The notes under the pieces: generated by a model
What the model was told of the DNA's origin: nothing
The model's database searches: none
The model's input: the letters and a program-made list of their open reading frames with translations, nothing else
Position numbers and translations under genes: made by a program
Shown: positions 1 to 64,000 of the stretch, piece by piece
How positions within the stretch are numbered: position 1 is the first letter of the stretch
Layout: each line of letters begins with the position of its first letter
Assembly (NCBI GenBank): GCA_963851265.1
Contig: CAWKNZ010000010.1
Coordinates: forward strand, 64,001 to 128,000
From: an uncultured Gemmatimonadales bacterium
GTDB lineage: Bacteria; Gemmatimonadota; Gemmatimonadetes; Gemmatimonadales; Gemmatimonadaceae
Length of the DNA stretch: 64,000 bases
Direction: 5' to 3'

Positions 1-26
1 GGACTCCGGGCGGCGACGCGCTCGCC

Positions 27-1409
27 GTGGTCGCCGCGCTCACGCTGGTCGTGTTCTTCGTGCACGCGCCGCCATTCCCGCACGGCGTCGGCGAGTTCCT
101 CGCCATGCGCGTCACGATGCGCAACACGCTCGCCGTGGCGGTCGTCGCCGCGTGGGCGACGACCGTGCTCGGGCTCGTCGGCGCGTACGACCTCGCGCGT
201 GCGCCTAACGCGGCGGAGCTGTTCGCAAACACGCTCGCCGGGTGCGCGGTCGCCGCGCTCCCGGTGATCCTGCTCGTGCCCGACCGCGGCCGGTGGTTTC
301 CGCTCGCGCCCGGCCTGCTGTTCGCCGCCGGAACGGCGGCCGGCGTGCTCACGTGCCGCGCCGCGGCCTACGCCGCGCGCCGCGTCCGCCGCCCCGAGGT
401 GCGCGTCGTGATCGCCGGGACCGGGCCGCGCGCGCAGTCGCTCTGGACGCGGCTGCAGTCCGACCGCACCGTCGCGTATCAACTGCTCGCCGTCGCCGAC
501 ACGCCCGAGGCGCTGCTCGCGCGCCGCGACCTGCCCGGCGTCTTCGCCGACGCGCCCGGGGGCGTCGCCGGCGTGGCCGTCAGCCGGCTCGACGAGTACC
601 TCATGCACACCGTCGTCGACGAGGTGTTCGTCGCCCTGCCCCACCGGTCGCGCTTCGGCGAGGTCCACGACGTCCTGCGCAGCTGCGAGCGCGCGGGCGT
701 CCACGCGCACTACCTCACCGACGCCGTCGCGTCGACGATCGCGCGCCCCCGCCCGAGCAACTCGGGGGGCTACCCCACCGTGAGCCTGCACGTCGTGCCC
801 GACGGGTCCGCACTCGTCGTCAAGCGCGCGATCGACATCGCGGGCGCCACCGTCGGCCTCGTGCTGCTCGCGCCGGTGTTGCTCGCCGTGGCGGTCGCGG
901 TGCGGTGCACGAGCCGCGGGCCGGTGTTCTTCACGCAGGAGCGATACGGGTACCGCAAGCGCCGCTTCCGGATGATGAAGTTCCGCACGATGGTCGCCGA
1001 CGCCGAACGCCACCAGGCCGCGCTGGAGGCGCAGAACGAGGCCGCGGGCCCGGTGTTCAAGATCGCGCGCGACCCGCGCCTCACGCGCGTCGGCGCCTTC
1101 CTGCGCCGCTCCTCGCTCGACGAGCTCCCGCAGCTCTGGAACGTGCTGCGCGGCGAGATGTCGCTCGTCGGCCCGCGCCCGCTCCCGACCCGCGACGTGT
1201 CGCGCTTCGCCGAGCCGTGGCTCATGCGCCGCTTCAGCGTGCGCCCCGGGCTCACGTGCCTCTGGCAGATCAGCGGACGCAGCAACGTCGGCTTCGACGA
1301 GTGGGTCTCGCTCGACCTGCGCTACATCGACGAGTGGTCGATCGGGCTCGACCTGCGCATCCTGTTCCAGACGCTGCCCGCGGTGCTCAGCGGGCGGGGT
1401 GCCCGGTGA
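27..1409 (+). CDS. Priming sugar transferase (polyprenyl glycosylphosphotransferase, WcaJ/WbaP family); true start may lie upstream of the window
   Basis: N-terminal TM helices; C-terminal Bac_transf motifs KRAIDI, KFRTM, DPRLTRVGAFLRRSSLDELPQLWNVLRGEMSLVGPRP, PGLTCLWQISGRS, LDLRYI; frame open to the window edge. Confidence 0.93.
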   Translation: MVAALTLVVFFVHAPPFPHGVGEFLAMRVTMRNTLAVAVVAAWATTVLGLVGAYDLARAPNAAELFANTLAGCAVAALPVILLVPDRGRWFPLAPGLLFAAGTAAGVLTCRAAAYAARRVRRPEVRVVIAGTGPRAQSLWTRLQSDRTVAYQLLAVADTPEALLARRDLPGVFADAPGGVAGVAVSRLDEYLMHTVVDEVFVALPHRSRFGEVHDVLRSCERAGVHAHYLTDAVASTIARPRPSNSGGYPTVSLHVVPDGSALVVKRAIDIAGATVGLVLLAPVLLAVAVAVRCTSRGPVFFTQERYGYRKRRFRMMKFRTMVADAERHQAALEAQNEAAGPVFKIARDPRLTRVGAFLRRSSLDELPQLWNVLRGEMSLVGPRPLPTRDVSRFAEPWLMRRFSVRPGLTCLWQISGRSNVGFDEWVSLDLRYIDEWSIGLDLRILFQTLPAVLSGRGAR

Positions 1410-3238
1410 CTCGTCCGCCCGTTCCGGCGCGCGCCGCGCGCCTCGACACGCGCTTGGCCGAGCCCCCGACCCGGCCGGCACACGCGGGTCCCTATGGGCC
1501 GTACGCGCCGTCGTCCGCTCCGCGGTTAGGCCTGACCGCTTCCGACGACGCGCCACCCGCGCGCGCGCACCTGCTCACGTTCGCGCTCGAGGAGTACTTC
1601 AACAACTTCGACCGGCTCATCGACCGGTCGCACTGGTCGCGCTTCGAGCGGCGCGTCGAGCACGGCACGACCCGGGTGCTCGACCTGCTGGACGCGCACG
1701 GGCAGCGGGCCACGTTCTTCTGCCTCGGCTGGGTCGCCGAACATCTGCCCGAGCTGGTCGCGGAGATCGCGCGCCGCGGCCACGAGGTCGCGAGCAAGGG
1801 TTACGCGCAGCAGCCGCTCTCGGCGCTTACGCCGCCCACGCTGCGCGACGACCTCGCGCGCGCCCGCGATGCGATCGAGGCCGTGACGGGCGTTCGCGTG
1901 CTCGGCTACCGCGCGCCGGGGTGGCTCGGCGCGGACGACGTGTGGGCGCTCGACGTGCTCGCCGACGAGGGCTACGCCTACGACTCGAGCGTGAAACCGT
2001 TCCTGCGCGCGGCGCGCGGCGCCGCGGCCGGCCGGCACCCGACGCTGCTGCAGCGCCCGGCGGGCGCGCTCTGGGAGGTGCCGGTCTCGGCGGTCCGGGT
2101 CGGTGGGATGCTCGTGCCCGTGGGCGCCGGCAACTATTCGCGTCAGCTGCCGCGCTGGATGATGCGCGGCGTCATGGACCGCTGGGGGCGCGCTCACCAC
2201 TCGCCGTTCCTGATGTACTTCCACGCCTGGGAGTTCGACGCCGATCAGCCACAGATCAGTGCCGCGCCGTGGCTGCACCGCGCGCGGTTTTACCGCAACA
2301 TCGCGAAGACGCCGGCGATTCTCGCCGACTACCTCGCCCGCTACCGCTTCACGAGCGTCGCGCAGTACCTCGGCCTCGACGCCACGGCGCCGGCGCCGTC
2401 CGGCGCGCGCCGGCACGTGCTCGCCTCGGGCGTTCCGCACGGTCCCCGGCGGGAGCACGTCGCCGCGCCCACGGGCCCCGCGGTCGGCGTCTCGCTCGTC
2501 GTCCCGTGCTTCAACGAGGAGCGCACCCTGGCCTACCTCGCGAACACGCTCGAGAGCGTGCGCGCGTCGCTCGCCGGGCGCTACGCGCTCGAGACCGTGT
2601 TCGTCGACGACGGGAGCACCGACGGCACGGCGGAGGAGCTGGCCCGACGCTTCGGCGACCGCGCCGACTGCCGCATCGTGCACCACGGGGTGAACCGCGG
2701 CGTCGGGCAGGCGATCCTCACCGGCGCCGCGCGCGCGCGGTACGACGTCGTGGCGTCGATCGACTGCGACTGCACGTACGACCCGCACGAACTCGCGCGC
2801 ATGCTCCCGCTGCTCACCGACGGCGTGGACGTGGTGACGGGGTCGCCCTACCACCGCGACGGCGGGGTTCGCAATGTGCCGCGGTGGCGCCTCGGCCTGT
2901 CGCGCTCGGCGTCGGCGTGCTACCGCGTCGTGCTGCGCCAGAAGCTGCACACGTACACGAGCTGCTTCCGCGTCTACCGGCGCGGCGCGCTCGAAGGCCT
3001 AACGCTCGCGCACGGCGGGTTCCTCGGCGTGGCCGAAACGCTCGGCCGGCTCGACCTGGCGGGCGCGCGCATCGTCGAGTACCCGACCACGCTCCACGTG
3101 CGCGTGCTCGGCCGCTCGAAGATGAAGGTGGCGCGTACGGTCGGCGGCCACGTCGTGCTCCTCGCGGAACTGGTCGGGCTGCGCGCGCGCGCGGCGCTCG
3201 GCCGGACCCGCCGGGCGGCCTGGGCCGTCGTGCGGTGA
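1406..3238 (+). CDS. Fusion of a polysaccharide deacetylase-like domain (DUF3473/PEP-CTERM-locus type, degenerate) and a GT2 glycosyltransferase (Dpm1/ArnC-like)
   Basis: GTG overlaps the upstream TGA; ATFFCLGWVAE, GYRAP, YDSS, YFHAWEFD, then VVPCFNEE, FVDDGSTDGT, IDCDCTYDP. Confidence 0.85.
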   Translation: MTRPPVPARAARLDTRLAEPPTRPAHAGPYGPYAPSSAPRLGLTASDDAPPARAHLLTFALEEYFNNFDRLIDRSHWSRFERRVEHGTTRVLDLLDAHGQRATFFCLGWVAEHLPELVAEIARRGHEVASKGYAQQPLSALTPPTLRDDLARARDAIEAVTGVRVLGYRAPGWLGADDVWALDVLADEGYAYDSSVKPFLRAARGAAAGRHPTLLQRPAGALWEVPVSAVRVGGMLVPVGAGNYSRQLPRWMMRGVMDRWGRAHHSPFLMYFHAWEFDADQPQISAAPWLHRARFYRNIAKTPAILADYLARYRFTSVAQYLGLDATAPAPSGARRHVLASGVPHGPRREHVAAPTGPAVGVSLVVPCFNEERTLAYLANTLESVRASLAGRYALETVFVDDGSTDGTAEELARRFGDRADCRIVHHGVNRGVGQAILTGAARARYDVVASIDCDCTYDPHELARMLPLLTDGVDVVTGSPYHRDGGVRNVPRWRLGLSRSASACYRVVLRQKLHTYTSCFRVYRRGALEGLTLAHGGFLGVAETLGRLDLAGARIVEYPTTLHVRVLGRSKMKVARTVGGHVVLLAELVGLRARAALGRTRRAAWAVVR

Positions 3239-3284
3239 CCCGCCGGTGACCCGCGCCCGCGTTCCCCACCAACCCGTTGTCGCC

Positions 3285-3968
3285 ATGCCTCTCACGTCCT
3301 CCTTCCTGATCCCGACGCGCGCCACGCTCCGGCTGGCGCTGCTCGTTGCGGGACTTTCGACGGGCGCCGCGGCGTGCGCGGCCCAGTCGGCGTCCGTCGA
3401 CACGGCGCCGGCCGCCGCGCCCCGCGCCGTGTCGATGCGCCCCGTACAGCTGCACGCGGGCGACCTCGTGAAGCTGTACATGTGGCGCGAGCCCGACCTG
3501 TCGCGCGAGTACGAGGTGAACGGCGCGGGCGCGATCGACCTGCCCAAGGTCGGCGCGGTCTCGGTCGCCGGCGTCTCGCCCGACTCGCTGCAGCACATCC
3601 TCGAACAGCGCTACGCGAAGTACCTGCGTACCCCGACCATCGAGGTCACGATGCGGCGCCGCATCTCGGTGCTCGGCGCGGTGCGCAACCCGGGCGTCTA
3701 CCAGGTCGACCCCTACGTGACCGTGGCCGCCGCCCTCGCCCTCGCCGGCGGGACGACCCCGGAGGCCCGCACCGACGAGGTCCGCGTGCTGCGCGGAGAC
3801 CGGACGTTCCGCACGCGCGTGTCGACGCGCACCGTGATCGCCGACTCGCCCGTCGAATCGGGCGACCAGCTGTTCGTACCCGATCGCGGATGGGCGACCC
3901 GCAACATCGCGGTGATCAGCGCGGCCGTCTCGGCCGTCGGGATCATCGTCTTCGCCGCCCGTCGTTAG
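3285..3968 (+). CDS. Polysaccharide export protein (Wza/Poly_export plus SLBB)
   Basis: Signal/lipobox-like GAAAC; LHAGDLV, GAIDLPKVG, VLGAVRNPGVY, ALALAGG; lies before Wzc. Confidence 0.85.
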   Translation: MPLTSSFLIPTRATLRLALLVAGLSTGAAACAAQSASVDTAPAAAPRAVSMRPVQLHAGDLVKLYMWREPDLSREYEVNGAGAIDLPKVGAVSVAGVSPDSLQHILEQRYAKYLRTPTIEVTMRRRISVLGAVRNPGVYQVDPYVTVAAALALAGGTTPEARTDEVRVLRGDRTFRTRVSTRTVIADSPVESGDQLFVPDRGWATRNIAVISAAVSAVGIIVFAARR

Positions 3969-3991
3969 GCACCTCCGCGCCGCCGCCCACC

Positions 3992-6409
3992 ATGAGCCTC
4001 TCGGTTCCCCCCTCGTACGCGCCTCGCACCGTCGAGCCCCCATCGCCGCCCACGTCCGACGCGCCCGAGCCGCCCGTCCGGCACCTCGCGGTGTGGGAGG
4101 TCGCGCGCCGCCGCGCGTGGCTCGTCCTCGGCGCGGGCGCGCTCGCCGCGCTGTGCGCCGCGCTCGTCGAGCGGACGATCGACCCGGTGTACGAGTCCGC
4201 GGCCTCGGTGCGCGTGGACGTGAAGGAGTCGCACGTGCCCGGCGTGTACCAGCACGTCGCGACCGGCGCGGAGGTCGGCAACGAACTCGACCTGCTCCAC
4301 AGCCGTACGCTCGCCGAGCAGATCGTCGACTCGCTCGGGCTGCGCGTGCGCCTGCTCGCGCCGAGCCCGGCGCGGGCCGGGCTTGTGAGCGCGGTACGCG
4401 CCGACCAGAGCGCCGACACCGGCACGTTCACCTTCGACCCCGCGCCCGCCGGGTTCGTGGTGTCGACCGGCAAGCCCGTGCGGTCCGTCGCCGTCGTGAA
4501 GCCCGGTGACTCGGTCACCGTGGCCGGAGCCACGATCGTGCTCGCGCCCGCCCCGGCCGCGGCGCGGCGGATCGTCGTCCGCGTCGACGGCTTTCAGGCC
4601 GCAGTCACGGAGCTCGTCGACGCGCTCAAGGTGGATCGCATGAGCCGCGAATCGCAGGTGATCGCGGTACGCTACCAGAGCCTGGACCCGGCCCTCGCGC
4701 GCGACGTGCCCAACGTCGCCGTGGCGAACTTCCTCGCCCTCCGCCGCCGCTCCCAGCAGTTCGAGACCGGCAGCACGGCCGCGGCGCTCCGCCAACAGGT
4801 GCGCGCCGTCAGCGCCGAACTCGCACGGTCGGACTCCACGCTGCTCACCTTCCGCCGCCGGCAGCGCGTCGTCGACCCGCACGACGAGGGCACGACGCAG
4901 ATCGCGCGCGTCGCTCAGCTGCGCACCGAGCGCACGCAGATCGGCACGGAACGCGACGCGCTCGCCGCGCTCATGCAGTCCCTCGCGCAGCGGTCGCGCG
5001 CGGGTGACGGCGGCGAGCTGCCGTACCGCCAGCTCGTCGGCTTCCCGACGCTCATGCGGAACGACGCCGTGTGGTCGTACGTTCGCGCGCTGACATCCGT
5101 CGAGGAACAGCGCGCGGCGCTGCTCGTGCGGCGCACCCCGGAGGACCCCGACGTCATCGCGCTCACCGATCGCGCGCGCACGCTCGAGCAGCAGCTGCGC
5201 GCGACGGCGACCACCTACCTCGACGGCCTCACGCAGCAGACAGCGTCGGTCGACGCGGAGCTACAGCGCGCGGAGGCGAGCCTCGCCCGCCTCCCGGGCC
5301 AGGAAGCGGAGTTCGGCCGCCTTGAGCGCGGCCCGAAGGTGCTCGGCGAGATGCTCACGCTGCTGCAGACGCGGCTGAAGGAAGCGGAAGTGGCCGAAGC
5401 GGTCGCCGACCCCACAGTCCAGCGGCTCGACGTCGCGCCGTTCCCCCTCCACCCCGTCCGACCGAAGCCCGCCCAGGACGTCGCGCTTGCGGCATGTGCG
5501 GGCCTGCTGCTCGGGCTCGCCGGGGCGCTCGTTCGAGACCGGCTCGACCGCACCGTGCGTACCCGCGAGGACGTCCGCCAGTGGGCCGGCCTCCCGGTCG
5601 TCGGGGTCATCCCGCACACGCCCTACGAGCCGGGCAGGGTGCCGATGCGCGATCGGAAGGCGCTGCCGACGGCGCGCCCTCGCGCGCTCGCCCTGCTGCC
5701 GCGCGCCGGACGCCGCGCGTACGACGAGCGCGGGCTGTTTCTCACCGAGGCGATCGCGCGCCTGCACGCGACGATCGCCGTGTGGCAGCCCGGCGGCGAC
5801 CTGCGCCGTCTCGTCGTGACGAGCCCCCTCTCGGGGGAGGGGAAGACGACCACGGCGAGCAATCTGGCGCGCGCCGTCGCGCGCGCCGGGTCACGCACCC
5901 TGCTCATCGACGGCGACCTCCGCCGCGGCACGCTGCACGAGCGCTTCGGCATCCCGCGGTCGCCAGGCTTCTCGGACGTGCTCGCGGGCGTGGCGTCGCT
6001 CGACGCGGTGGTACACCTCGTCGACGTCGGAGACGGCGCCATGCTCGCGGTGGTCCCCGCGGGCACGCCGACCGACGCGGCGCGCCGGATCCTCACAGCC
6101 CCGCGTGCGCGCGCCGTGCTCGGCCACGCGGGCGTGCACTACGACAGCGTCATCGTCGACGCGTCGCCGATCAACGTCACCGCGGACGCGGCGCTGCTCG
6201 CCGCGGAGGCGGACGGCGTGCTCCTCGTCGCGCGCGCGGGGCAGACGCCGCTCGACGCGCTCGCCCACGCCGTCCAGCAGCTCGGACAGACCGGCGCGAC
6301 GCCGCTCGGGGTCGTGGTCAACGACATCGACCCCGTACGCGACGCCGCGTACGACACCGAATACCGGGTCTACGACGACCCGTACTTCCACACGTCCGGT
6401 GCTGCCTGA
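3992..6409 (+). CDS. Wzc-like polysaccharide co-polymerase / BY-kinase
   Basis: Two TM segments flanking a coiled-coil periplasmic region; Walker A SPLSGEGKTT, LIDGDLRR, Walker B VIVDASP; C-terminal Tyr cluster YDTEYRVYDDPYF. Confidence 0.92.
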   Translation: MSLSVPPSYAPRTVEPPSPPTSDAPEPPVRHLAVWEVARRRAWLVLGAGALAALCAALVERTIDPVYESAASVRVDVKESHVPGVYQHVATGAEVGNELDLLHSRTLAEQIVDSLGLRVRLLAPSPARAGLVSAVRADQSADTGTFTFDPAPAGFVVSTGKPVRSVAVVKPGDSVTVAGATIVLAPAPAAARRIVVRVDGFQAAVTELVDALKVDRMSRESQVIAVRYQSLDPALARDVPNVAVANFLALRRRSQQFETGSTAAALRQQVRAVSAELARSDSTLLTFRRRQRVVDPHDEGTTQIARVAQLRTERTQIGTERDALAALMQSLAQRSRAGDGGELPYRQLVGFPTLMRNDAVWSYVRALTSVEEQRAALLVRRTPEDPDVIALTDRARTLEQQLRATATTYLDGLTQQTASVDAELQRAEASLARLPGQEAEFGRLERGPKVLGEMLTLLQTRLKEAEVAEAVADPTVQRLDVAPFPLHPVRPKPAQDVALAACAGLLLGLAGALVRDRLDRTVRTREDVRQWAGLPVVGVIPHTPYEPGRVPMRDRKALPTARPRALALLPRAGRRAYDERGLFLTEAIARLHATIAVWQPGGDLRRLVVTSPLSGEGKTTTASNLARAVARAGSRTLLIDGDLRRGTLHERFGIPRSPGFSDVLAGVASLDAVVHLVDVGDGAMLAVVPAGTPTDAARRILTAPRARAVLGHAGVHYDSVIVDASPINVTADAALLAAEADGVLLVARAGQTPLDALAHAVQQLGQTGATPLGVVVNDIDPVRDAAYDTEYRVYDDPYFHTSGAA

Positions 6410-6477
6410 CAACGGCCGCCCCGTCAGCCGCGCCCTCGGCGCCTCCCTCTCCGCCCCGCCCTCCTCGAGCCCGGACC

Positions 6478-7551
6478 ATGCGCACGACGACTAGCCACAC
6501 GAGCCAAACTCCCCCACGTGTCCTCGTCACGGGCGCCGGCGGGTTCATCGGCCACCACCTGACGAGCTACCTCAAGGGGCTCGGATACTGGGTGCGCGGC
6601 GTCGACGTGAAGGCGCCCGAGTACGAGGACTCGCGCGCCGACGAGTTCATGCTGCTCGACCTGCGTCGCTGGGAGAACTGCCTCGCCGCCACGGCCGGAG
6701 TGGACGAGGTGTACGCGCTCGCCGCTGACATGGGAGGCATGGGGTTCATCTCAAAGCACCACGCGGCGATCCTGCACAACAACATCCTGATCAGCACGCA
6801 CACGCTGGACGCGGCGCGGGAGAACGGGGTGAAGCGCTACCTCTACACGTCGTCGGCCTGCATCTATCCCGAATACCGGCAGCTCACGGCGGACGTCACG
6901 CCGCTGCGCGAGGAGGACGCGTATCCGGCGCAGCCGCAGGACGCGTACGGCTGGGAGAAGCTGGTGACCGAGCGCCTCTGCGCGCACTACAGCGAGGAGC
7001 ACGGCATCGCGACCCGCGTCGTCCGGTTCCACAACATCTTCGGCCCGTTAGGCACGTGGGACGGCGGACGCGAGAAGGCGCCGGCCGCGATGTGCCGCAA
7101 GGTCGCGCTCGCGAAGCTCACGGGGCGCCCGGAGATCGACATCTGGGGCGACGGCGAGCAGACGCGCTCGTTCTGCTACATCGACGACTGCGTCGAGGGC
7201 ATCTACCGCCTCATGCGCTCAGATTACGCGGAGCCGCTCAACCTCGGCCAGGACCGGCTCATCTCGATCAACCAGCTCGCCGACATGGTCGCCGCGGCGG
7301 CCGGCACGGTCATCGAGAAGCGCCACGTGCCCGGCCCTCAGGGGGTGCGCGGGCGCAACTCCGACAACGCGCGGCTCCGTGAGGTGCTCGGCTGGGAGCC
7401 GGTGATCTCGCTCGAAGACGGCGTCGCGCGCACGTACGCGTGGATTGAGGGCCAGGTCCGCGCGCGCACGGCCGACGTCGCTCCGGCCGTGGCGGCGCCC
7501 GCACACGGGCTGCGCGCGGTCCCATCTCGCGCGACGGCGATCACCGCGTGA
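6478..7551 (+). CDS. NAD-dependent epimerase, GDP-mannose 3,5-epimerase-like
   Basis: TGAGGFIG, LAADMGGMGFI, SSACIYPE, YGWEK, RFHNIFGP, GGREKAPAA, GVRGRNSDN, all characteristic of the GME subfamily. Confidence 0.88.
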   Translation: MRTTTSHTSQTPPRVLVTGAGGFIGHHLTSYLKGLGYWVRGVDVKAPEYEDSRADEFMLLDLRRWENCLAATAGVDEVYALAADMGGMGFISKHHAAILHNNILISTHTLDAARENGVKRYLYTSSACIYPEYRQLTADVTPLREEDAYPAQPQDAYGWEKLVTERLCAHYSEEHGIATRVVRFHNIFGPLGTWDGGREKAPAAMCRKVALAKLTGRPEIDIWGDGEQTRSFCYIDDCVEGIYRLMRSDYAEPLNLGQDRLISINQLADMVAAAAGTVIEKRHVPGPQGVRGRNSDNARLREVLGWEPVISLEDGVARTYAWIEGQVRARTADVAPAVAAPAHGLRAVPSRATAITA

Positions 7552-8378
7552 GTGTCCCCATCGCGCGCGCCGGCAGCCTGACGCACCCGGCCGACGGAGC
7601 CGGGCCGGCCCGCGTCGACGTGCTTGGCGTGCGCGTCAGCGCCATCGACCCGCCCACCGCGCTCGCAACGTTCGACGGGTGGATCAGGCGCGGGGAGCGC
7701 CGGTACGTTTGCGTGAGCGGCGTGCACGGCGTGATGGAGAGCCTGCGCGACCCGGCGCTGCGCGCCATTCACAACGCGGCCGGCCTGGTCACCCCGGACG
7801 GCATGCCGCTCGTCTGGCTGAGTCGCCTGGCCGGGCACACGCGTGCCGCGCGCGTGTACGGGCCCGACCTCATGCTCGCCGCGTGCGCGCACGGCGTCGC
7901 GCGCGGTTGGCGCCACTACTTCTACGGCGGGGGCGACGGCGTGCCCGAACTGCTCGCCGAGCGGTTGCGCGCGCGCGTGCCCGGGCTCGAGGTCGTCGGG
8001 ACGTACTCGCCGCCTTTCCGCGCGCTCTCCACGGACGAGGACGACGCCGTCGTCACGCGCATCAACGCGACCGGCGCCGACGTCGTGTGGGTCGGCCTCA
8101 GCACCCCAAAGCAGGAGCGGTGGATGGCGGCGCACCGCGAGCGCCTCGCGGCGCCGGTGCTCGTCGGCGTCGGCGCGGCGTTCGACTTCCACGCCGGACT
8201 GAAACGGCAGGCCCCGCGTTGGATGCAGCGGAGTGGGCTCGAGTGGGCGTTCCGGCTCGCGAGCGAGCCGCGGCGGCTCGGGCGCCGGTACCTCGTCAAC
8301 AACCCGCTGTTCGTGTGGCACGTCGCGCGTCAACTGGTCGCGGCGCGTGCGGCGGGCCTGCGGGTCGCGCGCCCGTGA
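7548..8378 (+). CDS. WecG/TagA/CpsF family glycosyltransferase
   Basis: PDGMPLVW, GPDLM, WVGLSTPKQERW, GVGAAFDF, GLEWAFRLASEPRRLGRRY. Confidence 0.93.
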   Translation: MSVPIARAGSLTHPADGAGPARVDVLGVRVSAIDPPTALATFDGWIRRGERRYVCVSGVHGVMESLRDPALRAIHNAAGLVTPDGMPLVWLSRLAGHTRAARVYGPDLMLAACAHGVARGWRHYFYGGGDGVPELLAERLRARVPGLEVVGTYSPPFRALSTDEDDAVVTRINATGADVVWVGLSTPKQERWMAAHRERLAAPVLVGVGAAFDFHAGLKRQAPRWMQRSGLEWAFRLASEPRRLGRRYLVNNPLFVWHVARQLVAARAAGLRVARP

Positions 8379-9781
8379 GCGCCGTCCCGGCGGAGAGTCT
8401 GCGGGCGACCGTGCTGCGGGGCGGGACGTACCTCGCGGTGCGTCAAGTCGCGACGCTCGGCATCCACCTCGTCGGCGTGCTCCTGCTGACGCGAATCATC
8501 GGGCCGCGCGCGTACGGTCTCTACGCGGCCGCGTTCGGCATCCACACCTACCTGTACTACATCACGCAGTGCGGGCTCGGGGTGTACCTCATCCGCCGCG
8601 AGGACGACGCGGGGGTCGCCGACTACCACCAGGCCTTCACCCTGTTCCTGCTCCTCGGCATCGGTGGCGCCCTCGCCGCCGAGCTCGCGGTCCCGCTCAT
8701 TCACTGGTGGACGCGGCTCGACGGCCTCACGCCGCTGGCCCGGACGATGTTCGTCGCGCTGCCGATCCAACTCACCGCCCTCACGGCGTCCGCCAAGCTG
8801 GAGCGCGCACTCGACTACCGCCGCGTGGCGATGTCGGAGCTGCTGGGCTACGTGGCCTTCTACGGCGTCGCGCTGCCGCTTGCCGTCGCCGGGCGCGGGC
8901 CGTGGGCCCCCGTCGCGGGGTTCTGGGCGCAACAACTCGTGCTTGCCGCGCTCTACTTCGGGAACGCGAGATATCGGCCCCGGTTCGTCTGGGATCGCGC
9001 GCGCATTCGGCCGATGCTGCGCTACGGCGTGGGGTACTCCGGCGCCACGTGGGTGTGGCAGCTTCGCGACCTCGTGAACGCGCTCGTCGTCGGCCGCTAC
9101 GCGGGCGCGGCGGCCGTCGGCTACGTGGCGTTCACCGTGCGGCTCGTTGACGGGCTGAGCTTCACGAAGACGGCAGCCTGGCGGCTCTCGCTCGCGGTGC
9201 TCGCGCGGCTCCAGCACGACCAGCGGCGGCTCACGGGCGCGCTGAGCGAAGGCATGCAGCTGCAGGTGCTCGCGGGCGGCCCGATGTTGGTCGCATTCGG
9301 GTTCGTCGCCCCGTTCGCCGTCGGCCGGTTCTTCGGCGGGCGCTGGGTCCCGGTACTCGGGATCTATCCGTACATCGCACTGGCGTACCTGACCAACGCG
9401 CTGTTCAACCTGCACTCCTCGGCGCTCTACGTCGTGCGGCGGACGTGGGACGTCGCGGCGTTCCACACCGCGCACGTCGCGCTGTTCGCTGGCGGCGCGC
9501 TCCTCCTCGTCCCGCGCTTCGGAATGGCCGGCTACGGGTGGGCCGAAATGGTCGCGTTAGGCAGCTACGCGGTGGTGCACGCGCGCGTCGCCCGAAACAT
9601 CGGCACGCCGAGCTACGGCGTGGCGTGGCCGTTGTGGCTCGCGTGGGCGACGCTCCTCTTCTGGCGCGAGCTCGGGTGGTGGTGCCTCGTCGGGCCGCTC
9701 ACGGCCGCCGTGTGGCCCGGAGCCGTCCGCCAGCTGCGAACCTACGTCACGAACGTCGCGGGGTTGATCTATGCGCGCTGA
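8375..9781 (+). CDS. Oligosaccharide flippase (Wzx family)
   Basis: About 12 hydrophobic segments; LLTRIIGPRAYGLY; GTG overlaps the upstream stop; locus context. Confidence 0.85.
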   Translation: MSAVPAESLRATVLRGGTYLAVRQVATLGIHLVGVLLLTRIIGPRAYGLYAAAFGIHTYLYYITQCGLGVYLIRREDDAGVADYHQAFTLFLLLGIGGALAAELAVPLIHWWTRLDGLTPLARTMFVALPIQLTALTASAKLERALDYRRVAMSELLGYVAFYGVALPLAVAGRGPWAPVAGFWAQQLVLAALYFGNARYRPRFVWDRARIRPMLRYGVGYSGATWVWQLRDLVNALVVGRYAGAAAVGYVAFTVRLVDGLSFTKTAAWRLSLAVLARLQHDQRRLTGALSEGMQLQVLAGGPMLVAFGFVAPFAVGRFFGGRWVPVLGIYPYIALAYLTNALFNLHSSALYVVRRTWDVAAFHTAHVALFAGGALLLVPRFGMAGYGWAEMVALGSYAVVHARVARNIGTPSYGVAWPLWLAWATLLFWRELGWWCLVGPLTAAVWPGAVRQLRTYVTNVAGLIYAR

Positions 9782-10826
9782 GCCGCTCGTGAGCATCCTG
9801 ATCAACAACTACAACTACGGGCACGTGCTCGGCGACGCGATCGACAGCGCGCTCGCCCAGACCTACCCGCGCGTCGAGGTCGTGGTCGTAGACGACGGGT
9901 CGACCGACGATTCGCGCCGCGTGATCGAAAGCTACGGGTCGCGGATCGTCCCGGTTCTGCAGGCCAACGGCGGGCAGTGCGCGGCCGTGAGCGCGGGGTT
10001 CACCGCGAGCCGCGGCGAGATCCTCTGCCTGCTCGACTCCGACGACGTGTTCTTTCCGACGAAGGTCGCGCGCGTGGTCGAGGTGTTCGAGGAGCACGCG
10101 GAGGTCGCGTGGATGAAGCACGCGCTCCAGGTCGCCGACGGGCGTCTGCGTCCGGTTGGCGGGCTCACGCCGCCGATCGCGAAGTCGCGCGTACTGCGCC
10201 CGCGCCCGAGTGCCGCGCTCGAGGACAAGACCCGCTTCGTCGTGTCGTCCGGCGTGTCGGTTCGGCGATCGACCGCGGAGCGCTACCTCCCGATTCCGCC
10301 GGAGCACCTCGCCGAGTGGCGCTTCTGCGCCGACGCATACGTCGGTTTCTGGAGCAGCGTGTACGGCGCCTCGTACGAACTCGCCGAGCCGCTCGGCTAC
10401 TACCGGCGCGAGGATTATCAGCGCGTGCTCACCGACGACGACCTCGTGCTCTGGCTGGAGCGGCAAAACACGCTCGAGACGCGCTTCGCGCGGATGTGGT
10501 CGGAGCACACGGGGCGCGCCGTCCTCGGCTCGGACGTGCGGAAGCATCACTTGATCATCGACACCCTTCGCGGCGCCCCGTTGTTGGCCGGCGCGCGACG
10601 CCGCGAGCTCCTCGCGGGACTCGTCGACCTCTCCCGGATCACACGCGCCGAGCCCGTGCTCGCGGCGCGGCAGGCAGTCGGGCTGCTCGTTGCGTTCGGC
10701 GCTCCGCGCGCCTGGATCGCGCGCCTCTGCCGCGTGCTCGGTGTCGAGCACGCGACGGGCGGCCCACCCGCGAAATCGGGCGAGCGTCCCGCCGTGCCTG
10801 TCAACAGCCTGCATCACTTCACGTGA
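9771..10826 (+). CDS. Glycosyltransferase family 2
   Basis: VSILINNYNY, VVDDGSTDDS, NGGQ, LLDSDD. Confidence 0.9.
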   Translation: MRAEPLVSILINNYNYGHVLGDAIDSALAQTYPRVEVVVVDDGSTDDSRRVIESYGSRIVPVLQANGGQCAAVSAGFTASRGEILCLLDSDDVFFPTKVARVVEVFEEHAEVAWMKHALQVADGRLRPVGGLTPPIAKSRVLRPRPSAALEDKTRFVVSSGVSVRRSTAERYLPIPPEHLAEWRFCADAYVGFWSSVYGASYELAEPLGYYRREDYQRVLTDDDLVLWLERQNTLETRFARMWSEHTGRAVLGSDVRKHHLIIDTLRGAPLLAGARRRELLAGLVDLSRITRAEPVLAARQAVGLLVAFGAPRAWIARLCRVLGVEHATGGPPAKSGERPAVPVNSLHHFT

Positions 10827-12427
10827 GTCGAGCCCGGCGCCTCGACGCGCCTCTGGTCGTCGCAGCGGGCGGCGCGATGACCGTGGGTGCCGTGACCGCG
10901 GTCGCGCCCCCGGCCGGACTCGCGGCTGCCGCCGGCGCGCTCGGGCTCACGCTCGTGTTTTCTAACGTCGCGGAGTTCACGCGGCGTGCGATCGCGCTCC
11001 TCGGCTTCACCCTGACCGGGTACGCATTCCTCGGTAAGGGTTTCGCGTACCTCGGTGCGCCACCGCTCTTCATCGGCGAGATCGCGCTCACCGCGATGCT
11101 GCTCGCGGCGCTCCTCCGAGGTGCATGGGGACCCGTCGTGCGCTCGCCGGTGGTCTACGCGCTCGTCGCGTTTGGGCTCTGGGGCGCGAAGCAGACCGTG
11201 CCCTACTGGTCCACCGCCGGGATCGTCGCCCTGCGCGACGCGGTGCTCTGGGGATACGGCGCGTTCGTGATCACGGTGGCGGCGTTGTTCGCCCGCCGCG
11301 ACACGATGGAGGGCGCGATCCGGGCGTACGGCCGCTACTTCATCTGGCTACCGATCTGGATGCCGTTCTACGGCATCGTCGCCCGGGTCGCGGGCGCGTC
11401 GTCGCCGATCATGCCGGGGTCCGACGTTCCCCTGCTCTACTTCAAGCCCGGCGATGCGGCCGTGCACCTCGCCGGCATCGCGGCATTCGTGCTCCTCGGT
11501 CTCGCGGACACCGTCGGCAGCGAGCGGTCGCCGCTCGAGGCGGCGGCGTGGCGCCCCTGGGCGTGGTGGACGCTCTGGTTCGGCGGAATGGCGGTGGCGG
11601 CGTCCGCCTCGCGCGGCGGCTTTCTCGCGGCGGCGCTCGCCGTCGCGCTCTCGGTCGCCCTGGGCCTGTCACGGCGCCGGCGCGTCGCGTGGTGGCGACC
11701 CGCCGTGACGGCGATGGTCGTCGGCACCGTGTTCGTCGCCGCCAACGTCGACATCGATGTCGGACTGCCGCGCAAGATCTCGTCGCGGCAGTTCGTGTCG
11801 AACGTCCTCAGCATCGGCAGCTCGCACAACGCGGACATCGACCTCGCCGGCACCGTCGAGTGGCGGCTCGCGTGGTGGGACGGCATCCGCAACTACACCC
11901 TGCACGGGCCATACTACTGGAACGGCAAGGGCTTCGGCGTGAACCTCTCGGAGGACGACGGGTTCCGCACGTCCGGCGGTCTCGGCGAGGCGCCCAACCG
12001 CAACCCGCACAGCATCCACTACAACGTCCTCGCGCGCATGGGGGTGCCGGGAGCGGTGCTGTGGGCCGTGCTGCAGCTGACGTTCGTCGCTTCGATGGTC
12101 GCCGCCTACGTGCGCGCGCGCCGCCGCGGCTGGGACTGGTGGGAGCGGGTCAACATCTGGATTCTCGCCTACTGGCTGGCGCTCGTCGTGAACGGGTCGT
12201 TCGACGTGTTCATCGAGGGGCCGCAGGGCGGCATCTGGTTCTGGTCGGTGATCGGGCTCGGCGTGGCGGCGCTCGACGCGCAGCGCCGCCACGCCCGGGC
12301 GTCAGGCGCCCGGCCGGTCTCCGCGCCCGGTCACGGCGCGGGCGCCATCGCACCCGACGTCGTGCGCGTCGCGGCCGTGCCGCTCGCGTCGACGCCGTAC
12401 GCGCGCCACTCGGACCATCGGCGGTAG
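10823..12427 (+). CDS. O-antigen polymerase/ligase-like membrane protein (Wzy_C)
   Basis: Multi-TM; SASRGG, WRLAWW, GKGFG, PHSIHYNVLARMGVPG motifs. Confidence 0.8.
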   Translation: MSRARRLDAPLVVAAGGAMTVGAVTAVAPPAGLAAAAGALGLTLVFSNVAEFTRRAIALLGFTLTGYAFLGKGFAYLGAPPLFIGEIALTAMLLAALLRGAWGPVVRSPVVYALVAFGLWGAKQTVPYWSTAGIVALRDAVLWGYGAFVITVAALFARRDTMEGAIRAYGRYFIWLPIWMPFYGIVARVAGASSPIMPGSDVPLLYFKPGDAAVHLAGIAAFVLLGLADTVGSERSPLEAAAWRPWAWWTLWFGGMAVAASASRGGFLAAALAVALSVALGLSRRRRVAWWRPAVTAMVVGTVFVAANVDIDVGLPRKISSRQFVSNVLSIGSSHNADIDLAGTVEWRLAWWDGIRNYTLHGPYYWNGKGFGVNLSEDDGFRTSGGLGEAPNRNPHSIHYNVLARMGVPGAVLWAVLQLTFVASMVAAYVRARRRGWDWWERVNIWILAYWLALVVNGSFDVFIEGPQGGIWFWSVIGLGVAALDAQRRHARASGARPVSAPGHGAGAIAPDVVRVAAVPLASTPYARHSDHRR

Positions 12428-13917
12428 TCCCCGGCCCAGTTGTAGGGACGGGGGTTCTGCCCGAGGGTGTACGTGTTCCGCTCGAATCGGTTGTTGCGCG
12501 TGTAGATGGTGCTGTCGACATCGGACACCGCGCCGGCGCTGCGCGCCCACTCCCACGTCGTCCCCACGTCAATGGTGTTGTCGTGCACGTAGACGTTCTG
12601 CACGAGGTACTGGCCGTAGGCGCCGCCGCCGCGCGCCTGCTGAACGAGCGCGATCCCCGTCGCGTTGTCGCGGAGCGTGTTGCCGTAGACCTCGACGTTC
12701 GGCGACGCGTGGACGCCGATGCCCGCGCCCCAGAGCCAGTAGTTCTTGCGCACGTCCTGCTGCCCGTTCCCGACGAGCGTGTTGTTGCGGATCACGCAGC
12801 CCGGCCCGTTGGTCTCGTGCGCGATGCCCTCGCGCACGTTGTACTCGACGCGGTTGCCTTCGTAGAGCACGTCGCGGTTGTCGATGTCGGTCCACAGGCC
12901 GACGCCGCCGTTGTGGTGGCTGTAGTTGTTTCGCACCGCCGCCCAGCGGGTCTTCACGAGCTTCCCGCCCCCGCCCTCGAAGTCCATGTTCGAAGCCGTG
13001 GGGTTGTTGTAGGCGATCTCGTTGCCCTCGATCACGACCGAGTCGCCGATGCCGCCGTAGCCCATCGAGGCGTTGCGGAAGAGCCGCGAGCGGAGCAGGT
13101 GCGTGCGGTTCCCGACGCGGACGCCGAGGTAGCCGTTGTCGCTCACGTCGAGCGAATCGAGTGTCCAGCGCGCGCCGCCGCCGTCCTCCGACAGTCCCGC
13201 CTGGATCGCCCCGGTCTGGAACGGGGGCGCGTACTGCGTCACGACGAGGTTCGTGATCGTGACGTCGTTCGGGTAGGGCTGCTGCTGGCCGAACGTGAAC
13301 GCGAACTGCGTGACACCTTCACCCGTGAGGATCGTGCCTGCGCCCTCACCGCGGAACGTGTCACCGCTCTTCGGAACGACGCTCTGCCGAACGTACCGTC
13401 CGGCCTTGAGCAAGAACGTCGTCCCCGCGGGATTCGCGTCGACGGCCGCCTGGATGCTCTGTTGCGCCGTGAGGACCACCATTGGAGGTACCGGGGCCGT
13501 GACGACCACCCACGTGGTGTCTTGGCGCGTGATCGCGGTCGCGCTCGCGACGACGCGCCCGGTACCGGTACCGATGCCCTTCGCGACGCCGCTCGCGTCG
13601 ACCGTGACGACGGCGGGGTCGATCGACGTCCAGCGAATCGACTTCGCCGCCGCCGTCGGCCCCGAGTAGACGCGGGTGATCGACGTCGTCAGAGCGCGGG
13701 TCGCGCCGACCGAAAGGCGGACGACCACGGCGCCGGGCGGAGGGGTGATCGAGGTGGACGTCACGCCGGCGGCGGTGCCGGACGTCGCGACCGCGCTGAG
13801 CGACGGGGCGACGCCCGCGTGGGGCGCGTCGACGCCGTCCGTCCCGCACGCGGCGGCGACGACGAGCAGGGGAGTCGCGAGGATTGCGGGCACGGGCGCA
13901 AATATGCGCTGGCGCAT
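12331..13917 (-). CDS. Secreted lipoprotein: Ig-like (Big_2) domain plus right-handed parallel beta-helix domain
   Basis: Lipobox VAAAC; WTSIDPAVVTVDASGVAKG (Big_2-like); Asn-ladder repeats such as IEGNEIAYN, VRNNYSHHN, YEGNRVEYN, IRNNTLVGN. Confidence 0.82.
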   Translation of the reverse strand: MRQRIFAPVPAILATPLLVVAAACGTDGVDAPHAGVAPSLSAVATSGTAAGVTSTSITPPPGAVVVRLSVGATRALTTSITRVYSGPTAAAKSIRWTSIDPAVVTVDASGVAKGIGTGTGRVVASATAITRQDTTWVVVTAPVPPMVVLTAQQSIQAAVDANPAGTTFLLKAGRYVRQSVVPKSGDTFRGEGAGTILTGEGVTQFAFTFGQQQPYPNDVTITNLVVTQYAPPFQTGAIQAGLSEDGGGARWTLDSLDVSDNGYLGVRVGNRTHLLRSRLFRNASMGYGGIGDSVVIEGNEIAYNNPTASNMDFEGGGGKLVKTRWAAVRNNYSHHNGGVGLWTDIDNRDVLYEGNRVEYNVREGIAHETNGPGCVIRNNTLVGNGQQDVRKNYWLWGAGIGVHASPNVEVYGNTLRDNATGIALVQQARGGGAYGQYLVQNVYVHDNTIDVGTTWEWARSAGAVSDVDSTIYTRNNRFERNTYTLGQNPRPYNWAGDYRRWSEWRAYGVDASGTAATRTTSGAMAPAP

Positions 13918-13940
13918 GAGCAGGGACCTGATGTGGTGTC

Positions 13941-14042
13941 GTTCGGCAACCCGGCCGGCCTGGCACACAGCGGAAGTGCGTGTGCGGTAGCCCCGTGGCT
14001 TTGCGGCCCCGGCTTTCGCCGGGTGTGCCTTTGTCGCGGCCT
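13941..14042 (-). ncRNA. Cyclic di-GMP-I (GEMM) riboswitch, copy 1
   Basis: Minus strand reads GACAAAGGCACACCCGGC-GAAA-GCCGGGGCCGCAAAGCCACGGGGCTAC...GGGTTGCCGAA: GNRA-capped P2, GCAAAGC junction, 3' GCCGA; about 24 nt before the ATG. Confidence 0.88.
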
Positions 14043-14159
14043 CATTAGGCCTAACGATCGAATGCCGTGCTGCGGCGCGGTCGGATCAACCGCACGGCCA
14101 GGACGCGCAATCCGACCCCGCGTCACGGCGCGTCGCGCGCGCGCGGTGTGGCTCGGCTG

Positions 14160-15515
14160 ATGCGGCCCGTGTTCCGCGCGGCCGCGTCTCGGGTTGCGAC
14201 ACGGCTCTCGCGCCGCGTCTGGTTCGCGTCGGCCGCGCCCTCGATCACGACCTGGATCGGGGAGTCGGTGTTCCGGCGATCCGGCCGACGCGTCGCGGCG
14301 GCCGCCGGGCCCGACGTCGCGCACGCGCGGCGGATCCTCGTCGTGCGCCTCGACAAGATCGGCGACGTCGTCCTCACCACGGCCTTCCTGCGGGAACTCG
14401 CGCGGAGCGCGCCGCGCGCGCGCATCACCGTGGTCGTCAGTCCCGGCATGCGCGTCGTGGTCGACGGCTGCAGCGGCGTCGACGAGGTGCTGACCTACGA
14501 CGCGCGCGCGTCACGCTACCTCGGACCGCTCCGGAACGCTCACGCCGCAGCGTACGCGGCCCGACACCTCTGGCCGCGGCGCTTCGACGTCGCGATCGTG
14601 CCGCGCTGGGACGTCGACTACTACCACGCCGCGGCGCTCGCTTACCTCAGCGGTGCACCCATGCGGCTCGGCGTGTCGGAACGGGTCACGCCGATCAAGG
14701 CGCGCCTCAACCGCGGGTACGACCGCTTTTATACGCATTTGAGCGAAGACGCCGAGGCGCGGCACGAGGTCGAGCACGGATTCTCGCTGCTCCGGCGCGT
14801 GGGGGCCACGGTCGAAGCCGAACACCTCGAGGTGCAGCCGCCGCCGGAGGCCGTCACTTTCGCCGCGGATCTCTTCCGCACGCACGACGTCGCCGCCGAC
14901 GATCTCGTGATCGCGTTCGCGCCCGGGGCGGGCGCGGCGCGGCGGCAGTGGCCGGCCGATCGCCTCGCGACCGTCGCGGCCTGGGTCGCCGCGCAGCCGC
15001 GCGCGCGCGTCGTGCTCCTCGGCGGCTCGGCCGACGCACGGCTCGGCGCGGACCTCGCCCGCGCCGTCGGCGCGGGGGTGATCGATCTCGTCGGGCGCGC
15101 GTCGCTGCCGCAGACCGTCGCCGTTCTCAGACGCTGTGCGCTGTTCGTCGGCAACGACTCGGGCCCAATGCACCTCGCGGCAGCGGCGGGCGCGCGCGTC
15201 GTCGCCGTTTCGTGCCATCCCGAAGGTGGCTCCGCGCTGCACGAAAACGCACCGGAGCGCTTCGCGCCCTGGGGCGTACCGTACACCATCGTGCGCCCTG
15301 CTCACGCTGCTGCACCCTGCGTAGACGGCTGCGAGATGCCGCATCCGCACTGCATCCGCGGCGTCACGGTCGATGCCGTCCGCGCCGCGGTCGCCGAACA
15401 CCTCGCCCAGATCACCCCCCAGTCACCGCTCGCGCACCCCAGCGACGCGCGGTGGCCGGACCACGGCCGCAACTCCCCCTCGCTCACCTCGCCGACCGGA
15501 GAAGGGACACGATGA
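14160..15515 (+). CDS. Glycosyltransferase family 9 (heptosyltransferase-like)
   Basis: ILVVRLDKIGDVV, RHEVE, RQWP, FVGNDSGPMHLAAA. Confidence 0.9.
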   Translation: MRPVFRAAASRVATRLSRRVWFASAAPSITTWIGESVFRRSGRRVAAAAGPDVAHARRILVVRLDKIGDVVLTTAFLRELARSAPRARITVVVSPGMRVVVDGCSGVDEVLTYDARASRYLGPLRNAHAAAYAARHLWPRRFDVAIVPRWDVDYYHAAALAYLSGAPMRLGVSERVTPIKARLNRGYDRFYTHLSEDAEARHEVEHGFSLLRRVGATVEAEHLEVQPPPEAVTFAADLFRTHDVAADDLVIAFAPGAGAARRQWPADRLATVAAWVAAQPRARVVLLGGSADARLGADLARAVGAGVIDLVGRASLPQTVAVLRRCALFVGNDSGPMHLAAAAGARVVAVSCHPEGGSALHENAPERFAPWGVPYTIVRPAHAAAPCVDGCEMPHPHCIRGVTVDAVRAAVAEHLAQITPQSPLAHPSDARWPDHGRNSPSLTSPTGEGTR

Positions 15516-16642
15516 GCACACATCTGCAGGCGCTCCGAACCGCGGCTCGGTCGCGGCCGTACTTCCCCGCCCTCGACGGTCTGCGCGCCGTGTGCGTGCT
15601 CCTCGTCATGACGTCGCACGTGCGTCAGGGATGGGCCGAGGCGCGGCCCGGACTCTTCGACGTGCTACACGGCGCACTGGGCGTATCGGTCTTCTTCGTC
15701 CTGTCCGGATTTCTCATCACGCTACTGTGCCTGCGCGAGGAGTCCGAGACGGGCGGTGTCGACTTTCGCGCGTTCTACCTGCGGCGCGCGTTCCGCCTCT
15801 TTCCGCTGTACTACCTCGTCCTCGGCGTCTACGTCGCGCTGGTCCTCGTGCTCCATCTGGACCCGCGGCGCGCGGCGTTCCGCCAGGCGCTGCCGTACTA
15901 CATGACGTATTTGCAGGAGCTGCCGCACTTCTTCGGGAACGGGACGGCCCCGTTCGAAATCTCGTGGTCGCTCGGGATCGAGGAGAAGTTCTACGTGGTG
16001 TGGCCCGCGCTCGCGTTCGCGCTCACGCACGGCGTCACGCGGCGGTTCGGCGTGGCCGCCGGCGTGCTCGCGCTTACGTTAGGCGCCGCCCCGGCGCTGG
16101 GCGCGCCGGTCAACGTCATCGCCGTCTTCCGCGACTACGGCGTGATCGGGCTCGGCTGCGCGCTCGCCCTCGTCGTCTTCGACGACCGGACCCGGGGCGC
16201 AGTGGCGGGGCTGGCGCGGGGGTGGGTGCCGCTCGTCGCGATCGCCGCGGTCGCCCTGAGCCGAGGCGACGTCTTAGTCGTCGGCGTCGCCACCGCCCTC
16301 GCCCTGCCGGCGCTCGTCGTTCAGGCGGGCCGCGTCTCCGGCGCACTCGCGTGCGGCCCGCTCGTGTGGCTCGGGCAGCGTTCGTACGGCGTGTACCTCG
16401 TGCATCAACTGACGCTGGGCATCGCGCGCAAGTTCGTCCGCGTCCCAGCGGGCGACGCGAACGAGTTCCTGACCTTCGTCGTCGGTCTCGCGCTCACCAT
16501 TCCTGTCGTCGCGGTGCTCTACCGCGCCGTCGAGCGGCCACTCATCGGCGTGGGACGACGCCTCGGCCAGCGGCGGGCACGTGCCGCGGCGACGCCCGAC
16601 GTTCCGCTTGCCTCGATGCCGGCGTCGGTTCCATCGGTCTGA
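15512..16642 (+). CDS. Acyltransferase family 3 (OafA-like O-acyltransferase)
   Basis: LDGLRA, GVSVFFVLSGFLI, FYLRRAFRLFPLY, WSLGIEEKFY, SYGVYLVH, VERP. Confidence 0.92.
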   Translation: MSTHLQALRTAARSRPYFPALDGLRAVCVLLVMTSHVRQGWAEARPGLFDVLHGALGVSVFFVLSGFLITLLCLREESETGGVDFRAFYLRRAFRLFPLYYLVLGVYVALVLVLHLDPRRAAFRQALPYYMTYLQELPHFFGNGTAPFEISWSLGIEEKFYVVWPALAFALTHGVTRRFGVAAGVLALTLGAAPALGAPVNVIAVFRDYGVIGLGCALALVVFDDRTRGAVAGLARGWVPLVAIAAVALSRGDVLVVGVATALALPALVVQAGRVSGALACGPLVWLGQRSYGVYLVHQLTLGIARKFVRVPAGDANEFLTFVVGLALTIPVVAVLYRAVERPLIGVGRRLGQRRARAAATPDVPLASMPASVPSV

Positions 16643-16690
16643 ACGACTACGCGGCCCACTCGCCGGGATGGCGAGCGGGCCGCGTCGTTC
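16641..16690. terminator. Long imperfect hairpin between convergent genes; probable bidirectional terminator
   Basis: gaacgac..cgcggccc.ctcgcc pairs with ggcgag.gggccgcg.tcgttc. Confidence 0.55.
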
Positions 16691-16760
16691 GGGCCGGTTC
16701 CGGGCTCAGCGCCGCGCGCCGGTCACGGCCGCGTCCACGGCGTGAGCCGCGTGGACTACA

Positions 16761-18485
16761 TCACGGCGCGTTGCGGTAGAACGTGCTGTTCGTGTCCATG
16801 CCGAGCCCCTGCCACTGCGGGTCCGTCTTCCAGCCCTGGAACTCGAAGCCCGGGGAGACGTTCGCGGCGATGCGGTGCAGGTAGTAGATGTTGTGCACGA
16901 AGCGGTTATTCCGGCCGTTGAAGATACCCGAGCCGCCGTCGTCCTCGACGAGCCCCGCGGCGACGTCCGCATGGGTCGGCGAGTAGCCCGTTTGCGGGGT
17001 CGTCTGCGTGATCGTGTTGTCGTGCACGTAGAGGTTCTGCACGAGGTATGCGCCGTACGGACCCGATCCCCGGCTCTGCTGAATGCCGGTGATGCCGTTG
17101 AAGTTACCGGACACGGTGTTGCCGTAGATCTCGACGTTGGGCGACGCCGCGATGCCGATGCCCGCGTTCCACAGCCACGCGTTGCCGCGAGGGTCGCGCC
17201 AGCCGTTGTTGGTGACCGTGTTGTTCCGGATCACGGCGTCGTAGCTCTTCTCGCGGAAGATCCCTTCGCACGCGTTGTTGTCGACGCGGTTGTTCTCGAT
17301 GAGGGTGTGGATGTTGCCCTCGTCGGTCCAGAGGCCCACGCCCTGGTTGTCGTGCACGTAATTGCCGCGGATGACCAGGCTGTCGGTGAGCGTCCACTTG
17401 GTGCCGCCCGACTCGAAGTTGAGGTCGCCCGTGCGGCTGTAGTTGCCCCACGCGATCTCGTTGTTCTCCACGAGCACGTAGTTACCCGCGCCCGAGATGT
17501 TCGAGACGTAGTTGTGGTGCACGTTGTTGTTCGTGACGCGCATGCGGTCGCCGACACGGATGCCGAAGTAGCCGCTGTAGCTCACCTCGTTGCTGTCGAC
17601 CACCCAGCCCACGGTCGCGTTGCCCGGGGCACTACCGCCGCTGATCGCGCCGTCCTGGAACGGGGGGGCGTAGTTGGTGATCTTCATCCCGCGGATGGTG
17701 ACGTTGTTCACCCAACCGGTGCCCGCGTAGCCGCGGAATGCCCACTGCGTCCGCCCCTGGCCGTCGAGCACCGTGCCGGGCTCGCCGTGGAACACGTCCC
17801 CGGCTTTCGGGATCACGGTCTGCTGCACGTGCGTCCCCGACTTCAGGATGAACGTGGTGCCGGCCGGCGCCGCGTTCACGGCCGCCTGGATGCTCTGCCC
17901 TGGGTACACCGGCGTGCCGACCAGCACCGGGGCCGGCGGCGGCGCAGCGATGCCCGTACCACCGGTGGTGTTGGCCCACTTCTGATTGCTGCCGCCGCCG
18001 CACGACCAGATCTGCAGTGGGGTGCCGTTCGACGTGCCGAAGTTCGTGGCGTCGAGGCACATGCCGTTGACACCCTTGATCTCGCCGGCCGCCGAAGCGG
18101 TCCACAGCTGGCTCGGCGCGCCCGTACAAGGCCAGATCATCACCGGCGTGCCGTTCGCGCTCAGACCGCCCGACGTGTCGAGGCACATCGTGCCGCCATA
18201 GACGCGGATGGTCTTGTCGCTCTGCCAGGTCCACTGCTGGTTGACGCCGCCGCTGCAGTTCCACAGCTGGAGACCGGCGCCGGCGCTCTGGCTGATGTTG
18301 ACGACGTCCATGCACTGGCCGGACGCGGCAGCGCTGGAGATCGACCCGGCCGTGCCGGTGTTGGGCGTCAGGCTGTAGGCCGGCGCTACTGTGCTGCCGG
18401 TCGGGGCGGTGGCGAGCGTGTGGTCGGAGCACGCCGCACCGCCGAGGGCGAGCACGGCGACCGTTGCTGCACGAGACAACTGCAT
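16761..18485 (-). CDS. Secreted lipoprotein: ricin-B lectin domain plus right-handed parallel beta-helix domain (paralog of 12331..13917)
   Basis: RBS AGGAG; lipobox GGAAC; three QxW ricin repeats (NQQW, SQLW, NQKW) with CxD motifs; beta-helix motifs shared with the paralog. Confidence 0.86.
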   Translation of the reverse strand: MQLSRAATVAVLALGGAACSDHTLATAPTGSTVAPAYSLTPNTGTAGSISSAAASGQCMDVVNISQSAGAGLQLWNCSGGVNQQWTWQSDKTIRVYGGTMCLDTSGGLSANGTPVMIWPCTGAPSQLWTASAAGEIKGVNGMCLDATNFGTSNGTPLQIWSCGGGSNQKWANTTGGTGIAAPPPAPVLVGTPVYPGQSIQAAVNAAPAGTTFILKSGTHVQQTVIPKAGDVFHGEPGTVLDGQGRTQWAFRGYAGTGWVNNVTIRGMKITNYAPPFQDGAISGGSAPGNATVGWVVDSNEVSYSGYFGIRVGDRMRVTNNNVHHNYVSNISGAGNYVLVENNEIAWGNYSRTGDLNFESGGTKWTLTDSLVIRGNYVHDNQGVGLWTDEGNIHTLIENNRVDNNACEGIFREKSYDAVIRNNTVTNNGWRDPRGNAWLWNAGIGIAASPNVEIYGNTVSGNFNGITGIQQSRGSGPYGAYLVQNLYVHDNTITQTTPQTGYSPTHADVAAGLVEDDGGSGIFNGRNNRFVHNIYYLHRIAANVSPGFEFQGWKTDPQWQGLGMDTNSTFYRNAP

Positions 18486-18523
18486 TCCGAACTTCTCCTG
18501 CTTAGGGCCTTCGGTGGGGACCG

Positions 18524-18626
18524 TCCGGCAGCTCGACCAGCATGGCCCCCGTCCGCCTGGAACGGGGGTGGTAGCTTCGAAGCTTTGCGACCCCGACTTT
18601 CGCCGGGTGTGCCTTTGTCGCGGCCT
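18524..18626 (-). ncRNA. Cyclic di-GMP-I (GEMM) riboswitch, copy 2
   Basis: Minus strand GACAAAGGCACACCCGGC-GAAA-GTCGGGGTCGCAAAGCTTCGAAGCTAC...TCGAGCTGCCGGA; 43 of 45 nt identical to copy 1 over the 5' half. Confidence 0.88.
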
Positions 18627-18838
18627 TCCGATGTGCGGAGGCCCTACGACTGCGCCGTCCAGGTGCGTCTTGCGGGGACGGCTGGAGCCTACCCGGGCCG
18701 GTGCCCTCCGCGAAGCGGGCAGATTTGCGCGATTGTGAGCGCAATCACCGATTACGCGGCGTCGCTGATACGGCGTTCTACCCTCAGTGACCGGAAGCTG
18801 CCCGGTGCGTCTTCCGCAGTTTGCGCCGGTCGACCGCG

Positions 18839-20476
18839 TCAGCGGACGGCCGAAGTCGCGCCGTCGCACGATGCGCCCGTGCCCGCGCGCGCGGGACGGG
18901 GCGTACGAACATATAGTATCGCTTCAGAACCATACCCGCGGAATGCGGTGTCGCGCGCGAAGCACGCGTCGGCGTACCTGCGCAGGATGCGCGCTTCCGT
19001 GCGCGACTGCGCGCTCAACTCCGTCCGGCTGAGCAGGAGCCAAACGCGCCGCTCGCCTCCGAGCAGGCGCGCCGCGGCCCGCGAGATGGCGACGGTGTCC
19101 GCGCCGAGCTCCGCGCCCGGGAACGGCACGACGCGGCGCGCCACCCCGCGCGCGTAGGCCCGGCGGTAATAGTAGTCCGTCACCGTCGACGTGTACGACG
19201 CGCTCACCACCACGGGATCAACTCCCAACCGCCCCACGCGCGCGATGAACGCCGTCGCCCCGCGGCTGTCCTCGCGGGCGTAGCGCGGGTCACCGTAGTA
19301 GCCGCGAAGCGACGCGGCGCTCAGCGCGACGAGGGATGCCGCGGCGACCGCGCGCGCCCACGCCGGCCGGAGCGCGCACACGCCGCTCGCGAGCAGCACG
19401 ACGAACGCGGGGAACGCAATCACTGCGTACCGCACGTTGTACGGGTAGCGCGCCGACACCGAGCCGGCCGCCGCGAATGCGACCGGGACGACGCCTAACA
19501 GGACGACGGCCGCGAGCGCGCGCGGCGCGCGACGCCACAACGCCCGCGCGCCAGCCGCGAGCAGCGCGGCCAGCCCGAGCAACACCGGCGCGATCAGCCC
19601 GGCCGCCGCGCGAGCCACCTCGCCCGGCGCGCGGAGGTGGAACTCGGCGACGCTCGGCCCGAGCGAGTACCCCGCGCCGAATACCCATAGCGTGAACCCG
19701 AGCACCGACGGGTCGAACGACCCGTCGGTGTGGTTGGTCGGATAGTGATAGATGGTGAAATACCGCAGGAATCCGGGCACGATCAGCAGGCCCGCGGCGA
19801 CGAACACGGCCGCCCACCGCGGCCAGCGCGACGGCGGCTCGTACAGCGCGACCACGGCCACCGCGATCGGCACGAGCGCGAGCCCGACGGTGTGACAGTA
19901 GAACGAGGCCGTCAGCAGCAGCGCCACACCGACGCGCGGCCACGTCGCATCCGGCCTGTCAATCGCGATCTGGGTCGCGCGCAGCGTGCCGAGGGCGAGC
20001 AGCATCAACGTCGCGTAGGCGCGGGCTTCCTGACTGAACCAGACGTCGAAGGGGGAGATCGCGAACAGCGCCGCGCCGACCGCCGCGGTCGCCGTCCCCA
20101 CCCACCGGCGCGCGACCACGTAGAGCAGCGGGATGCACAGCGTGCCCGCCGCGACCGACACCGCGCGTAAGACCGCTTCCGAGTCGCCGAATCGGAGTGC
20201 CGCGTTGACGAGCAAAAAGTACAGGGGCGGGACCGACCCGTCGTACTCCCGCTGGGTGATCACCCACCACGGCGAGCCCGCCGAACTCAGATACGTGGCC
20301 GCCTCGTCGACCCAGAGGCTCTGCGCGCCAACCCGGTACAGTCGGAGGACGAGGCCCACCAGGGTCGCAGCGACGACCAAGGCGCGGGCGTCGCCGGCGA
20401 GCCTCGCCCAGGGAACACGGTGCCGCACGTCAGCCGGCGTAGCGGGCGGACGCGAATCGCGAGCAGATTCACTCAC
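18839..20476 (-). CDS. GT-C fold glycosyltransferase (GT39/PMT_2, ArnT-like)
   Basis: QSLWVDEA, PPLYFLL, SQEARAYA, YCH; many TM helices; GTG start uncertain. Confidence 0.82.
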   Translation of the reverse strand: MSESARDSRPPATPADVRHRVPWARLAGDARALVVAATLVGLVLRLYRVGAQSLWVDEAATYLSSAGSPWWVITQREYDGSVPPLYFLLVNAALRFGDSEAVLRAVSVAAGTLCIPLLYVVARRWVGTATAAVGAALFAISPFDVWFSQEARAYATLMLLALGTLRATQIAIDRPDATWPRVGVALLLTASFYCHTVGLALVPIAVAVVALYEPPSRWPRWAAVFVAAGLLIVPGFLRYFTIYHYPTNHTDGSFDPSVLGFTLWVFGAGYSLGPSVAEFHLRAPGEVARAAAGLIAPVLLGLAALLAAGARALWRRAPRALAAVVLLGVVPVAFAAAGSVSARYPYNVRYAVIAFPAFVVLLASGVCALRPAWARAVAAASLVALSAASLRGYYGDPRYAREDSRGATAFIARVGRLGVDPVVVSASYTSTVTDYYYRRAYARGVARRVVPFPGAELGADTVAISRAAARLLGGERRVWLLLSRTELSAQSRTEARILRRYADACFARDTAFRGYGSEAILYVRTPRPARAGTGASCDGATSAVR

Positions 20477-20648
20477 CGGGTCGAAGACCTTGGGACAGGG
20501 CGTGCGCCCCGCATGCGGTACCGGCCGCACGCGGCATCGGCAACATAGTGCGACGACCGAGTTCGGCGACCGCACGGCGCACGACGATCATGCGTCGCAT
20601 TCTTGCTCCGTCTGGCACGAACGCGCCGGCCACCGTATATGCGGGCAT

Positions 20649-21770
20649 ATGAATGTTCCGAGCGCATCGCGCGACGACGCACCCGACCGGCCACCGCTGG
20701 CGCTTTTGTACGGCACGCGCCCGCAGGTGATCAAGGCGTCCATCCTCGCACACGCCCTCGATCCGCACTGGGACGTGCTCGCCGTCGACACCGGCCAGCA
20801 TTACGACTACGCACTCAATGCGTTGCTGTACCAACAGCTCGGCGTACGGTCGCCCGACGTGTGTCTGGACGTCGGCTCCGGGGACCACGCGACGCAGACC
20901 GCGCTCGTGCTCACCCGAGCGGCTGCGGTGCTCGCGGCCCGAGGCGAGCGGCGGCCGCGCGTCGCCGTAGTCATCGGCGACACCAACAGCACCCTCGGAT
21001 GCGCCCTCGCCGCCGCCAAGCTGCGCATCCCCGTCGTACACGTCGAGGCCGGTCTGCGCTGCGGTGACGCGCTCATGGCCGAGGAAATCAACCGGCGTGC
21101 CGTCGACGCGGTGAGTGCCGTGCTCTGCACGCCGTCGGACGCGGCCACGACGCGCCTGCACCAGGAGGGGCCCTCCGGGAACGTCGTGCAGACGGGCGAC
21201 GTCGCGTACGACGTGCTGCTGCGCGCGCTCCCGCGAACCGCCGCGCCGGGCGCGATCGACGGGTGGCCGATTCCGGCGGGGACCGATTTCGTACTCGCCA
21301 CGCTCCACCGATCGGAACTCGTCGACGACGCCGCGCGTCTGACCACCGCGTTCGATGCGTTCCGGCATCTCCCCCTCCCCGTCGTCTTTGCCGCACACCC
21401 GCGCACGCGTACCGCGCTCGCGGCCCACGGGCTCACGCCTCCGCCCGGCATGTACGTGATCCCGCCGCTCGGGTATTTCGAGACGCTCGCTGCCGTGCGC
21501 GGCGCGGCGGTCGTCGTCACCGACTCCGGCGGCCTCCAACGCGAGGCGTACTGGCTCGGGACGCCGTGCGTGACGCTGCGGACCGAGACCGAATGGGTCG
21601 AAACGGTCGCGCTCGGGGCCAACCAGCTCGTCGGACCCGACGTACTCGAACGGCTCCCTACCACGGTCGCTCGCGCGATTCCGGCCCGCAGCCGCGGGTG
21701 GGACCGTAGCGCGTACGGCACAGGGGAGGCAGCAGATCGGGTCGCGGCCGCGCTACAGTCGTTCGCGTGA
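20649..21770 (+). CDS. UDP-N-acetylglucosamine 2-epimerase (non-hydrolysing), paralog 1
   Basis: GTRPQVIK, DTGQHYD, GDTNST, HVEAGLR, EEINR, TDSGGLQREA, TEWVET. Confidence 0.9.
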   Translation: MNVPSASRDDAPDRPPLALLYGTRPQVIKASILAHALDPHWDVLAVDTGQHYDYALNALLYQQLGVRSPDVCLDVGSGDHATQTALVLTRAAAVLAARGERRPRVAVVIGDTNSTLGCALAAAKLRIPVVHVEAGLRCGDALMAEEINRRAVDAVSAVLCTPSDAATTRLHQEGPSGNVVQTGDVAYDVLLRALPRTAAPGAIDGWPIPAGTDFVLATLHRSELVDDAARLTTAFDAFRHLPLPVVFAAHPRTRTALAAHGLTPPPGMYVIPPLGYFETLAAVRGAAVVVTDSGGLQREAYWLGTPCVTLRTETEWVETVALGANQLVGPDVLERLPTTVARAIPARSRGWDRSAYGTGEAADRVAAALQSFA

Positions 21771-22048
21771 ATGGGGACGTCCTGTGCCGCGTGTCACATC
21801 CTATTGCGTGAATGACAGGGCAGTCATAGTGTTGGCGCACCACGACGAGCTTAGCGGCTGATACAGCCGCGGGCCGAGCTGTTTCGTCGCGCGATCCGCC
21901 GGCCCGTTCGCACCCGTTCGGCCGCGCGCCGCGTTCTATCCGGCCCGCGACATCCATGCTCTTTGCGGAAGCGAGTACGGCGGTGGACCCCCCGCAGGGC
22001 GAGACGTGCACCGCTCCGACCGTCGTGCGGGCGGCTGCGTCGGACGAC

Positions 22049-23431
22049 ATGTCGGACGGCAGCGCGCCGTCGATCGGCGTCGTGGGCGGCGGTGTTCTTG
22101 GTCTGACCCTCGCCCTCCGTCTCAGCCAACGCGGGTACCGCGTCACCGTGCTCGAGGGCGGGCCGGCGGTCGGCGGTCTCGCTGCGACGCAGACGCTCGA
22201 CGGCTGGCCGTGCGACCGCTTCTACCACGTCGTGCTCCCGGCCGACACCGCGCTCCACGCGCTGCTGGCGGAGCTCGGCATCGCCGACCGCCTGCGGTGG
22301 GAGACGACACGGACCGGCTTCTATACCGACGGCCGACTCCGCTCGATGTCGAGCGCGATCGACTTCCTGATGTTCCCGCCGCTCGGACCTGTCGACAAGC
22401 TGCGACTCGGGTATACGGTGCTCCACGCATCGCGCGTGCGCGATTGGCGGCGCCTCGAAGCGATTCCCGTGGCCGAGTGGCTCCGCCGCCTCTCCGGCCG
22501 TCGCACGTTCGAGCGGATCTGGCTTCCGCTCCTGCGCAGCAAGCTCGGCGAGAACTACCGCGAGACGAGCGCGACGTTCATCTGGGCGACCATCGCGCGG
22601 CTCTACGGCGCGCGGCAGGCCGGGGCGAAGCGCGAGCGCTTCGGATGGATCGACGGCGGCTACGCCGGCGTGCTCGCGCGGTTCGCTGAGCACCTGGAGG
22701 CGCGCGGCGTGACGTTGAGGTGTGGCGCCGCCGTCGCCGAGGTGCGCGACCGCGCACGTCCGGCGGCAGTTGACGGCGGTGGCGCGACTGGCGTCGACGT
22801 GCGGCTCGCGACCGGCGAGCGGATGTCGTTCGACGCCGTGGCGCTCACGGTCCCGACGGGGCGCATCGCCGCTCTCGCGCCGCAGCTCGGCGACGCCGAG
22901 CGGGCGCGCCTGCGAGGGGTGACGTACCAGGGCATCGTGTGCGTGACCGTGCTCCTGCGCCGACCGCCCGCGGGCGGCTACTACGTCACGAACATCACCG
23001 ATGACGGGCTGCCATTCACCGCCGTGATCGACATGACCGCGCTGGTTGACCCGGCGAGCGTCGGCGGTCACGCCCTCGTGTATCTGCCCCGGTACGCCGC
23101 GCAGGACGATCCGATTTGGTCGCGCTCGGACGACGAGGTCGTGCGCGACTTCCTCGCCGGCCTCGCCCGCGTGCACCCGCACCTGGGGCCCGACGACGTG
23201 CTCGACGTCCGCGTGTCGCGTGCGCGCGAGGTGCTCGCGCTCACGACGCTGCACTACTCGGAGCGGTGGCTGCCGCCGGTCGCGACGTCGCTGCCCCGCG
23301 TATTCGTCGTGACCTCGGCCCAGATCGCCGCTGGCACGCTCAACGTGAACGAGACGCTGCACGTGGCGGAGTCGGGTGCGGCGGCGATCGGCGCGAGGTT
23401 AGGCGCCGCACGGGCGGCAACTCCGTGGTAG
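22049..23431 (+). CDS. FAD-dependent oxidoreductase (amine oxidase/protoporphyrinogen oxidase superfamily)
   Basis: VVGGGVLG...E Rossmann motif, VGGLA, DRFYH. Confidence 0.8.
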   Translation: MSDGSAPSIGVVGGGVLGLTLALRLSQRGYRVTVLEGGPAVGGLAATQTLDGWPCDRFYHVVLPADTALHALLAELGIADRLRWETTRTGFYTDGRLRSMSSAIDFLMFPPLGPVDKLRLGYTVLHASRVRDWRRLEAIPVAEWLRRLSGRRTFERIWLPLLRSKLGENYRETSATFIWATIARLYGARQAGAKRERFGWIDGGYAGVLARFAEHLEARGVTLRCGAAVAEVRDRARPAAVDGGGATGVDVRLATGERMSFDAVALTVPTGRIAALAPQLGDAERARLRGVTYQGIVCVTVLLRRPPAGGYYVTNITDDGLPFTAVIDMTALVDPASVGGHALVYLPRYAAQDDPIWSRSDDEVVRDFLAGLARVHPHLGPDDVLDVRVSRAREVLALTTLHYSERWLPPVATSLPRVFVVTSAQIAAGTLNVNETLHVAESGAAAIGARLGAARAATPW

Positions 23432-24492
23432 GCGCGCGCGGCGGGCGGGGGGACCCGGCGCGACCGGTCGCGAGCGTCTCGCTCGACCTCGACGACCTCT
23501 GGACGTACCTCCGGACGCACGGCGACCCCGCGTGGGAGCAGCGCCCGTCGTACCTCGCGGCGTTCGTCCCCGCGGTGCTCGACGCGCTCGACGAGGCGGG
23601 CGCGACGATCACGTTCTTCCTCGTGGGCGAGGACGCGGCGCGCGACGCCGACGCGGGCCGGCTGCGCGCACTCGCCGAGCGCGGGCACGAGATCGCCAAC
23701 CACACGTACGCGCACGACGTCTGGATGCAGACCTACGGCGAGGCGCAGGCCGACGACGAGCTCGCGCGCGCAGAGGCCGCGATCGCGGCGGCGACCGGTC
23801 GGCATCCGTCGGGGTTCCGCGGTCCGGGCTTCAGCTGGAGCCCCGCGCTCCTGCGCGTGCTCGCGCGACGCGGTTACCGCTACGACGCCTCGACGCTGCC
23901 CACGTTCATCGGCCCGCTGGCGCGTCGCTACTTCCTCGCCACCGCGCGGCTCACGCCCGCGGAACGCGCGCAGCGCACCGCGCTTTTCGGCGCGTTCCGC
24001 GACGGATTCCGGCCCAACACACCCTACCGCTGGACGCTGGGCGCCGGCCGCGAGTTGCTCGAGCTACCCGTGACCACGGTGCCGGGTGCGCGCACGCCGT
24101 TCCACCTCAGCTACCTCATGTACCTCGCCGGGTTCTCCGAGGCAGCCATGCTCGGCTACCTCCGCGCGGCGCTCGCGCTCTGCCGCGCCACCGGCACCGA
24201 GCCGAGCTTCCTCCTCCACCCGCTCGATCTGCTGGCCGCCGCGGATGCGCCAGGGCTCGAGTTCTTCCCCGGCATGGCGCTCGGCGCGGCGCGCAAGCGC
24301 CGCCTGTTCGTGCGCGTCCTCGGCGTGCTCGGCGAGCACTTCACGCTCGTACCGATGGCCGCACACGCCGAGCGCGCCGAGCGCGCGTCGCTTCCCCGTC
24401 GCACGCCGGACCGCGACCCCGGCACCAGCACGTCCGGCGACCGGCACGCCGTCGCCCCCGCCCCCAACCCGACCCCCCGCCGTGCGTCGTAA
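23425..24492 (+). CDS. Polysaccharide deacetylase (NodB fold)
   Basis: SLDLDD, TFFLVG, GHEIANHTYAH, GFRGP, YDAS, LLHPLD. Confidence 0.85.
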   Translation: MVGARGGRGDPARPVASVSLDLDDLWTYLRTHGDPAWEQRPSYLAAFVPAVLDALDEAGATITFFLVGEDAARDADAGRLRALAERGHEIANHTYAHDVWMQTYGEAQADDELARAEAAIAAATGRHPSGFRGPGFSWSPALLRVLARRGYRYDASTLPTFIGPLARRYFLATARLTPAERAQRTALFGAFRDGFRPNTPYRWTLGAGRELLELPVTTVPGARTPFHLSYLMYLAGFSEAAMLGYLRAALALCRATGTEPSFLLHPLDLLAAADAPGLEFFPGMALGAARKRRLFVRVLGVLGEHFTLVPMAAHAERAERASLPRRTPDRDPGTSTSGDRHAVAPAPNPTPRRAS

Positions 24493-25450
24493 CCCGTACA
24501 AGGCCCTCGTCATCGGCGCGGCCGGCAACATCGGCACGCGCCTCGTCGCCCACCTCCGTTCCGTGGGGCACGACGTCGTCGAGGCCGACATCAAACCCGG
24601 TCTCCGCGAAGGCTACGTCGTCGCCGACGTCACGCAGCCGCTCGATCTACTTCCCGCGTTCGACTGGGGCCCCGACGTCGTCTTTCACCTCGCGGCGGCC
24701 GTCGGACGCACGACGTGCGAGCAGGCCGGCGCGCTCGCGGTCGCGACCAACCTGATGGGGCTCAGTAACGTGCTGCAGCTCTGCCGCCGCGCGCGGGCCA
24801 CGTGTGTGTACTTCTCGACGTCCGAGGTGTACGGGCCGGGTGACGACGTGCACGACGAGGCGGCCTCGCGCCCGCAGCCGAACAACCGCTACGGCCTCAC
24901 GAAGCACCTCGGCGAGCAGATGGTCGAGTACGAGGTGCGCCACGCCGGGCTGCGTGCCGTCACGCTCCGGCCGTGCATGATCTACGACGAGCGCGAGACG
25001 GTCGGCGAGCACCGCTCGGCGATGATTCGGTTCGCGTCCAACCTCGCGCGCGGCCGTCCGGTGACCGTGCACGCGGGAAGCGAGCGTGGCTGGCTGCACG
25101 CGTGTGATGCGGCACGCGGCATCGAGGCCGCGGCGTTCGTGCCCGAGTACGCGGCGATCAATCTCGGCCACCCCGACGTCGTGCCCATGTCCAGACTCGC
25201 CGCAATGATGTGCGACGAACTCGGTGCGGATCCGGCGCTCGTCGAGGTGCACGCGCTCCCGCCGCGCATGACGCTCGTCAAGCGCCCCGCGCTCGACCGG
25301 CAGCGCCGCTTACTGGGCTTCGTGCCCGAGATCGCGCTGGCCGACGGCGTACAGCGCGTCTGCGCCGTGCAGCGCCGTGGCGCACTGGCCGAACGCGCCC
25401 ACTACCCCACCGCCGATCTCGACACGCGGCGGAGTGCGCTCCCCGCGTGA
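24482..25450 (+). CDS. NAD-dependent epimerase/dehydratase (extended SDR)
   Basis: GAAGNIG, VFHLAA, STSEVYG, YGLTK. Confidence 0.87.
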   Translation: MRRNPYKALVIGAAGNIGTRLVAHLRSVGHDVVEADIKPGLREGYVVADVTQPLDLLPAFDWGPDVVFHLAAAVGRTTCEQAGALAVATNLMGLSNVLQLCRRARATCVYFSTSEVYGPGDDVHDEAASRPQPNNRYGLTKHLGEQMVEYEVRHAGLRAVTLRPCMIYDERETVGEHRSAMIRFASNLARGRPVTVHAGSERGWLHACDAARGIEAAAFVPEYAAINLGHPDVVPMSRLAAMMCDELGADPALVEVHALPPRMTLVKRPALDRQRRLLGFVPEIALADGVQRVCAVQRRGALAERAHYPTADLDTRRSALPA

Positions 25451-26463
25451 CTCCTGGCGTGGTCGCCCCCACCCCGCACGCTGCGGGAGACCACGACGCG
25501 CTACGGCTCGTCGCGCTGCGATGCGACGTTTGCGGGGCCGACGACGCCGAACCGCTCAGCGTCGGCGAAGACTTCGAGTATCGCACGAGTCGCGACACGT
25601 TTCTCGCCGTACGCTGCCGGCGCTGCGGGCTGGTCTACCTCAACCCACGCCCGGCGTCCGACGAGCTGCCGCGCATCTACCCGCCCGACTACCACGCCTA
25701 CGACTTCTCGAGCGCGCGCTACGGGCTGGCGTATGCGGTCCGCTGCCGACTCGAACGGTACCGCCTCGCGCGCTGGACACGCGCCCTCGCACCCGACGCG
25801 CGCGTGCTCGACATCGGGTGCGGCGACGGATTCCACCTGCGACTGCTCCGCACGTTCGGCGCGCCCACATGGCAGCTCGAAGGCGTCGACGCGAGCGAGA
25901 CGGCCGTGGCCGCCGCGGGCGCGGCCGGCCTGCGCGTGCATCACGGCACGATCGAGGATCTCCCACTCGATCGCGGTGCCTACGACCTCGTCCTCCTCGT
26001 CGCGACGCTCGAACACGTCGGCAGCCCGCGTGACGTGCTCCGTCGCGTGCGCGACGTGCTCCGCCCCGGCGGACGCGTCGTGATCGTCACCGACAACGTC
26101 CGCACGCTCTCGTTCGCCGTGTCGAAGTCGCGACACTGGGGCGGGTACCACTTTCCGCGGCACTGGCATCTGTTCACACAGGAGACGCTGCGCACGCTCG
26201 CGCACGCATCCGAACTCGACGTCGAGCGCATGCGGACGATCGTCACGCCGGTGAACTGGGTGTACACGCTGCACAACGCACTCGCCGACTACGGCGCCTC
26301 GCCCAACGTGCTGCGTCACGTCTCGCTGTCGGCGGCGCCTGCGCTGGCGCTGTTCACCGCCGTCAACGCCGTCGAACAGCTGGTGGGATACGGCGGCCTG
26401 CTCGAAGCGGTGCTGCGGCGCCCTGGCGACGGAGCGCGCGATGCCGCGCACGAACGGGGCTGA
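25447..26463 (+). CDS. Class I SAM-dependent methyltransferase with N-terminal Zn-ribbon
   Basis: CDVC...CRRC, LDIGCGDG, LEHV, LRPGG, FPRHWHLF. Confidence 0.85.
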   Translation: MTPGVVAPTPHAAGDHDALRLVALRCDVCGADDAEPLSVGEDFEYRTSRDTFLAVRCRRCGLVYLNPRPASDELPRIYPPDYHAYDFSSARYGLAYAVRCRLERYRLARWTRALAPDARVLDIGCGDGFHLRLLRTFGAPTWQLEGVDASETAVAAAGAAGLRVHHGTIEDLPLDRGAYDLVLLVATLEHVGSPRDVLRRVRDVLRPGGRVVIVTDNVRTLSFAVSKSRHWGGYHFPRHWHLFTQETLRTLAHASELDVERMRTIVTPVNWVYTLHNALADYGASPNVLRHVSLSAAPALALFTAVNAVEQLVGYGGLLEAVLRRPGDGARDAAHERG

Positions 26464-27823
26464 CGCGCGCGGCCTGCCGGTCGCGGTCGTGGGCGGGGGC
26501 ATCGCGGGCGTCACCGCGGCCGCCTTTCTGCGGCGCAACGGCGTGCCGGTGGTGCTCTACGAGGCCGGCCCGCGACTCGCGGGGCTGGCGCAGAGTCATC
26601 GCGACGCCGACGGCTTCTCGTCCGACGTCGGGGCGCATTTCGTCACGAATCGGCTCGCCGCCGCGATCGGCGTCGGCGCCGTCTGCCGGACCGTCCGCTA
26701 TTACGGCGAGAGCGTGTGGCTGGGCGGGCGCGCCCACTCGTACCCGTTCGGCCTCCTCGCCAACCCGCGCTTCTCGCTGAGTGGCGCGGCCGCGCGCCTC
26801 AAACTTCCGGGACGCACGCACCACTCCGCGGCCGACGTCTTCCGCGCCTCGTACGGCCGCGCGCTCGCCGACGCCGTCGCCATTCCACTCCTCGAAGCGT
26901 GGTCGGGCGCGCCCGCGAGCGAACTGGCGCCGGCCGTCGCCGAAAAGCTGCAGCACGGCGTGGCCGGGACGGCGTTCCTCAAGCTGGCCGGCCGGCTCAC
27001 ACACCGCGCGGTGACCATCGGTTACAGTCACGTAGCGGCCGAAAACGCGAACGTGTGGCACGTGTACCCCGACGGCGGCGTGAGCCGGCTCGTCGAGCAC
27101 CTCGCCGCCGACGTACGCGACGCCATCGCCTGCGACTCGCCGGTCGAGGCGATCGTCGCCGACGCGCGGGGCGTTCAGGCCGTCCGCGTCCACGGACGCG
27201 AACAGCCGGTGCAGGCCGTGGTGAGCACGGCGCCGGTGAACGCGCTCGCCCGCCTCGTCACCGGCACGGACGGCGTCTCGTACCTCGAGCGCTTCCGCTA
27301 CCGTCCGATGGTGTTCGTCAGCCTGCGGCTCGCCGGGCGCGACCTGATCCCCGACACCGTGCTGTGGACACCGGAACAGGAGTTCCCCTTCTTCCGCGTC
27401 ACGGACACGACGCGGTCGATGCCCTGGCTCGCCCCGGCGGGGAAGAGCATGCTCACCGTCGACATCGGGTGCGAGGTGGGCGATGCGACGTGGCGCATGC
27501 CCGACCCGGCGTTGATCGCACACTGCCTCGACGCGCTCGACGTGCTCATCCCGGGGGTGCACGCCCGCGACCTCGGTGGCGCGCGCGTGGTCCGGACCGC
27601 CGTCGCGTACCCCGTGCTGCTCAACGCCTACGAGGCCGACCGGCAGCGCTTCGTGCGATCGACCGGCGTGCCGGGGCTGTGGAGCGTCGGCCGGAACGGC
27701 GCGTTCTCGCACATGCTCATGGAAGACGTGTACTGGCGCACGCTGGCGTCGATGCGCGAACTCGTCGACGGGCTCGGCGGTCGGCAGCCGAGCGTCGCGC
27801 TCGGCGGGATGATGCGGACGTAA
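26441..27823 (+). CDS. FAD-dependent oxidoreductase
   Basis: VVGGGIAG...YEA, DVGAHF, AYPV, VGRNGAF. Confidence 0.8.
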   Translation: MPRTNGADARGLPVAVVGGGIAGVTAAAFLRRNGVPVVLYEAGPRLAGLAQSHRDADGFSSDVGAHFVTNRLAAAIGVGAVCRTVRYYGESVWLGGRAHSYPFGLLANPRFSLSGAAARLKLPGRTHHSAADVFRASYGRALADAVAIPLLEAWSGAPASELAPAVAEKLQHGVAGTAFLKLAGRLTHRAVTIGYSHVAAENANVWHVYPDGGVSRLVEHLAADVRDAIACDSPVEAIVADARGVQAVRVHGREQPVQAVVSTAPVNALARLVTGTDGVSYLERFRYRPMVFVSLRLAGRDLIPDTVLWTPEQEFPFFRVTDTTRSMPWLAPAGKSMLTVDIGCEVGDATWRMPDPALIAHCLDALDVLIPGVHARDLGGARVVRTAVAYPVLLNAYEADRQRFVRSTGVPGLWSVGRNGAFSHMLMEDVYWRTLASMRELVDGLGGRQPSVALGGMMRT

Positions 27824-27905
27824 CGGGCGCGTAGCAGTAGCGCGTCGGACCCGGGCGGCGCACGTTTCGGTGTTCGCGCCGCCCCTCCGCCCCCGCGCCC
27901 CGCCG

Positions 27906-29168
27906 ATGCCGTCCCACGTCCTCGACCACATCTCGCTCGGCAAGATCGTTCAGATCCGCGAGCGCCTGCTGAACGCCCAGGCCGCCGGGCGGACGGTGTA
28001 CCGCTTCGAGTCGGGCGACCCGAGCTTCGCCCCCGCGCCGCACGTCGTCGCCGCGATCGCCGACGCCGCCACGCGTGGACAGACGCACTACCCGCCCAAC
28101 AACGGCATCCCGGCGCTCCGCACGGCCGTCCGCCGCAAGCTCGCGCACGTGAACGGCATCGAGCTGGCCGACGAGGACGGCATCTTCGTCACCAACGGCT
28201 CCATGCACGGGCTGTTCGTCACCTTCTCGGCGCTGCTCGACCCCGCCGACGAGGTGATCCTCCCCGACCCGATGTGGACGGAGGTCGCGGAAAACGTGCG
28301 GCTCGCGGGCGGCGTGGCGGCGGGCGTTCCGCTCAGCGCCGGCGACGGGTACGTGTACGACCCCGACGCGATCACGCGCCGCATCACGCTGCGCACGAAG
28401 GCCATCTTCGTGAACACGCCGCACAATCCGACCGGCGCGGTCGCCGACCGCGAGCGGCTGCTCGCCATCCTGCGCCTCGCCGACGAGCGCGGCCTCTGGG
28501 TGGTGAGCGACGAGGCGTACGAAGACGTGATCTACCCGCCGCACGTGCACCACTCCCTGCTCGCGCTCGCGCAGCGCCACGTGCCGGGCGTGGCCGACCG
28601 CGTCGTCAGCCTGTGGTCGTTCTCCAAGAGCCACGCGATGAGCGGGCTGCGCGTCGGCTACACGGTGACGACCAACGCCGAGCTGCGCGACCGCTTCCCC
28701 AAGGTCCTGCGCTGCTCGATCAACGGCGTGAACAGCCTCGCGCAGTGGGGCGCCACTGCGGCCCTCGAGGGGCCGCGCGAGTACGTCGCGATGATGCGGG
28801 CCGAGTACGCCGAGCGGCGCGACGTGATGCTCGCCGCGTTAGGCGACGTCGAGGGCGTGCGCCCGTTCGTCCCGCGCGGCGGCTTCTATCTGTGGTGCGA
28901 GCTGGACCCGTCGCTCTACGGCCGCCTCGGCGTGCGCGACGCCGACGAGCTGTCCGCGCGCCTCGCCGAGGCCGGCGTGGGCAGCGCGCCGGGCGACGCG
29001 TTCGGGGAGCACTGCGCGCACGCGATCCGCTTCGCATACAGCTGCAGCACCGACATGGTTCGGGCCGGGGCGCCGGTGCTGCGCGCGCTGCTCACGGGCG
29101 AGCGGCCGCTCGCGGGTGCGATCGGCGGTGCGGGTGTCGCGGGTCGCGCGACGGTGCCGGTCGCGTGA
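27906..29168 (+). CDS. PLP-dependent aminotransferase class I/II
   Basis: NTPHNPTG, SDEAY, FSKSHAMSGLRVG (PLP Lys). Confidence 0.92.
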   Translation: MPSHVLDHISLGKIVQIRERLLNAQAAGRTVYRFESGDPSFAPAPHVVAAIADAATRGQTHYPPNNGIPALRTAVRRKLAHVNGIELADEDGIFVTNGSMHGLFVTFSALLDPADEVILPDPMWTEVAENVRLAGGVAAGVPLSAGDGYVYDPDAITRRITLRTKAIFVNTPHNPTGAVADRERLLAILRLADERGLWVVSDEAYEDVIYPPHVHHSLLALAQRHVPGVADRVVSLWSFSKSHAMSGLRVGYTVTTNAELRDRFPKVLRCSINGVNSLAQWGATAALEGPREYVAMMRAEYAERRDVMLAALGDVEGVRPFVPRGGFYLWCELDPSLYGRLGVRDADELSARLAEAGVGSAPGDAFGEHCAHAIRFAYSCSTDMVRAGAPVLRALLTGERPLAGAIGGAGVAGRATVPVA

Positions 29169-30022
29169 GCGCGCACTCGCCGGGCGCCCACGCGACGGGT
29201 GGCGACGAGACGGGCGCGCTGCGCGTCGCGCTCGTCCAGCTCGCCGTGCAGGACGGCGACGTGGCCGACAACGTCTCGCGCGCCGCGGCGTTGATCCGCG
29301 GCGCGCCAGCCGCCGACCTGTATCTGCTCCCCGAGCTGTTCACCACGGGCTACGCGCACGACGCGTGGGTGCGCGCCGCTCGCGAGACGACGCGGGACGT
29401 GGTCGCGACGCTGCAAGCGCTTGCCGACGAGCGCGGCGCGTGGGTCGGCGGGTCGATGATCGCGGAGACGGCAGACGGGGGACTCGCCAATCGGTTCCAC
29501 CTGGCCGCCCCGGCGGACGTCGGCGACTTCGGCGTCGTGACGTACGACAAGGCGCACCTGTTTCCGCCGATGGGCGAACCGGAGCGCCTCACCGGTGGTA
29601 CCGAACGCGTGCGGAGCTGCGTCGGCCGCGGCGCTTCGGCGGCGGACGCGTCGCTCAGCATCTGCTTCGACCTGCGCTTCCCCGAGCAGTACCGACTCGA
29701 TGCGCTCGCCGGGTCGACCTTGTTCGCCTGCGTCGCCGAGTGGCCGCACCCGCGCGGCGAGACGCTGCGCCTGCTGGCGCGCGCGCGCGCGGCCGAGAAC
29801 CAGGCGTGGCTGGCGCTCTGTAACCGCGTCGGTCCGGCGAGCGACGGCACCCGCTTCTGCGGCGGCTCGTGCATCATTGCCCCCGACGGCACCGTGGTGG
29901 CCGACGCCGGCGAGTCGGTGGACAGCGTCACCGTCGCGGCGATCGACGTGCAGCTTGCCCACCGTGCGCGCGCGGGTTTCGCGGTGCTCCCGCTGCGCGT
30001 CGCGGGCGTCGACCACGACTGA
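29165..30022 (+). CDS. Carbon-nitrogen hydrolase (nitrilase superfamily, omega-amidase-like)
   Basis: Catalytic triad LPELF, YDKAHLF, ICFDLRFPE; ARAAENQ. Confidence 0.88.
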   Translation: MSAHSPGAHATGGDETGALRVALVQLAVQDGDVADNVSRAAALIRGAPAADLYLLPELFTTGYAHDAWVRAARETTRDVVATLQALADERGAWVGGSMIAETADGGLANRFHLAAPADVGDFGVVTYDKAHLFPPMGEPERLTGGTERVRSCVGRGASAADASLSICFDLRFPEQYRLDALAGSTLFACVAEWPHPRGETLRLLARARAAENQAWLALCNRVGPASDGTRFCGGSCIIAPDGTVVADAGESVDSVTVAAIDVQLAHRARAGFAVLPLRVAGVDHD

Positions 30023-30390
30023 CGGCCGTCGCGCGCGCGGACGTGCGCGTGATCGGACGCTCGCGTCGGCCTGAGTGCCCCCGGCGCGGGGGTTGGGCCG
30101 CCCCGCTTCCGGGCGGCTCACCCCCGAACACCAACGACCACGTGCAGACCGCCCTGTTTGGGTCGCCCGATCTCGGCGGCAGTTTCCCCCGCAGCGTGAC
30201 GGAACGATCGCGCACGCGCCCTATCGCGGAGCAGACGTGGTCGGGCTGACGCAGCCGAACGTCGAGTCGCGCGCGTGTACGGTGCGAGTCGTCGGCTCGC
30301 ACGGCTCGTCACGCGTCGTACTCGGGCTGCTACTCGGCGTCGCGGATGCGAGCTGACCCCGCGCGCGCGGACCCCGCGCGCGCGGACCGC

Positions 30391-31533
30391 ATGCGCGTGC
30401 TCGTGATCGCGGCCGCACGGCCCAACTTCATGAAGGTGGCGCCCATCCTCGCCGCGCTCACGCGCGCCGGGGACGAGGCAGTGCTCGTGCACACCGGGCA
30501 GCACTACGACGCCCGCATGTCGGACGCGTTCTTCGAGGACCTCGCGATTCCGGCGCCGGATCATCACCTCGGGGTGGGTTCGGGCACGCACGCCCAGCAG
30601 ACGGCGCGCGTGATGGAGGCGTTCGAGCCGGTGCTGCGCGCGGCGCGGCCGGACTGGCTCGTCGTCGTGGGCGACGTGAACGCGACGCTCGCGTGCGCGC
30701 TCGTCGCGGCCAAGTTGCGCCCCGAACTCGGCTGCCGCGTCGCGCACGTCGAGGCCGGGCTGCGCAGCGGCGACTGGCGGATGGCGGAAGAGGTGAACCG
30801 CGTCCTCACCGACCGCCTCGCCGACCTGCTGCTCACCCCGTCGCGCGACGCGCTCCCCAACCTCGTGCGCGAGGGGATCGCGGCGGAGCGCGTGGCGTTC
30901 GCTGGGAACGTGATGATCGACACGCTCTTCACGCACCTGCCGCGCGCGCGCGCGGTCGACCTGCCCGCGCGGCTCGGCCTCGCGCGCGGCGGCTACGTCG
31001 CGGCGACGCTCCACCGGCCGTCCAACGTCGACGACCCTAGCGCGTTAGGCATCCTGCTCGACGCGTTCGCGGCCGTGGCCGGCGAGCTGCCGGTGGTGTT
31101 CCCCGTGCACCCGCGCACGCGCAAGCAGGCGGAGGTGTTTGGCCTCACGCCGCGGCTCGAGCGGCTGCGCGTGCTCGAGCCGCTCGGCTACACCGAGATG
31201 CTCTCGCTCACCGAAGGCGCTGCCGTGGTGCTCACCGACTCGGGCGGGCTGCAGGAGGAGACGACGGCGCTCGGCGTGCCCTGCGTGACGCTGCGCGAGC
31301 AGACCGAGCGCCCGGTGACCGTGGCCGAGGGGACCAACCGGCTCGCGCCGTGGCCGCTCACGGTGGAGGGCGTGTTCGGCGCGTACCGCGCGGCGCGCGC
31401 CGCGCCGCGCGCGATCGCCGGCGCACGTCGCCCCGAAGGATGGGACGGGCACGCGGCCGAGCGGATCGTGGCGGCGCTGCGCGCGCACCTGCCCGCGCGG
31501 ACCGACGTCGGCGTCGCGGGCTCGGCGCGCTGA
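30391..31533 (+). CDS. wecB: UDP-N-acetylglucosamine 2-epimerase (non-hydrolysing), paralog 2
   Basis: ARPNFMK, HTGQHYD, GDVNAT, HVEAGLRS, GNVMID, TDSGGLQEET, TERP. Confidence 0.92.
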   Translation: MRVLVIAAARPNFMKVAPILAALTRAGDEAVLVHTGQHYDARMSDAFFEDLAIPAPDHHLGVGSGTHAQQTARVMEAFEPVLRAARPDWLVVVGDVNATLACALVAAKLRPELGCRVAHVEAGLRSGDWRMAEEVNRVLTDRLADLLLTPSRDALPNLVREGIAAERVAFAGNVMIDTLFTHLPRARAVDLPARLGLARGGYVAATLHRPSNVDDPSALGILLDAFAAVAGELPVVFPVHPRTRKQAEVFGLTPRLERLRVLEPLGYTEMLSLTEGAAVVLTDSGGLQEETTALGVPCVTLREQTERPVTVAEGTNRLAPWPLTVEGVFGAYRAARAAPRAIAGARRPEGWDGHAAERIVAALRAHLPARTDVGVAGSAR

Positions 31534-31597
31534 GTGCTGATGTCGCGTGTTCGCGTGGCCCCGGGCCGCAGCGCGACGCGGAAGCACGGCGAGGCGA

Positions 31598-32518
31598 TCA
31601 GGGCAGCGCCGTCACGTCGAAGCCCTGACGCGCGGCGTGTACGCCGACGCGCTCCGCGCCGGCGTACACGTTGAACCGTTGCTGGCGGACGAAGCCGAGC
31701 AGCGTGAGGCCGTAGGCGCGCGCGGTCTCGACGGCGAGACTCGACGGCGCGCCGACGGCCGCGAGGATGGGGATTCCGGCGGCCAGCGCCTTGTGCACGA
31801 GTTCGAAGCTGGCCCGCCCGCTGACGAGGAGCACGCGGTCGTCGAGCGGCAGCCGCCCGGCGAGCAGGGCCGCGCCGACGAGCTTGTCGACGGCATTGTG
31901 CCGTCCCACGTCCTCGCGTACGGCGACCAGGTCGCCGCCGGGGGTGAAGAGGGCCGCGGCGTGCAGCCCTCCGGTTCGGTCGAACACCGCCTGCGCGTCG
32001 CGCAGCGTGCCGGGCAGCCCGTGCACGGCCTCGGGCGTGACGACGGGGCGGCCCGGCGGCAGCGCGATCGCGCGCCCGGCGGCGAGCGCCTCGAGCGACG
32101 TCTTGCCGCACACGCCGCAGCTGGACGCCGTGTAGAAGTGGCGCTCGAGCCGGCGCACGTCGACCGGGACGCCGGCGCGCACCGTGATGCGCACGGTGTT
32201 GCAGTCGCGCGCGCCGGGCGCGGTGGGCGGCTCCGACGCGGGCGCGCCGATTTCGTCCACTCCGGCAATTATACCCTCGGTGTAGAGGAAGCCGAGGGCG
32301 AGCTCGACGTCGTGGCCGGGCGTGCGCATCGTCACCGAGACGCTCTCCGTCACGCGGCCGCCGTCGCGATCGAACGCGAGTTCGATGAGCAGCGGCTCCT
32401 CGATGGCGACCTCGTCTGCGACGTCCGTCGCGTGCGCACCGTCGACGCGCCGGACCACGCCGTCGGCGAGTGGCGCGGGCACGTCGCGCGCGGGAGCCGT
32501 CGACGTGCGTGCCGTCAT
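31598..32518 (-). CDS. fdhD: Formate dehydrogenase accessory sulfurtransferase
   Basis: TMRTPG, SSCGVCG, TGGLHAA, EDVGRHNAVDK, SGRASFELV. Confidence 0.95.
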   Translation of the reverse strand: MTARTSTAPARDVPAPLADGVVRRVDGAHATDVADEVAIEEPLLIELAFDRDGGRVTESVSVTMRTPGHDVELALGFLYTEGIIAGVDEIGAPASEPPTAPGARDCNTVRITVRAGVPVDVRRLERHFYTASSCGVCGKTSLEALAAGRAIALPPGRPVVTPEAVHGLPGTLRDAQAVFDRTGGLHAAALFTPGGDLVAVREDVGRHNAVDKLVGAALLAGRLPLDDRVLLVSGRASFELVHKALAAGIPILAAVGAPSSLAVETARAYGLTLLGFVRQQRFNVYAGAERVGVHAARQGFDVTALP

Positions 32519-32712
32519 GCGGGATGAGCCATGGAGGATGAATCGCGGGCGCGCGGGAACGTGCCAACGTCGTTCAGCGCTGATGCAACGCGCGCGCGAA
32601 ATGGTGGACCTGGTGCGGTACGTGGTACAGTTTGCACGCACCGCTTGGACGCACTGCGCCCCGGCGCGCGTAGCAGCGCCGATACATCTTCATCATATCT
32701 TATCTGTCCGGC

Positions 32713-34173
32713 ATGTCGTCCGCACTGGCGTTTCTCGACCGCGACCGCACGATCGCGCCGCCCGGTTACAACCGCTGGCTCGTGCCGCCCGCGGCGCTCG
32801 CGATCCACCTGTCGATCGGGCAGGCGTACGCGTTCTCGGTCTTCAACCTCCCGCTCTCCAAGCAACTCGGCGTCACCACGTCGGCGCCCGGCGACTGGTC
32901 GCTCAGCACCATCGGCTGGGTGTTCTCCGCGGCGATCGTGATGCTCGGGCTCTCGGCCGCACTGTTCGGGGCGTGGCTCGAGCGCGCCGGCCCGCGCAAG
33001 GCGATGTTCGCGTCCGCGTGCTGCTTCGCGGCCGGCTTCTTCGTCGGCTCGTTCGGCGTGTCGACGCACCAGTTCTGGCTGCTGCTCCTCGGGTACGGCG
33101 TGATCGGCGGGACCGGGCTCGGCCTGGGTTACATCTCGCCGGTGAGCACGCTCATCAAGTGGTTCCCCGACCGGCCCGGTATGGCGACTGGCCTGGCGAT
33201 CATGGGGTTCGGCGGCGGCGCGATGATCGCGTCGCCCCTCTCGGTCGCGCTGATGGACCATTTCAAGTCGGCGACCTCGACCGGCGTCGCGCCGACGTTC
33301 GTGACGTTGGGCGTGATCTACCTCGTGTTCATGATGTTCGGCGTGTTCACGGTCCGCGTGCCCGCCGTGGGGTGGACCCCCGCCGCCGCGGTCCGCGGCG
33401 TGCCCGAGACGTCGGGGTCGACGTCGACGATGACCGCCGCGTGGGCCGCCGCTCGCCCCGCCGCATCCCGCCCCACGGTGCCCGACGTGGCCGTGTCGGA
33501 CGCGGTGCGCACGCCGCAGTTCTGGCTGCTCTGGGCGATGCTCCTGGTCAACGTGACCGCCGGCATCGCCGTGCTGAGCCAGGCGTCGCCGATGATCCAG
33601 GAGATGTTCCCCGGGCGGATCGGCGCCCAAGCCGCCGCGGCGTTCGTCGGGCTGTTGAGCCTCGCGAACCTCGTCGGGCGCTTCTTCTGGGCGTCGTTCT
33701 CCGACCGGATCGGGCGCCGCGCGACGTTCGCGACCTTCTTCACGCTCGGCGCCGTGCTCTACGCGCTCGTCCCGACGCTCGGGCGCTCGGGCGTCGTCGC
33801 CCTGTTCGTCGGAGCGTGCGTGGTGATCCTGTCGATGTACGGCGGCGGCTTCGCGACGATCCCGGCCTACTTGCGCGACCTGTTCGGCACGGGCCAGGTC
33901 GGCGCCATTCACGGCCGCCTCCTCACGGCGTGGTCCACCGCCGGCGTGCTCGGGCCGGTGCTCGTCAACTACGTACGCGACTACCGCATCGCGCACGGCG
34001 TTCCCAAGGCGGAGGCGTACAGCACGACGATGTACGTGATGACCGCGCTGCTGCTCGTCGGACTCGTCGCGAGCACGCGGGTGCGCGCGCTGAGCGCGGC
34101 GCGGCTGGGCGCCGTCGGGGGCGGTCGGGTGAACGCGCCCGTCGTGCCGCGGGCCGTGGAGCGCGCGTCGTGA
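32713..34173 (+). CDS. MFS transporter, oxalate/formate antiporter (OFA) family
   Basis: IHLSIGQAYAFSVF, KWFPDRPGMATG, YGGGFATIPAYL; 12 TM. Confidence 0.9.
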   Translation: MSSALAFLDRDRTIAPPGYNRWLVPPAALAIHLSIGQAYAFSVFNLPLSKQLGVTTSAPGDWSLSTIGWVFSAAIVMLGLSAALFGAWLERAGPRKAMFASACCFAAGFFVGSFGVSTHQFWLLLLGYGVIGGTGLGLGYISPVSTLIKWFPDRPGMATGLAIMGFGGGAMIASPLSVALMDHFKSATSTGVAPTFVTLGVIYLVFMMFGVFTVRVPAVGWTPAAAVRGVPETSGSTSTMTAAWAAARPAASRPTVPDVAVSDAVRTPQFWLLWAMLLVNVTAGIAVLSQASPMIQEMFPGRIGAQAAAAFVGLLSLANLVGRFFWASFSDRIGRRATFATFFTLGAVLYALVPTLGRSGVVALFVGACVVILSMYGGGFATIPAYLRDLFGTGQVGAIHGRLLTAWSTAGVLGPVLVNYVRDYRIAHGVPKAEAYSTTMYVMTALLLVGLVASTRVRALSAARLGAVGGGRVNAPVVPRAVERAS

Positions 34174-34331
34174 GCGGGCCGCGGTTGGACGGCACGGGCA
34201 CGGCGGCGCGCGGCGCCGCGCCGCCGACCTCGCCGGTCGCGCTCGTGATCATCTCGTGGGCCATCGTCGGCGTCCCGGCGCTATGGGGCGTCGCGCAGAC
34301 GGTCATCAAATCGCTTGCCCTGTTTCGCTGA
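34170..34331 (+). CDS. Small membrane protein accompanying OFA transporters (53 aa)
   Basis: GTG overlaps the MFS stop; SWAIVGVPALWGVAQTVIKSLALF. Confidence 0.7.
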   Translation: MSGPRLDGTGTAARGAAPPTSPVALVIISWAIVGVPALWGVAQTVIKSLALFR

Positions 34332-34965
34332 CCGGGCCGCCGCTGACGATGCGGCCCCGGGCCGCGACCCGACGACCGTTACCGGCGTGATCCTCGCGGG
34401 CGGCAGGGCGACGCGGTTCGGCGGAGCGGCGAAGGGGCTCGAGCGGATCGGCAGCGTCCGCATCATCGACCGCGTCGCGGCGGCGCTGGACGGGGTGTGC
34501 GACCGCCTGCTGCTCGTAGCCAACGCGCCGGACGCCGGCACGTGGCTTCCCGGCGCGCGCGTCGCGCCCGACGTGCTGCCCGGGTTCGGCAGCCTCGGCG
34601 GGCTGCATGCCGCGCTCGCGCACGCGGGCACCGCCGTCGTCGTCGTCGCGTGGGACATGCCGTTCGTCCCCGCTGGGCTGCTCGCCGCGCTCCGGACCGA
34701 GGGCGATCTCGGCGCGACGGCCGTGATCCCGGATGCTGGGAGTGGGCCAGAGCCGCTCTGCGCGTACTACGCGCGCGATTGTTGCCCCGTGGCCGAGCGC
34801 CTGCTCCGCGCCGGCGAACGTCGGGCGCGCGCGCTCGGCGACGCGGTCGGCGCGCGTCGATTCGACGCCGGACAGGTCGCTCGGTTCGGCGACCCGCATA
34901 CCCTCTTCCGCAACGTGAACACGCCCCACGACCTCGACGCCGCGCGCGCACACGTCGCCGCGTGA
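34315..34965 (+). CDS. mobA: Molybdenum cofactor guanylyltransferase
   Basis: GVILAGGRATRFGG..K, WDMPF, EPLCAYY, NVNTP; start uncertain. Confidence 0.88.
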   Translation: MPCFADRAAADDAAPGRDPTTVTGVILAGGRATRFGGAAKGLERIGSVRIIDRVAAALDGVCDRLLLVANAPDAGTWLPGARVAPDVLPGFGSLGGLHAALAHAGTAVVVVAWDMPFVPAGLLAALRTEGDLGATAVIPDAGSGPEPLCAYYARDCCPVAERLLRAGERRARALGDAVGARRFDAGQVARFGDPHTLFRNVNTPHDLDAARAHVAA

Positions 34966-35519
34966 GCGTACCACCGCTGGTCGCCGTCGTCGGTCGCAAG
35001 CACAGCGGCAAGACCACACTCGTCGTGCGCCTCGTCGCGGCGTTGGTCGCGCGCGGACATCGCGTGATGACCATCAAGCACGGCCACCACACGTTCAACC
35101 TCGACCCGTCCACCACGGACACGTACCGCCACTACCACGAGGGCGGGGCCGAGCGCGTCGCGATGGCCGCGCCCGACAAGTTCGCGCTCGTGGTCCGGTG
35201 GGGCGACGAGCGCGGCGGACCCGAACTCGGGCCCGAGGCGATCGCGGAGCGCTACCTGAGCGACGCCGACGTCGTGGTCTGCGAGGGGTTCAAGAATTCG
35301 GCGCTGCCCATGATCGAGGTATTCCGCGAGGCCGCACACCGCGCCCCGATCTACGAGCCCGGCGGCCCGACGGCGCCGCAGTACCTCGCCGTGGTGACGG
35401 ACGTGCCTAACGGCGGGACCGACGCGCGGCTCGCCGGCGTGCGCGTGCTGTCGTTCGACGACCCGGGACACCTCGACGCGCTCGCGGCGATCGTCGAGGG
35501 CTCGGTCATGCGCCGCTGA
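34962..35519 (+). CDS. mobB: Molybdopterin-guanine dinucleotide biosynthesis protein B
   Basis: GRKHSGKTT, IKHGHH, DTYRH, CEGFK. Confidence 0.9.
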   Translation: MSVPPLVAVVGRKHSGKTTLVVRLVAALVARGHRVMTIKHGHHTFNLDPSTTDTYRHYHEGGAERVAMAAPDKFALVVRWGDERGGPELGPEAIAERYLSDADVVVCEGFKNSALPMIEVFREAAHRAPIYEPGGPTAPQYLAVVTDVPNGGTDARLAGVRVLSFDDPGHLDALAAIVEGSVMRR

Positions 35520-35537
35520 CGCGCGGCGCGCCCCGTC

Positions 35538-36857
35538 GTGTCGGGCCCCTGGCGTGGCGCCCCGCCCCGCGACCGCGAGCGGCTAACGGCTGGGGAGGCG
35601 GGCGCGCGGATCCTCGACGCGGTGCAGCCGCTCGCGGCCGAGGGCGTCGCGCTCGACGATGCGTTCGGCCGGGTGCTCGCCGAGCCCGTGTCGTCTCCGC
35701 TCACCATCCCGCCGTGGGATGCGAGCGCGATGGACGGCTACGCCGTGCGCGCGGTGGACGTTCGTGGCGCCGCGCCCGCGGAGCCGGTGTACCTCGCCGT
35801 CGACGGTACGGTGGCCGCCGGGCACGAGGACGCGCGTCCGCTCGCCCCGGGGACCGCGCGTCGCATCATGACCGGCGCGCCGCTCCCGCCCGGGGCTGAT
35901 GCGGTCGTGCGCGTGGAGGACACGGACGGCGGGGGCGGACGGGTGGCCGTATGGCGAGAGGCGTCGCCGGCGCGCGACGTCCGCCGCCGCGGCGAGGACG
36001 TGCGCACGGGCGACGTCGTGCTCGACGGCGGCGCGTCGCTCGGACCCGCGCAGATCGGGCTGCTCGCCGCTTGCGCCGCCGCGACGGTTCACGTGCACCG
36101 CCGCCCGCGCGTGGGCATCCTCGGATCGGGCGACGAACTCGTCCCGCTGGCTCGCGCGTCCGAGGCCGTGACCCGGGGACGCATCGTGGGCTCCAACAAT
36201 CACGCACTCGCCGCCGCGGTCCGCGAGGCAGGCGGCATCCCGGTGGACCTGGGCATCGCGGCCGATACCGTGGATGCGGTACGCGAGCGCATGGCAGCGG
36301 GCGCCGGCTGTGACCTGATCGTCACCACCGCCGGCGTCTCGGCCGGCGAGTTCGACTGCATGCACGACGCGGTCGCCGGGATGGGCGGCCGCGCCGCGCG
36401 GTGGGCGGTGCGCATGCGCCCGGGCGCGCCGATGGGGTTCGGCCGCGTGGGCGCGGCGCCCGGCGTGACGTGGCTCGGCCTGTCCGGCAACCCCGGCGCC
36501 GCGCTCGTCGCCTTCGAGCTGTTCGCACGACCCGCGATCCGGCGCCTCGGCGGACACCGGGCGCCCTTTCGCCGGGTCGTGCCGGTGGTACTCGGTGAGC
36601 CCCTCGTGCTCGCCGCGTCGGTGCTGCACCTGCTCCGCGTCGAGCTACACGAGGGCGACCGCGACGCCCCGGACGACCGTCACGTCCCGCGCGCGCGGCT
36701 CGCGGGCGCACAGGGGGCCGGGCGGCTCACGACGGCGGCGCGCGCGGACGCCCTACTCATCGTGCCGGAGGCGCGCGCGCGGTACGAGGCGGGCGAGCGG
36801 CTCACGGCCATTCCGTTAGGCGACGCTCCGCCCAGCGCGACGCCGCCACCGCTCTGA
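35538..36857 (+). CDS. moeA: Molybdopterin molybdotransferase (divergent)
   Basis: GRVLAE, SAMDGYA, IMTGAPLP.GAD, SGDEL, GLSGNP. Confidence 0.88.
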   Translation: MSGPWRGAPPRDRERLTAGEAGARILDAVQPLAAEGVALDDAFGRVLAEPVSSPLTIPPWDASAMDGYAVRAVDVRGAAPAEPVYLAVDGTVAAGHEDARPLAPGTARRIMTGAPLPPGADAVVRVEDTDGGGGRVAVWREASPARDVRRRGEDVRTGDVVLDGGASLGPAQIGLLAACAAATVHVHRRPRVGILGSGDELVPLARASEAVTRGRIVGSNNHALAAAVREAGGIPVDLGIAADTVDAVRERMAAGAGCDLIVTTAGVSAGEFDCMHDAVAGMGGRAARWAVRMRPGAPMGFGRVGAAPGVTWLGLSGNPGAALVAFELFARPAIRRLGGHRAPFRRVVPVVLGEPLVLAASVLHLLRVELHEGDRDAPDDRHVPRARLAGAQGAGRLTTAARADALLIVPEARARYEAGERLTAIPLGDAPPSATPPPL

Positions 36858-36910
36858 TCGCCCGGGTGCCGGGGCGCGCGTGGCGCGCTTCCTGTACACC
36901 ACCGCCCGCC

Positions 36911-38254
36911 ATGACGCGCAGCTTCCTCGACGTCCTCGCGCACGCGCGCGCCGCGCCCGACGGTTGGGACGACTACGCCAAGCCGCGGACATCTCGCCGC
37001 GGAACGCCCGTCGCGGTGCCCGACGGCGATACCGGCCGGTTCCTGTTCGCGACGGGCGTCGAATGCTCGTACCCTAGAGCGATGGGGCGCGACGGGCGTG
37101 TCGTCCGACGCGACCAACTCGCGGAGTGCCACCATTACGATCGTTGGCGCGAGGATTTCGCGCTCGTCCGCGATCTCGGGCTGCGCGTGCTGCGTTATGG
37201 GCTGCCGTACTACCGAATCCACCTCGGGCCCGACTGCTACGACTGGAGCTTCGCCGACGAGGCGATGGCCGAACTTCGGCGCGTCGGCATCACGCCCATC
37301 CTCGACCTGTTGCACTTCGGCGTCCCCGACTGGCTCGGCGATCTCCAGAATCCGGAGCTGCCGCTGCACTTCGCGCGTTATGCCGACGCGGTCGCCGAAC
37401 GCTACCCGTGGGTGCGCTACTACACGCCTGTCAACGAGGCGTACGTGGCCGCGCGCGCGAGCGCGCGCGACGGCGTCTGGAACGAGCGTCTGAAGACCGA
37501 GCGCGGGTTCGTGACCGCGATCTGCCACCTCGCCGCCGCGGGCAAGCTCGCCGCGTCCGCGATCGCCCGACGCCGCCCGGACGCCGTCTTCGTCCAGAGC
37601 GAATCCACGGAGATCACGCACGACCTTCATGGCGTGCCGGACCCGGCGACCGACTTCGACAACGAGGTGCGCTTCCTCTCGCTCGACCTGCTCTACGCGC
37701 ACCAGCCGCGAGGCGACGTGGCGCTCTACCTGCTCGACAACGGCCTCACCCGCGACGCCTACACGTGGTTCATGCGCGGCGAGCCGCCCGGATATCACGT
37801 GATGGGCAACGACTACTACGGGCGTAACGAGTGGTTGCTGCTCCCCGACGGCTCGCGACAGCGGGCGGAGGACATCGCGGGCTGGTACGGCGTGAGCAAG
37901 CTCTACCAGAAGCGGTACCGCAAGCCGATGATGCACACCGAGACCAACGTCTTCGACGCGGACGCGGCGCCGATGTGGCTCTGGAAGCAGTGGCTCAACG
38001 TGCTTCGCATCCGCGCCGACGGGTACCCCGTGGTCGGATTCACGTGGTACTCGCTCACCGATCAGGTGGACTGGGATACGTCGCTCGCCGAACAGAACGG
38101 TCGGGTGAACGCGTGCGGCCTCTACGACCTCGACCGAAAGCCGCGGCCCGTCGCCGCTGCTTACCGCACGCTGCTCGAGGAGTTCGGCCATCTTTCCACG
38201 CTCGGCGGAACGGACCTGTTTCAGCTGGCAGACGGCCCCGCGCGCGGCCGGTAG
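36911..38254 (+). CDS. Glycoside hydrolase family 1-like (beta-glucosidase-like)
   Basis: [16 protein letters not shown], acid/base TPVNE, nucleophile [18 protein letters not shown]. Confidence 0.8.
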
Positions 38255-38322
38255 GCGCGCGGACGCCGGACCATTCACCGCTCCATACGAGCCTGCCGCC
38301 CGGCGAGGGCTCCCACCGGTAT

Positions 38323-39828
38323 ATGATCGACCTCAAGACCTTCGAGGTATGGTTCGTCACGGGGAGCCAGCACCTGTACGGTCCCGAGACGCTGGAGCAG
38401 GTGGCGGAGCACTCCCGCACCGTCGCGCGCGCGTTGGACGAGAGCGCCGACATCCCCGTGCGCGTGGTCTTCAAGCCCGTCCTCACCACGCCCGACGAGA
38501 TCGCGCGCCTCGCGCTCGACGCGAACCGCGCGGATCGGTGCGTGGGACTCGTGACGTGGATGCACACGTTCTCGCCCGCGAAGATGTGGATCGCCGCGCT
38601 GCGCGCACTGCAGAAGCCGTTTCTGCACCTGCACACGCAGTTCAACCGCGACCTTCCGTGGCGCGAGATCGACATGGACTTCATGAACCTGAACCAGTCG
38701 GCGCACGGCGACCGCGAGTTCGGGTTCATCGGCAGCCGCATGCGCCTGGAGCGCAAGGTGGTCGTCGGGCACTGGGAGGAGCCGGGCGTGCGGGCGAGCG
38801 TCGGCGCGTGGGCGCGCGCGGCGTCCGCGTGGCACGACGCGCAGGGCGCGCGCTTCGTACGCTTCGGCGACAACATGCGCGAGGTCGCCGTGACCGAAGG
38901 CGACAAGGTCAACGCCCAGATGCGCCTCGGCTACAGCGTGAACGGCTATGGGGTCGGTGACCTCGTCCGGATCGTCGACGGTGTCGGCGACGCCGACGTC
39001 GACGCGATCGTCCGCGAGTACGACGAGCAGTACACGGTCGCGCCCGAGCTGCGCGCCGGCGGCGCGCGCCACCAGTCGCTCCGCGACGGCGCGCGCATCG
39101 AGATCGGGATCCGCCGCTTCCTGGAGGACGGCAACTTCAAGGGGTTCACGACGACGTTCGAAGACCTGCACGGCCTCGCGCAGCTCCCCGGGCTCGGGCC
39201 GCAGCGGCTGATGGCGGAGGGCTACGGTTTCGCCGGCGAGGGCGACTGGAAGACGGCCGCGCTCGTGCGCGCGATGAAGGTGATGGGCGCCGGCCTGACG
39301 GGGGGCACGTCGTTCATGGAGGATTACACGTACCACCTCAGCCCCGACGGCGCGAAGGTGTTGGGCTCGCACATGCTCGAGGTCTGCCCGTCGATCGCCG
39401 GGACGCGACCCGCGCTCGACGTTCACCCGCTCGGCATCGGCGGCAAGGCGGACCCGGTGCGCCTCGTGTTCGACGCCAAGACGGGGCCCGCGGTGAACGC
39501 GTCGGTGGTCGAGATGGGAGACCGGTACCGGATGGTCGTCAACTCGGTGAACGCGGTTCCGACCGACGCGCCGCTCCCGAAGCTGCCGGTCGCGCGCGCG
39601 TTCTGGACGCCGCAGCCCGACCTCAAGACCGGCGCGGCCGCGTGGATTTACGCCGGCGGCGCGCACCACACCGGTTTCAGCTTCGACCTCGCCGCGGAGC
39701 ACCTCTCGGACTTCGCGGAGATGGCCGGGATGGAGTGCCTGCTCATCGACCACGACACGACGGTGCCGAACTTCAAGAAGGAGCTGCGCTGGAACGACCT
39801 GTACTACCGGCTCGCGAAGGGGCTCTGA
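38323..39828 (+). CDS. araA: L-arabinose isomerase
   Basis: [62 protein letters not shown]. Confidence 0.97.
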
Positions 39829-39880
39829 CCGGGGACGATTTCCGCGCCGAAACGGACCGGCCAGGTGCCTAACGACAAGA

Positions 39881-39904
39881 CGCCGGCCACGGTGGTGGCC
39901 GGCG
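39881..39904. terminator. Perfect 10-bp stem hairpin between convergent araA and ferritin-like genes
   Basis: cgccggccac-ggtg-gtggccggcg; T-rich tail on the minus strand. Confidence 0.6.
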
Positions 39905-39931
39905 CCTCGATCATGCCGCGACTGCGGGCCG

Positions 39932-40810
39932 TCAGGCCGCGATGAAGTTCCCGGCGATGGCCAACACCTGCGCCATCGTCAGCGGCTCGTCGAACGCTTC
40001 CGCGAACGCGGTGGGTGCGGGGGTGACCGGCGTGACCAACGTCGTCACATCGACGCCACCCTGGCTCACGTTGTCCTCGCCGGCGTACACGGCACCCGCA
40101 CCGGGCACGTCGGTCTGCGCGCCCGTGATCCAGCCCTTCCCGAACGGCCCCTGATTCTGGAAGCCGCCGCGGAGTCGACGGATCTCGCTGGCGTGCCGCG
40201 CCTCGACCGAGTGGATGCTCAGCGCGGTCGCGAGCACCGACTTGTACGGCATGACGGCCGGGGCCTGGCCCTTGTACGCGCGCACGCCCGTGTCCTCGAA
40301 GGCCTGCGCGACGGCCGTGAACGTCCCGTAGTTGCTGAAGACGTCGGCGTAGGGCCCGTTGCCGGATCCCTGGCCGCCGGTGAAGTCGAAGACCGGGCTC
40401 GGGCGCGCGGACGCGCCGAGCGCCTGCTTGAGCGCGGTGACGTGCTGCGACTCGTGCTGCGTGATCGTCGCGAAAATCTGCTGGTCGCCGGTCGGGATCA
40501 GCCCCGCCTTGTTGACGCCCATCGTGTAGAACGCCGACTCGAGGTACTCGAGCGTGAGCGCGAAGTTGAGCACCGAGATCACGACCGCGGGGAGGCGCGT
40601 CGACTGGCCGAACGCGTCGCGCGCGAGCGCGGCGAGCGCCACGGGCGCGGTCGCGAGCCCGATCCCCGCGGCGACGGCGGCCGAGGCACCGGCGCCGTGG
40701 AGGATCGCCGTCCGGCGATCGACGAGGCGCTCCGCGACCTCGGGGTCGGCCGACTCGAGGTGGTCGAGCAGCGAGAGCGGACGGCCCTGGTCCAGCATGT
40801 GTTCAGACAT
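39932..40810 (-). CDS. Ferritin-like domain protein (Ferritin_2)
   Basis: LNFALTLEYLE..FY, HESQHV, FEDTGVRAY, SVEARHA. Confidence 0.88.
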   Translation of the reverse strand: MSEHMLDQGRPLSLLDHLESADPEVAERLVDRRTAILHGAGASAAVAAGIGLATAPVALAALARDAFGQSTRLPAVVISVLNFALTLEYLESAFYTMGVNKAGLIPTGDQQIFATITQHESQHVTALKQALGASARPSPVFDFTGGQGSGNGPYADVFSNYGTFTAVAQAFEDTGVRAYKGQAPAVMPYKSVLATALSIHSVEARHASEIRRLRGGFQNQGPFGKGWITGAQTDVPGAGAVYAGEDNVSQGGVDVTTLVTPVTPAPTAFAEAFDEPLTMAQVLAIAGNFIAA

Positions 40811-40821
40811 GGAATCTCCGC

Positions 40822-41523
40822 TCAGGCGTTGATGACGGTGATCGTCTCGAGGACGTACTGCCCGGCCGCGTTGATCACGGTCTGGGGCGTGTTACCGGTG
40901 TCGAAGACGTTCGGGGCGAAGGACCCGCTCCTCGGCGAGATGAGGTCGTGGATCGCCGACGCGTGACGCGCCTCGACCGAGACGATCTTTCCGGCAAGCG
41001 TGAGGTACGTCGCGTCCTTGATGTAGCCGCCGGCGCCGTTGTACGCGCTCACGCCGAGGTCTTCGAAGGCCGCGGCCGTCTGCAGGACGCTCGTGCGGCT
41101 CGTGAAGTCGATGCTGCCGAACCTCGGCGTGAGGTTCGGGATCGCCCTGCCTCCGAGGGCCGCCGCGAAGAACGCGCGGTGGATCGCCTCGTGGTCGCGG
41201 AGATCGGTGAGTACCCGCTGCTCCGACGCGCTGAACGCCGTCGTGAACGCGCTGTTCGAGACGACCTGCGCGTAGAACGCCGCCTCGAGCTGTTCGAGGG
41301 CGAAGGCGTAATTCAGGACGCCGTAGTCGTTGCTGAAGTCGAGCGTGATGGCGGCGGTCACCGCGGCGCCGACGCTCGGGGTCGGGGCAGCGGCTTCCGT
41401 GGCGCGGGTCGGGTCCACGCCGCACGCGGCGAGCGCGATGGCCGCGCCGCCGAGTCCGGCGATCCGCATGAAGTCGCGGCGCTGGACGCGCGCCGCCTCG
41501 TTCGGTCGTTCGATGTCGTGCAT
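40822..41523 (-). CDS. Ferritin-like domain protein with Tat/lipoprotein signal
   Basis: RRDFM twin-arginine, LAAC lipobox; LNYAFALEQLE, HEAIH, FEDLGVSAY, SVEARHA; RBS GAGGGAG. Confidence 0.88.
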   Translation of the reverse strand: MHDIERPNEAARVQRRDFMRIAGLGGAAIALAACGVDPTRATEAAAPTPSVGAAVTAAITLDFSNDYGVLNYAFALEQLEAAFYAQVVSNSAFTTAFSASEQRVLTDLRDHEAIHRAFFAAALGGRAIPNLTPRFGSIDFTSRTSVLQTAAAFEDLGVSAYNGAGGYIKDATYLTLAGKIVSVEARHASAIHDLISPRSGSFAPNVFDTGNTPQTVINAAGQYVLETITVINA

Positions 41524-41667
41524 CGTCACTCCCTCAAGGAATCCGTTAGGCCACGTCTCATGTCGTGGCGGCGGCCCCGCCGGGCGGCGGGGCGCTGGGC
41601 GCGCGGCGCGAGCCCGGTGCGCGGGTGGTGCGGTACGGGTCCGGTCGCGGCGGCGGCGCGCGACGCG

Positions 41668-42351
41668 TCAGGCGCGCGGCGCGCGACGGCGACGCGCCGC
41701 CGCGCCGAGGCCGAGCAGGCCGCCGGCGACGAGGGCGATGGTCGCCGGCTCGGGTGTGGCGGTGACGGCGGTGACGGCGATGTTGTCGAACTGCACGATC
41801 GGCTCGCCGTACGAGTCGAGGGCCGTCAGGCGCACCGACGTCAGACCGGTGAAGCCGTTCAACATGAGCGTCTGCAGGCCCGACGAGGTTCCGAGGAAGT
41901 TGAACGTCTGCATCACCGTCCCGCCGGCGGCGAGCGAGCCGACGAGCGTGATCGCTTCGTTGGCTCCCAGGAACGAGGCGAAGTCGATCGACTGCATCGA
42001 GAACGCTCCGCCGCCGACGCGTCCGAAATCGACCTGCGTCGCGGTCGCGTCATTCAGGAAGAGCGCCGGGGACCCGGTCCAGAGCGTGGGATCCGCCGCG
42101 CCGCCGGTCGCGAAGCTGTACGGGGTGTTGCACGCGACGCCGACCGCCGTGACCTGGAAGCCGGACTCCTGGTAGCAGTTGTCGACGTACCGGACGCCCG
42201 AACCGTCCGTCACGGTCAACGAGTTGAAGTTCAGCGTCGTCGACTGGGCGCGGGCCGGGGCGGCGACCGCGCCCAGCGCGAGCGTGCCGAGCACGGTGCC
42301 GAACAGGGCCGACGCGACCGCGCGGCGGTGGGGGGCAAGCGTCCTGAACAT
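41668..42351 (-). CDS. PEP-CTERM sorting domain protein
   Basis: RBS GGAGG; signal peptide ending ARA-Q; C-terminal TPEP, TM helix, RRRR. Confidence 0.9.
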   Translation of the reverse strand: MFRTLAPHRRAVASALFGTVLGTLALGAVAAPARAQSTTLNFNSLTVTDGSGVRYVDNCYQESGFQVTAVGVACNTPYSFATGGAADPTLWTGSPALFLNDATATQVDFGRVGGGAFSMQSIDFASFLGANEAITLVGSLAAGGTVMQTFNFLGTSSGLQTLMLNGFTGLTSVRLTALDSYGEPIVQFDNIAVTAVTATPEPATIALVAGGLLGLGAAARRRRAPRA

Positions 42352-42911
42352 CCGCGACTTCCTCCGTAGGGAGTAATGGGACGGAACACCCGACGACACG
42401 GACGTGTCGGCCGCGGGAACACGCGACCCGGGTACACCGCCGAGAGAGCCCGCCGCGCGTGCCGCGGCGGAACACACGGGAATGCCTGGCGACCACCGTC
42501 CGCGCTTCGAAGCGGGCGCGGACGTCTGCAGCGCCGCGCGCAGGCGCGGCGTTATTGGCGTTCTGCATCTTTAACCGCGAAGTGCCCCCGCGCGCGGGCG
42601 CTCGGGCGATCGTGGCCCGTCCGTGACGACGCGGTCACCGTCGCCGCGCCTCTGCATCACACGTGCCCGCGCAGTATGCAGAGCTGAAATGATGCAGTTT
42701 TCTGACTGCGGCGGTCGAAGTTGCCGCCCACCCCCGGGCGAACCGCGTCCGCAGACGGTTCGCCGGCCCGGGCGGGGGAACGCGCGCCGCCAGCCCCCCG
42801 GTTCCGAACGACGCGGCCGGACCGCTCAGCCGCTTCTTTGTACGACCCTCGGGCGCGCGCCCGCCCCGCCCACGCCGCTTCCGGCACGGCAGTACTCGGC
42901 GGGGGCGCGCG

Positions 42912-43910
42912 TCACCCGTTCACGGTGCGCATCGTCGCCTCCGGGTACCGCGCGCCCGACGCGACGCCCTGCGGCGCGATCTCGTCGATCCGCGCGAGGT
43001 CGGCGGGCGTGAGCACGACGTCGAGCGCGCCGACGTTCTCCTCCAGGTACGGCACGCGCTTGGTGCCCGGGATCGGCACGACGTCATCACCTTGCGCCAG
43101 CAGCCAGGCGAGGGCGAGCTGCGACGCGGTGCACGCCTTCTCGCGGGCGAGCGTCTCGACGAGCGCGACGACGTCGAGGTTCCGCCGGAAGTTGTCGCCC
43201 TGGAAGCGGGGCGAGTTCCGCCGGTAGTCGTCCGCCGGAAGGTCGTCGGCCGAGCGGAACCGCCCGGTGAGGAAGCCGCGCCCTAGTGGACTGTAGGGCA
43301 CGAAGCCGACGCCGAGCGCGCGGCACGTCGGCAGGACCTCGTCCTCCACGTCGCGGCTCCAGAGCGAGTACTCCGTCTGGAGCGCCGCGATCGGGTGCAC
43401 GGCGTGCGCGCGCCGTATCGTCGCCGGCGCGGCCTCGCTCAGCCCCAGGTGGCGCACCTTGCCCGCCCCGACCAGTGCCGCCATCGCGCCCACGGTGTCC
43501 TCGATCGGGACCTTGGGGTCGACGCGGTGCTGGTAGTACAGGTCGATGTGATCGACGCCCAGCCGCTGCAGCGACGCGTCGCACGCGCGGCGCACGTACT
43601 CGGGCGAGCCCTCGATGCCGAGGAACGCGCCGTCTTCCGACCGCACGTTGCCGAACTTCGTCGCGAGCACCACGCGGTCGCGCGCGGAGGCGCCGGCCTC
43701 CCGGAGCGCGCGCCCCACGAGCCGCTCGTTGGTGAACGGGCCGTACATGTCGGCCGTATCGAGGAAGGTCACCCCGAGGTCGAGGGCGCGGTGGATCGTC
43801 GCGATCGACTCCGCGTCGTCGCGCCCCGCGTAGAAATCGGACATCCCCATACACCCGAGACCGAGGGCGGACACGTCGAGCGCGTCGGGGCCGAGTTGGC
43901 GGTGTTGCAT
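42912..43910 (-). CDS. Aldo/keto reductase
   Basis: [54 protein letters not shown]. Confidence 0.95.
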
Positions 43911-44126
43911 GTGCTCCTCCTGGTACGTGCTGGTGCGTGGCGGCAGGAAGCGGTCGCCCGGACCGGCGCGCCGCGGGCGCGTGGCGCACGCAAGGCGCAA
44001 GCCCGCGTCGTGTGCGCGGGTCGCGCGGCCGTCGCCGGCCGCGCGCGTGGCGCGCCCGCTACACCGTCGACATCTTCGTGCGCGGCCGTCGGCCGCCCAC
44101 CACCTGGTCAGCAACGCACTCCACGC

Positions 44127-45413
44127 ATGTCCCTGCCCCATCGCGCGCGGGCCCGGCCCGTACTCGGGCTGATGCTCGCGCCCTTCGCGGCCACCCTCGC
44201 CCCGCGCGCGACGGTCGGCGCGCAGACGCAGGCAACGCCCGCCGCGCCGTCGCGGCCCGCGCAGACGGAGGCCGACGCGTACACGCGCTACGAGCTCCTC
44301 ACGCCCGGCTCCGCCAAGTTCCGGATCGTCTACGAGGTCACGGCGACCACGCCCGGCGCCACCGAGTACTACAACCCGATCCGCCCAGGCAGCGTGGCGA
44401 GCGACGAGCGCGTCACCGACCGCGCGACCGGACGGCCGCTCGCCTTCGCGCAGGTCGACGGCCGCGCGGCGCGCGCCGGCGGCGTGACCGGCGCGGATTC
44501 GGCCGGCGCGTACATCCGCGTCACCCTCGCGCGGCCGGTCCCGCCTAACGGAGGCGGGCGCGTGCTGATCGAGAAGACCTACGAGGACCCGAAGAGCTAC
44601 CGCGTCGACGGGCGGGACCTCGTCTTCGAGCGCGCGTTCGGCATCAAGCGCAACGCGGTCGTGCTCCCGCCGGGCTACGAGCTGGTCGCGTGCAACTACC
44701 CGTCGCAGGTCCGGCACGAGCCCGACGGGCGGGTGGCGGTGAGCTTCTGGAACGCCACGCCGGCCCCGGCGCCGCTCGTCCTCCGCGCCCGCCCCGGCGC
44801 GCCGCGCCCGGCGGCCCCGTCGAGCGCCGCCGCGCGGATCGACGAGCGCGCGCACGGCACGCGCGCCATCGTCTACTTCCTCCGGCAGCCCGAGACGCAC
44901 ACCTTCGACCTCTACCACGATTACACCGAGTCGCGCCCCGGCACGAGCACCTACGTCAACGTCGTGCGCGCGGGCAGCAGGGTGTCAGCCCCCTCCGCGC
45001 GCGACCTCGACACGGGCGAGTCGCTGCGCTGGGAGGTGCTGCGCGGCGCCGCGATCGCCGCCGCGCCGGGCGTCTCGATGGCCGGCGAACCGCCGGTCAC
45101 GCCGCAGACCGAGGCCGTGGTGTTCCGCTTCGCACCCGTTAGGCCCGGCGCGTCGGTGCGCCTCCGCATGTCCGAGACGTACACCGACAGCTCGCGCTAC
45201 ACGCTGAACGGCGACGAGCTGGTGTGGAACCGGTCGTTCGGCCGTCCCGCCAACGCGGTCGTGCTGCCGCCCGGCTGGGTGCTCACGGGGAGCGCGGCCC
45301 CGGCGACGGTGGGCGAGATGCCCGACGGTCGCATCCGGCTCGACTTCATCAACCCGCGCCCGGACGACCTCGCGGTACTCATCACCGCGCGCCGGCGAGT
45401 CGCCGGGTCGTGA
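44127..45413 (+). CDS. Secreted hypothetical protein made of two tandem homologous domains
   Basis: Signal peptide; internal duplication ([18 protein letters not shown]...Y...G..LV..R.FG). Confidence 0.72.
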
Positions 45414-46171
45414 CGGCGGGCCAGTCGCCCGCGACCGCCGTGTACGTCGGGTGCGCGGGGTGGAGCATTCCTCGCGTGTCGCAGGGCGACTTCCCCGGCG
45501 ACGGCTCGCATCTCGAACGGTACGCCGCGCGCTTCCCCGGGGTCGAGATCAACTCGTCGTTCTACCGCCCACACCGACCGGCGACGTACGCGCGGTGGGG
45601 CGCGTCCGTGCCCGCTGCGTTCCGCTTCTCCGTCAAGTTGCCGCGCGCGATCACGCACGAGCGGCGACTCGTCGGGACCGAGCCGCTCCTGGACGGGTTC
45701 CTCGCCGACGCGTCGGCGCTCGGCACGCATCTCGGGTGCCTGTTGGTCCAGCTGCCGCCGAGCCTCGCGTTCGACGCGTCGGTGGCGGACGCGTTCATGG
45801 GCACACTCCGGGCGCGCCACGCGGGCCCGGTGGTCGTCGAGCCGCGGCATGCGAGCTGGTTCGTGCCGGCCGCCGACCGGGTGCTCGACGCGTGGTGCAT
45901 GGGTCGCGTGGCGGCCGACCCTGCCAGGGTGCCGCTGGCGGCCGAGCCGGGCGGCTGGCCGGACACCATCTACTACCGGCTGCACGGCTCGCCGCGCACG
46001 TACTACTCCTCGTACGACGAGGCCTACCTCGACCGGCTCGCCGAGCGGCTGATCGGCGAGCGCGCGGGGGCCGCGTGGTGCGTGTTCGACAACACCGCGC
46101 TCGGCGCGGCGACGCCTAACGCGCTCGCCCTGGTCGACCGGCTCGCCGCCGCGGCCACGCGCGGCGGGTGA
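45410..46171 (+). CDS. DUF72 family protein
   Basis: VGCAGW, VEINSSFY, FSVK, LVQLPPS, VEPRH.SW, YRLHG, FDNT. Confidence 0.92.
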   Translation: MTAGQSPATAVYVGCAGWSIPRVSQGDFPGDGSHLERYAARFPGVEINSSFYRPHRPATYARWGASVPAAFRFSVKLPRAITHERRLVGTEPLLDGFLADASALGTHLGCLLVQLPPSLAFDASVADAFMGTLRARHAGPVVVEPRHASWFVPAADRVLDAWCMGRVAADPARVPLAAEPGGWPDTIYYRLHGSPRTYYSSYDEAYLDRLAERLIGERAGAAWCVFDNTALGAATPNALALVDRLAAAATRGG

Positions 46172-46195
46172 TGCGGCGCCGGGTGCGACGTCGGG

Positions 46196-47167
46196 TCAGG
46201 GCGCCCGGTTGATGCGCGCGCTGGCGCCCGCCGTCGCGAGCGACGAGGCCGCGTCGACGGCGCGCGCCAGCCACGGCTCCGCGGCGTCGCCCGGCTCGCG
46301 TTCCGCGACCCCGACGGTGCACGTGAGGTCGAACGTGCGACCGGCGGCACGGGCTCGTGCGTCGTGCCGCTCGAACGCGGCGCGCACGCGCGCTGCCGCC
46401 GCCGCGCCGTGGTGCGGCGTACCCGTCCCGACGGCGTAGACTGCGAACGCATCGTCGCCGATGCGGGCGACGACGTCGGAATCGCGAACGACGCCGCGCA
46501 GCGCCTCCGCCACGGAGCACACCGCGTCGTCGCCCGCGGCGTCGCCGTGCGTCGCGTACGCCGTGGCGAGCCCGTCGACGCGCACGCAGAGGACGGCGTC
46601 GGTCCGGCGCATACGCGCGGCGACGCGGACCGCGTGCGCCGTCTCCCGCACGAACCCCCGTCGGTTGAGGAGGCCGGTCAGCGGGTCGCGGTCGACGCGC
46701 GCGGCGAGTTCCCGCGCGAGACGGGCGCGTTCACGTGCGGCGCGGCGCTCGTCGGTGACGTCTCGGCCGACGCAGACGACGCCGCACGCGCGCCCCACAT
46801 CGTCGCGGAGGGCGATGAATTCCCACGCCACGCGGCGGAGGTCGCCGTGCAGGGTGAACAGCTCTCCCTGGCCGCGTGCCGAGACGCCCGCCGTCGCCGC
46901 GGCGACGAGCGCGCGCGTCTCACAGCCCGCCGGGACGAACCCGTCGCCCCACTCGGCGCCGACGACGTCGGCCCGCGCCCACCCGGTCGCGTCGAGGAAC
47001 GCCTCGTTGACGAACGTCACGCGTCCCTCGGCGTCGAGCTGAACGGAAAACGCGCTGAGGCCGCCCAGGACGGCGTGCAGCCGCGCGTCGGGATTCGACG
47101 TCGCGCCGTCCGGCCCGGAACACGTGTCGCCGCAGGACGCGTCCTGCGCAGTGGGGAGGAGGACCAT
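46196..47167 (-). CDS. PAS plus degenerate GGDEF domain protein
   Basis: PAS (FVNEAF..TGW, GRDVT), DPLTGLLNRRGF, RDSD I-site, GDDAF in place of GGDEF; start uncertain. Confidence 0.78.
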   Translation of the reverse strand: MVLLPTAQDASCGDTCSGPDGATSNPDARLHAVLGGLSAFSVQLDAEGRVTFVNEAFLDATGWARADVVGAEWGDGFVPAGCETRALVAAATAGVSARGQGELFTLHGDLRRVAWEFIALRDDVGRACGVVCVGRDVTDERRAARERARLARELAARVDRDPLTGLLNRRGFVRETAHAVRVAARMRRTDAVLCVRVDGLATAYATHGDAAGDDAVCSVAEALRGVVRDSDVVARIGDDAFAVYAVGTGTPHHGAAAAARVRAAFERHDARARAAGRTFDLTCTVGVAEREPGDAAEPWLARAVDAASSLATAGASARINRAP

Positions 47168-47523
47168 GGAACTCGGGAATGGAGGGCAGCGAGAAGCTAT
47201 GGCGAAGCGCCGCGTGGCGGCTGCCCTGTGTCGGCATAGATGCGGCCGGAGCGAGCTGGTCGCCGGACAGCATATGTGACGCACGGCACAGGCGCGAGTA
47301 GGACGATCGATGCGGTGCGGCGTTTCTGAGTTCTCTTCGCTCCGGGCGGCCGGATGACGAGGTGTGGTGATATCGGCGGACGCGCCGACACTCGACGTCG
47401 CGCAACTTGCTTGTAAGACGATCCGCGCGGCCGCCGACACGTCGTCGGCCGTGACGAAGTTCCGCCACCGTTCGTATGTGTGGCGGAGCAAACTGCAAGC
47501 GTTGCGTGTTCACGCGTAGCTCC

Positions 47524-49095
47524 ATGCCGTTTCGCCGCGCCGTTCCCGCATCCCGAACCGAGTCCGCCGTGCCGCCGACCGCCGCCCCCGACGCTCCTGT
47601 ATTGCTCACACCGCCTGCCGGCGCGACTCCGCCCGCAGTCCCGGCACCGGCCGAGCCGATGCCCGCGGTCACCGTGGAACCGTCGCATGACATGCCGACC
47701 GTCGACGCGGCCGCCGCGGGCGCGTCGGCGGCCGGGGTCGCGGCGGGGGCGCTCGACGCGGGGGCGTGGGCGGGGGTGGACCCGCTGCGGGGGAGCTTCG
47801 CGGAGTTCGCGCGGCCGAGCGGGCCGGACCTGGTGGCGCGCACGGCGGGGATCGCGCCGTGGATCGCGGCGCGGCGCGCGGCCGAGGTGTGGCCGTACGC
47901 GCGGGCGGTGGAGGGGGGCGTGGGCCCGGTGGCGCGGGCCGAGGGGGCGCGGTTCGCGCCCGGGGCGGCCGGGGACGCGGCGGCGGGGGCGGGCTACGTG
48001 GAGGGGCTCAACTTCGCCACGCAGGACTACCTCTCGCTCGCGGCGCACCCGGCGGTGCGGGCGGCCGCGGCCGACGCGCTCGAGCGCTTCGGCGTGCACT
48101 CCGGGGGCTCGGGCGCGCTGCAGGGGCGCTCGGCGGCCTCGCGCGCGCTGGAGCGCGAGCTGGGCGAGGCGCTGGGCGTGGAGCACGTGGTGCTCTTCTC
48201 CAGCGGCTGGGGCGCGGCGTTCGCGGCGGTGACCGCGCTGGTGCGCCCCGACGACCACGTGGTCATGGACCGCCTGGCGCACGCCTCGCTGCAGACCGGG
48301 GCGCAGGCGGCCACCGCGAACGTGACGCGCGTGGAGCACCTGAGCGTGCCGGCCCTGGCGCGCGCGCTCGCCCAGATCCGCGCGGCCGACGCGCGCCACG
48401 GGATCCTGGTGCTCACCGAGGGCCTGTTCTCGATGGACGCCGACTCGCCCGACCTCGGCGCCATGCGCGCGGTGTGCCGCGAGTACCAGGCGACGCTCCT
48501 GGTCGACGTGGCGCACGACTTCGGCGCGCTCGGCCCCGGGGGCACGGGGCACGTGGGGCGCTCGGGGCTCCTGGGCGAGGTGGACCTGGTGATGGGCGCG
48601 TTCTCGAAGACCTTCGCCTCGAACGGCGGCTTCGTGGCCACGCGCTCCGCCGGGGTGCGCGCCTACCTGGAGGCCTACGGCGGCCCCTACACGTTCTCCA
48701 ACGCGCTCTCGCCGCTGCAGGTGGCCGTGGTGCGCGCGGCGCTCGCCATCGTGCGCGGGCCCGAGGGCGCCGCGCGCCGCGAGCGCCTGCTGGCCAACGT
48801 CGCGGCGCTGCGCGCGGCGCTCGGCGCGCGCGGGCTCGCGTGCCTCGGCGAGCCCGCCGCCGTGGTGCCCGTGCTCATCGGCCACACCCCGCTGGCGCGC
48901 CTGGCCAGCGGCGGCGTGCTGCGCCGCGGGCTCTTCGCCAACCTGGTCGAGTTCCCCGCCGTCGGCGTGCGCGCCGCGCGCTTCCGCCTCCAGGCCCAGG
49001 CCGACCACACCCCCGCCCAGTGCGCCGACGCCGCCGCCCGCCTCGCCGACGCCGTCGCCGAGGCCCGCGCCGCCCTCGCCCACCGCCGCGGGTAG
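47524..49095 (+). CDS. Alpha-oxoamine synthase family PLP enzyme (BioF/Kbl/SPT-like)
   Basis: NFATQDYLSL, FSSGW, AHASL, EGLFSMD, DVAH, FSKTFASNGG, FSNA, EFPAV; start uncertain (47524/47659/47692). Confidence 0.85.
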   Translation: MPFRRAVPASRTESAVPPTAAPDAPVLLTPPAGATPPAVPAPAEPMPAVTVEPSHDMPTVDAAAAGASAAGVAAGALDAGAWAGVDPLRGSFAEFARPSGPDLVARTAGIAPWIAARRAAEVWPYARAVEGGVGPVARAEGARFAPGAAGDAAAGAGYVEGLNFATQDYLSLAAHPAVRAAAADALERFGVHSGGSGALQGRSAASRALERELGEALGVEHVVLFSSGWGAAFAAVTALVRPDDHVVMDRLAHASLQTGAQAATANVTRVEHLSVPALARALAQIRAADARHGILVLTEGLFSMDADSPDLGAMRAVCREYQATLLVDVAHDFGALGPGGTGHVGRSGLLGEVDLVMGAFSKTFASNGGFVATRSAGVRAYLEAYGGPYTFSNALSPLQVAVVRAALAIVRGPEGAARRERLLANVAALRAALGARGLACLGEPAAVVPVLIGHTPLARLASGGVLRRGLFANLVEFPAVGVRAARFRLQAQADHTPAQCADAAARLADAVAEARAALAHRRG

Positions 49096-49110
49096 CCCGG
49101 CCACGGCCTA

Positions 49111-49158
49111 ACGCGACGCGCCCCCCGCCGGACCGGTCCGGCGGGGGGCGCGTCGCGT
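49111..49158. terminator. Perfect 48-bp palindrome between convergent genes
   Basis: acgcgacgcgccccccgccggacc|ggtccggcggggggcgcgtcgcgt, two 24-bp arms with no spacer. Confidence 0.7.
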
Positions 49159-49202
49159 GGAAAATGGGGAGGCCACGATCGCGCGTCGAGCGCGTTCGCG
49201 CA

Positions 49203-50636
49203 TCAGTGTAGGCCGACCTGCCCGCGCACCGACGCGAACAGCCGTACCGCGTCGTAGCCGACACCGCCCTTGAACACGGTCTCGACGTGCTCGACGTCGG
49301 CGATGCGGGCAGACGGATCGCCGAGCACGACGACGAGGTCGGCGCGACGGCCCGCCGCGACGGTCCCGATCCGATCGGTCTGCCCGAGGTAGGTGGCTCC
49401 GTTGAGCGTGGCGATGCGGATCGCCTCCAGCGGCGTGAACCCGGCCTCGACGAGCAGTTCCAGCTCGCGGTGATTCGCGTAGCCAGCGACGACGCCGCCG
49501 TATCCGGTCGGGTCCGTGCCGGCCAGCAGCAGTCCCCCCGCGCGCACGAACTCGCGTTCGAACTGCATCTCGTTCGCGAAGATCCGCGTCCACGGAGACG
49601 CGGGCTGCGCGGCGATGCGCCGCCACGTGCGCTCGTACTGCTCGCGCGCCTCGGGAAGCATGGCGTCGAGCGCGCCCGCCGGCGCCTCCGGCCGACCGGG
49701 CGTGTACGTCTCGAACACGGTGAGCGTCGACGTGACCGCGACGTGGTGCGCGACGAGGTCCCGGATCAGCGACTGGACCGGTTCGGAGCGGACGTCGAGT
49801 GCCGCGACCGAAGCCGCCCCAGCCGCGGCCGGGCAATCGTCCGCGCGCTTGCCCGGCGCGAAGTCGGTCGCGACGGCGAGCCCGTGCTCGAGGTTGTCGA
49901 TCCCGAGTGCGGCCGCCTCGCGGAAGGTCACCGAACAGAGATGCCCGGTGATCTTGAGCCCGCGCCGGTGCGCTTCGTCGGCCGCGGCTTTCAGCTCGGC
50001 GCGCGTGATGTGCATGTAGGCCTTGAACGACGTCGCGCCGCGGTCGGCCCAGTAGGCGACCGTTTGCCGCGCGTCGTCGGCCCCTGTGAGGGCGTGGACC
50101 TGGTAGATGGGCAGGCCGGGCCCCTCGAGGTACGGGGCGGTCGCGTCGAGCGACGGGCCGGCCGCGCGACCGCCGTCGATCGCCGCCTTCAGCTCGAGGT
50201 CGGCGTAGCCGGCCATGTTGCCCGCGGTGCGCGCGGTGGTCACGCCGCCGGCGAGGTAGAGGCGCGGAAAGCTGAACGCCTGCTCGTTGTAGACGGTCCC
50301 ACCCCCGGACGGGTAGAACATGTGCTCGTGCATCATGACGAGGCCGGGGAGCACGGAGCGCCCGGGCAGGTCGAGCACGCGCGCGTCGTTAGGCACCGGC
50401 GTCGTCGCGGCGTCGCCGACGGCACGCACGACCCCGTGATCGACGACGACGCTCTGGTCGGCGCGCGCGGGCGCGCCGGTCCCGTCGATCACGCGCACGT
50501 GGCGGAGCACGAACAGCGCGGTGTCCAACGACACGAACGCGCGCACCTCGGGGGCCAGCGTCGACGTCTGCGCGGGCGTCCGGGCGAACGGGGTGAGCGC
50601 GAGCAGCGCGGCGGGCAGGTAGGCGGACAGGCGCAT
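49203..50636 (-). CDS. Secreted amidohydrolase family protein
   Basis: Signal peptide; PGLVMMHEH (HxH), FKAY, TGH, LEH, AGTD, ADLVV. Confidence 0.88.
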   Translation of the reverse strand: MRLSAYLPAALLALTPFARTPAQTSTLAPEVRAFVSLDTALFVLRHVRVIDGTGAPARADQSVVVDHGVVRAVGDAATTPVPNDARVLDLPGRSVLPGLVMMHEHMFYPSGGGTVYNEQAFSFPRLYLAGGVTTARTAGNMAGYADLELKAAIDGGRAAGPSLDATAPYLEGPGLPIYQVHALTGADDARQTVAYWADRGATSFKAYMHITRAELKAAADEAHRRGLKITGHLCSVTFREAAALGIDNLEHGLAVATDFAPGKRADDCPAAAGAASVAALDVRSEPVQSLIRDLVAHHVAVTSTLTVFETYTPGRPEAPAGALDAMLPEAREQYERTWRRIAAQPASPWTRIFANEMQFEREFVRAGGLLLAGTDPTGYGGVVAGYANHRELELLVEAGFTPLEAIRIATLNGATYLGQTDRIGTVAAGRRADLVVVLGDPSARIADVEHVETVFKGGVGYDAVRLFASVRGQVGLH

Positions 50637-50697
50637 GGCCGGGGTGCGGGCGGAGAGAAACTTTGGTGGCGCGGCTGAGCGGGCGCCGGCGAGACCG

Positions 50698-51918
50698 TCA
50701 GGCGACACCGGCGGGCCTGGTGCCCCGGCGTGCGGCGGCGAGGGCGAACACGCCGAGCGCGGCGACGCCGACGAGCGCCTCGGCGAACAGGGCGCCGTCG
50801 GCCCCGTGCGCGTCGTGCGCCCAGCCGGCCACGCGGAGCATGCCGAGGCTGAACAACGTGTTGAGCGCGAAGAACAGATTCAACTTCGTGGCCGCCGCGG
50901 TGCGGCCGACGATCGCGAGCGCGAGGACCGTGAACGCGGCCACGGTCATGCCGAGCGCGAAGGTGTAGAGCAGGGTCGCGGCCGCGTAGCCGACCGCGGT
51001 GCGCGGCGAGAGCGCCATGGCCACACACGCCGCCAGCCCGAGGGCGCACGACGCCGCGTACGCGGCCGGCGGGGGTACGCGCTCGGCGAGGCGGCCGCCG
51101 GCGAAACAGCCGGCGACGATCGCCGCGCCGCCGCCCACGCCTAACACGAGCGAGACGGCGTCGCCCGACGCGTGCCACTCGGGGGCGAGCGAGCCGAAGA
51201 GGACCTGCGCCGCGCCGGTCCCGACGGGCAACACTGCGAGCAGGAGCGCGACGCGCCCGTCTCGCGAGCGCAGCACCTCGACAAGGTGCCCCCACGCTTC
51301 GGCCGCGCGGTGAGCGACCGACGTGCCCGTGGCAGTCGGGGGCGGGTCTTCGAGGCCGCGCAGGGCGAGGGCGCACGCGGCGGCGATCATGGCGAGTACG
51401 GTGCCGGCCATCCACGGCGCCGGCACGTGCGTGAGAAGCCATAGTCCGAGCCCGCCGCCCGCGGTCTGGGCGAACTGGTTGCCCGACTGGAACCATCCCG
51501 CCGCACGCCCGCGGTAGGCTGCAGGCGTGTTGTGAACGAGGAGTCCTTCGGTCGCGAAAGCGACGAAGGTGGCGGCGACCCCCGTCAGCAGCACGAGCGC
51601 GGAGAGCGCGGGCGCCGTCCGCGTCGTGAACGGGATGGTCGTGAGCGCGAGCAGCCCCGCCGCGGTGAGCGAAATCGCGAGCAGGTACCACCGTTTGCGC
51701 GACAGCGTGTAGTCGCCGATCGGGGCCCACAGGAACTTCCAGCCGGCCGCGAGGAGGCTCATCCCGACGACGCCCGAGACGATCGACACGGGCACGCCGG
51801 CGCGGCGCCCGATGTAGCCGAGGGCGATCGAGGGAAAGCCGAAGCTGAGGCCGTACGGGAAGTACAGGATCGCCCAGACCCACGGGCGGGGCGCGGTCGC
51901 GTCGCGCGCCCCCGTCAC
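50698..51918 (-). CDS. MFS transporter (AmpG-like)
   Basis: LYFPYGL, WKFLWAPIGD..RKRW; about 12 TM; GTG overlaps the upstream stop. Confidence 0.78.
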   Translation of the reverse strand: MTGARDATAPRPWVWAILYFPYGLSFGFPSIALGYIGRRAGVPVSIVSGVVGMSLLAAGWKFLWAPIGDYTLSRKRWYLLAISLTAAGLLALTTIPFTTRTAPALSALVLLTGVAATFVAFATEGLLVHNTPAAYRGRAAGWFQSGNQFAQTAGGGLGLWLLTHVPAPWMAGTVLAMIAAACALALRGLEDPPPTATGTSVAHRAAEAWGHLVEVLRSRDGRVALLLAVLPVGTGAAQVLFGSLAPEWHASGDAVSLVLGVGGGAAIVAGCFAGGRLAERVPPPAAYAASCALGLAACVAMALSPRTAVGYAAATLLYTFALGMTVAAFTVLALAIVGRTAAATKLNLFFALNTLFSLGMLRVAGWAHDAHGADGALFAEALVGVAALGVFALAAARRGTRPAGVA

Positions 51919-52835
51919 GGCAGGCGCGTGCCCTCCGCGTACCGCGTGTCGTCGGACGCGCGCAACTCGAAGCCGGTGGAACGGCCGCCGGCGACGGTGA
52001 ACGAGACGAGCGCGAAATCGAAGTACTCCACCACCTCGCCGTTCTGCAAGCGCCCGAGGACGTAGTACCCCGGGCGTCGCGGCGCGAGCACCCAGTCGAC
52101 GTAACCGTCGCGCAGCGGGAAGAGTGCGGGCGTCATGCGGGCGCGCAACTCGCGGCCGTCGTAGCGCACGTCGAGCTTGACCGCGCGGGAGGCCTTGTCG
52201 GCCGGGTCGGCCGCGGTGTCGTGCGCGCCGGGAAAGCTGAACTTGACGTCGTATCGCCCGACGAGCGGGGTGGCCGCTTCGGGGGCGACGGCGGTCGTCT
52301 GCGACGGCGTCACATGTACGTGGAGCGGCACCGCGACGGTGTCCCACTCCATCGCGAGCGTGGCGCCGGTGGCGGTCACCTCCGGGAACCACCACGTCAG
52401 CACCTCGGTGAAGGCGCCGTGCGAGGGCAGGACCGGGATCCGCACCTGGCCGGCGCGCGGCTTCGGCCCCTGCGTGTGGAAGAGGGTGGTATCGTGGTCG
52501 AGCACGAGTTCCCACGGGCCCGTCTGTGCCGGGATGAGCCACACCGAGTAGCGGCCGGGGGCGACGGGTTGGCCTTCGAGCGTGACGGGCTTCGAGACGG
52601 CGAGCGTGGTGGCCGTATTCGCGCCCGCCGTCCAGATCTGTCCCCAGTGGACCTGCGTGCCGATGACGTTGCGGCGACCGCGAAGGCGTGGGCGCGAGTA
52701 GCGCACCTCCATGCGCGTGCCGTCGACGGTCTGCATGACCGACGCGGCCTCGCTCGCGGCGAGTTGGGCGCGCGCCGGGGACGCGACGACCAGGGCGACC
52801 GCCGCGAGCGCGGCGCTGGCAGGAAGCCGGATCAT
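51915..52835 (-). CDS. DUF2911 domain secreted protein
   Basis: Signal peptide; YSRP.LRGR, WTAGAN.AT, GRYSVWLIP, MEWD. Confidence 0.82.
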   Translation of the reverse strand: MIRLPASAALAAVALVVASPARAQLAASEAASVMQTVDGTRMEVRYSRPRLRGRRNVIGTQVHWGQIWTAGANTATTLAVSKPVTLEGQPVAPGRYSVWLIPAQTGPWELVLDHDTTLFHTQGPKPRAGQVRIPVLPSHGAFTEVLTWWFPEVTATGATLAMEWDTVAVPLHVHVTPSQTTAVAPEAATPLVGRYDVKFSFPGAHDTAADPADKASRAVKLDVRYDGRELRARMTPALFPLRDGYVDWVLAPRRPGYYVLGRLQNGEVVEYFDFALVSFTVAGGRSTGFELRASDDTRYAEGTRLP

Positions 52836-53326
52836 CCGTAACGGTCGTCGATCGCGGAGCGGATCGCGTCGAGCGAGCGCCCGGCGCGGGCGAGGCGGAA
52901 CGCCATACGCCCCTGGCCGGTACAGATCGCGCACTCGCGCGCCATGCCGTCGCCCTCGTAGCAGCTGAGCAGCGAGTAGTGCGCGTGGTCGTCGGCGCAT
53001 CCGCAGTGGCAGCGAATGCCGTCGGCGATCTGCGGGATCTGGCGCACCTCGTCGAACGCGGGGATCGCGGCCGCCGCACCGAGCTCGCGCAGTCGCGCCG
53101 CGGTGAGGACGCGTGCGGCGTCGACGCCGGCGCGTGGGGTGGGGTGGGACGGACCGAACAACACACGCGGCGACGCGAGCGCGCGCAGGGTGTCCGGCGC
53201 ACCGACGCAGAGCGCCGCCGCCGCGAGCGCGGCGGCGTGGCCGGCGACGCGGCGCAACGCGCCTCGCCGGTCGAGGCGAGCGGCGCGTGGTGCCGGGCGG
53301 CCCGAAGGCGCCGCGTCCTCTTTCAT
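52832..53326 (-). CDS. PCYCGC-motif-like Cys-rich protein with Tat signal
   Basis: DRRGAL; RCHCGC, H.SLLSCY, CAIC; IR.AID.RY C-terminus. Confidence 0.75.
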   Translation of the reverse strand: MKEDAAPSGRPAPRAARLDRRGALRRVAGHAAALAAAALCVGAPDTLRALASPRVLFGPSHPTPRAGVDAARVLTAARLRELGAAAAIPAFDEVRQIPQIADGIRCHCGCADDHAHYSLLSCYEGDGMARECAICTGQGRMAFRLARAGRSLDAIRSAIDDRYG

Positions 53327-53452
53327 GCACGCTCCTGACGTGAGATTACCACCCGGCCGGCGTCCGGCGCCGCGGGCGCCCCCACGATACGTCGGGACGC
53401 CGGGGTGTCAAGCGACGCGTCCTCGGCGCGGCGCACGCCGCCCAGGGCCTAA

Positions 53453-53543
53453 CGCACCCGCGCGGCGCACCCGCGCGGCGCAACCGGGCGGCGCACCCGG
53501 GCGGCGTACCCGGGCGGCGTACCCGGGCGGCGTACCCGGGCGG
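53453..53543. repeat. Tandem repeat, 7 x 13 bp (consensus cgyacccgggcgg)
   Basis: Units read directly: cgcacccgcgcgg x2, cgcaaccgggcgg, cgcacccgggcgg, cgtacccgggcgg x3. Confidence 0.92.
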
Positions 53544-53561
53544 CGTGCCGCCCGCGCCGAC

Positions 53562-53876
53562 TCAGCTGCGCGTGCTGGGCTTGTCGCGCGGCGTGTGGTC
53601 GCCGCGGCTCGCCTGGAACGCGCGGTCGGCGTCGTCGCGCGCGTTCGCATCGGGCGCGCCGCTCGCGCCGCCGCCGGCCGCGGCCTCGGCGCGCATCGCG
53701 GTCCCCGTCCGATCAGACACGGCGCGGTGCGGGTCCTCGGTCTCGGCGGTCGCCTGGTTGTCGCCCTGGGCGTGTACGGCGCGGCGCTGTGACTCGAGTT
53801 GCTTGTAGGCGGGGTCGGCGGCGTCAGGGCCGCCGGCGGGGCGAGCGCCGCTCACGGGCTGGTCGTTGTTGGCCAT
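53562..53876 (-). CDS. Small hydrophilic hypothetical protein (104 aa)
   Basis: RBS GGGAG then ATG; host-like codon usage; rich in A/D/G/R with no hydrophobic stretch. Confidence 0.6.
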   Translation of the reverse strand: MANNDQPVSGARPAGGPDAADPAYKQLESQRRAVHAQGDNQATAETEDPHRAVSDRTGTAMRAEAAAGGGASGAPDANARDDADRAFQASRGDHTPRDKPSTRS

Positions 53877-53914
53877 CGGGTAGCTCCCGGCGAAGTGTGG
53901 AATCGGGGCGGGCG

Positions 53915-53929
53915 GCAGGGTGCGTGCCA
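53915..53929 (-). promoter_or_regulatory. Putative sigma-54 (-24/-12) promoter
   Basis: TGGCACG-CACC-CTGC, one mismatch to TGGCACG-N4-TTGC, about 40 bp upstream of the ATG at 53876. Confidence 0.45.
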
Positions 53930-54050
53930 GGAGGTGTCGTTCGGCGCGCCGGACCGTCGCGGCGGGCCGCGGCACCGATTCTGCGCCCCGGTTCGCCATG
54001 CCCCCGCCCCGGACCCACCGCCCGGGCGCGCCCACACGCACGCCTAACTG

Positions 54051-55277
54051 ATGCCGCCGAGCGCCCCGCTCTTTCGCAGCTTCTTTCAGGCCGGATTCGA
54101 GTGCTCCACGCACCGGCTGCGCACGTCGCGCCGTCTCGACCTGGTCGCGTCCACGCAGCACGACGTGTTCGCCGGCTCCGACTACGCGCTCTGCGCGGCC
54201 GCGGGGCTGCGCACCGTGCGGGACGGGGTCCGCTGGCATCTCGCCGACCGCGGCGGCGCGCTCGACCTCTCGGCCGAGGTGCCGCGGGTCCGGGCCGCGC
54301 GCGACGCGGGGGTCGAGGTGATCTGGGACCTGTGCCATTACGGATGGCCCGACGACGTCGACGTGTTCGCGCCGGCGTTCGTGAACCGGTTCGCGCGGTT
54401 CGCGCGCGCGTTCGCCGCGATGGTCGCGAACGAGACCGACGAGGTCCCGTGGTACGCGCCCGTCAACGAGATCTCGTTTTTCGCGTGGGCCGGGGGCGAC
54501 GCGACGTACCTCAACCCGTTCCGCGGCGACGCCGGGCACGCGCTCAAGCGGCAGCTGGTGCGCGCGGCGGTGGCCGCGGTGCACGCCGTGCGCGACGTCG
54601 ACCGGCGCGCGCGTATCGTGCACACGGACCCCGTGTTCTGGGTCGTGCCGCACGCCGGACGGCCGGGCGACGCCGCGGACGCGGACGGGCACAACGTCGC
54701 CCAGTTCGAGGCGTGGGACATGCTCGCCGGGCGGCGCGAGCCGGAGTTAGGCGGCACCCCGGACGTGCTCGACGTCGTCGGCGTCAACTATTACGCCAAC
54801 AACCAGTGGGTGTGGGCAGGCCCGCTCGCCTTCCGCAACGAGGTGCTCGACGCGTCCGACGCGCGGTACCGGCCGTTCCGTGAGCTGGTCGCCGCGGTGT
54901 ACGGCCGATACGGGCGCCCGCTGTTCGTCGCCGAAACGGGGATCGAAGGCGAGGCGCGGCCGGCGTGGCTGCGCTACATGGCCGACGAGGTGCGCGCGGC
55001 CCAGCACGCGGGTGTACCGGTCGAGGGGCTGTGCGTGTACCCCGTGGTCGACCACCCGGGGTGGGACGACGACCGCCACTGCCCGAACGGGCTGTGGGGC
55101 TACCCCGACGCGGTTGGCGCACGCGAGGCGTACGCGCCGCTCCTCGAGGAGCTCGGACGGCAGCAGGACGCGCAGCGCGCGCTCCACGCGGATCCGGCGG
55201 CGCACCTGCAGCATGACGCACGCCGGACGGAGTCGCAGAGGGAGGCGCGGTCGCAGCTCGACGCGGCCCCGCGGTAG
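54051..55277 (+). CDS. GH1-like beta-glucosidase family protein
   Basis: AGFECSTH, WDLCHYGWP, APVNEISF, GVNYY..NQW, VAETG. Confidence 0.8.
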   Translation: MPPSAPLFRSFFQAGFECSTHRLRTSRRLDLVASTQHDVFAGSDYALCAAAGLRTVRDGVRWHLADRGGALDLSAEVPRVRAARDAGVEVIWDLCHYGWPDDVDVFAPAFVNRFARFARAFAAMVANETDEVPWYAPVNEISFFAWAGGDATYLNPFRGDAGHALKRQLVRAAVAAVHAVRDVDRRARIVHTDPVFWVVPHAGRPGDAADADGHNVAQFEAWDMLAGRREPELGGTPDVLDVVGVNYYANNQWVWAGPLAFRNEVLDASDARYRPFRELVAAVYGRYGRPLFVAETGIEGEARPAWLRYMADEVRAAQHAGVPVEGLCVYPVVDHPGWDDDRHCPNGLWGYPDAVGAREAYAPLLEELGRQQDAQRALHADPAAHLQHDARRTESQREARSQLDAAPR

Positions 55278-55459
55278 CGAGCCGCCCGCGGCCGATGCGG
55301 TCGCGCCGCGCCCGTCGCGCCGGCGCGCGCGCGGGGCGACATTGCACCCGACCGCGGCGGCGGTGGTTCAGCCCGCCGAGTACCCCCAAGCCGACCGGCC
55401 GACCCCGATGCGCACCGACCTGCAGCTGACGCGGCACGTGGCCCCGTGATGGGCTTCGC

Positions 55460-56404
55460 GTGACGCGCGTTCCTCACCGCGCGCGCGGCGCCCGCGCCGC
55501 GGCCGTCTGCCTTTCCGCCATCGCCCTAGCGGCGTGCCGCCAGGGGACCGCACCGGCCCCCGCGACCGCGCCGGCGTCCCCGCCCGCTCCGGCCGCCGGG
55601 ACGGTGGTGTTCTTCGACGATTTCACGGGGCCCGCGCTCGACCGCACGCACTGGACGGTGCGCGTGACCGGGCCGGACAACGGCACCGTCAACGACGAGC
55701 AGCAGGCGTACGTCGACGACGAGGGCACGGCCGGCGGGACGCTCCACATCGTCCACGGCGCGGCGGCCGCGGGCGCCGCGGGCGACGGCGCGCTGGAGAT
55801 CCGCCCGCGATCCCGGCCGGGCTTCACCACCGCCGACGGGCACCGCTTCGATTTCGTGTCAGGACGACTCGATACCCGCGGGCTGGTCGAGTTCACCTAC
55901 GGCACGGCGGCCGCGCGCATGCGGTTGCCCGCCGGCGCCGGGCTCTGGCCGGCGTTCTGGGCGCTCGGCACGGGCCCGTGGCCCGCCACGGGCGAGATCG
56001 ACGTGATGGAGAACGTGGGGGATTCCTCCTGGACGAGCGCGGCGCTGCACGGCCCCGGCTACTCGGGCAACACGCCTCTGGTCCAACGCGCGCCCTTGCC
56101 GGCCGGGCAGGACGTCACGGGCTGGCACGTCTACTCGGTGGACTGGGCGCCCGACACGCTCACGTTCCGCGTAGACGACCGGATCATCTACACCGTGCCC
56201 CGCCCCGCCGTCGAACGCTACGGCCGGTGGGCGTTCGACAACCCGAAGTACCTGATCCTCAACCTCGCCCTCGGCGGCGCCTACCCCCGCGCCGTCAACA
56301 GCGTGGGCGCACCGTACCCCGGGCTCCCGGACGCGACGGTCCGCCGTATCCAGGGCGACAGCGCCGTCGTGCTCGTCGACTGGGTGCGGGTCACGCGGCG
56401 GTGA
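55460..56404 (+). CDS. Glycoside hydrolase family 16 (beta-1,3-glucanase-like) lipoprotein
   Basis: LAAC lipobox; FFDDF, GLWPAFW, GEIDVME, WHVYSVDW, LNLALGG. Confidence 0.92.
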   Translation: MTRVPHRARGARAAAVCLSAIALAACRQGTAPAPATAPASPPAPAAGTVVFFDDFTGPALDRTHWTVRVTGPDNGTVNDEQQAYVDDEGTAGGTLHIVHGAAAAGAAGDGALEIRPRSRPGFTTADGHRFDFVSGRLDTRGLVEFTYGTAAARMRLPAGAGLWPAFWALGTGPWPATGEIDVMENVGDSSWTSAALHGPGYSGNTPLVQRAPLPAGQDVTGWHVYSVDWAPDTLTFRVDDRIIYTVPRPAVERYGRWAFDNPKYLILNLALGGAYPRAVNSVGAPYPGLPDATVRRIQGDSAVVLVDWVRVTRR

Positions 56405-56489
56405 AACGCGCGGACGCGTCACGGGCCGCGGCATGCTGCTCGCCGCCCCACCATCCCTGATGCGCGCGCTGGCGCGCGGAGACTTCCGA

Positions 56490-58859
56490 TTGACGTTTGA
56501 CCACGTTCGGACGCGGCTGGGCGGCCTCGTCGCGACACTCGCGTCGGCGGCGGCGCTCTCGGCGGCCCCGAGCGGCGCGCAGGCGCCCGCGGCGGTGCCG
56601 GCTGCCCAACGGCTCGACCCGCGCGTCGAGGCGCGCGTCGACTCGCTGCTGCGCGTGATGACGCTCGAGGAGAAGGTGGGCGAGATGACGCAGCTGACCG
56701 TGCAGGCGGTGTCGCGCGTGCACGGAACCGCCACCGTCTCCCAGCAGCTCGATTCGGCCAAACTGGAGGAGGCGATCGTGCGGCGGCACGTGGGGTCGCT
56801 GCTCAACGTGTGGGACGTCGCGCTCACGCCCGAGCAGTGGCGGCAGCTGACGACGACCGTACAGCGCGCCGCGGCGCGCTCGCGGCTCAAGATCCCGGTG
56901 ATCTACGGCATCGACGCGGTGCACGGCGAGCACTACATGCGCGGCGCCACGCTCTTTCCGCAGAACGTGGCGATGGCGGCGACGTTCAACCCCGACCTCG
57001 TGCGGCGCGAGCACGAGATCACGGCGTACGAGACGCGGGCGAGCGGGATCCCGTGGAACTTCGCCCCCGTGCTCGACGTCGGCCGCCAGCCGCTCTGGCC
57101 GCGCTTCTACGAAACGTTCGGCGAGGACCCGTACCTCGGCAGCGTGCTCGGCGCGGTCGCCGTGGAGGCCGAGCAGCGGGACCCGCGGCCGGCGCTCGCG
57201 CCGCTGTTAGGCGGTGCCGCGCGCACGGGCGCCCGGGGCGTGGGCGGGCGCGTGTTCGTGACCGCGTCGGCGAAGCACTTCCTCGGCTACAGCATGCCGC
57301 TCAGCGGCAAGGATCGCACGACGGCGTGGATCCCCGAGCGCGAGCTGCGCGAGATCTTCCTGCCGCCGTTCCGGAGCGCGATCAACGCCGGCATCCGCAC
57401 GGTGATGGTCAACTCGGGCGACATCAACGGCGTGCCGGTGCACGCGAGCCACGAGATCCTCACCGACCTGCTGCGCAACGAGCTCGGCTTCACCGGGGTC
57501 GCGGTGAGCGACTGGGAGGACGTCCGGAAGCTCGTCACGTTCCACCGCACGGCGGCCAACGACAAGGAGGCCGTGCGCCAGGCGATCATGGCCGGGATCG
57601 ACATGAGCATGGTCCCGTACGACTACTCGTTCACCGACGACCTGCTCGCGCTCGTGCGCGAGGGGGCGGTGCCGCAGGCGCGGATCGACGAGAGCGTGCG
57701 GCGCATCCTGCGGCTCAAGTTCGAACTCGGACTGTTCGAGAACCCGAACCCCGACCCGGCGATGCTCGCCAACGTCGGCACGACCGCGTTCCAGCCGGCG
57801 AGCCGCGAGGCGGCGAACCAGGCGGTGACGCTGCTGAAGAACGCGGGCGGCTCCGGGGGCGCGCCGATGCTGCCGCTGCCGAAGACCGCGCGCGTGCTCG
57901 TGACGGGCCCCGCGGCCACGTCGCTCCCCGCGCAATACGGCGGGTGGTCGTACACCTGGCAGGGGCGCGACACGGCGCTCTACCCGAAGGACGTGAAGAC
58001 GCTGCTCGACGCCGTGCGCGACCGGGTGGGCGCGGGACGCGTGACGTACGTGCCGGGCGCGACGTTCGATGCCCCCGGCGACGTGGCCGCGGCGGTGGCC
58101 GCCGCGCGCGACGTGGACGTGGTCGTCGTCGCGTTGGGCGAGAACTCCTCGGCCGAACAGCCAGGCAACATCGACGACCTCATGATGCCCGAAGGGCAGC
58201 TGCAGCTGGCGCGCGCGCTCGAGGCGACGGGCAAGCCGGTGGTCGTGGCGCTGTTCGAGGGGCGGCCGCGCGTGATCCGGCCGCTCGTCGACTCCGCGCG
58301 CGCGATCGTGACGGGCTACGAGACGGGCCCGTACGGCGGCGAGGCGGTCGCGGGCGTGCTGTTCGGCGACGTGAACCCGAGCGGGCGCCTGCCGTTCACG
58401 TACCCGCGGTACACGGGCGCGATCGAGCACTACGACCGCGCGGAGCCCGCGAACTCGACGGCGGGCGACTCGACCACGGGCTACCACCCCGAGTTCGAGT
58501 TCGGGTACGGCCTCTCGTACACGACGTACGCGTACAGCGACCTGCACGTGGACCGGGCGCGCGCGGGGGCGCGCGACACCGTGACGGTCACGGTGACCGT
58601 CGCCAACACCGGCGCGCGCGCCGGGATGGAGGCCGTGCCGCTCTACTCGCGGCAGCTCTACGCGAGCGTGAACCCGCCGGTCAAACGCCTGCGTGACTTC
58701 ACGAAGATCACCCTCGCGCCGGGCGAACGCCGGACGGTGACGTTCCGCCTTCCCGTCCAGCGCCTCGCGTTCGTCGGTCGCGACAACCATCCGGTGGTCG
58801 AGCCGGGCGACTTCGACCTCATGGTCGGCGGGCTCACCACGCGACTCACGGTGCAATGA
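56490..58859 (+). CDS. Glycoside hydrolase family 3 beta-glucosidase (BglX-like)
   Basis: MTLEEKVG, DAVHG, AKHF, VSDW, LLKN, NPSGRLP, FGYGLSYT, Fn3-like tail; TTG start after GGAGA (alternative 56433). Confidence 0.93.
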   Translation: MTFDHVRTRLGGLVATLASAAALSAAPSGAQAPAAVPAAQRLDPRVEARVDSLLRVMTLEEKVGEMTQLTVQAVSRVHGTATVSQQLDSAKLEEAIVRRHVGSLLNVWDVALTPEQWRQLTTTVQRAAARSRLKIPVIYGIDAVHGEHYMRGATLFPQNVAMAATFNPDLVRREHEITAYETRASGIPWNFAPVLDVGRQPLWPRFYETFGEDPYLGSVLGAVAVEAEQRDPRPALAPLLGGAARTGARGVGGRVFVTASAKHFLGYSMPLSGKDRTTAWIPERELREIFLPPFRSAINAGIRTVMVNSGDINGVPVHASHEILTDLLRNELGFTGVAVSDWEDVRKLVTFHRTAANDKEAVRQAIMAGIDMSMVPYDYSFTDDLLALVREGAVPQARIDESVRRILRLKFELGLFENPNPDPAMLANVGTTAFQPASREAANQAVTLLKNAGGSGGAPMLPLPKTARVLVTGPAATSLPAQYGGWSYTWQGRDTALYPKDVKTLLDAVRDRVGAGRVTYVPGATFDAPGDVAAAVAAARDVDVVVVALGENSSAEQPGNIDDLMMPEGQLQLARALEATGKPVVVALFEGRPRVIRPLVDSARAIVTGYETGPYGGEAVAGVLFGDVNPSGRLPFTYPRYTGAIEHYDRAEPANSTAGDSTTGYHPEFEFGYGLSYTTYAYSDLHVDRARAGARDTVTVTVTVANTGARAGMEAVPLYSRQLYASVNPPVKRLRDFTKITLAPGERRTVTFRLPVQRLAFVGRDNHPVVEPGDFDLMVGGLTTRLTVQ

Positions 58860-60414
58860 CCAACACGAACGGGCTGGACGCGGGCCGCCGCGCGTTCCTC
58901 ACGACTGGCGCGGCGGCTGCGGCGCGGGGCTACCGATCCTCGCGCTGCCGGGTCTCGCGCGCGCGGCGACGTGGGCCGGCGCGCGCGACCTCGCGCGCGA
59001 GGTCGCGCGTGCGCCGGTGCCCTCTCCGGCCGGCGCGATCCGGGTGCACCAGACGGCGGGATCGCGACGCCACGCGACGCTGCCCGACATCGCGTGGCGT
59101 GCGGCGGCCGAGAGCCCTGGGCCGGGTGATGTGGTCGTCGCCGCGGAACGCCGGCGCCAGGAGGTGCTGGGCTTCGGCGCGGCCTTCACCGACGCGGCGT
59201 GCTACTTGTTCAGCCGCCTCACGCCGAGCGCCCGCGCCGCCCTGTTTCACGAGCTGTATCACCCGTCGGAGATGGCGCTCGGCGTCGGGCGAACGTGCGT
59301 CGGGTCGAGCGACTACTCGACGGTCGCGTATAGTTACGACGAGGGCCCAACCCCCGACCCCGGGCTGACGAGGTTCTCCATCGCGCACGACCGCCAGTGG
59401 ATCCTCCCGATGCTGCGCGAGGTGCGGGCCGTGAATCCCGACCTCTTCCTGCTCGCGTCGCCGTGGAGTCCGCCGGCGTGGATGAAGGACAACGGCTCGC
59501 TGTTAGGCGGTACGATCCGCCGCCGGTACCTCGGCGCGTACGCCGACTATTTCACGAGGTACCTGCAGGCGTACGCGGCGGAGGGCGTGCCCGTCGGCGC
59601 GGTGACGACGCAGAACGAGCTCGACACCGACCAGGACGGCGGCATGCCGGCGTGCACGTGGCCGCAGGAGGCAGAGATCCAGTTCGTCGGGCAGAACCTG
59701 GGCCCGGCGCTGGCGCGGGCGGGGCTCACGACGAAGATCTGGCTCATCGACCACAACTACACGCTGTGGGGGCGCGCGCTCTCGGAGTTCGACGACGAGG
59801 CGGTGCGCCGCTACGCCGACGGCGTCGCGTGGCACGGCTACGTCGGCGACCCGGCGTCGATGTCACGCGTGCACGACGCCTACCCGGACAAACACGCCTA
59901 CTGGACCGAAGGCGGACCCGACGTCACGAGTCCGCGCTACGCGACGGACTGGTCGTCGTGGGCGGCCCAGTTCACCGACATCCTGCGCAACTGGTCGCGC
60001 TGCATCATCGCGTGGAATTACGCGCTGGACGAGAAGGGGAAGCCGAACATCGGGCCCTTCTCGTGCGGCGGGCTGGTGACGATCGACAGTCGCACGCAGG
60101 CGCTCACGCGGAGCGGCATGTACTGGGCGTTCGCGCACTTCTCGCGACACGTGCGGCGCGGCGCGCACGTCATCGAATCGACCGGGGGAACGCCGCCCGG
60201 GGGCGGGACGGCGCCGCCGCCTGCGACGGGCGGCGGCGCGCGGCCCACGGCGGAGTTCGGGCACGTAGCCTTCGAGAATCCCGACGGCAGCCGCGTGGTC
60301 GTGCTCGCGAACGTCGGCGCGCAACCCCGCACGCAGCGCGTCGTGCTCGGCAGCAGCGTGGCCGAAGTCGCGCTGCCGGCCGACTCGGTGACGACGCTCG
60401 AATGGAACGCGTGA
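58856..60414 (+). pseudogene. GH30 glycoside hydrolase with an apparent frameshift in the Tat signal region (about 58915-58925); catalytic ORF 59017..60414 intact
   Basis: GFGAAFTD, ASPWSPPAWMK, TQNE, DHN, AWHGY, WTEG, WNYALD; the ATG/RRAFL leader is in a different frame from the enzyme. Confidence 0.72.
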
Positions 60415-60425
60415 CGCGGGCCGAC

Positions 60426-61145
60426 ATGCGCACGTGGGCACGCGTTCGGCGCGTGGCTCTCCTGATCTCCGCCGGCGCGGCGCTCGGTGCCTGTGCGAGC
60501 GCACCACCGCACGGCTCGTCGGGCGTGCCCTCGCGGGGCGCCGCGGACCGGTGGCGACCGCTGCTCGCCGGACAGTCGTTCGACGCATGGCGCGGATACC
60601 AGGGCGCGCCCGTGCCACCGGGGTGGACGATCGCCGACGGCGTGCTCGCGCGGCGCGTGAGCACCGGCGACCTCGTCACGCGCGACGAGTTCGGCGACTT
60701 CGAACTGGAGTGGGAGTGGAAGCTCGGCGTCGGCGGGGACGCGGGCGTGTTCTACCGCGGAACCGAGGGCGATCCGCGCATCTTCTTCAGCGCGGTCGAA
60801 TATCAGTTGGAGGACGACGCGCACCCGCTCGACGGTCCGAGCCGCCTGGCAGCGGCCGGCGCGGTGTACGGGCTGTACCCGGTGCGCCCCGGGGTGGTGC
60901 GGCCGGCCGGCGAGTGGAACGCGTCGCGCATCGTCGCGCGCGGCGCGCACGTCGAGCACTGGCTGAACGGCGAGAAGGTCGCCGAGTACGAGGCCGGGAG
61001 TGCCGACTGGGACGCGCGGGTGCAAGGGAGCAAGTTCTCGCGCTGGCCCAACTTCGGACGGGCGCGGCGCGGGCACATCGCGATCCAGGGCGACCACGCG
61101 GGCGAGTTCGCGGTCCGCGGGATGCGGATCCGCGAACTCCGTTAG
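60426..61145 (+). CDS. DUF1080 (3-keto-disaccharide hydrolase family) lipoprotein
   Basis: LGAC; GDFELEWEWK, GVFYR, EYQL.DD, GEWN, EHWLNG, GHIAIQGDH. Confidence 0.88.
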   Translation: MRTWARVRRVALLISAGAALGACASAPPHGSSGVPSRGAADRWRPLLAGQSFDAWRGYQGAPVPPGWTIADGVLARRVSTGDLVTRDEFGDFELEWEWKLGVGGDAGVFYRGTEGDPRIFFSAVEYQLEDDAHPLDGPSRLAAAGAVYGLYPVRPGVVRPAGEWNASRIVARGAHVEHWLNGEKVAEYEAGSADWDARVQGSKFSRWPNFGRARRGHIAIQGDHAGEFAVRGMRIRELR

Positions 61146-61163
61146 GCGCGCCTTATCGGGCGT

Positions 61164-61844
61164 TCACCCGGTGAGCCGCCGGGCGTACGCGCCGAGCGCG
61201 TCGAACTGGCGCGCGCGCTCCCGCGCCCACGCGGGAAGGCGTAGCGCGCCGACGGCCAGTAGCAGCACGCCCGTAAGTCCGGCGAAGCGGGCCAGGGCCA
61301 GCCGCGACAGGTCGCCGGGCGACCCCGCCGCCGCCACGCCGACGAGGGCGACGGCGGCGAGCAGGAGTATCGCCCCGAGTTGCAGCACGGCGCGCGCGTT
61401 GCCCTTGCGCGTCCGCAGTTGCAGGAGCGCGCCGCTTCCGGCCGGCTCGTACGTGACGCGGAGGTTCCCCACCCGCCACTCGCGGCTCGCACCGCTCACG
61501 CGCGTGCGTCCCTCGACCGCGAACGTTGCGCGGAGCTCCCCGACGAGTTGCGCCCAATCCTCGTCCGAGAGCGTGCGGCCGAGCGGCACCGCCCGCGTGA
61601 CGGCGACGGGCAGGCCGAAGTATCGCGTGCCGTCCCGCCCGGGCACGGCGTCGGCGGGCTGCCGTTCGAGCGCCACCGCGGCGGCGGCCACGGCCTGCGG
61701 CGCGACGCCGGCCTCCACCCCGATCTGCTCGACGTCGGCGAGGGTCCACCGGCGCTCCGGCTCGGCTGCCGCGGCCGCCTCCGCATCGACGGCGAGCGCG
61801 AGAATGCGGCGAACGTCTTCGTCGGAATAGCGGCGGTCGGCCAT
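61164..61844 (-). CDS. Hypothetical membrane protein
   Basis: RYSDEDVRRILALA, TLADVEQIGVEAG; two C-terminal TM helices. Confidence 0.65.
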   Translation of the reverse strand: MADRRYSDEDVRRILALAVDAEAAAAAEPERRWTLADVEQIGVEAGVAPQAVAAAAVALERQPADAVPGRDGTRYFGLPVAVTRAVPLGRTLSDEDWAQLVGELRATFAVEGRTRVSGASREWRVGNLRVTYEPAGSGALLQLRTRKGNARAVLQLGAILLLAAVALVGVAAAGSPGDLSRLALARFAGLTGVLLLAVGALRLPAWARERARQFDALGAYARRLTG

Positions 61845-61974
61845 AGCGGGCTCTCGGGGGGCGGGCGGCGCGTCCGGACGGGGCGCCGCGGTCGTCGGTC
61901 GCGATACCCACCCCATACGTGCACGGACGGTCGCGGTTTCGGGCGCGCGCACGGGTACACCGCGCGCGGCGTCC

Positions 61975-63519
61975 TCACCGTCGGGCGGGGACCAGCGTGT
62001 AGTCGGGGAAGTTGCCGAACAGGCGCTCGTCCGCGGCTCCGCGGGTCGCGGCCTGCACGAGATACGCGCCCCCGACGAAGCAGCCGTGCCACGACTGCCC
62101 GATCCCGCCGAAGACCTCGTCGCGGTCGCCGCGCGACCGCACCGCATTGATGCCGACCTTGAAGCCGCGGACCTGGCCCGCGATCTCCGCGGCGGTCGTG
62201 GGGTCGTCGCACGCGATCGACGCGACGAGCGAGCCGTTCGAGACGTTCATCTCGGAGACCAGCTCCTCGACCGAGTCGACGACCACGATCGTGTCCACCG
62301 GGCCGAACGGCTCGCTGTGGTAGAGGGTGCTGCTACGCGGCACGCCGAGGAGCGCGGCGGGTGCGAGATACGCGCCATCGTCCTGACCCGCGACGAACCG
62401 GTCGGGGTCGAGGGCGCCCGCGTAGAGCGGCACGGCCCCGCCGTCGACCGCCGCCGCCGTCGACCTGCGCAGCGCCGCCGCCTGCCCCCGGTTGATGAGC
62501 GGGCCGAAATCGAGCTTCGGGAGCGCGTCGTCGGCGGCGTCCACAGCGACCGGGTTGCCGACGCGCACGGACTTCACCGTTTCGAGGTACGTCTCGAGGA
62601 AGCGCGGGAAGAGCCGCCGCGCGACGACGAATCGCGCGTACGCCGTACACCGCTGCTTACCGTAATCGAACCCCTTGCGCATCTGCTCGGCGAGCCGGGG
62701 CCAGTCGGAGTAGTCCCAGACGCCGTACGCGTTCACGCCTTCCATCTCGAGCATGTGCCGCTTGCGCCCGTCGAGGAGCGACGCGGCGACGGCGCGGCCG
62801 CTCGAGCGCCCGCCGACGAAGGCGAGGCAGTCGACGTCGTCGCCGCGCACGAGGGCGGGGCCCAATTCCGACCCCGACCCGCTCAGCAGGGCGACCGGCA
62901 GCCCCGCGCGGCGCGCGAGCGCGAAGCCCACCGTGAGCGCGAACAGCCCGCCGTCGGTGGGCGTCTTGGCGACGACCGCGTTGCCCGCCAACACCTGGAC
63001 GAGCACGGCGTGCACGAGCACCGAGTAGGGATAGTTCCAGGACGCGATGTTCGACACGACGCCGAGCGGCGCGCGCCCCGCGAGCATCGGCTCGATCTGC
63101 TCCACGTACCACGCCACGCCGTCGACGCAGCGGTCGACGTCGGTCTCCGCCTGCGCGAGCGGCTTGCCGATCTCCCAGATCAGCAGGCGGGCGATGAGGT
63201 CGCGGTGGGCACGGAGGAGGTCGAGGCACGCGCTCACCCGGCTGCGGCGCTCGTCGAGGTCGACGCGCGCCCACTCGGCCGCGTCGGCGGCCGCGCCCGC
63301 GACGGCGGCATGCGCGGCCGCGACGTCGACCGCCGGAAGCGGACCGAGGTCGGAGCCGTCGACCGGCGACGTGTACCGGCGCGGCGTTCCGGGACGCCCC
63401 CACTCACCGGCGATGAGGTTGAGTGCCGCCCCGTCTGCCGCGAACGCCTCGGGCACCGCCGCGCGCGCCGCGGCGGCAAGACTCGGCCACGCGGCCGTTG
63501 CTGCGACCTGTTTCACCAT
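61975..63519 (-). CDS. Aldehyde dehydrogenase family protein
   Basis: WEIGKP, SWNYP, AKTP, FVGG, LEMEG, QRCTA (catalytic Cys), EPFGP. Confidence 0.9.
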   Translation of the reverse strand: MVKQVAATAAWPSLAAAARAAVPEAFAADGAALNLIAGEWGRPGTPRRYTSPVDGSDLGPLPAVDVAAAHAAVAGAAADAAEWARVDLDERRSRVSACLDLLRAHRDLIARLLIWEIGKPLAQAETDVDRCVDGVAWYVEQIEPMLAGRAPLGVVSNIASWNYPYSVLVHAVLVQVLAGNAVVAKTPTDGGLFALTVGFALARRAGLPVALLSGSGSELGPALVRGDDVDCLAFVGGRSSGRAVAASLLDGRKRHMLEMEGVNAYGVWDYSDWPRLAEQMRKGFDYGKQRCTAYARFVVARRLFPRFLETYLETVKSVRVGNPVAVDAADDALPKLDFGPLINRGQAAALRRSTAAAVDGGAVPLYAGALDPDRFVAGQDDGAYLAPAALLGVPRSSTLYHSEPFGPVDTIVVVDSVEELVSEMNVSNGSLVASIACDDPTTAAEIAGQVRGFKVGINAVRSRGDRDEVFGGIGQSWHGCFVGGAYLVQAATRGAADERLFGNFPDYTLVPARR

Positions 63520-63544
63520 CCCCCTCCGGGACTCCCGCCGTTGA

Positions 63545-64000
63545 TCATGCGACGGCCGCGCCGTGCGCGGCCCCGCCCTGGGCGGGCAGCGCCCGCGCGG
63601 CCCGCCGCCGTGCCGCGCCCGCGACGCCGGCCGCGAGCAGCAGCGCGAACCCGAGCGCGAGCCCTGCCGCCGCGCGCGGACTCGCTTGGTGCTGGAATGT
63701 GACCAGAAAGACGACGAGCACGAGCAGCACCGTCGGCGCCTCGTTGAAGAGCCGGAACTGTTGCGACGTCATCGGCGACGTGCCGGCCGCGAGGCGCGCG
63801 GCGCAGCGGACGCAGGCCACGTGGTACGCGGCGACGCCGGCGACGAGGACCAGCTTGGCCTGCAGCCATCCCGCGCCTAACAGCCCGGGGCGTCCGGCGA
63901 GCATGCCGACCGCCGCCGCGACGGCGAGCACGCACGCGGGGCGCATGATCGCCCGCTCCAGCAGGCGCTCCATGCGCGCGAACTGCGCGTGCAGGACCGC
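63545..64000 (-). CDS. hemJ: HemJ-like protoporphyrinogen oxidase (UPF0093), 5' end outside the window
   Basis: MERLL..IM.PA, WLQAKL, YH, FRLFNEAPT. Confidence 0.78.
   Translation of the reverse strand, partial: AVLHAQFARMERLLERAIMRPACVLAVAAAVGMLAGRPGLLGAGWLQAKLVLVAGVAAYHVACVRCAARLAAGTSPMTSQQFRLFNEAPTVLLVLVVFLVTFQHQASPRAAAGLALGFALLLAAGVAGAARRRAARALPAQGGAAHGAAVA

What the first reader, a model, noticed from the sequence alone, without database searches (positions are those of the whole stretch)
203..63881. Highly iterated heptamer GCCTAAC/GTTAGGC across the window, forcing rare codons: candidate uptake-sequence-like or genome-marking system
Seen: 29 exact copies by hand count. 13 are GCCTAAC (203, 2997, 14049, 19493, 35405, 39867, 44543, 46114, 49106, 51139, 53447, 54042, 63875). 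16 are GTTAGGC (1525, 3964, 7047, 9556, 16078, 23398, 28838, 31044, 36815, 41545, 45138, 50388, 54746, 57206, 59502, 61141). 20 of the 29 extend to GCCTAACG. My rough mononucleotide expectation at about 75% GC is about 5, and TA avoidance would lower it. I saw only a handful of TTAG/CTAA tetramers outside the motif (e.g. near 10972, 16274, 18502, 21851, 35583). It is frame-independent: 14 TTA-GGC (Leu-Gly), 5 CCT-AAC (Pro-Asn), 1 CTA, 1 GTT-AGG, 2 TAG stops and 6 intergenic. Established: DNA uptake sequences (Neisseria, Pasteurellaceae) and cyanobacterial HIP1 show this dispersed, codon-overriding pattern, while Chi and KOPS are strand-polarised. Inference: a DNA-level signal, such as an uptake sequence, a nucleoid or partition protein site, or a methylation/repair-maintained site. 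I know of no description of this motif.
Basis: partly seen in the sequence, partly recalled or inferred. Interest (0 to 1): 0.85.

Follow-up and report, generated by a model that had tools for sequence, protein, structure and literature searches.

The report
Genome-wide copies of integron core heptamer
A seven-letter DNA word, the same word that marks the ends of this soil bacterium's mobile gene cassettes, is scattered about 1,760 times through its ordinary genes against codon preference and is kept in place across species, so it looks like an undescribed DNA-level signal, most likely one that favours exchange of DNA between relatives.

Summary
The window holds 29 GCCTAAC/GTTAGGC sites against 2.5 expected. 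The genome holds 1762, and it is the most over-represented 7-mer. It is 19-fold above synonymous-codon shuffles.

It acts at the DNA level:
- It forces TTA in 17% of [..G]-Leu-GGC contexts, against 0.2% when one flanking base differs.
- It has no replication polarity.
- Sites avoid each other below about 1 kb.
- Sites persist at orthologous positions 5-10 times better than other rare codons.

It bounds the attC sites of this lineage's own integrons, including an array 66 kb beyond the window. At most 27 of the 1762 sites are attC-borne.

Enrichment is bimodal among Gemmatimonadaceae genera and was not seen outside that family. It does not track integrase, type IV pili or ComEC.

Best reading, at about 40%: a USS/DUS/HIP1-like kin-DNA tag spread by a recombination-coupled drive. 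The protein that reads it is unknown. The cultured Gemmatirosa kalamazoonensis carries it, so it can be tested.

The parts
203..209 (+). heptamer site, G|CCT|AAC (Pro-Asn) in a + gene
1525..1531 (-). heptamer site, G|TTA|GGC (Leu-Gly) in a + gene
2997..3003 (+). heptamer site, GC|CTA|AC in a + gene
3964..3970 (-). heptamer site holding the TAG stop of the polysaccharide-export gene (3246-3968)
7047..7053 (-). heptamer site, G|TTA|GGC
9556..9562 (-). heptamer site, G|TTA|GGC
14049..14055 (+). heptamer site, intergenic, 11 bases from the c-di-GMP riboswitch at 13941-14038
16078..16084 (-). heptamer site, G|TTA|GGC
19493..19499 (+). heptamer site, G|TTA|GGC in a - gene
23398..23404 (-). heptamer site, G|TTA|GGC
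28838..28844 (-). heptamer site, G|TTA|GGC
31044..31050 (-). heptamer site, G|TTA|GGC
35405..35411 (+). heptamer site, G|CCT|AAC
36815..36821 (-). heptamer site, G|TTA|GGC
39867..39873 (+). heptamer site, intergenic
41545..41551 (-). heptamer site, intergenic
44543..44549 (+). heptamer site, G|CCT|AAC
45138..45144 (-). heptamer site, GTT|AGG|C (Val-Arg)
46114..46120 (+). heptamer site, G|CCT|AAC
49106..49112 (+). heptamer site, intergenic
50388..50394 (-). heptamer site, G|CCT|AAC in a - gene
51139..51145 (+). heptamer site, G|TTA|GGC in a - gene
53447..53453 (+). heptamer site, intergenic
54042..54048 (+). heptamer site, intergenic
54746..54752 (-). heptamer site, G|TTA|GGC
57206..57212 (-). 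heptamer site, G|TTA|GGC
59502..59508 (-). heptamer site, G|TTA|GGC
61141..61147 (-). heptamer site holding the TAG stop of the gene 60525-61145
63875..63881 (+). heptamer site, G|TTA|GGC in a - gene

Best explanation
GCCTAAC (fuller form [C/T/G]GCCTAAC[G>A]) is a double-stranded-DNA signal read in either orientation. It is installed wherever the protein code allows and is then actively kept. Its sequence is that of the core site (R box) of this lineage's integron attC sites. At least 98% of copies, however, are single heptamers inside ordinary chromosomal genes, not attC sites. The most likely mechanism is inferred, not shown. It is a transmission bias coupled to homologous recombination between relatives, as proposed for the uptake sequences of Pasteurellaceae and Neisseriaceae and now discussed for cyanobacterial HIP1. 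DNA fragments carrying the word would be taken up or integrated preferentially, so new copies spread and old ones are restored. One copy per fragment would be enough. A plausible origin for the specificity is the attC core site, which was already the commonest repeated word in these genomes. The reader protein is not identified.
For: What is shown:
- Excess: 1762 sites against 96-160 expected and against 67.7 in synonymous shuffles.
- Context: TTA fills 991 of 5756 [..G]-Leu-GGC contexts. It fills 4 of 2354 when the preceding base is C and 8 of 1513 when the next codon is GGG. GCC-TAA-C ends 123 genes, against 127 for GCC-TGA-C.
- The same flank preferences hold in 208 fully intergenic sites and in relatives G001 and G004.
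- No polarity. The correlation with GC skew is rho -0.06. The Leu-Gly-type to Pro-Asn-type ratio is 510:141 in + genes and 505:138 in - genes, and 178:44 against 34:8 in co- and counter-oriented genes. Orientations are mixed in G113, G060, G004 and G001.
- Short-range repulsion. Gaps of 200 bp or less number 46, against 136 +/- 11 expected. Gaps of 500 bp or less number 193, against 318 +/- 13.
- Maintenance. At conserved Leu-Gly positions, P(motif in relative | motif in G000) is 0.68 and 0.67, against 0.08-0.09 otherwise. Most other rare codons persist at only 3-16%, against 53-56% for TTA.
- Continuing gain. G004 has 93 and G001 has 105 lineage-specific sites in 242 and 190 kb of alignment.
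- Occupancy rises with gene GC3, from 8.6% to 25.8% across deciles. TTA elsewhere falls from 0.70% to 0.10%. This fits accumulation with residence time or recombination.
- The same word occurs at 63-75% GC: G012 at 62.8% GC has 400 sites in 273 kb.
- Megaplasmids of cultured G. kalamazoonensis carry it, with 236 sites in 250 kb against 8.4 expected.
- Type IV pilus genes, ComEC, DprA and a ComEA-like protein are present in G000.
Against: - No uptake or transformation data exist for these bacteria. My search for 'Gemmatimonadetes' with 'natural transformation' gave nothing relevant.
- ComEC (31/31), PilM (40/40) and the one pilin tested (40/40) occur equally in motif-poor relatives. No receptor is identified and presence of the machinery discriminates nothing.
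- The word is shorter (7-8 bp) than known uptake sequences.
- That it matches the universal integron consensus is very unlikely for an arbitrary uptake word (32 of 16,384 heptamers). The model therefore needs the extra, untested assumption that the specificity was taken from attC sites.
- The largest motif-free stretch (45 kb, C1:182876-227962) holds core genes (mnmG, parA, parB, mnmE), not foreign DNA. The model does not predict this.
- One-mismatch variants are barely enriched, so recognition would have to be sharp.
Confidence: 0.4

Rival explanations
1. The dispersed heptamers are working sites of the integron integrase (IntI) or a relative. They would be isolated R boxes that bind IntI, serving as genomic landing sites for cassettes (attG-like) or as decoys that soak up a costly integrase.
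For: - The word matches RYYYAAC/GTTRRRY exactly (passages in PMC3053210 and PMC12901181).
- The eighth base (G) matches the base next to the R box in this lineage's attC sites.
- In G012 both GCCTAAC (400) and ACCTAAC (75) are enriched, that is R at position 1.
- G000 has its own integron: 17 of its 18 attC-profile hits lie at C10:193.7-215 kb and C6:0.9-2.3 kb, beside intI.
- IntI is reported to use non-classical genomic attG sites (Loot 2024, seen only as cited in PMC12901181).
Against: - IntI above the family cut-off occurs in 13 of 21 motif-rich and 15 of 20 motif-poor panel genomes.
- intI is split by a 2.1-kb insert in G000. In G001 and G012 only fragments with stops or frame changes are seen.
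- Motif-poor genomes of this order carry arrays with the same R boxes yet no dispersal.
- G000's own attC sites use varied R boxes: GCCTAAC 9, GCCGAAC 7 and others, among 22 sites. Those variants are not enriched genome-wide.
- 17 of the 18 attC-profile hits in G000 lie in the array, so there is no sign of cassettes landed at dispersed sites.
- Recombination inside coding sequence would be harmful.
- MAG incompleteness weakens the absence calls.
Confidence: 0.2
2. A methylation- or repair-driven conversion bias (very-short-patch-like, as discussed for HIP1) turns near-matches into the heptamer.
For: - HIP1 is linked to methyltransferases (PMC4390886, abstract seen in the listing).
- The transition neighbour GCCCAAC (TTG-GGC) is the commonest alternative at orthologous sites and is raised 2-3 fold in context.
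- An Eco57I/MmeI-type methyltransferase exists in G000.
Against: - PF00145, PF03852 (Vsr) and PF01555 were not found in G000, which is 94% complete.
- The Eco57I-type gene has orthologs in 30 of 31 relatives, motif-poor ones included.
- The KBS708 SMRT methylome lists RGATCY, ATGCAC and CCAGN7TCA only. m5C is not excluded.
- A repair bias does not explain the repulsion between neighbouring sites.
- Most gains need two substitutions, from CTC-GGC.
Confidence: 0.1
3. A Chi-like signal for an AddAB-type helicase-nuclease that protects or activates recombination of self DNA after breakage or entry.
For: - Two adjacent PD-(D/E)XK nuclease-domain genes of AddAB/AdnAB type lie at C3:244.5-249 kb.
- The density of 1 per 2.6 kb is like that of Chi. 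This comparison is from recall.
- A donor-DNA advantage would also act as a drive.
Against: - No orientation bias beyond that imposed by coding.
- RecC was found in only 4 of 41 panel genomes, without relation to the motif.
- Replication direction could only be approximated, because GC skew is flat.
Confidence: 0.1
4. A binding site of a lineage-specific nucleoid or chromosome-organising protein, kept by selection on chromosome structure.
For: - Sharp 7-8 bp specificity of monomer-footprint size.
- Regular short-range spacing.
- Positional conservation.
- Thin or empty parAB/origin-side regions in G000 and G001.
Against: - Selection per site would be minute for about 1,800-7,800 sites, yet it overrides codon bias.
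- Density varies 10-fold between related genomes.
- Megaplasmids are as dense as chromosomes.
- The origin-side gap is not conserved in G004 or G012.
- This reading gives no reason for the rise with GC3.
Confidence: 0.1

Closest known systems
DNA uptake sequences: USS of Pasteurellaceae and DUS of Neisseriaceae
   Same: Thousands of copies in both orientations. Present inside genes in whichever frame tolerates them and somewhat denser between genes (15.8% of sites in 11% of the DNA). DUS are reported as 34% inside coding sequence (PMC11893778 passage). Shared by related species, stable at orthologous positions, restricted to one family, and found alongside type IV pilus and ComEC machinery.
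   Different: Only 7-8 bp. No uptake bias has been shown and no receptor is known. The machinery is also present in relatives without the motif. Enrichment is patchy even within genera: in g53 there are 3896 and 4141 copies in two genomes against 66 in a third. The word is identical to an integron recombination core site.
HIP1 (GCGATCGC) of cyanobacteria
   Same: A hyper-abundant, codon-overriding short word that is conserved in position and quasi-regularly spaced. Its function is long unknown and is now being linked to gene transfer and transformation. Sources are abstracts seen in the listing only: PMC5861425, PMC13756078 and bioRxiv 10.1101/2024.09.10.611283.
   Different: HIP1 is a palindrome containing sites of two known methyltransferases. 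This word is asymmetric, no cognate methyltransferase was found, and it is not among the m6A motifs of KBS708.
Integron attC core sites (R''/R' boxes, RYYYAAC/GTTRRRY) and genomic attG sites
   Same: Letter-for-letter an instance of the consensus. It is the box actually used by attC sites in G000, in G. kalamazoonensis plasmid 1, and in G021 and G023.
   Different: The dispersed copies lack the partner box at 57-141 bp, the palindrome and the cassette context. At most 27 of 1762 lie in the array. Enrichment does not follow integrase presence.
Chi and KOPS/AIMS
   Same: Short, over-represented chromosomal words read by DNA-processing machines.
   Different: Those are strand-polarised with replication. 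This word is not.
NTS/dRS3 repeats read by Ssn nucleases in Neisseria
   Same: An abundant genomic word that modulates natural transformation (PMC11893778, abstract and passages).
   Different: NTS is about 30 bp, palindromic and almost never inside genes (2%). Here about 74% of sites lie wholly inside called genes.

Membership tests
DNA uptake sequence (USS/DUS) | Genome-wide hyper-representation beyond composition and codon usage | tested here: met
   1762 against 96-160 expected. 1294 against 67.7 in synonymous shuffles.
DNA uptake sequence (USS/DUS) | Both orientations, no replication polarity | tested here: met
   877 + and 885 -. Orientation is explained by coding alone. Replication direction was only approximated.
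DNA uptake sequence (USS/DUS) | Shared with related species and stable at orthologous positions | tested here: met
   Retention is 0.67-0.68, against 0.08-0.09 background. Most other rare codons persist at 3-16%.
DNA uptake sequence (USS/DUS) | Competence machinery present | tested here: met
   ComEC, DprA, a ComEA-like protein, PilB/T/C/M and 9 prepilin motifs. ComEC and PilM are also present in the motif-poor relatives searched.
DNA uptake sequence (USS/DUS) | Cognate sequence-specific receptor that co-varies with the motif | tested here: inconclusive
   Only one pilin was tested (135 aa). It has full-length orthologs in 40 of 40 genomes, rich and poor. The other eight pilin-motif genes were not tested.
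DNA uptake sequence (USS/DUS) | Preferential uptake or transformation by motif-bearing DNA | not testable with these tools
   Needs experiments. The cultured strain KBS708 carries the motif.
Integron attC site | Inverse core and core boxes 57-141 bp apart around an imperfect palindrome, at cassette ends | tested here: not met
   For the dispersed sites: an attC profile finds 18 hits in G000, 17 of them in the array. 13 heptamers lie inside hits and 27 lie in the array region, out of 1762. None is in the window.
Integron attC site | Box sequence fits RYYYAAC/GTTRRRY | tested here: met
   GCCTAAC and GTTAGGC fit letter for letter. The consensus comes from PMC3053210 and PMC12901181.
IntI secondary/attG site | Integrase-dependent cassette insertion at the site | not testable with these tools
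   No solitary attC-profile hit next to a dispersed site. Integrase presence is not associated with enrichment.
Chi / KOPS | Strand bias co-oriented with replication | tested here: not met
HIP1-type iterated palindrome | Palindromic word containing methyltransferase sites | tested here: not met
   The word is asymmetric. PF00145, PF01555 and PF03852 were not found. It is absent from the KBS708 m6A methylome.
REP/MITE or other longer repeat | Conserved sequence beyond the core | tested here: not met
   No information beyond positions -1 and +7.

The most novel reading that the evidence does not exclude
A subset of Gemmatimonadaceae has a DNA-acquisition bias, at uptake or integration, whose specificity is the integron attC core site. 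This would be a system tuned to the ends of gene cassettes. As a by-product or as self-recognition, it would have driven thousands of copies of that core site into the bacteria's own housekeeping genes. That would tie natural transformation mechanistically to the integron cassette pool. It would also be the first uptake-sequence-type system outside Proteobacteria.
Probability: 0.2. Interest if true: 0.9.

Novelty: new variant of a known kind. Interest (0 to 1): 0.78.

Why it matters
Hyper-abundant, codon-overriding DNA words are rare, and each known case (USS, DUS, HIP1, Chi) has exposed a DNA-handling machine. This one has three notable features:
- It lies in a barely studied, soil-dominant phylum.
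- It switches on and off between and even within genera, which offers natural contrasts for finding the protein that reads it.
- It is the same word as the recombination core site of the resident integrons, a link I did not find in print.

If the link is mechanistic, it bears on how integron cassettes move between cells, and perhaps on how attC-bounded cassettes arise, which is a long-standing open question. A cultured strain with a complete genome and a SMRT methylome carries the motif, so uptake, pull-down and deletion experiments are possible now.

In practice the word also marks native as opposed to recently acquired DNA in these genomes, and it will confuse attC finders that rely on core sites.

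Tried and rejected
- Polarity from place lists. The lists looked like long same-strand runs in G113, G060, G150 and G004. Fetching the DNA showed mixed orientations, so the lists are simply ordered by strand.
- Horizontally acquired island as the cause of the 45-kb motif-free gap. The gap holds mnmG, parA, parB and mnmE. The gap is not conserved in G004 or G012, and the region is only thinner in G001.
- Eco57I/MmeI-type methyltransferase as the determinant. Orthologs occur in 30 of 31 relatives, with identity tracking phylogeny rather than the motif.
- Integrase as the determinant. It is not associated with enrichment.
- ComEC, PilM, a 135-aa pilin and RecC as determinants. The first three are universal in the genomes searched and RecC is nearly absent.
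- An alternative 'dialect' in a motif-poor relative. In G006 (400 kb sampled) only codon-driven k-mers stand out.
- Ungapped stem search for attC sites. It found nothing. A profile built from 18 KBS708 attC sites worked.
- Taxonomy through AraA neighbours.
- Maximum-order Markov ranking hides the motif, because its sub-words are themselves dominated by it. Low-order models and codon shuffles were used instead.
- Records CP007127, CP007128 and CP007131 (the chromosome and the 21-kb element of KBS708) are not in the collections. Whether the putative phage lacks the motif is therefore unknown.
- Not attempted: structure prediction, sequencing-run look-ups and whole-proteome phyletic profiling.

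Full report
**Observation.** Dinucleotide-preserving shuffles give 2.47 +/- 1.57, with a maximum of 7 in 100. The window is C10:64001-128000 of a 4.60-Mb, 12-contig, roughly 73% G+C assembly that is 94% complete. Its genes are ordinary chromosomal ones: an exopolysaccharide cluster, molybdenum-cofactor genes and glycoside hydrolases.

**Genome-wide statistics.** There are 1762 sites, one per 2.6 kb, with 877 on + and 885 on -.
- Low-order Markov models expect 96-160, and the word is the top 7-mer by z-score.
- 1762 of 1794 GCCTAA are followed by C, and 71% of all CTAA tetramers lie in the motif.
- None of the 21 one-mismatch variants approaches the motif's excess. The highest is GCCCAAC, at 1393 against 558-631 expected.
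- Shuffling synonymous codons within genes keeps the TTA and CCT codons that the motif itself contributes, yet leaves only 52-76 sites against 1294 observed.
- The logo adds two partial positions. Position -1 is C 54%, T 22%, G 19%, A 5%. Position +7 is G 79%, A 14%. Nothing is conserved beyond them.
- The same holds in 208 fully intergenic sites, so this is not a fragment of a longer repeat.

**It is a DNA-level word.** Contexts of the 1762 sites are as follows:

| Context | Sites |
|---|---|
| G\|TTA\|GGC | 991 |
| G\|CCT\|AAC | 203 |
| GC\|CTA\|AC | 76 |
| GTT\|AGG\|C | 24 |
| Other frames | 15 |
| Straddling gene ends | 174 |
| Intergenic | 279 |

Intergenic sites are 15.8% of the total in 11% of the DNA. 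TTA makes up 17.2% of Leu codons in the context [..G]-Leu-GGC (991 of 5756). It makes up 0.17% when the preceding base is C (4 of 2354) and 0.5% when the Gly codon is GGG (8 of 1513). TTA is 8.0% of Leu before Gly and 0.24% elsewhere. 123 of 436 TAA stops and 83 of 745 TAG stops sit in the motif. These figures rest on my own gene calls and some stops may be miscalled.

**Orientation.** Motif orientation does not follow GC skew (rho -0.06, 92 bins). The skew is almost flat in this genome. Orientation does follow gene orientation, and coding explains that fully. The ratio of Leu-Gly-type to Pro-Asn-type sites is 510:141 in + genes and 505:138 in - genes. In regions of strong gene-strand bias it is 178:44 in co-oriented and 34:8 in counter-oriented genes. 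Apparent same-strand runs in the place lists were an artefact of the listing. The fetched DNA of G113, G060, G004 and G001 shows mixed orientations. Chi- and KOPS-type readings are therefore not supported, with the caveat that replication direction was only approximated.

**Spacing.** Sites avoid each other. Gaps of 200 bp or less number 46, against 136 +/- 11 expected. Gaps of 500 bp or less number 193, against 318 +/- 13. The expectation comes from 300 random placements among the real Leu-Gly, Pro-Asn and other opportunities, with minima of 109 and 282 (simple exponential model).

**Evolutionary behaviour.**
- Against 242 kb of G004 and 190 kb of G001 (same genus, about 80% DNA identity), 42 and 30 sites are shared. 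50 and 42 are G000-only, and 93 and 105 are relative-only.
- At conserved Leu-Gly dipeptides, the chance that the relative has the motif is 0.68 and 0.67 when G000 has it, and 0.08-0.09 when it does not (odds ratios 24 and 20).
- Synonymous sites are saturated. Most other rare codons recur at 3-16%, whereas TTA recurs at 53-56%.
- Sites are therefore both gained continually and actively retained. A neutral mutational hotspot is excluded.
- The usual alternatives at orthologous positions are CTC-GGC and TTG-GGC.
- Occupancy of [..G]-Leu-GGC by TTA rises from 8.6% in the lowest GC3 decile of genes to 25.8% in the highest. TTA elsewhere falls from 0.70% to 0.10% (rho 0.33).
- An A+T-rich rare-codon word is thus commonest in the most GC-extreme, most 'native' genes. 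That is expected if it accumulates with residence time or recombination. The link between GC3 and recombination is an interpretation from the biased-gene-conversion literature, which I recall and did not check.

**Distribution.**
- All five genomes of the genus are enriched (977-3304 copies). One other genus, represented by G012 at 62.8% G+C, has 7758. Most relatives have 8-100, fewer than a reversed-word control.
- I sampled 151 genomes of 68 genera of the family, using the 8-mer against its reversed control. The distribution is bimodal. By my hand count of the table, about 39 genomes in about 18 genera exceed the control 3-fold or more, by up to 40-fold. Most others lie below it.
- Genus g53 holds two genomes with about 4000 copies and one with 66.
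- None of 92 sampled genomes outside the family exceeds the control.
- These tallies include unpublished genomes G011, G047, G093, G204 and G231. No claim depends on them individually.
- A motif-poor relative, G006 (400 kb sampled), shows no alternative hyper-word.
I can only say it is a Gemmatimonadaceae member. Several genes are 66-84% identical to G. kalamazoonensis plasmid segments.
- That cultured type strain carries the motif, with 236 sites in five 50-kb stretches of its two megaplasmids against 8.4 expected.

**The integron link.** In one of those stretches (plasmid 1, 800-850 kb), 19 same-strand elements of about 97 bp lie 0.45-3 kb apart. Each begins with GCCTAAC and is an imperfect palindrome. 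In most the far end is GTTAGGC or a near variant. This is an integron cassette array.
- The heptamer and its complement are exact instances of the attC inverse-core and core consensus RYYYAAC and GTTRRRY (PMC3053210 and PMC12901181, passages read).
- A profile built from 18 of these sites finds 17 attC sites in G000 at C10:193.7-215 kb and C6:0.9-2.3 kb, plus one hit elsewhere. They lie next to an intI gene whose last catalytic segment is separated from the rest by a roughly 2.1-kb insert.
- The array lies 66 kb beyond the window on the same contig.
- Arrays in another family of the order (G021, G023) use the same boxes. In motif-poor genomes such arrays account for much of the little GCCTAAC there is.
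- In G000 only 13 heptamers lie inside attC hits and 27 lie in the whole array region, out of 1762. None is in the window.
- Earlier notes of this scan also report many Gemmatimonadota integrons. None mentions the dispersal.

- IntI above the NCBIfam cut-off is found in 13 of 21 motif-rich and 15 of 20 motif-poor panel genomes. G001 and G012 show only broken pieces.
- G000's own attC sites use varied boxes: GCCTAAC 9, GCCGAAC 7 and others, among 22 sites. Those variants are not enriched genome-wide.
- The dispersed word is therefore defined more sharply than attC usage.
- Absences in metagenome-assembled genomes are weak evidence, because arrays break assemblies.

**Other candidate machines.**
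- ComEC is found in 31 of 31 relatives, PilM in 40 of 40, and a 135-aa pilin in 40 of 40.
- RecC is found in 4 of 41. An AddAB-like pair is present in G000.
- No C5 methyltransferase, Vsr or N4/N6 methyltransferase family was found in G000.
- An Eco57I/MmeI-type methyltransferase with an SNF2 helicase neighbour is conserved in 30 of 31 relatives regardless of the motif.
- The SMRT methylome of KBS708 lists m6A at RGATCY, ATGCAC and CCAGN7TCA only (PMC3974934, whole text).

**Interpretation.** The following are shown:
- a sharply defined, orientation-free DNA word;
- installed opportunistically and kept over long times;
- self-spacing at short range;
- accumulating in native DNA on all replicons;
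- switched on or off between lineages;
- identical to the attC core site.

The mechanism is inferred. A per-site benefit strong enough to beat codon bias at thousands of sites is most simply a transmission bias. In the uptake-sequence model, fragments with the word are preferentially acquired and recombined. One copy per fragment suffices, which would explain the spacing, and copies accumulate with recombination, which would explain the GC3 trend. I put this at about 0.4. The identity with the attC core is too unlikely to be chance (32 of 16,384 heptamers fit the consensus). I suggest the specificity was recruited from the commonest pre-existing repeat. The bolder version is that the system is tuned to cassette ends (0.2). 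Rivals are working IntI sites (0.2), a methylation or repair bias (0.1), a Chi-like signal (0.1) and a nucleoid-protein site (0.1).

**Literature.**
- Searches for the letters of the motif returned only primers and DtxR boxes.
- Searches on uptake sequences beyond the two classical families, Gemmatimonadota with transformation or with integrons, the consensus words, and 'uptake sequence' with attC and integron gave no description of this phenomenon.
- The HIP1 papers were seen as listings and abstracts only.
- Supplements were not consulted.

Noticed in passing
G000 C10:193,784-214,570 and C6:926-6,044 (outside the window, same contig, 66 kb downstream): A chromosomal integron. 17 co-oriented attC sites of about 96 bp run off the end of contig C10 and the start of C6. 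An intI gene follows, whose C-terminal catalytic segment lies about 2.1 kb from the rest. A 529-aa ORF with no Pfam match lies between the two parts, so the integrase is probably disrupted.
   Followed up: partly
G000 C1:182,876-227,962 and C1:2,107-17,073: The largest motif-free stretch of the genome (45 kb, about 17 sites expected) covers mnmG, parA, parB and mnmE. A second 15-kb gap covers dnaA. The parB region is also thin in G001 (33 sites in 120 kb), but not in G012 and only mildly in G004. This is unexplained.
   Followed up: partly
window 13941-14038 (-) and 18524-18623 (-): Two c-di-GMP-I riboswitch aptamers, one of the GGC variant, score above Rfam gathering thresholds. The second lies upstream of a ricin-lectin/beta-helix protein gene (16761-18455, -).
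   Followed up: no
L206 = NZ_CP007129.1:800,001-850,000 (G. kalamazoonensis KBS708 plasmid 1): A cassette array with at least 19 co-oriented attC sites sits on a 1.1-Mb megaplasmid. PLSDB carries no annotation for this record.
   Followed up: partly
G000 C7:579,720-585,511 (L173:3720-9511): An 1141-aa Eco57I/MmeI-type methyltransferase lies beside a 759-aa SNF2-family helicase. The methyltransferase has orthologs in 30 of 31 genomes of the order, with identity tracking phylogeny. That is unusual stability for a restriction-modification-like gene.
   Followed up: partly
G114 against G061 and G151 (genus g53); G031 against G094 and G139 (genus g23): Within-genus on/off contrasts in motif abundance (66 against about 4000 copies of the 8-mer; 173 against 858-940). 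These are the best material for finding the determinant by comparative genomics.
   Followed up: no
whole genome G000: Under a maximum-order Markov model the top 7-mers are AGGCGCT, AAGCGCT, AGCCGCT, AGCGTCT and AGCGACT, each about 2-2.7 times expected. All share AGC and GCT ends. The cause was not examined.
   Followed up: no
G000 C7:764,666-767,819 (L234:9666-12819): Three short ORFs carry pieces of a type I restriction R subunit (HSDR_N, SWI2/SNF2 and C-terminal domains). This looks like a fragmented hsdR, next to the pilB-pilT-pilC genes.
   Followed up: no
G000 attC sites, L242/L243/L241: 7 of 22 attC sites use GCCGAAC/GTTCGGC-type boxes, which depart from the RYYYAAC/GTTRRRY consensus at the fourth position.
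   Followed up: no
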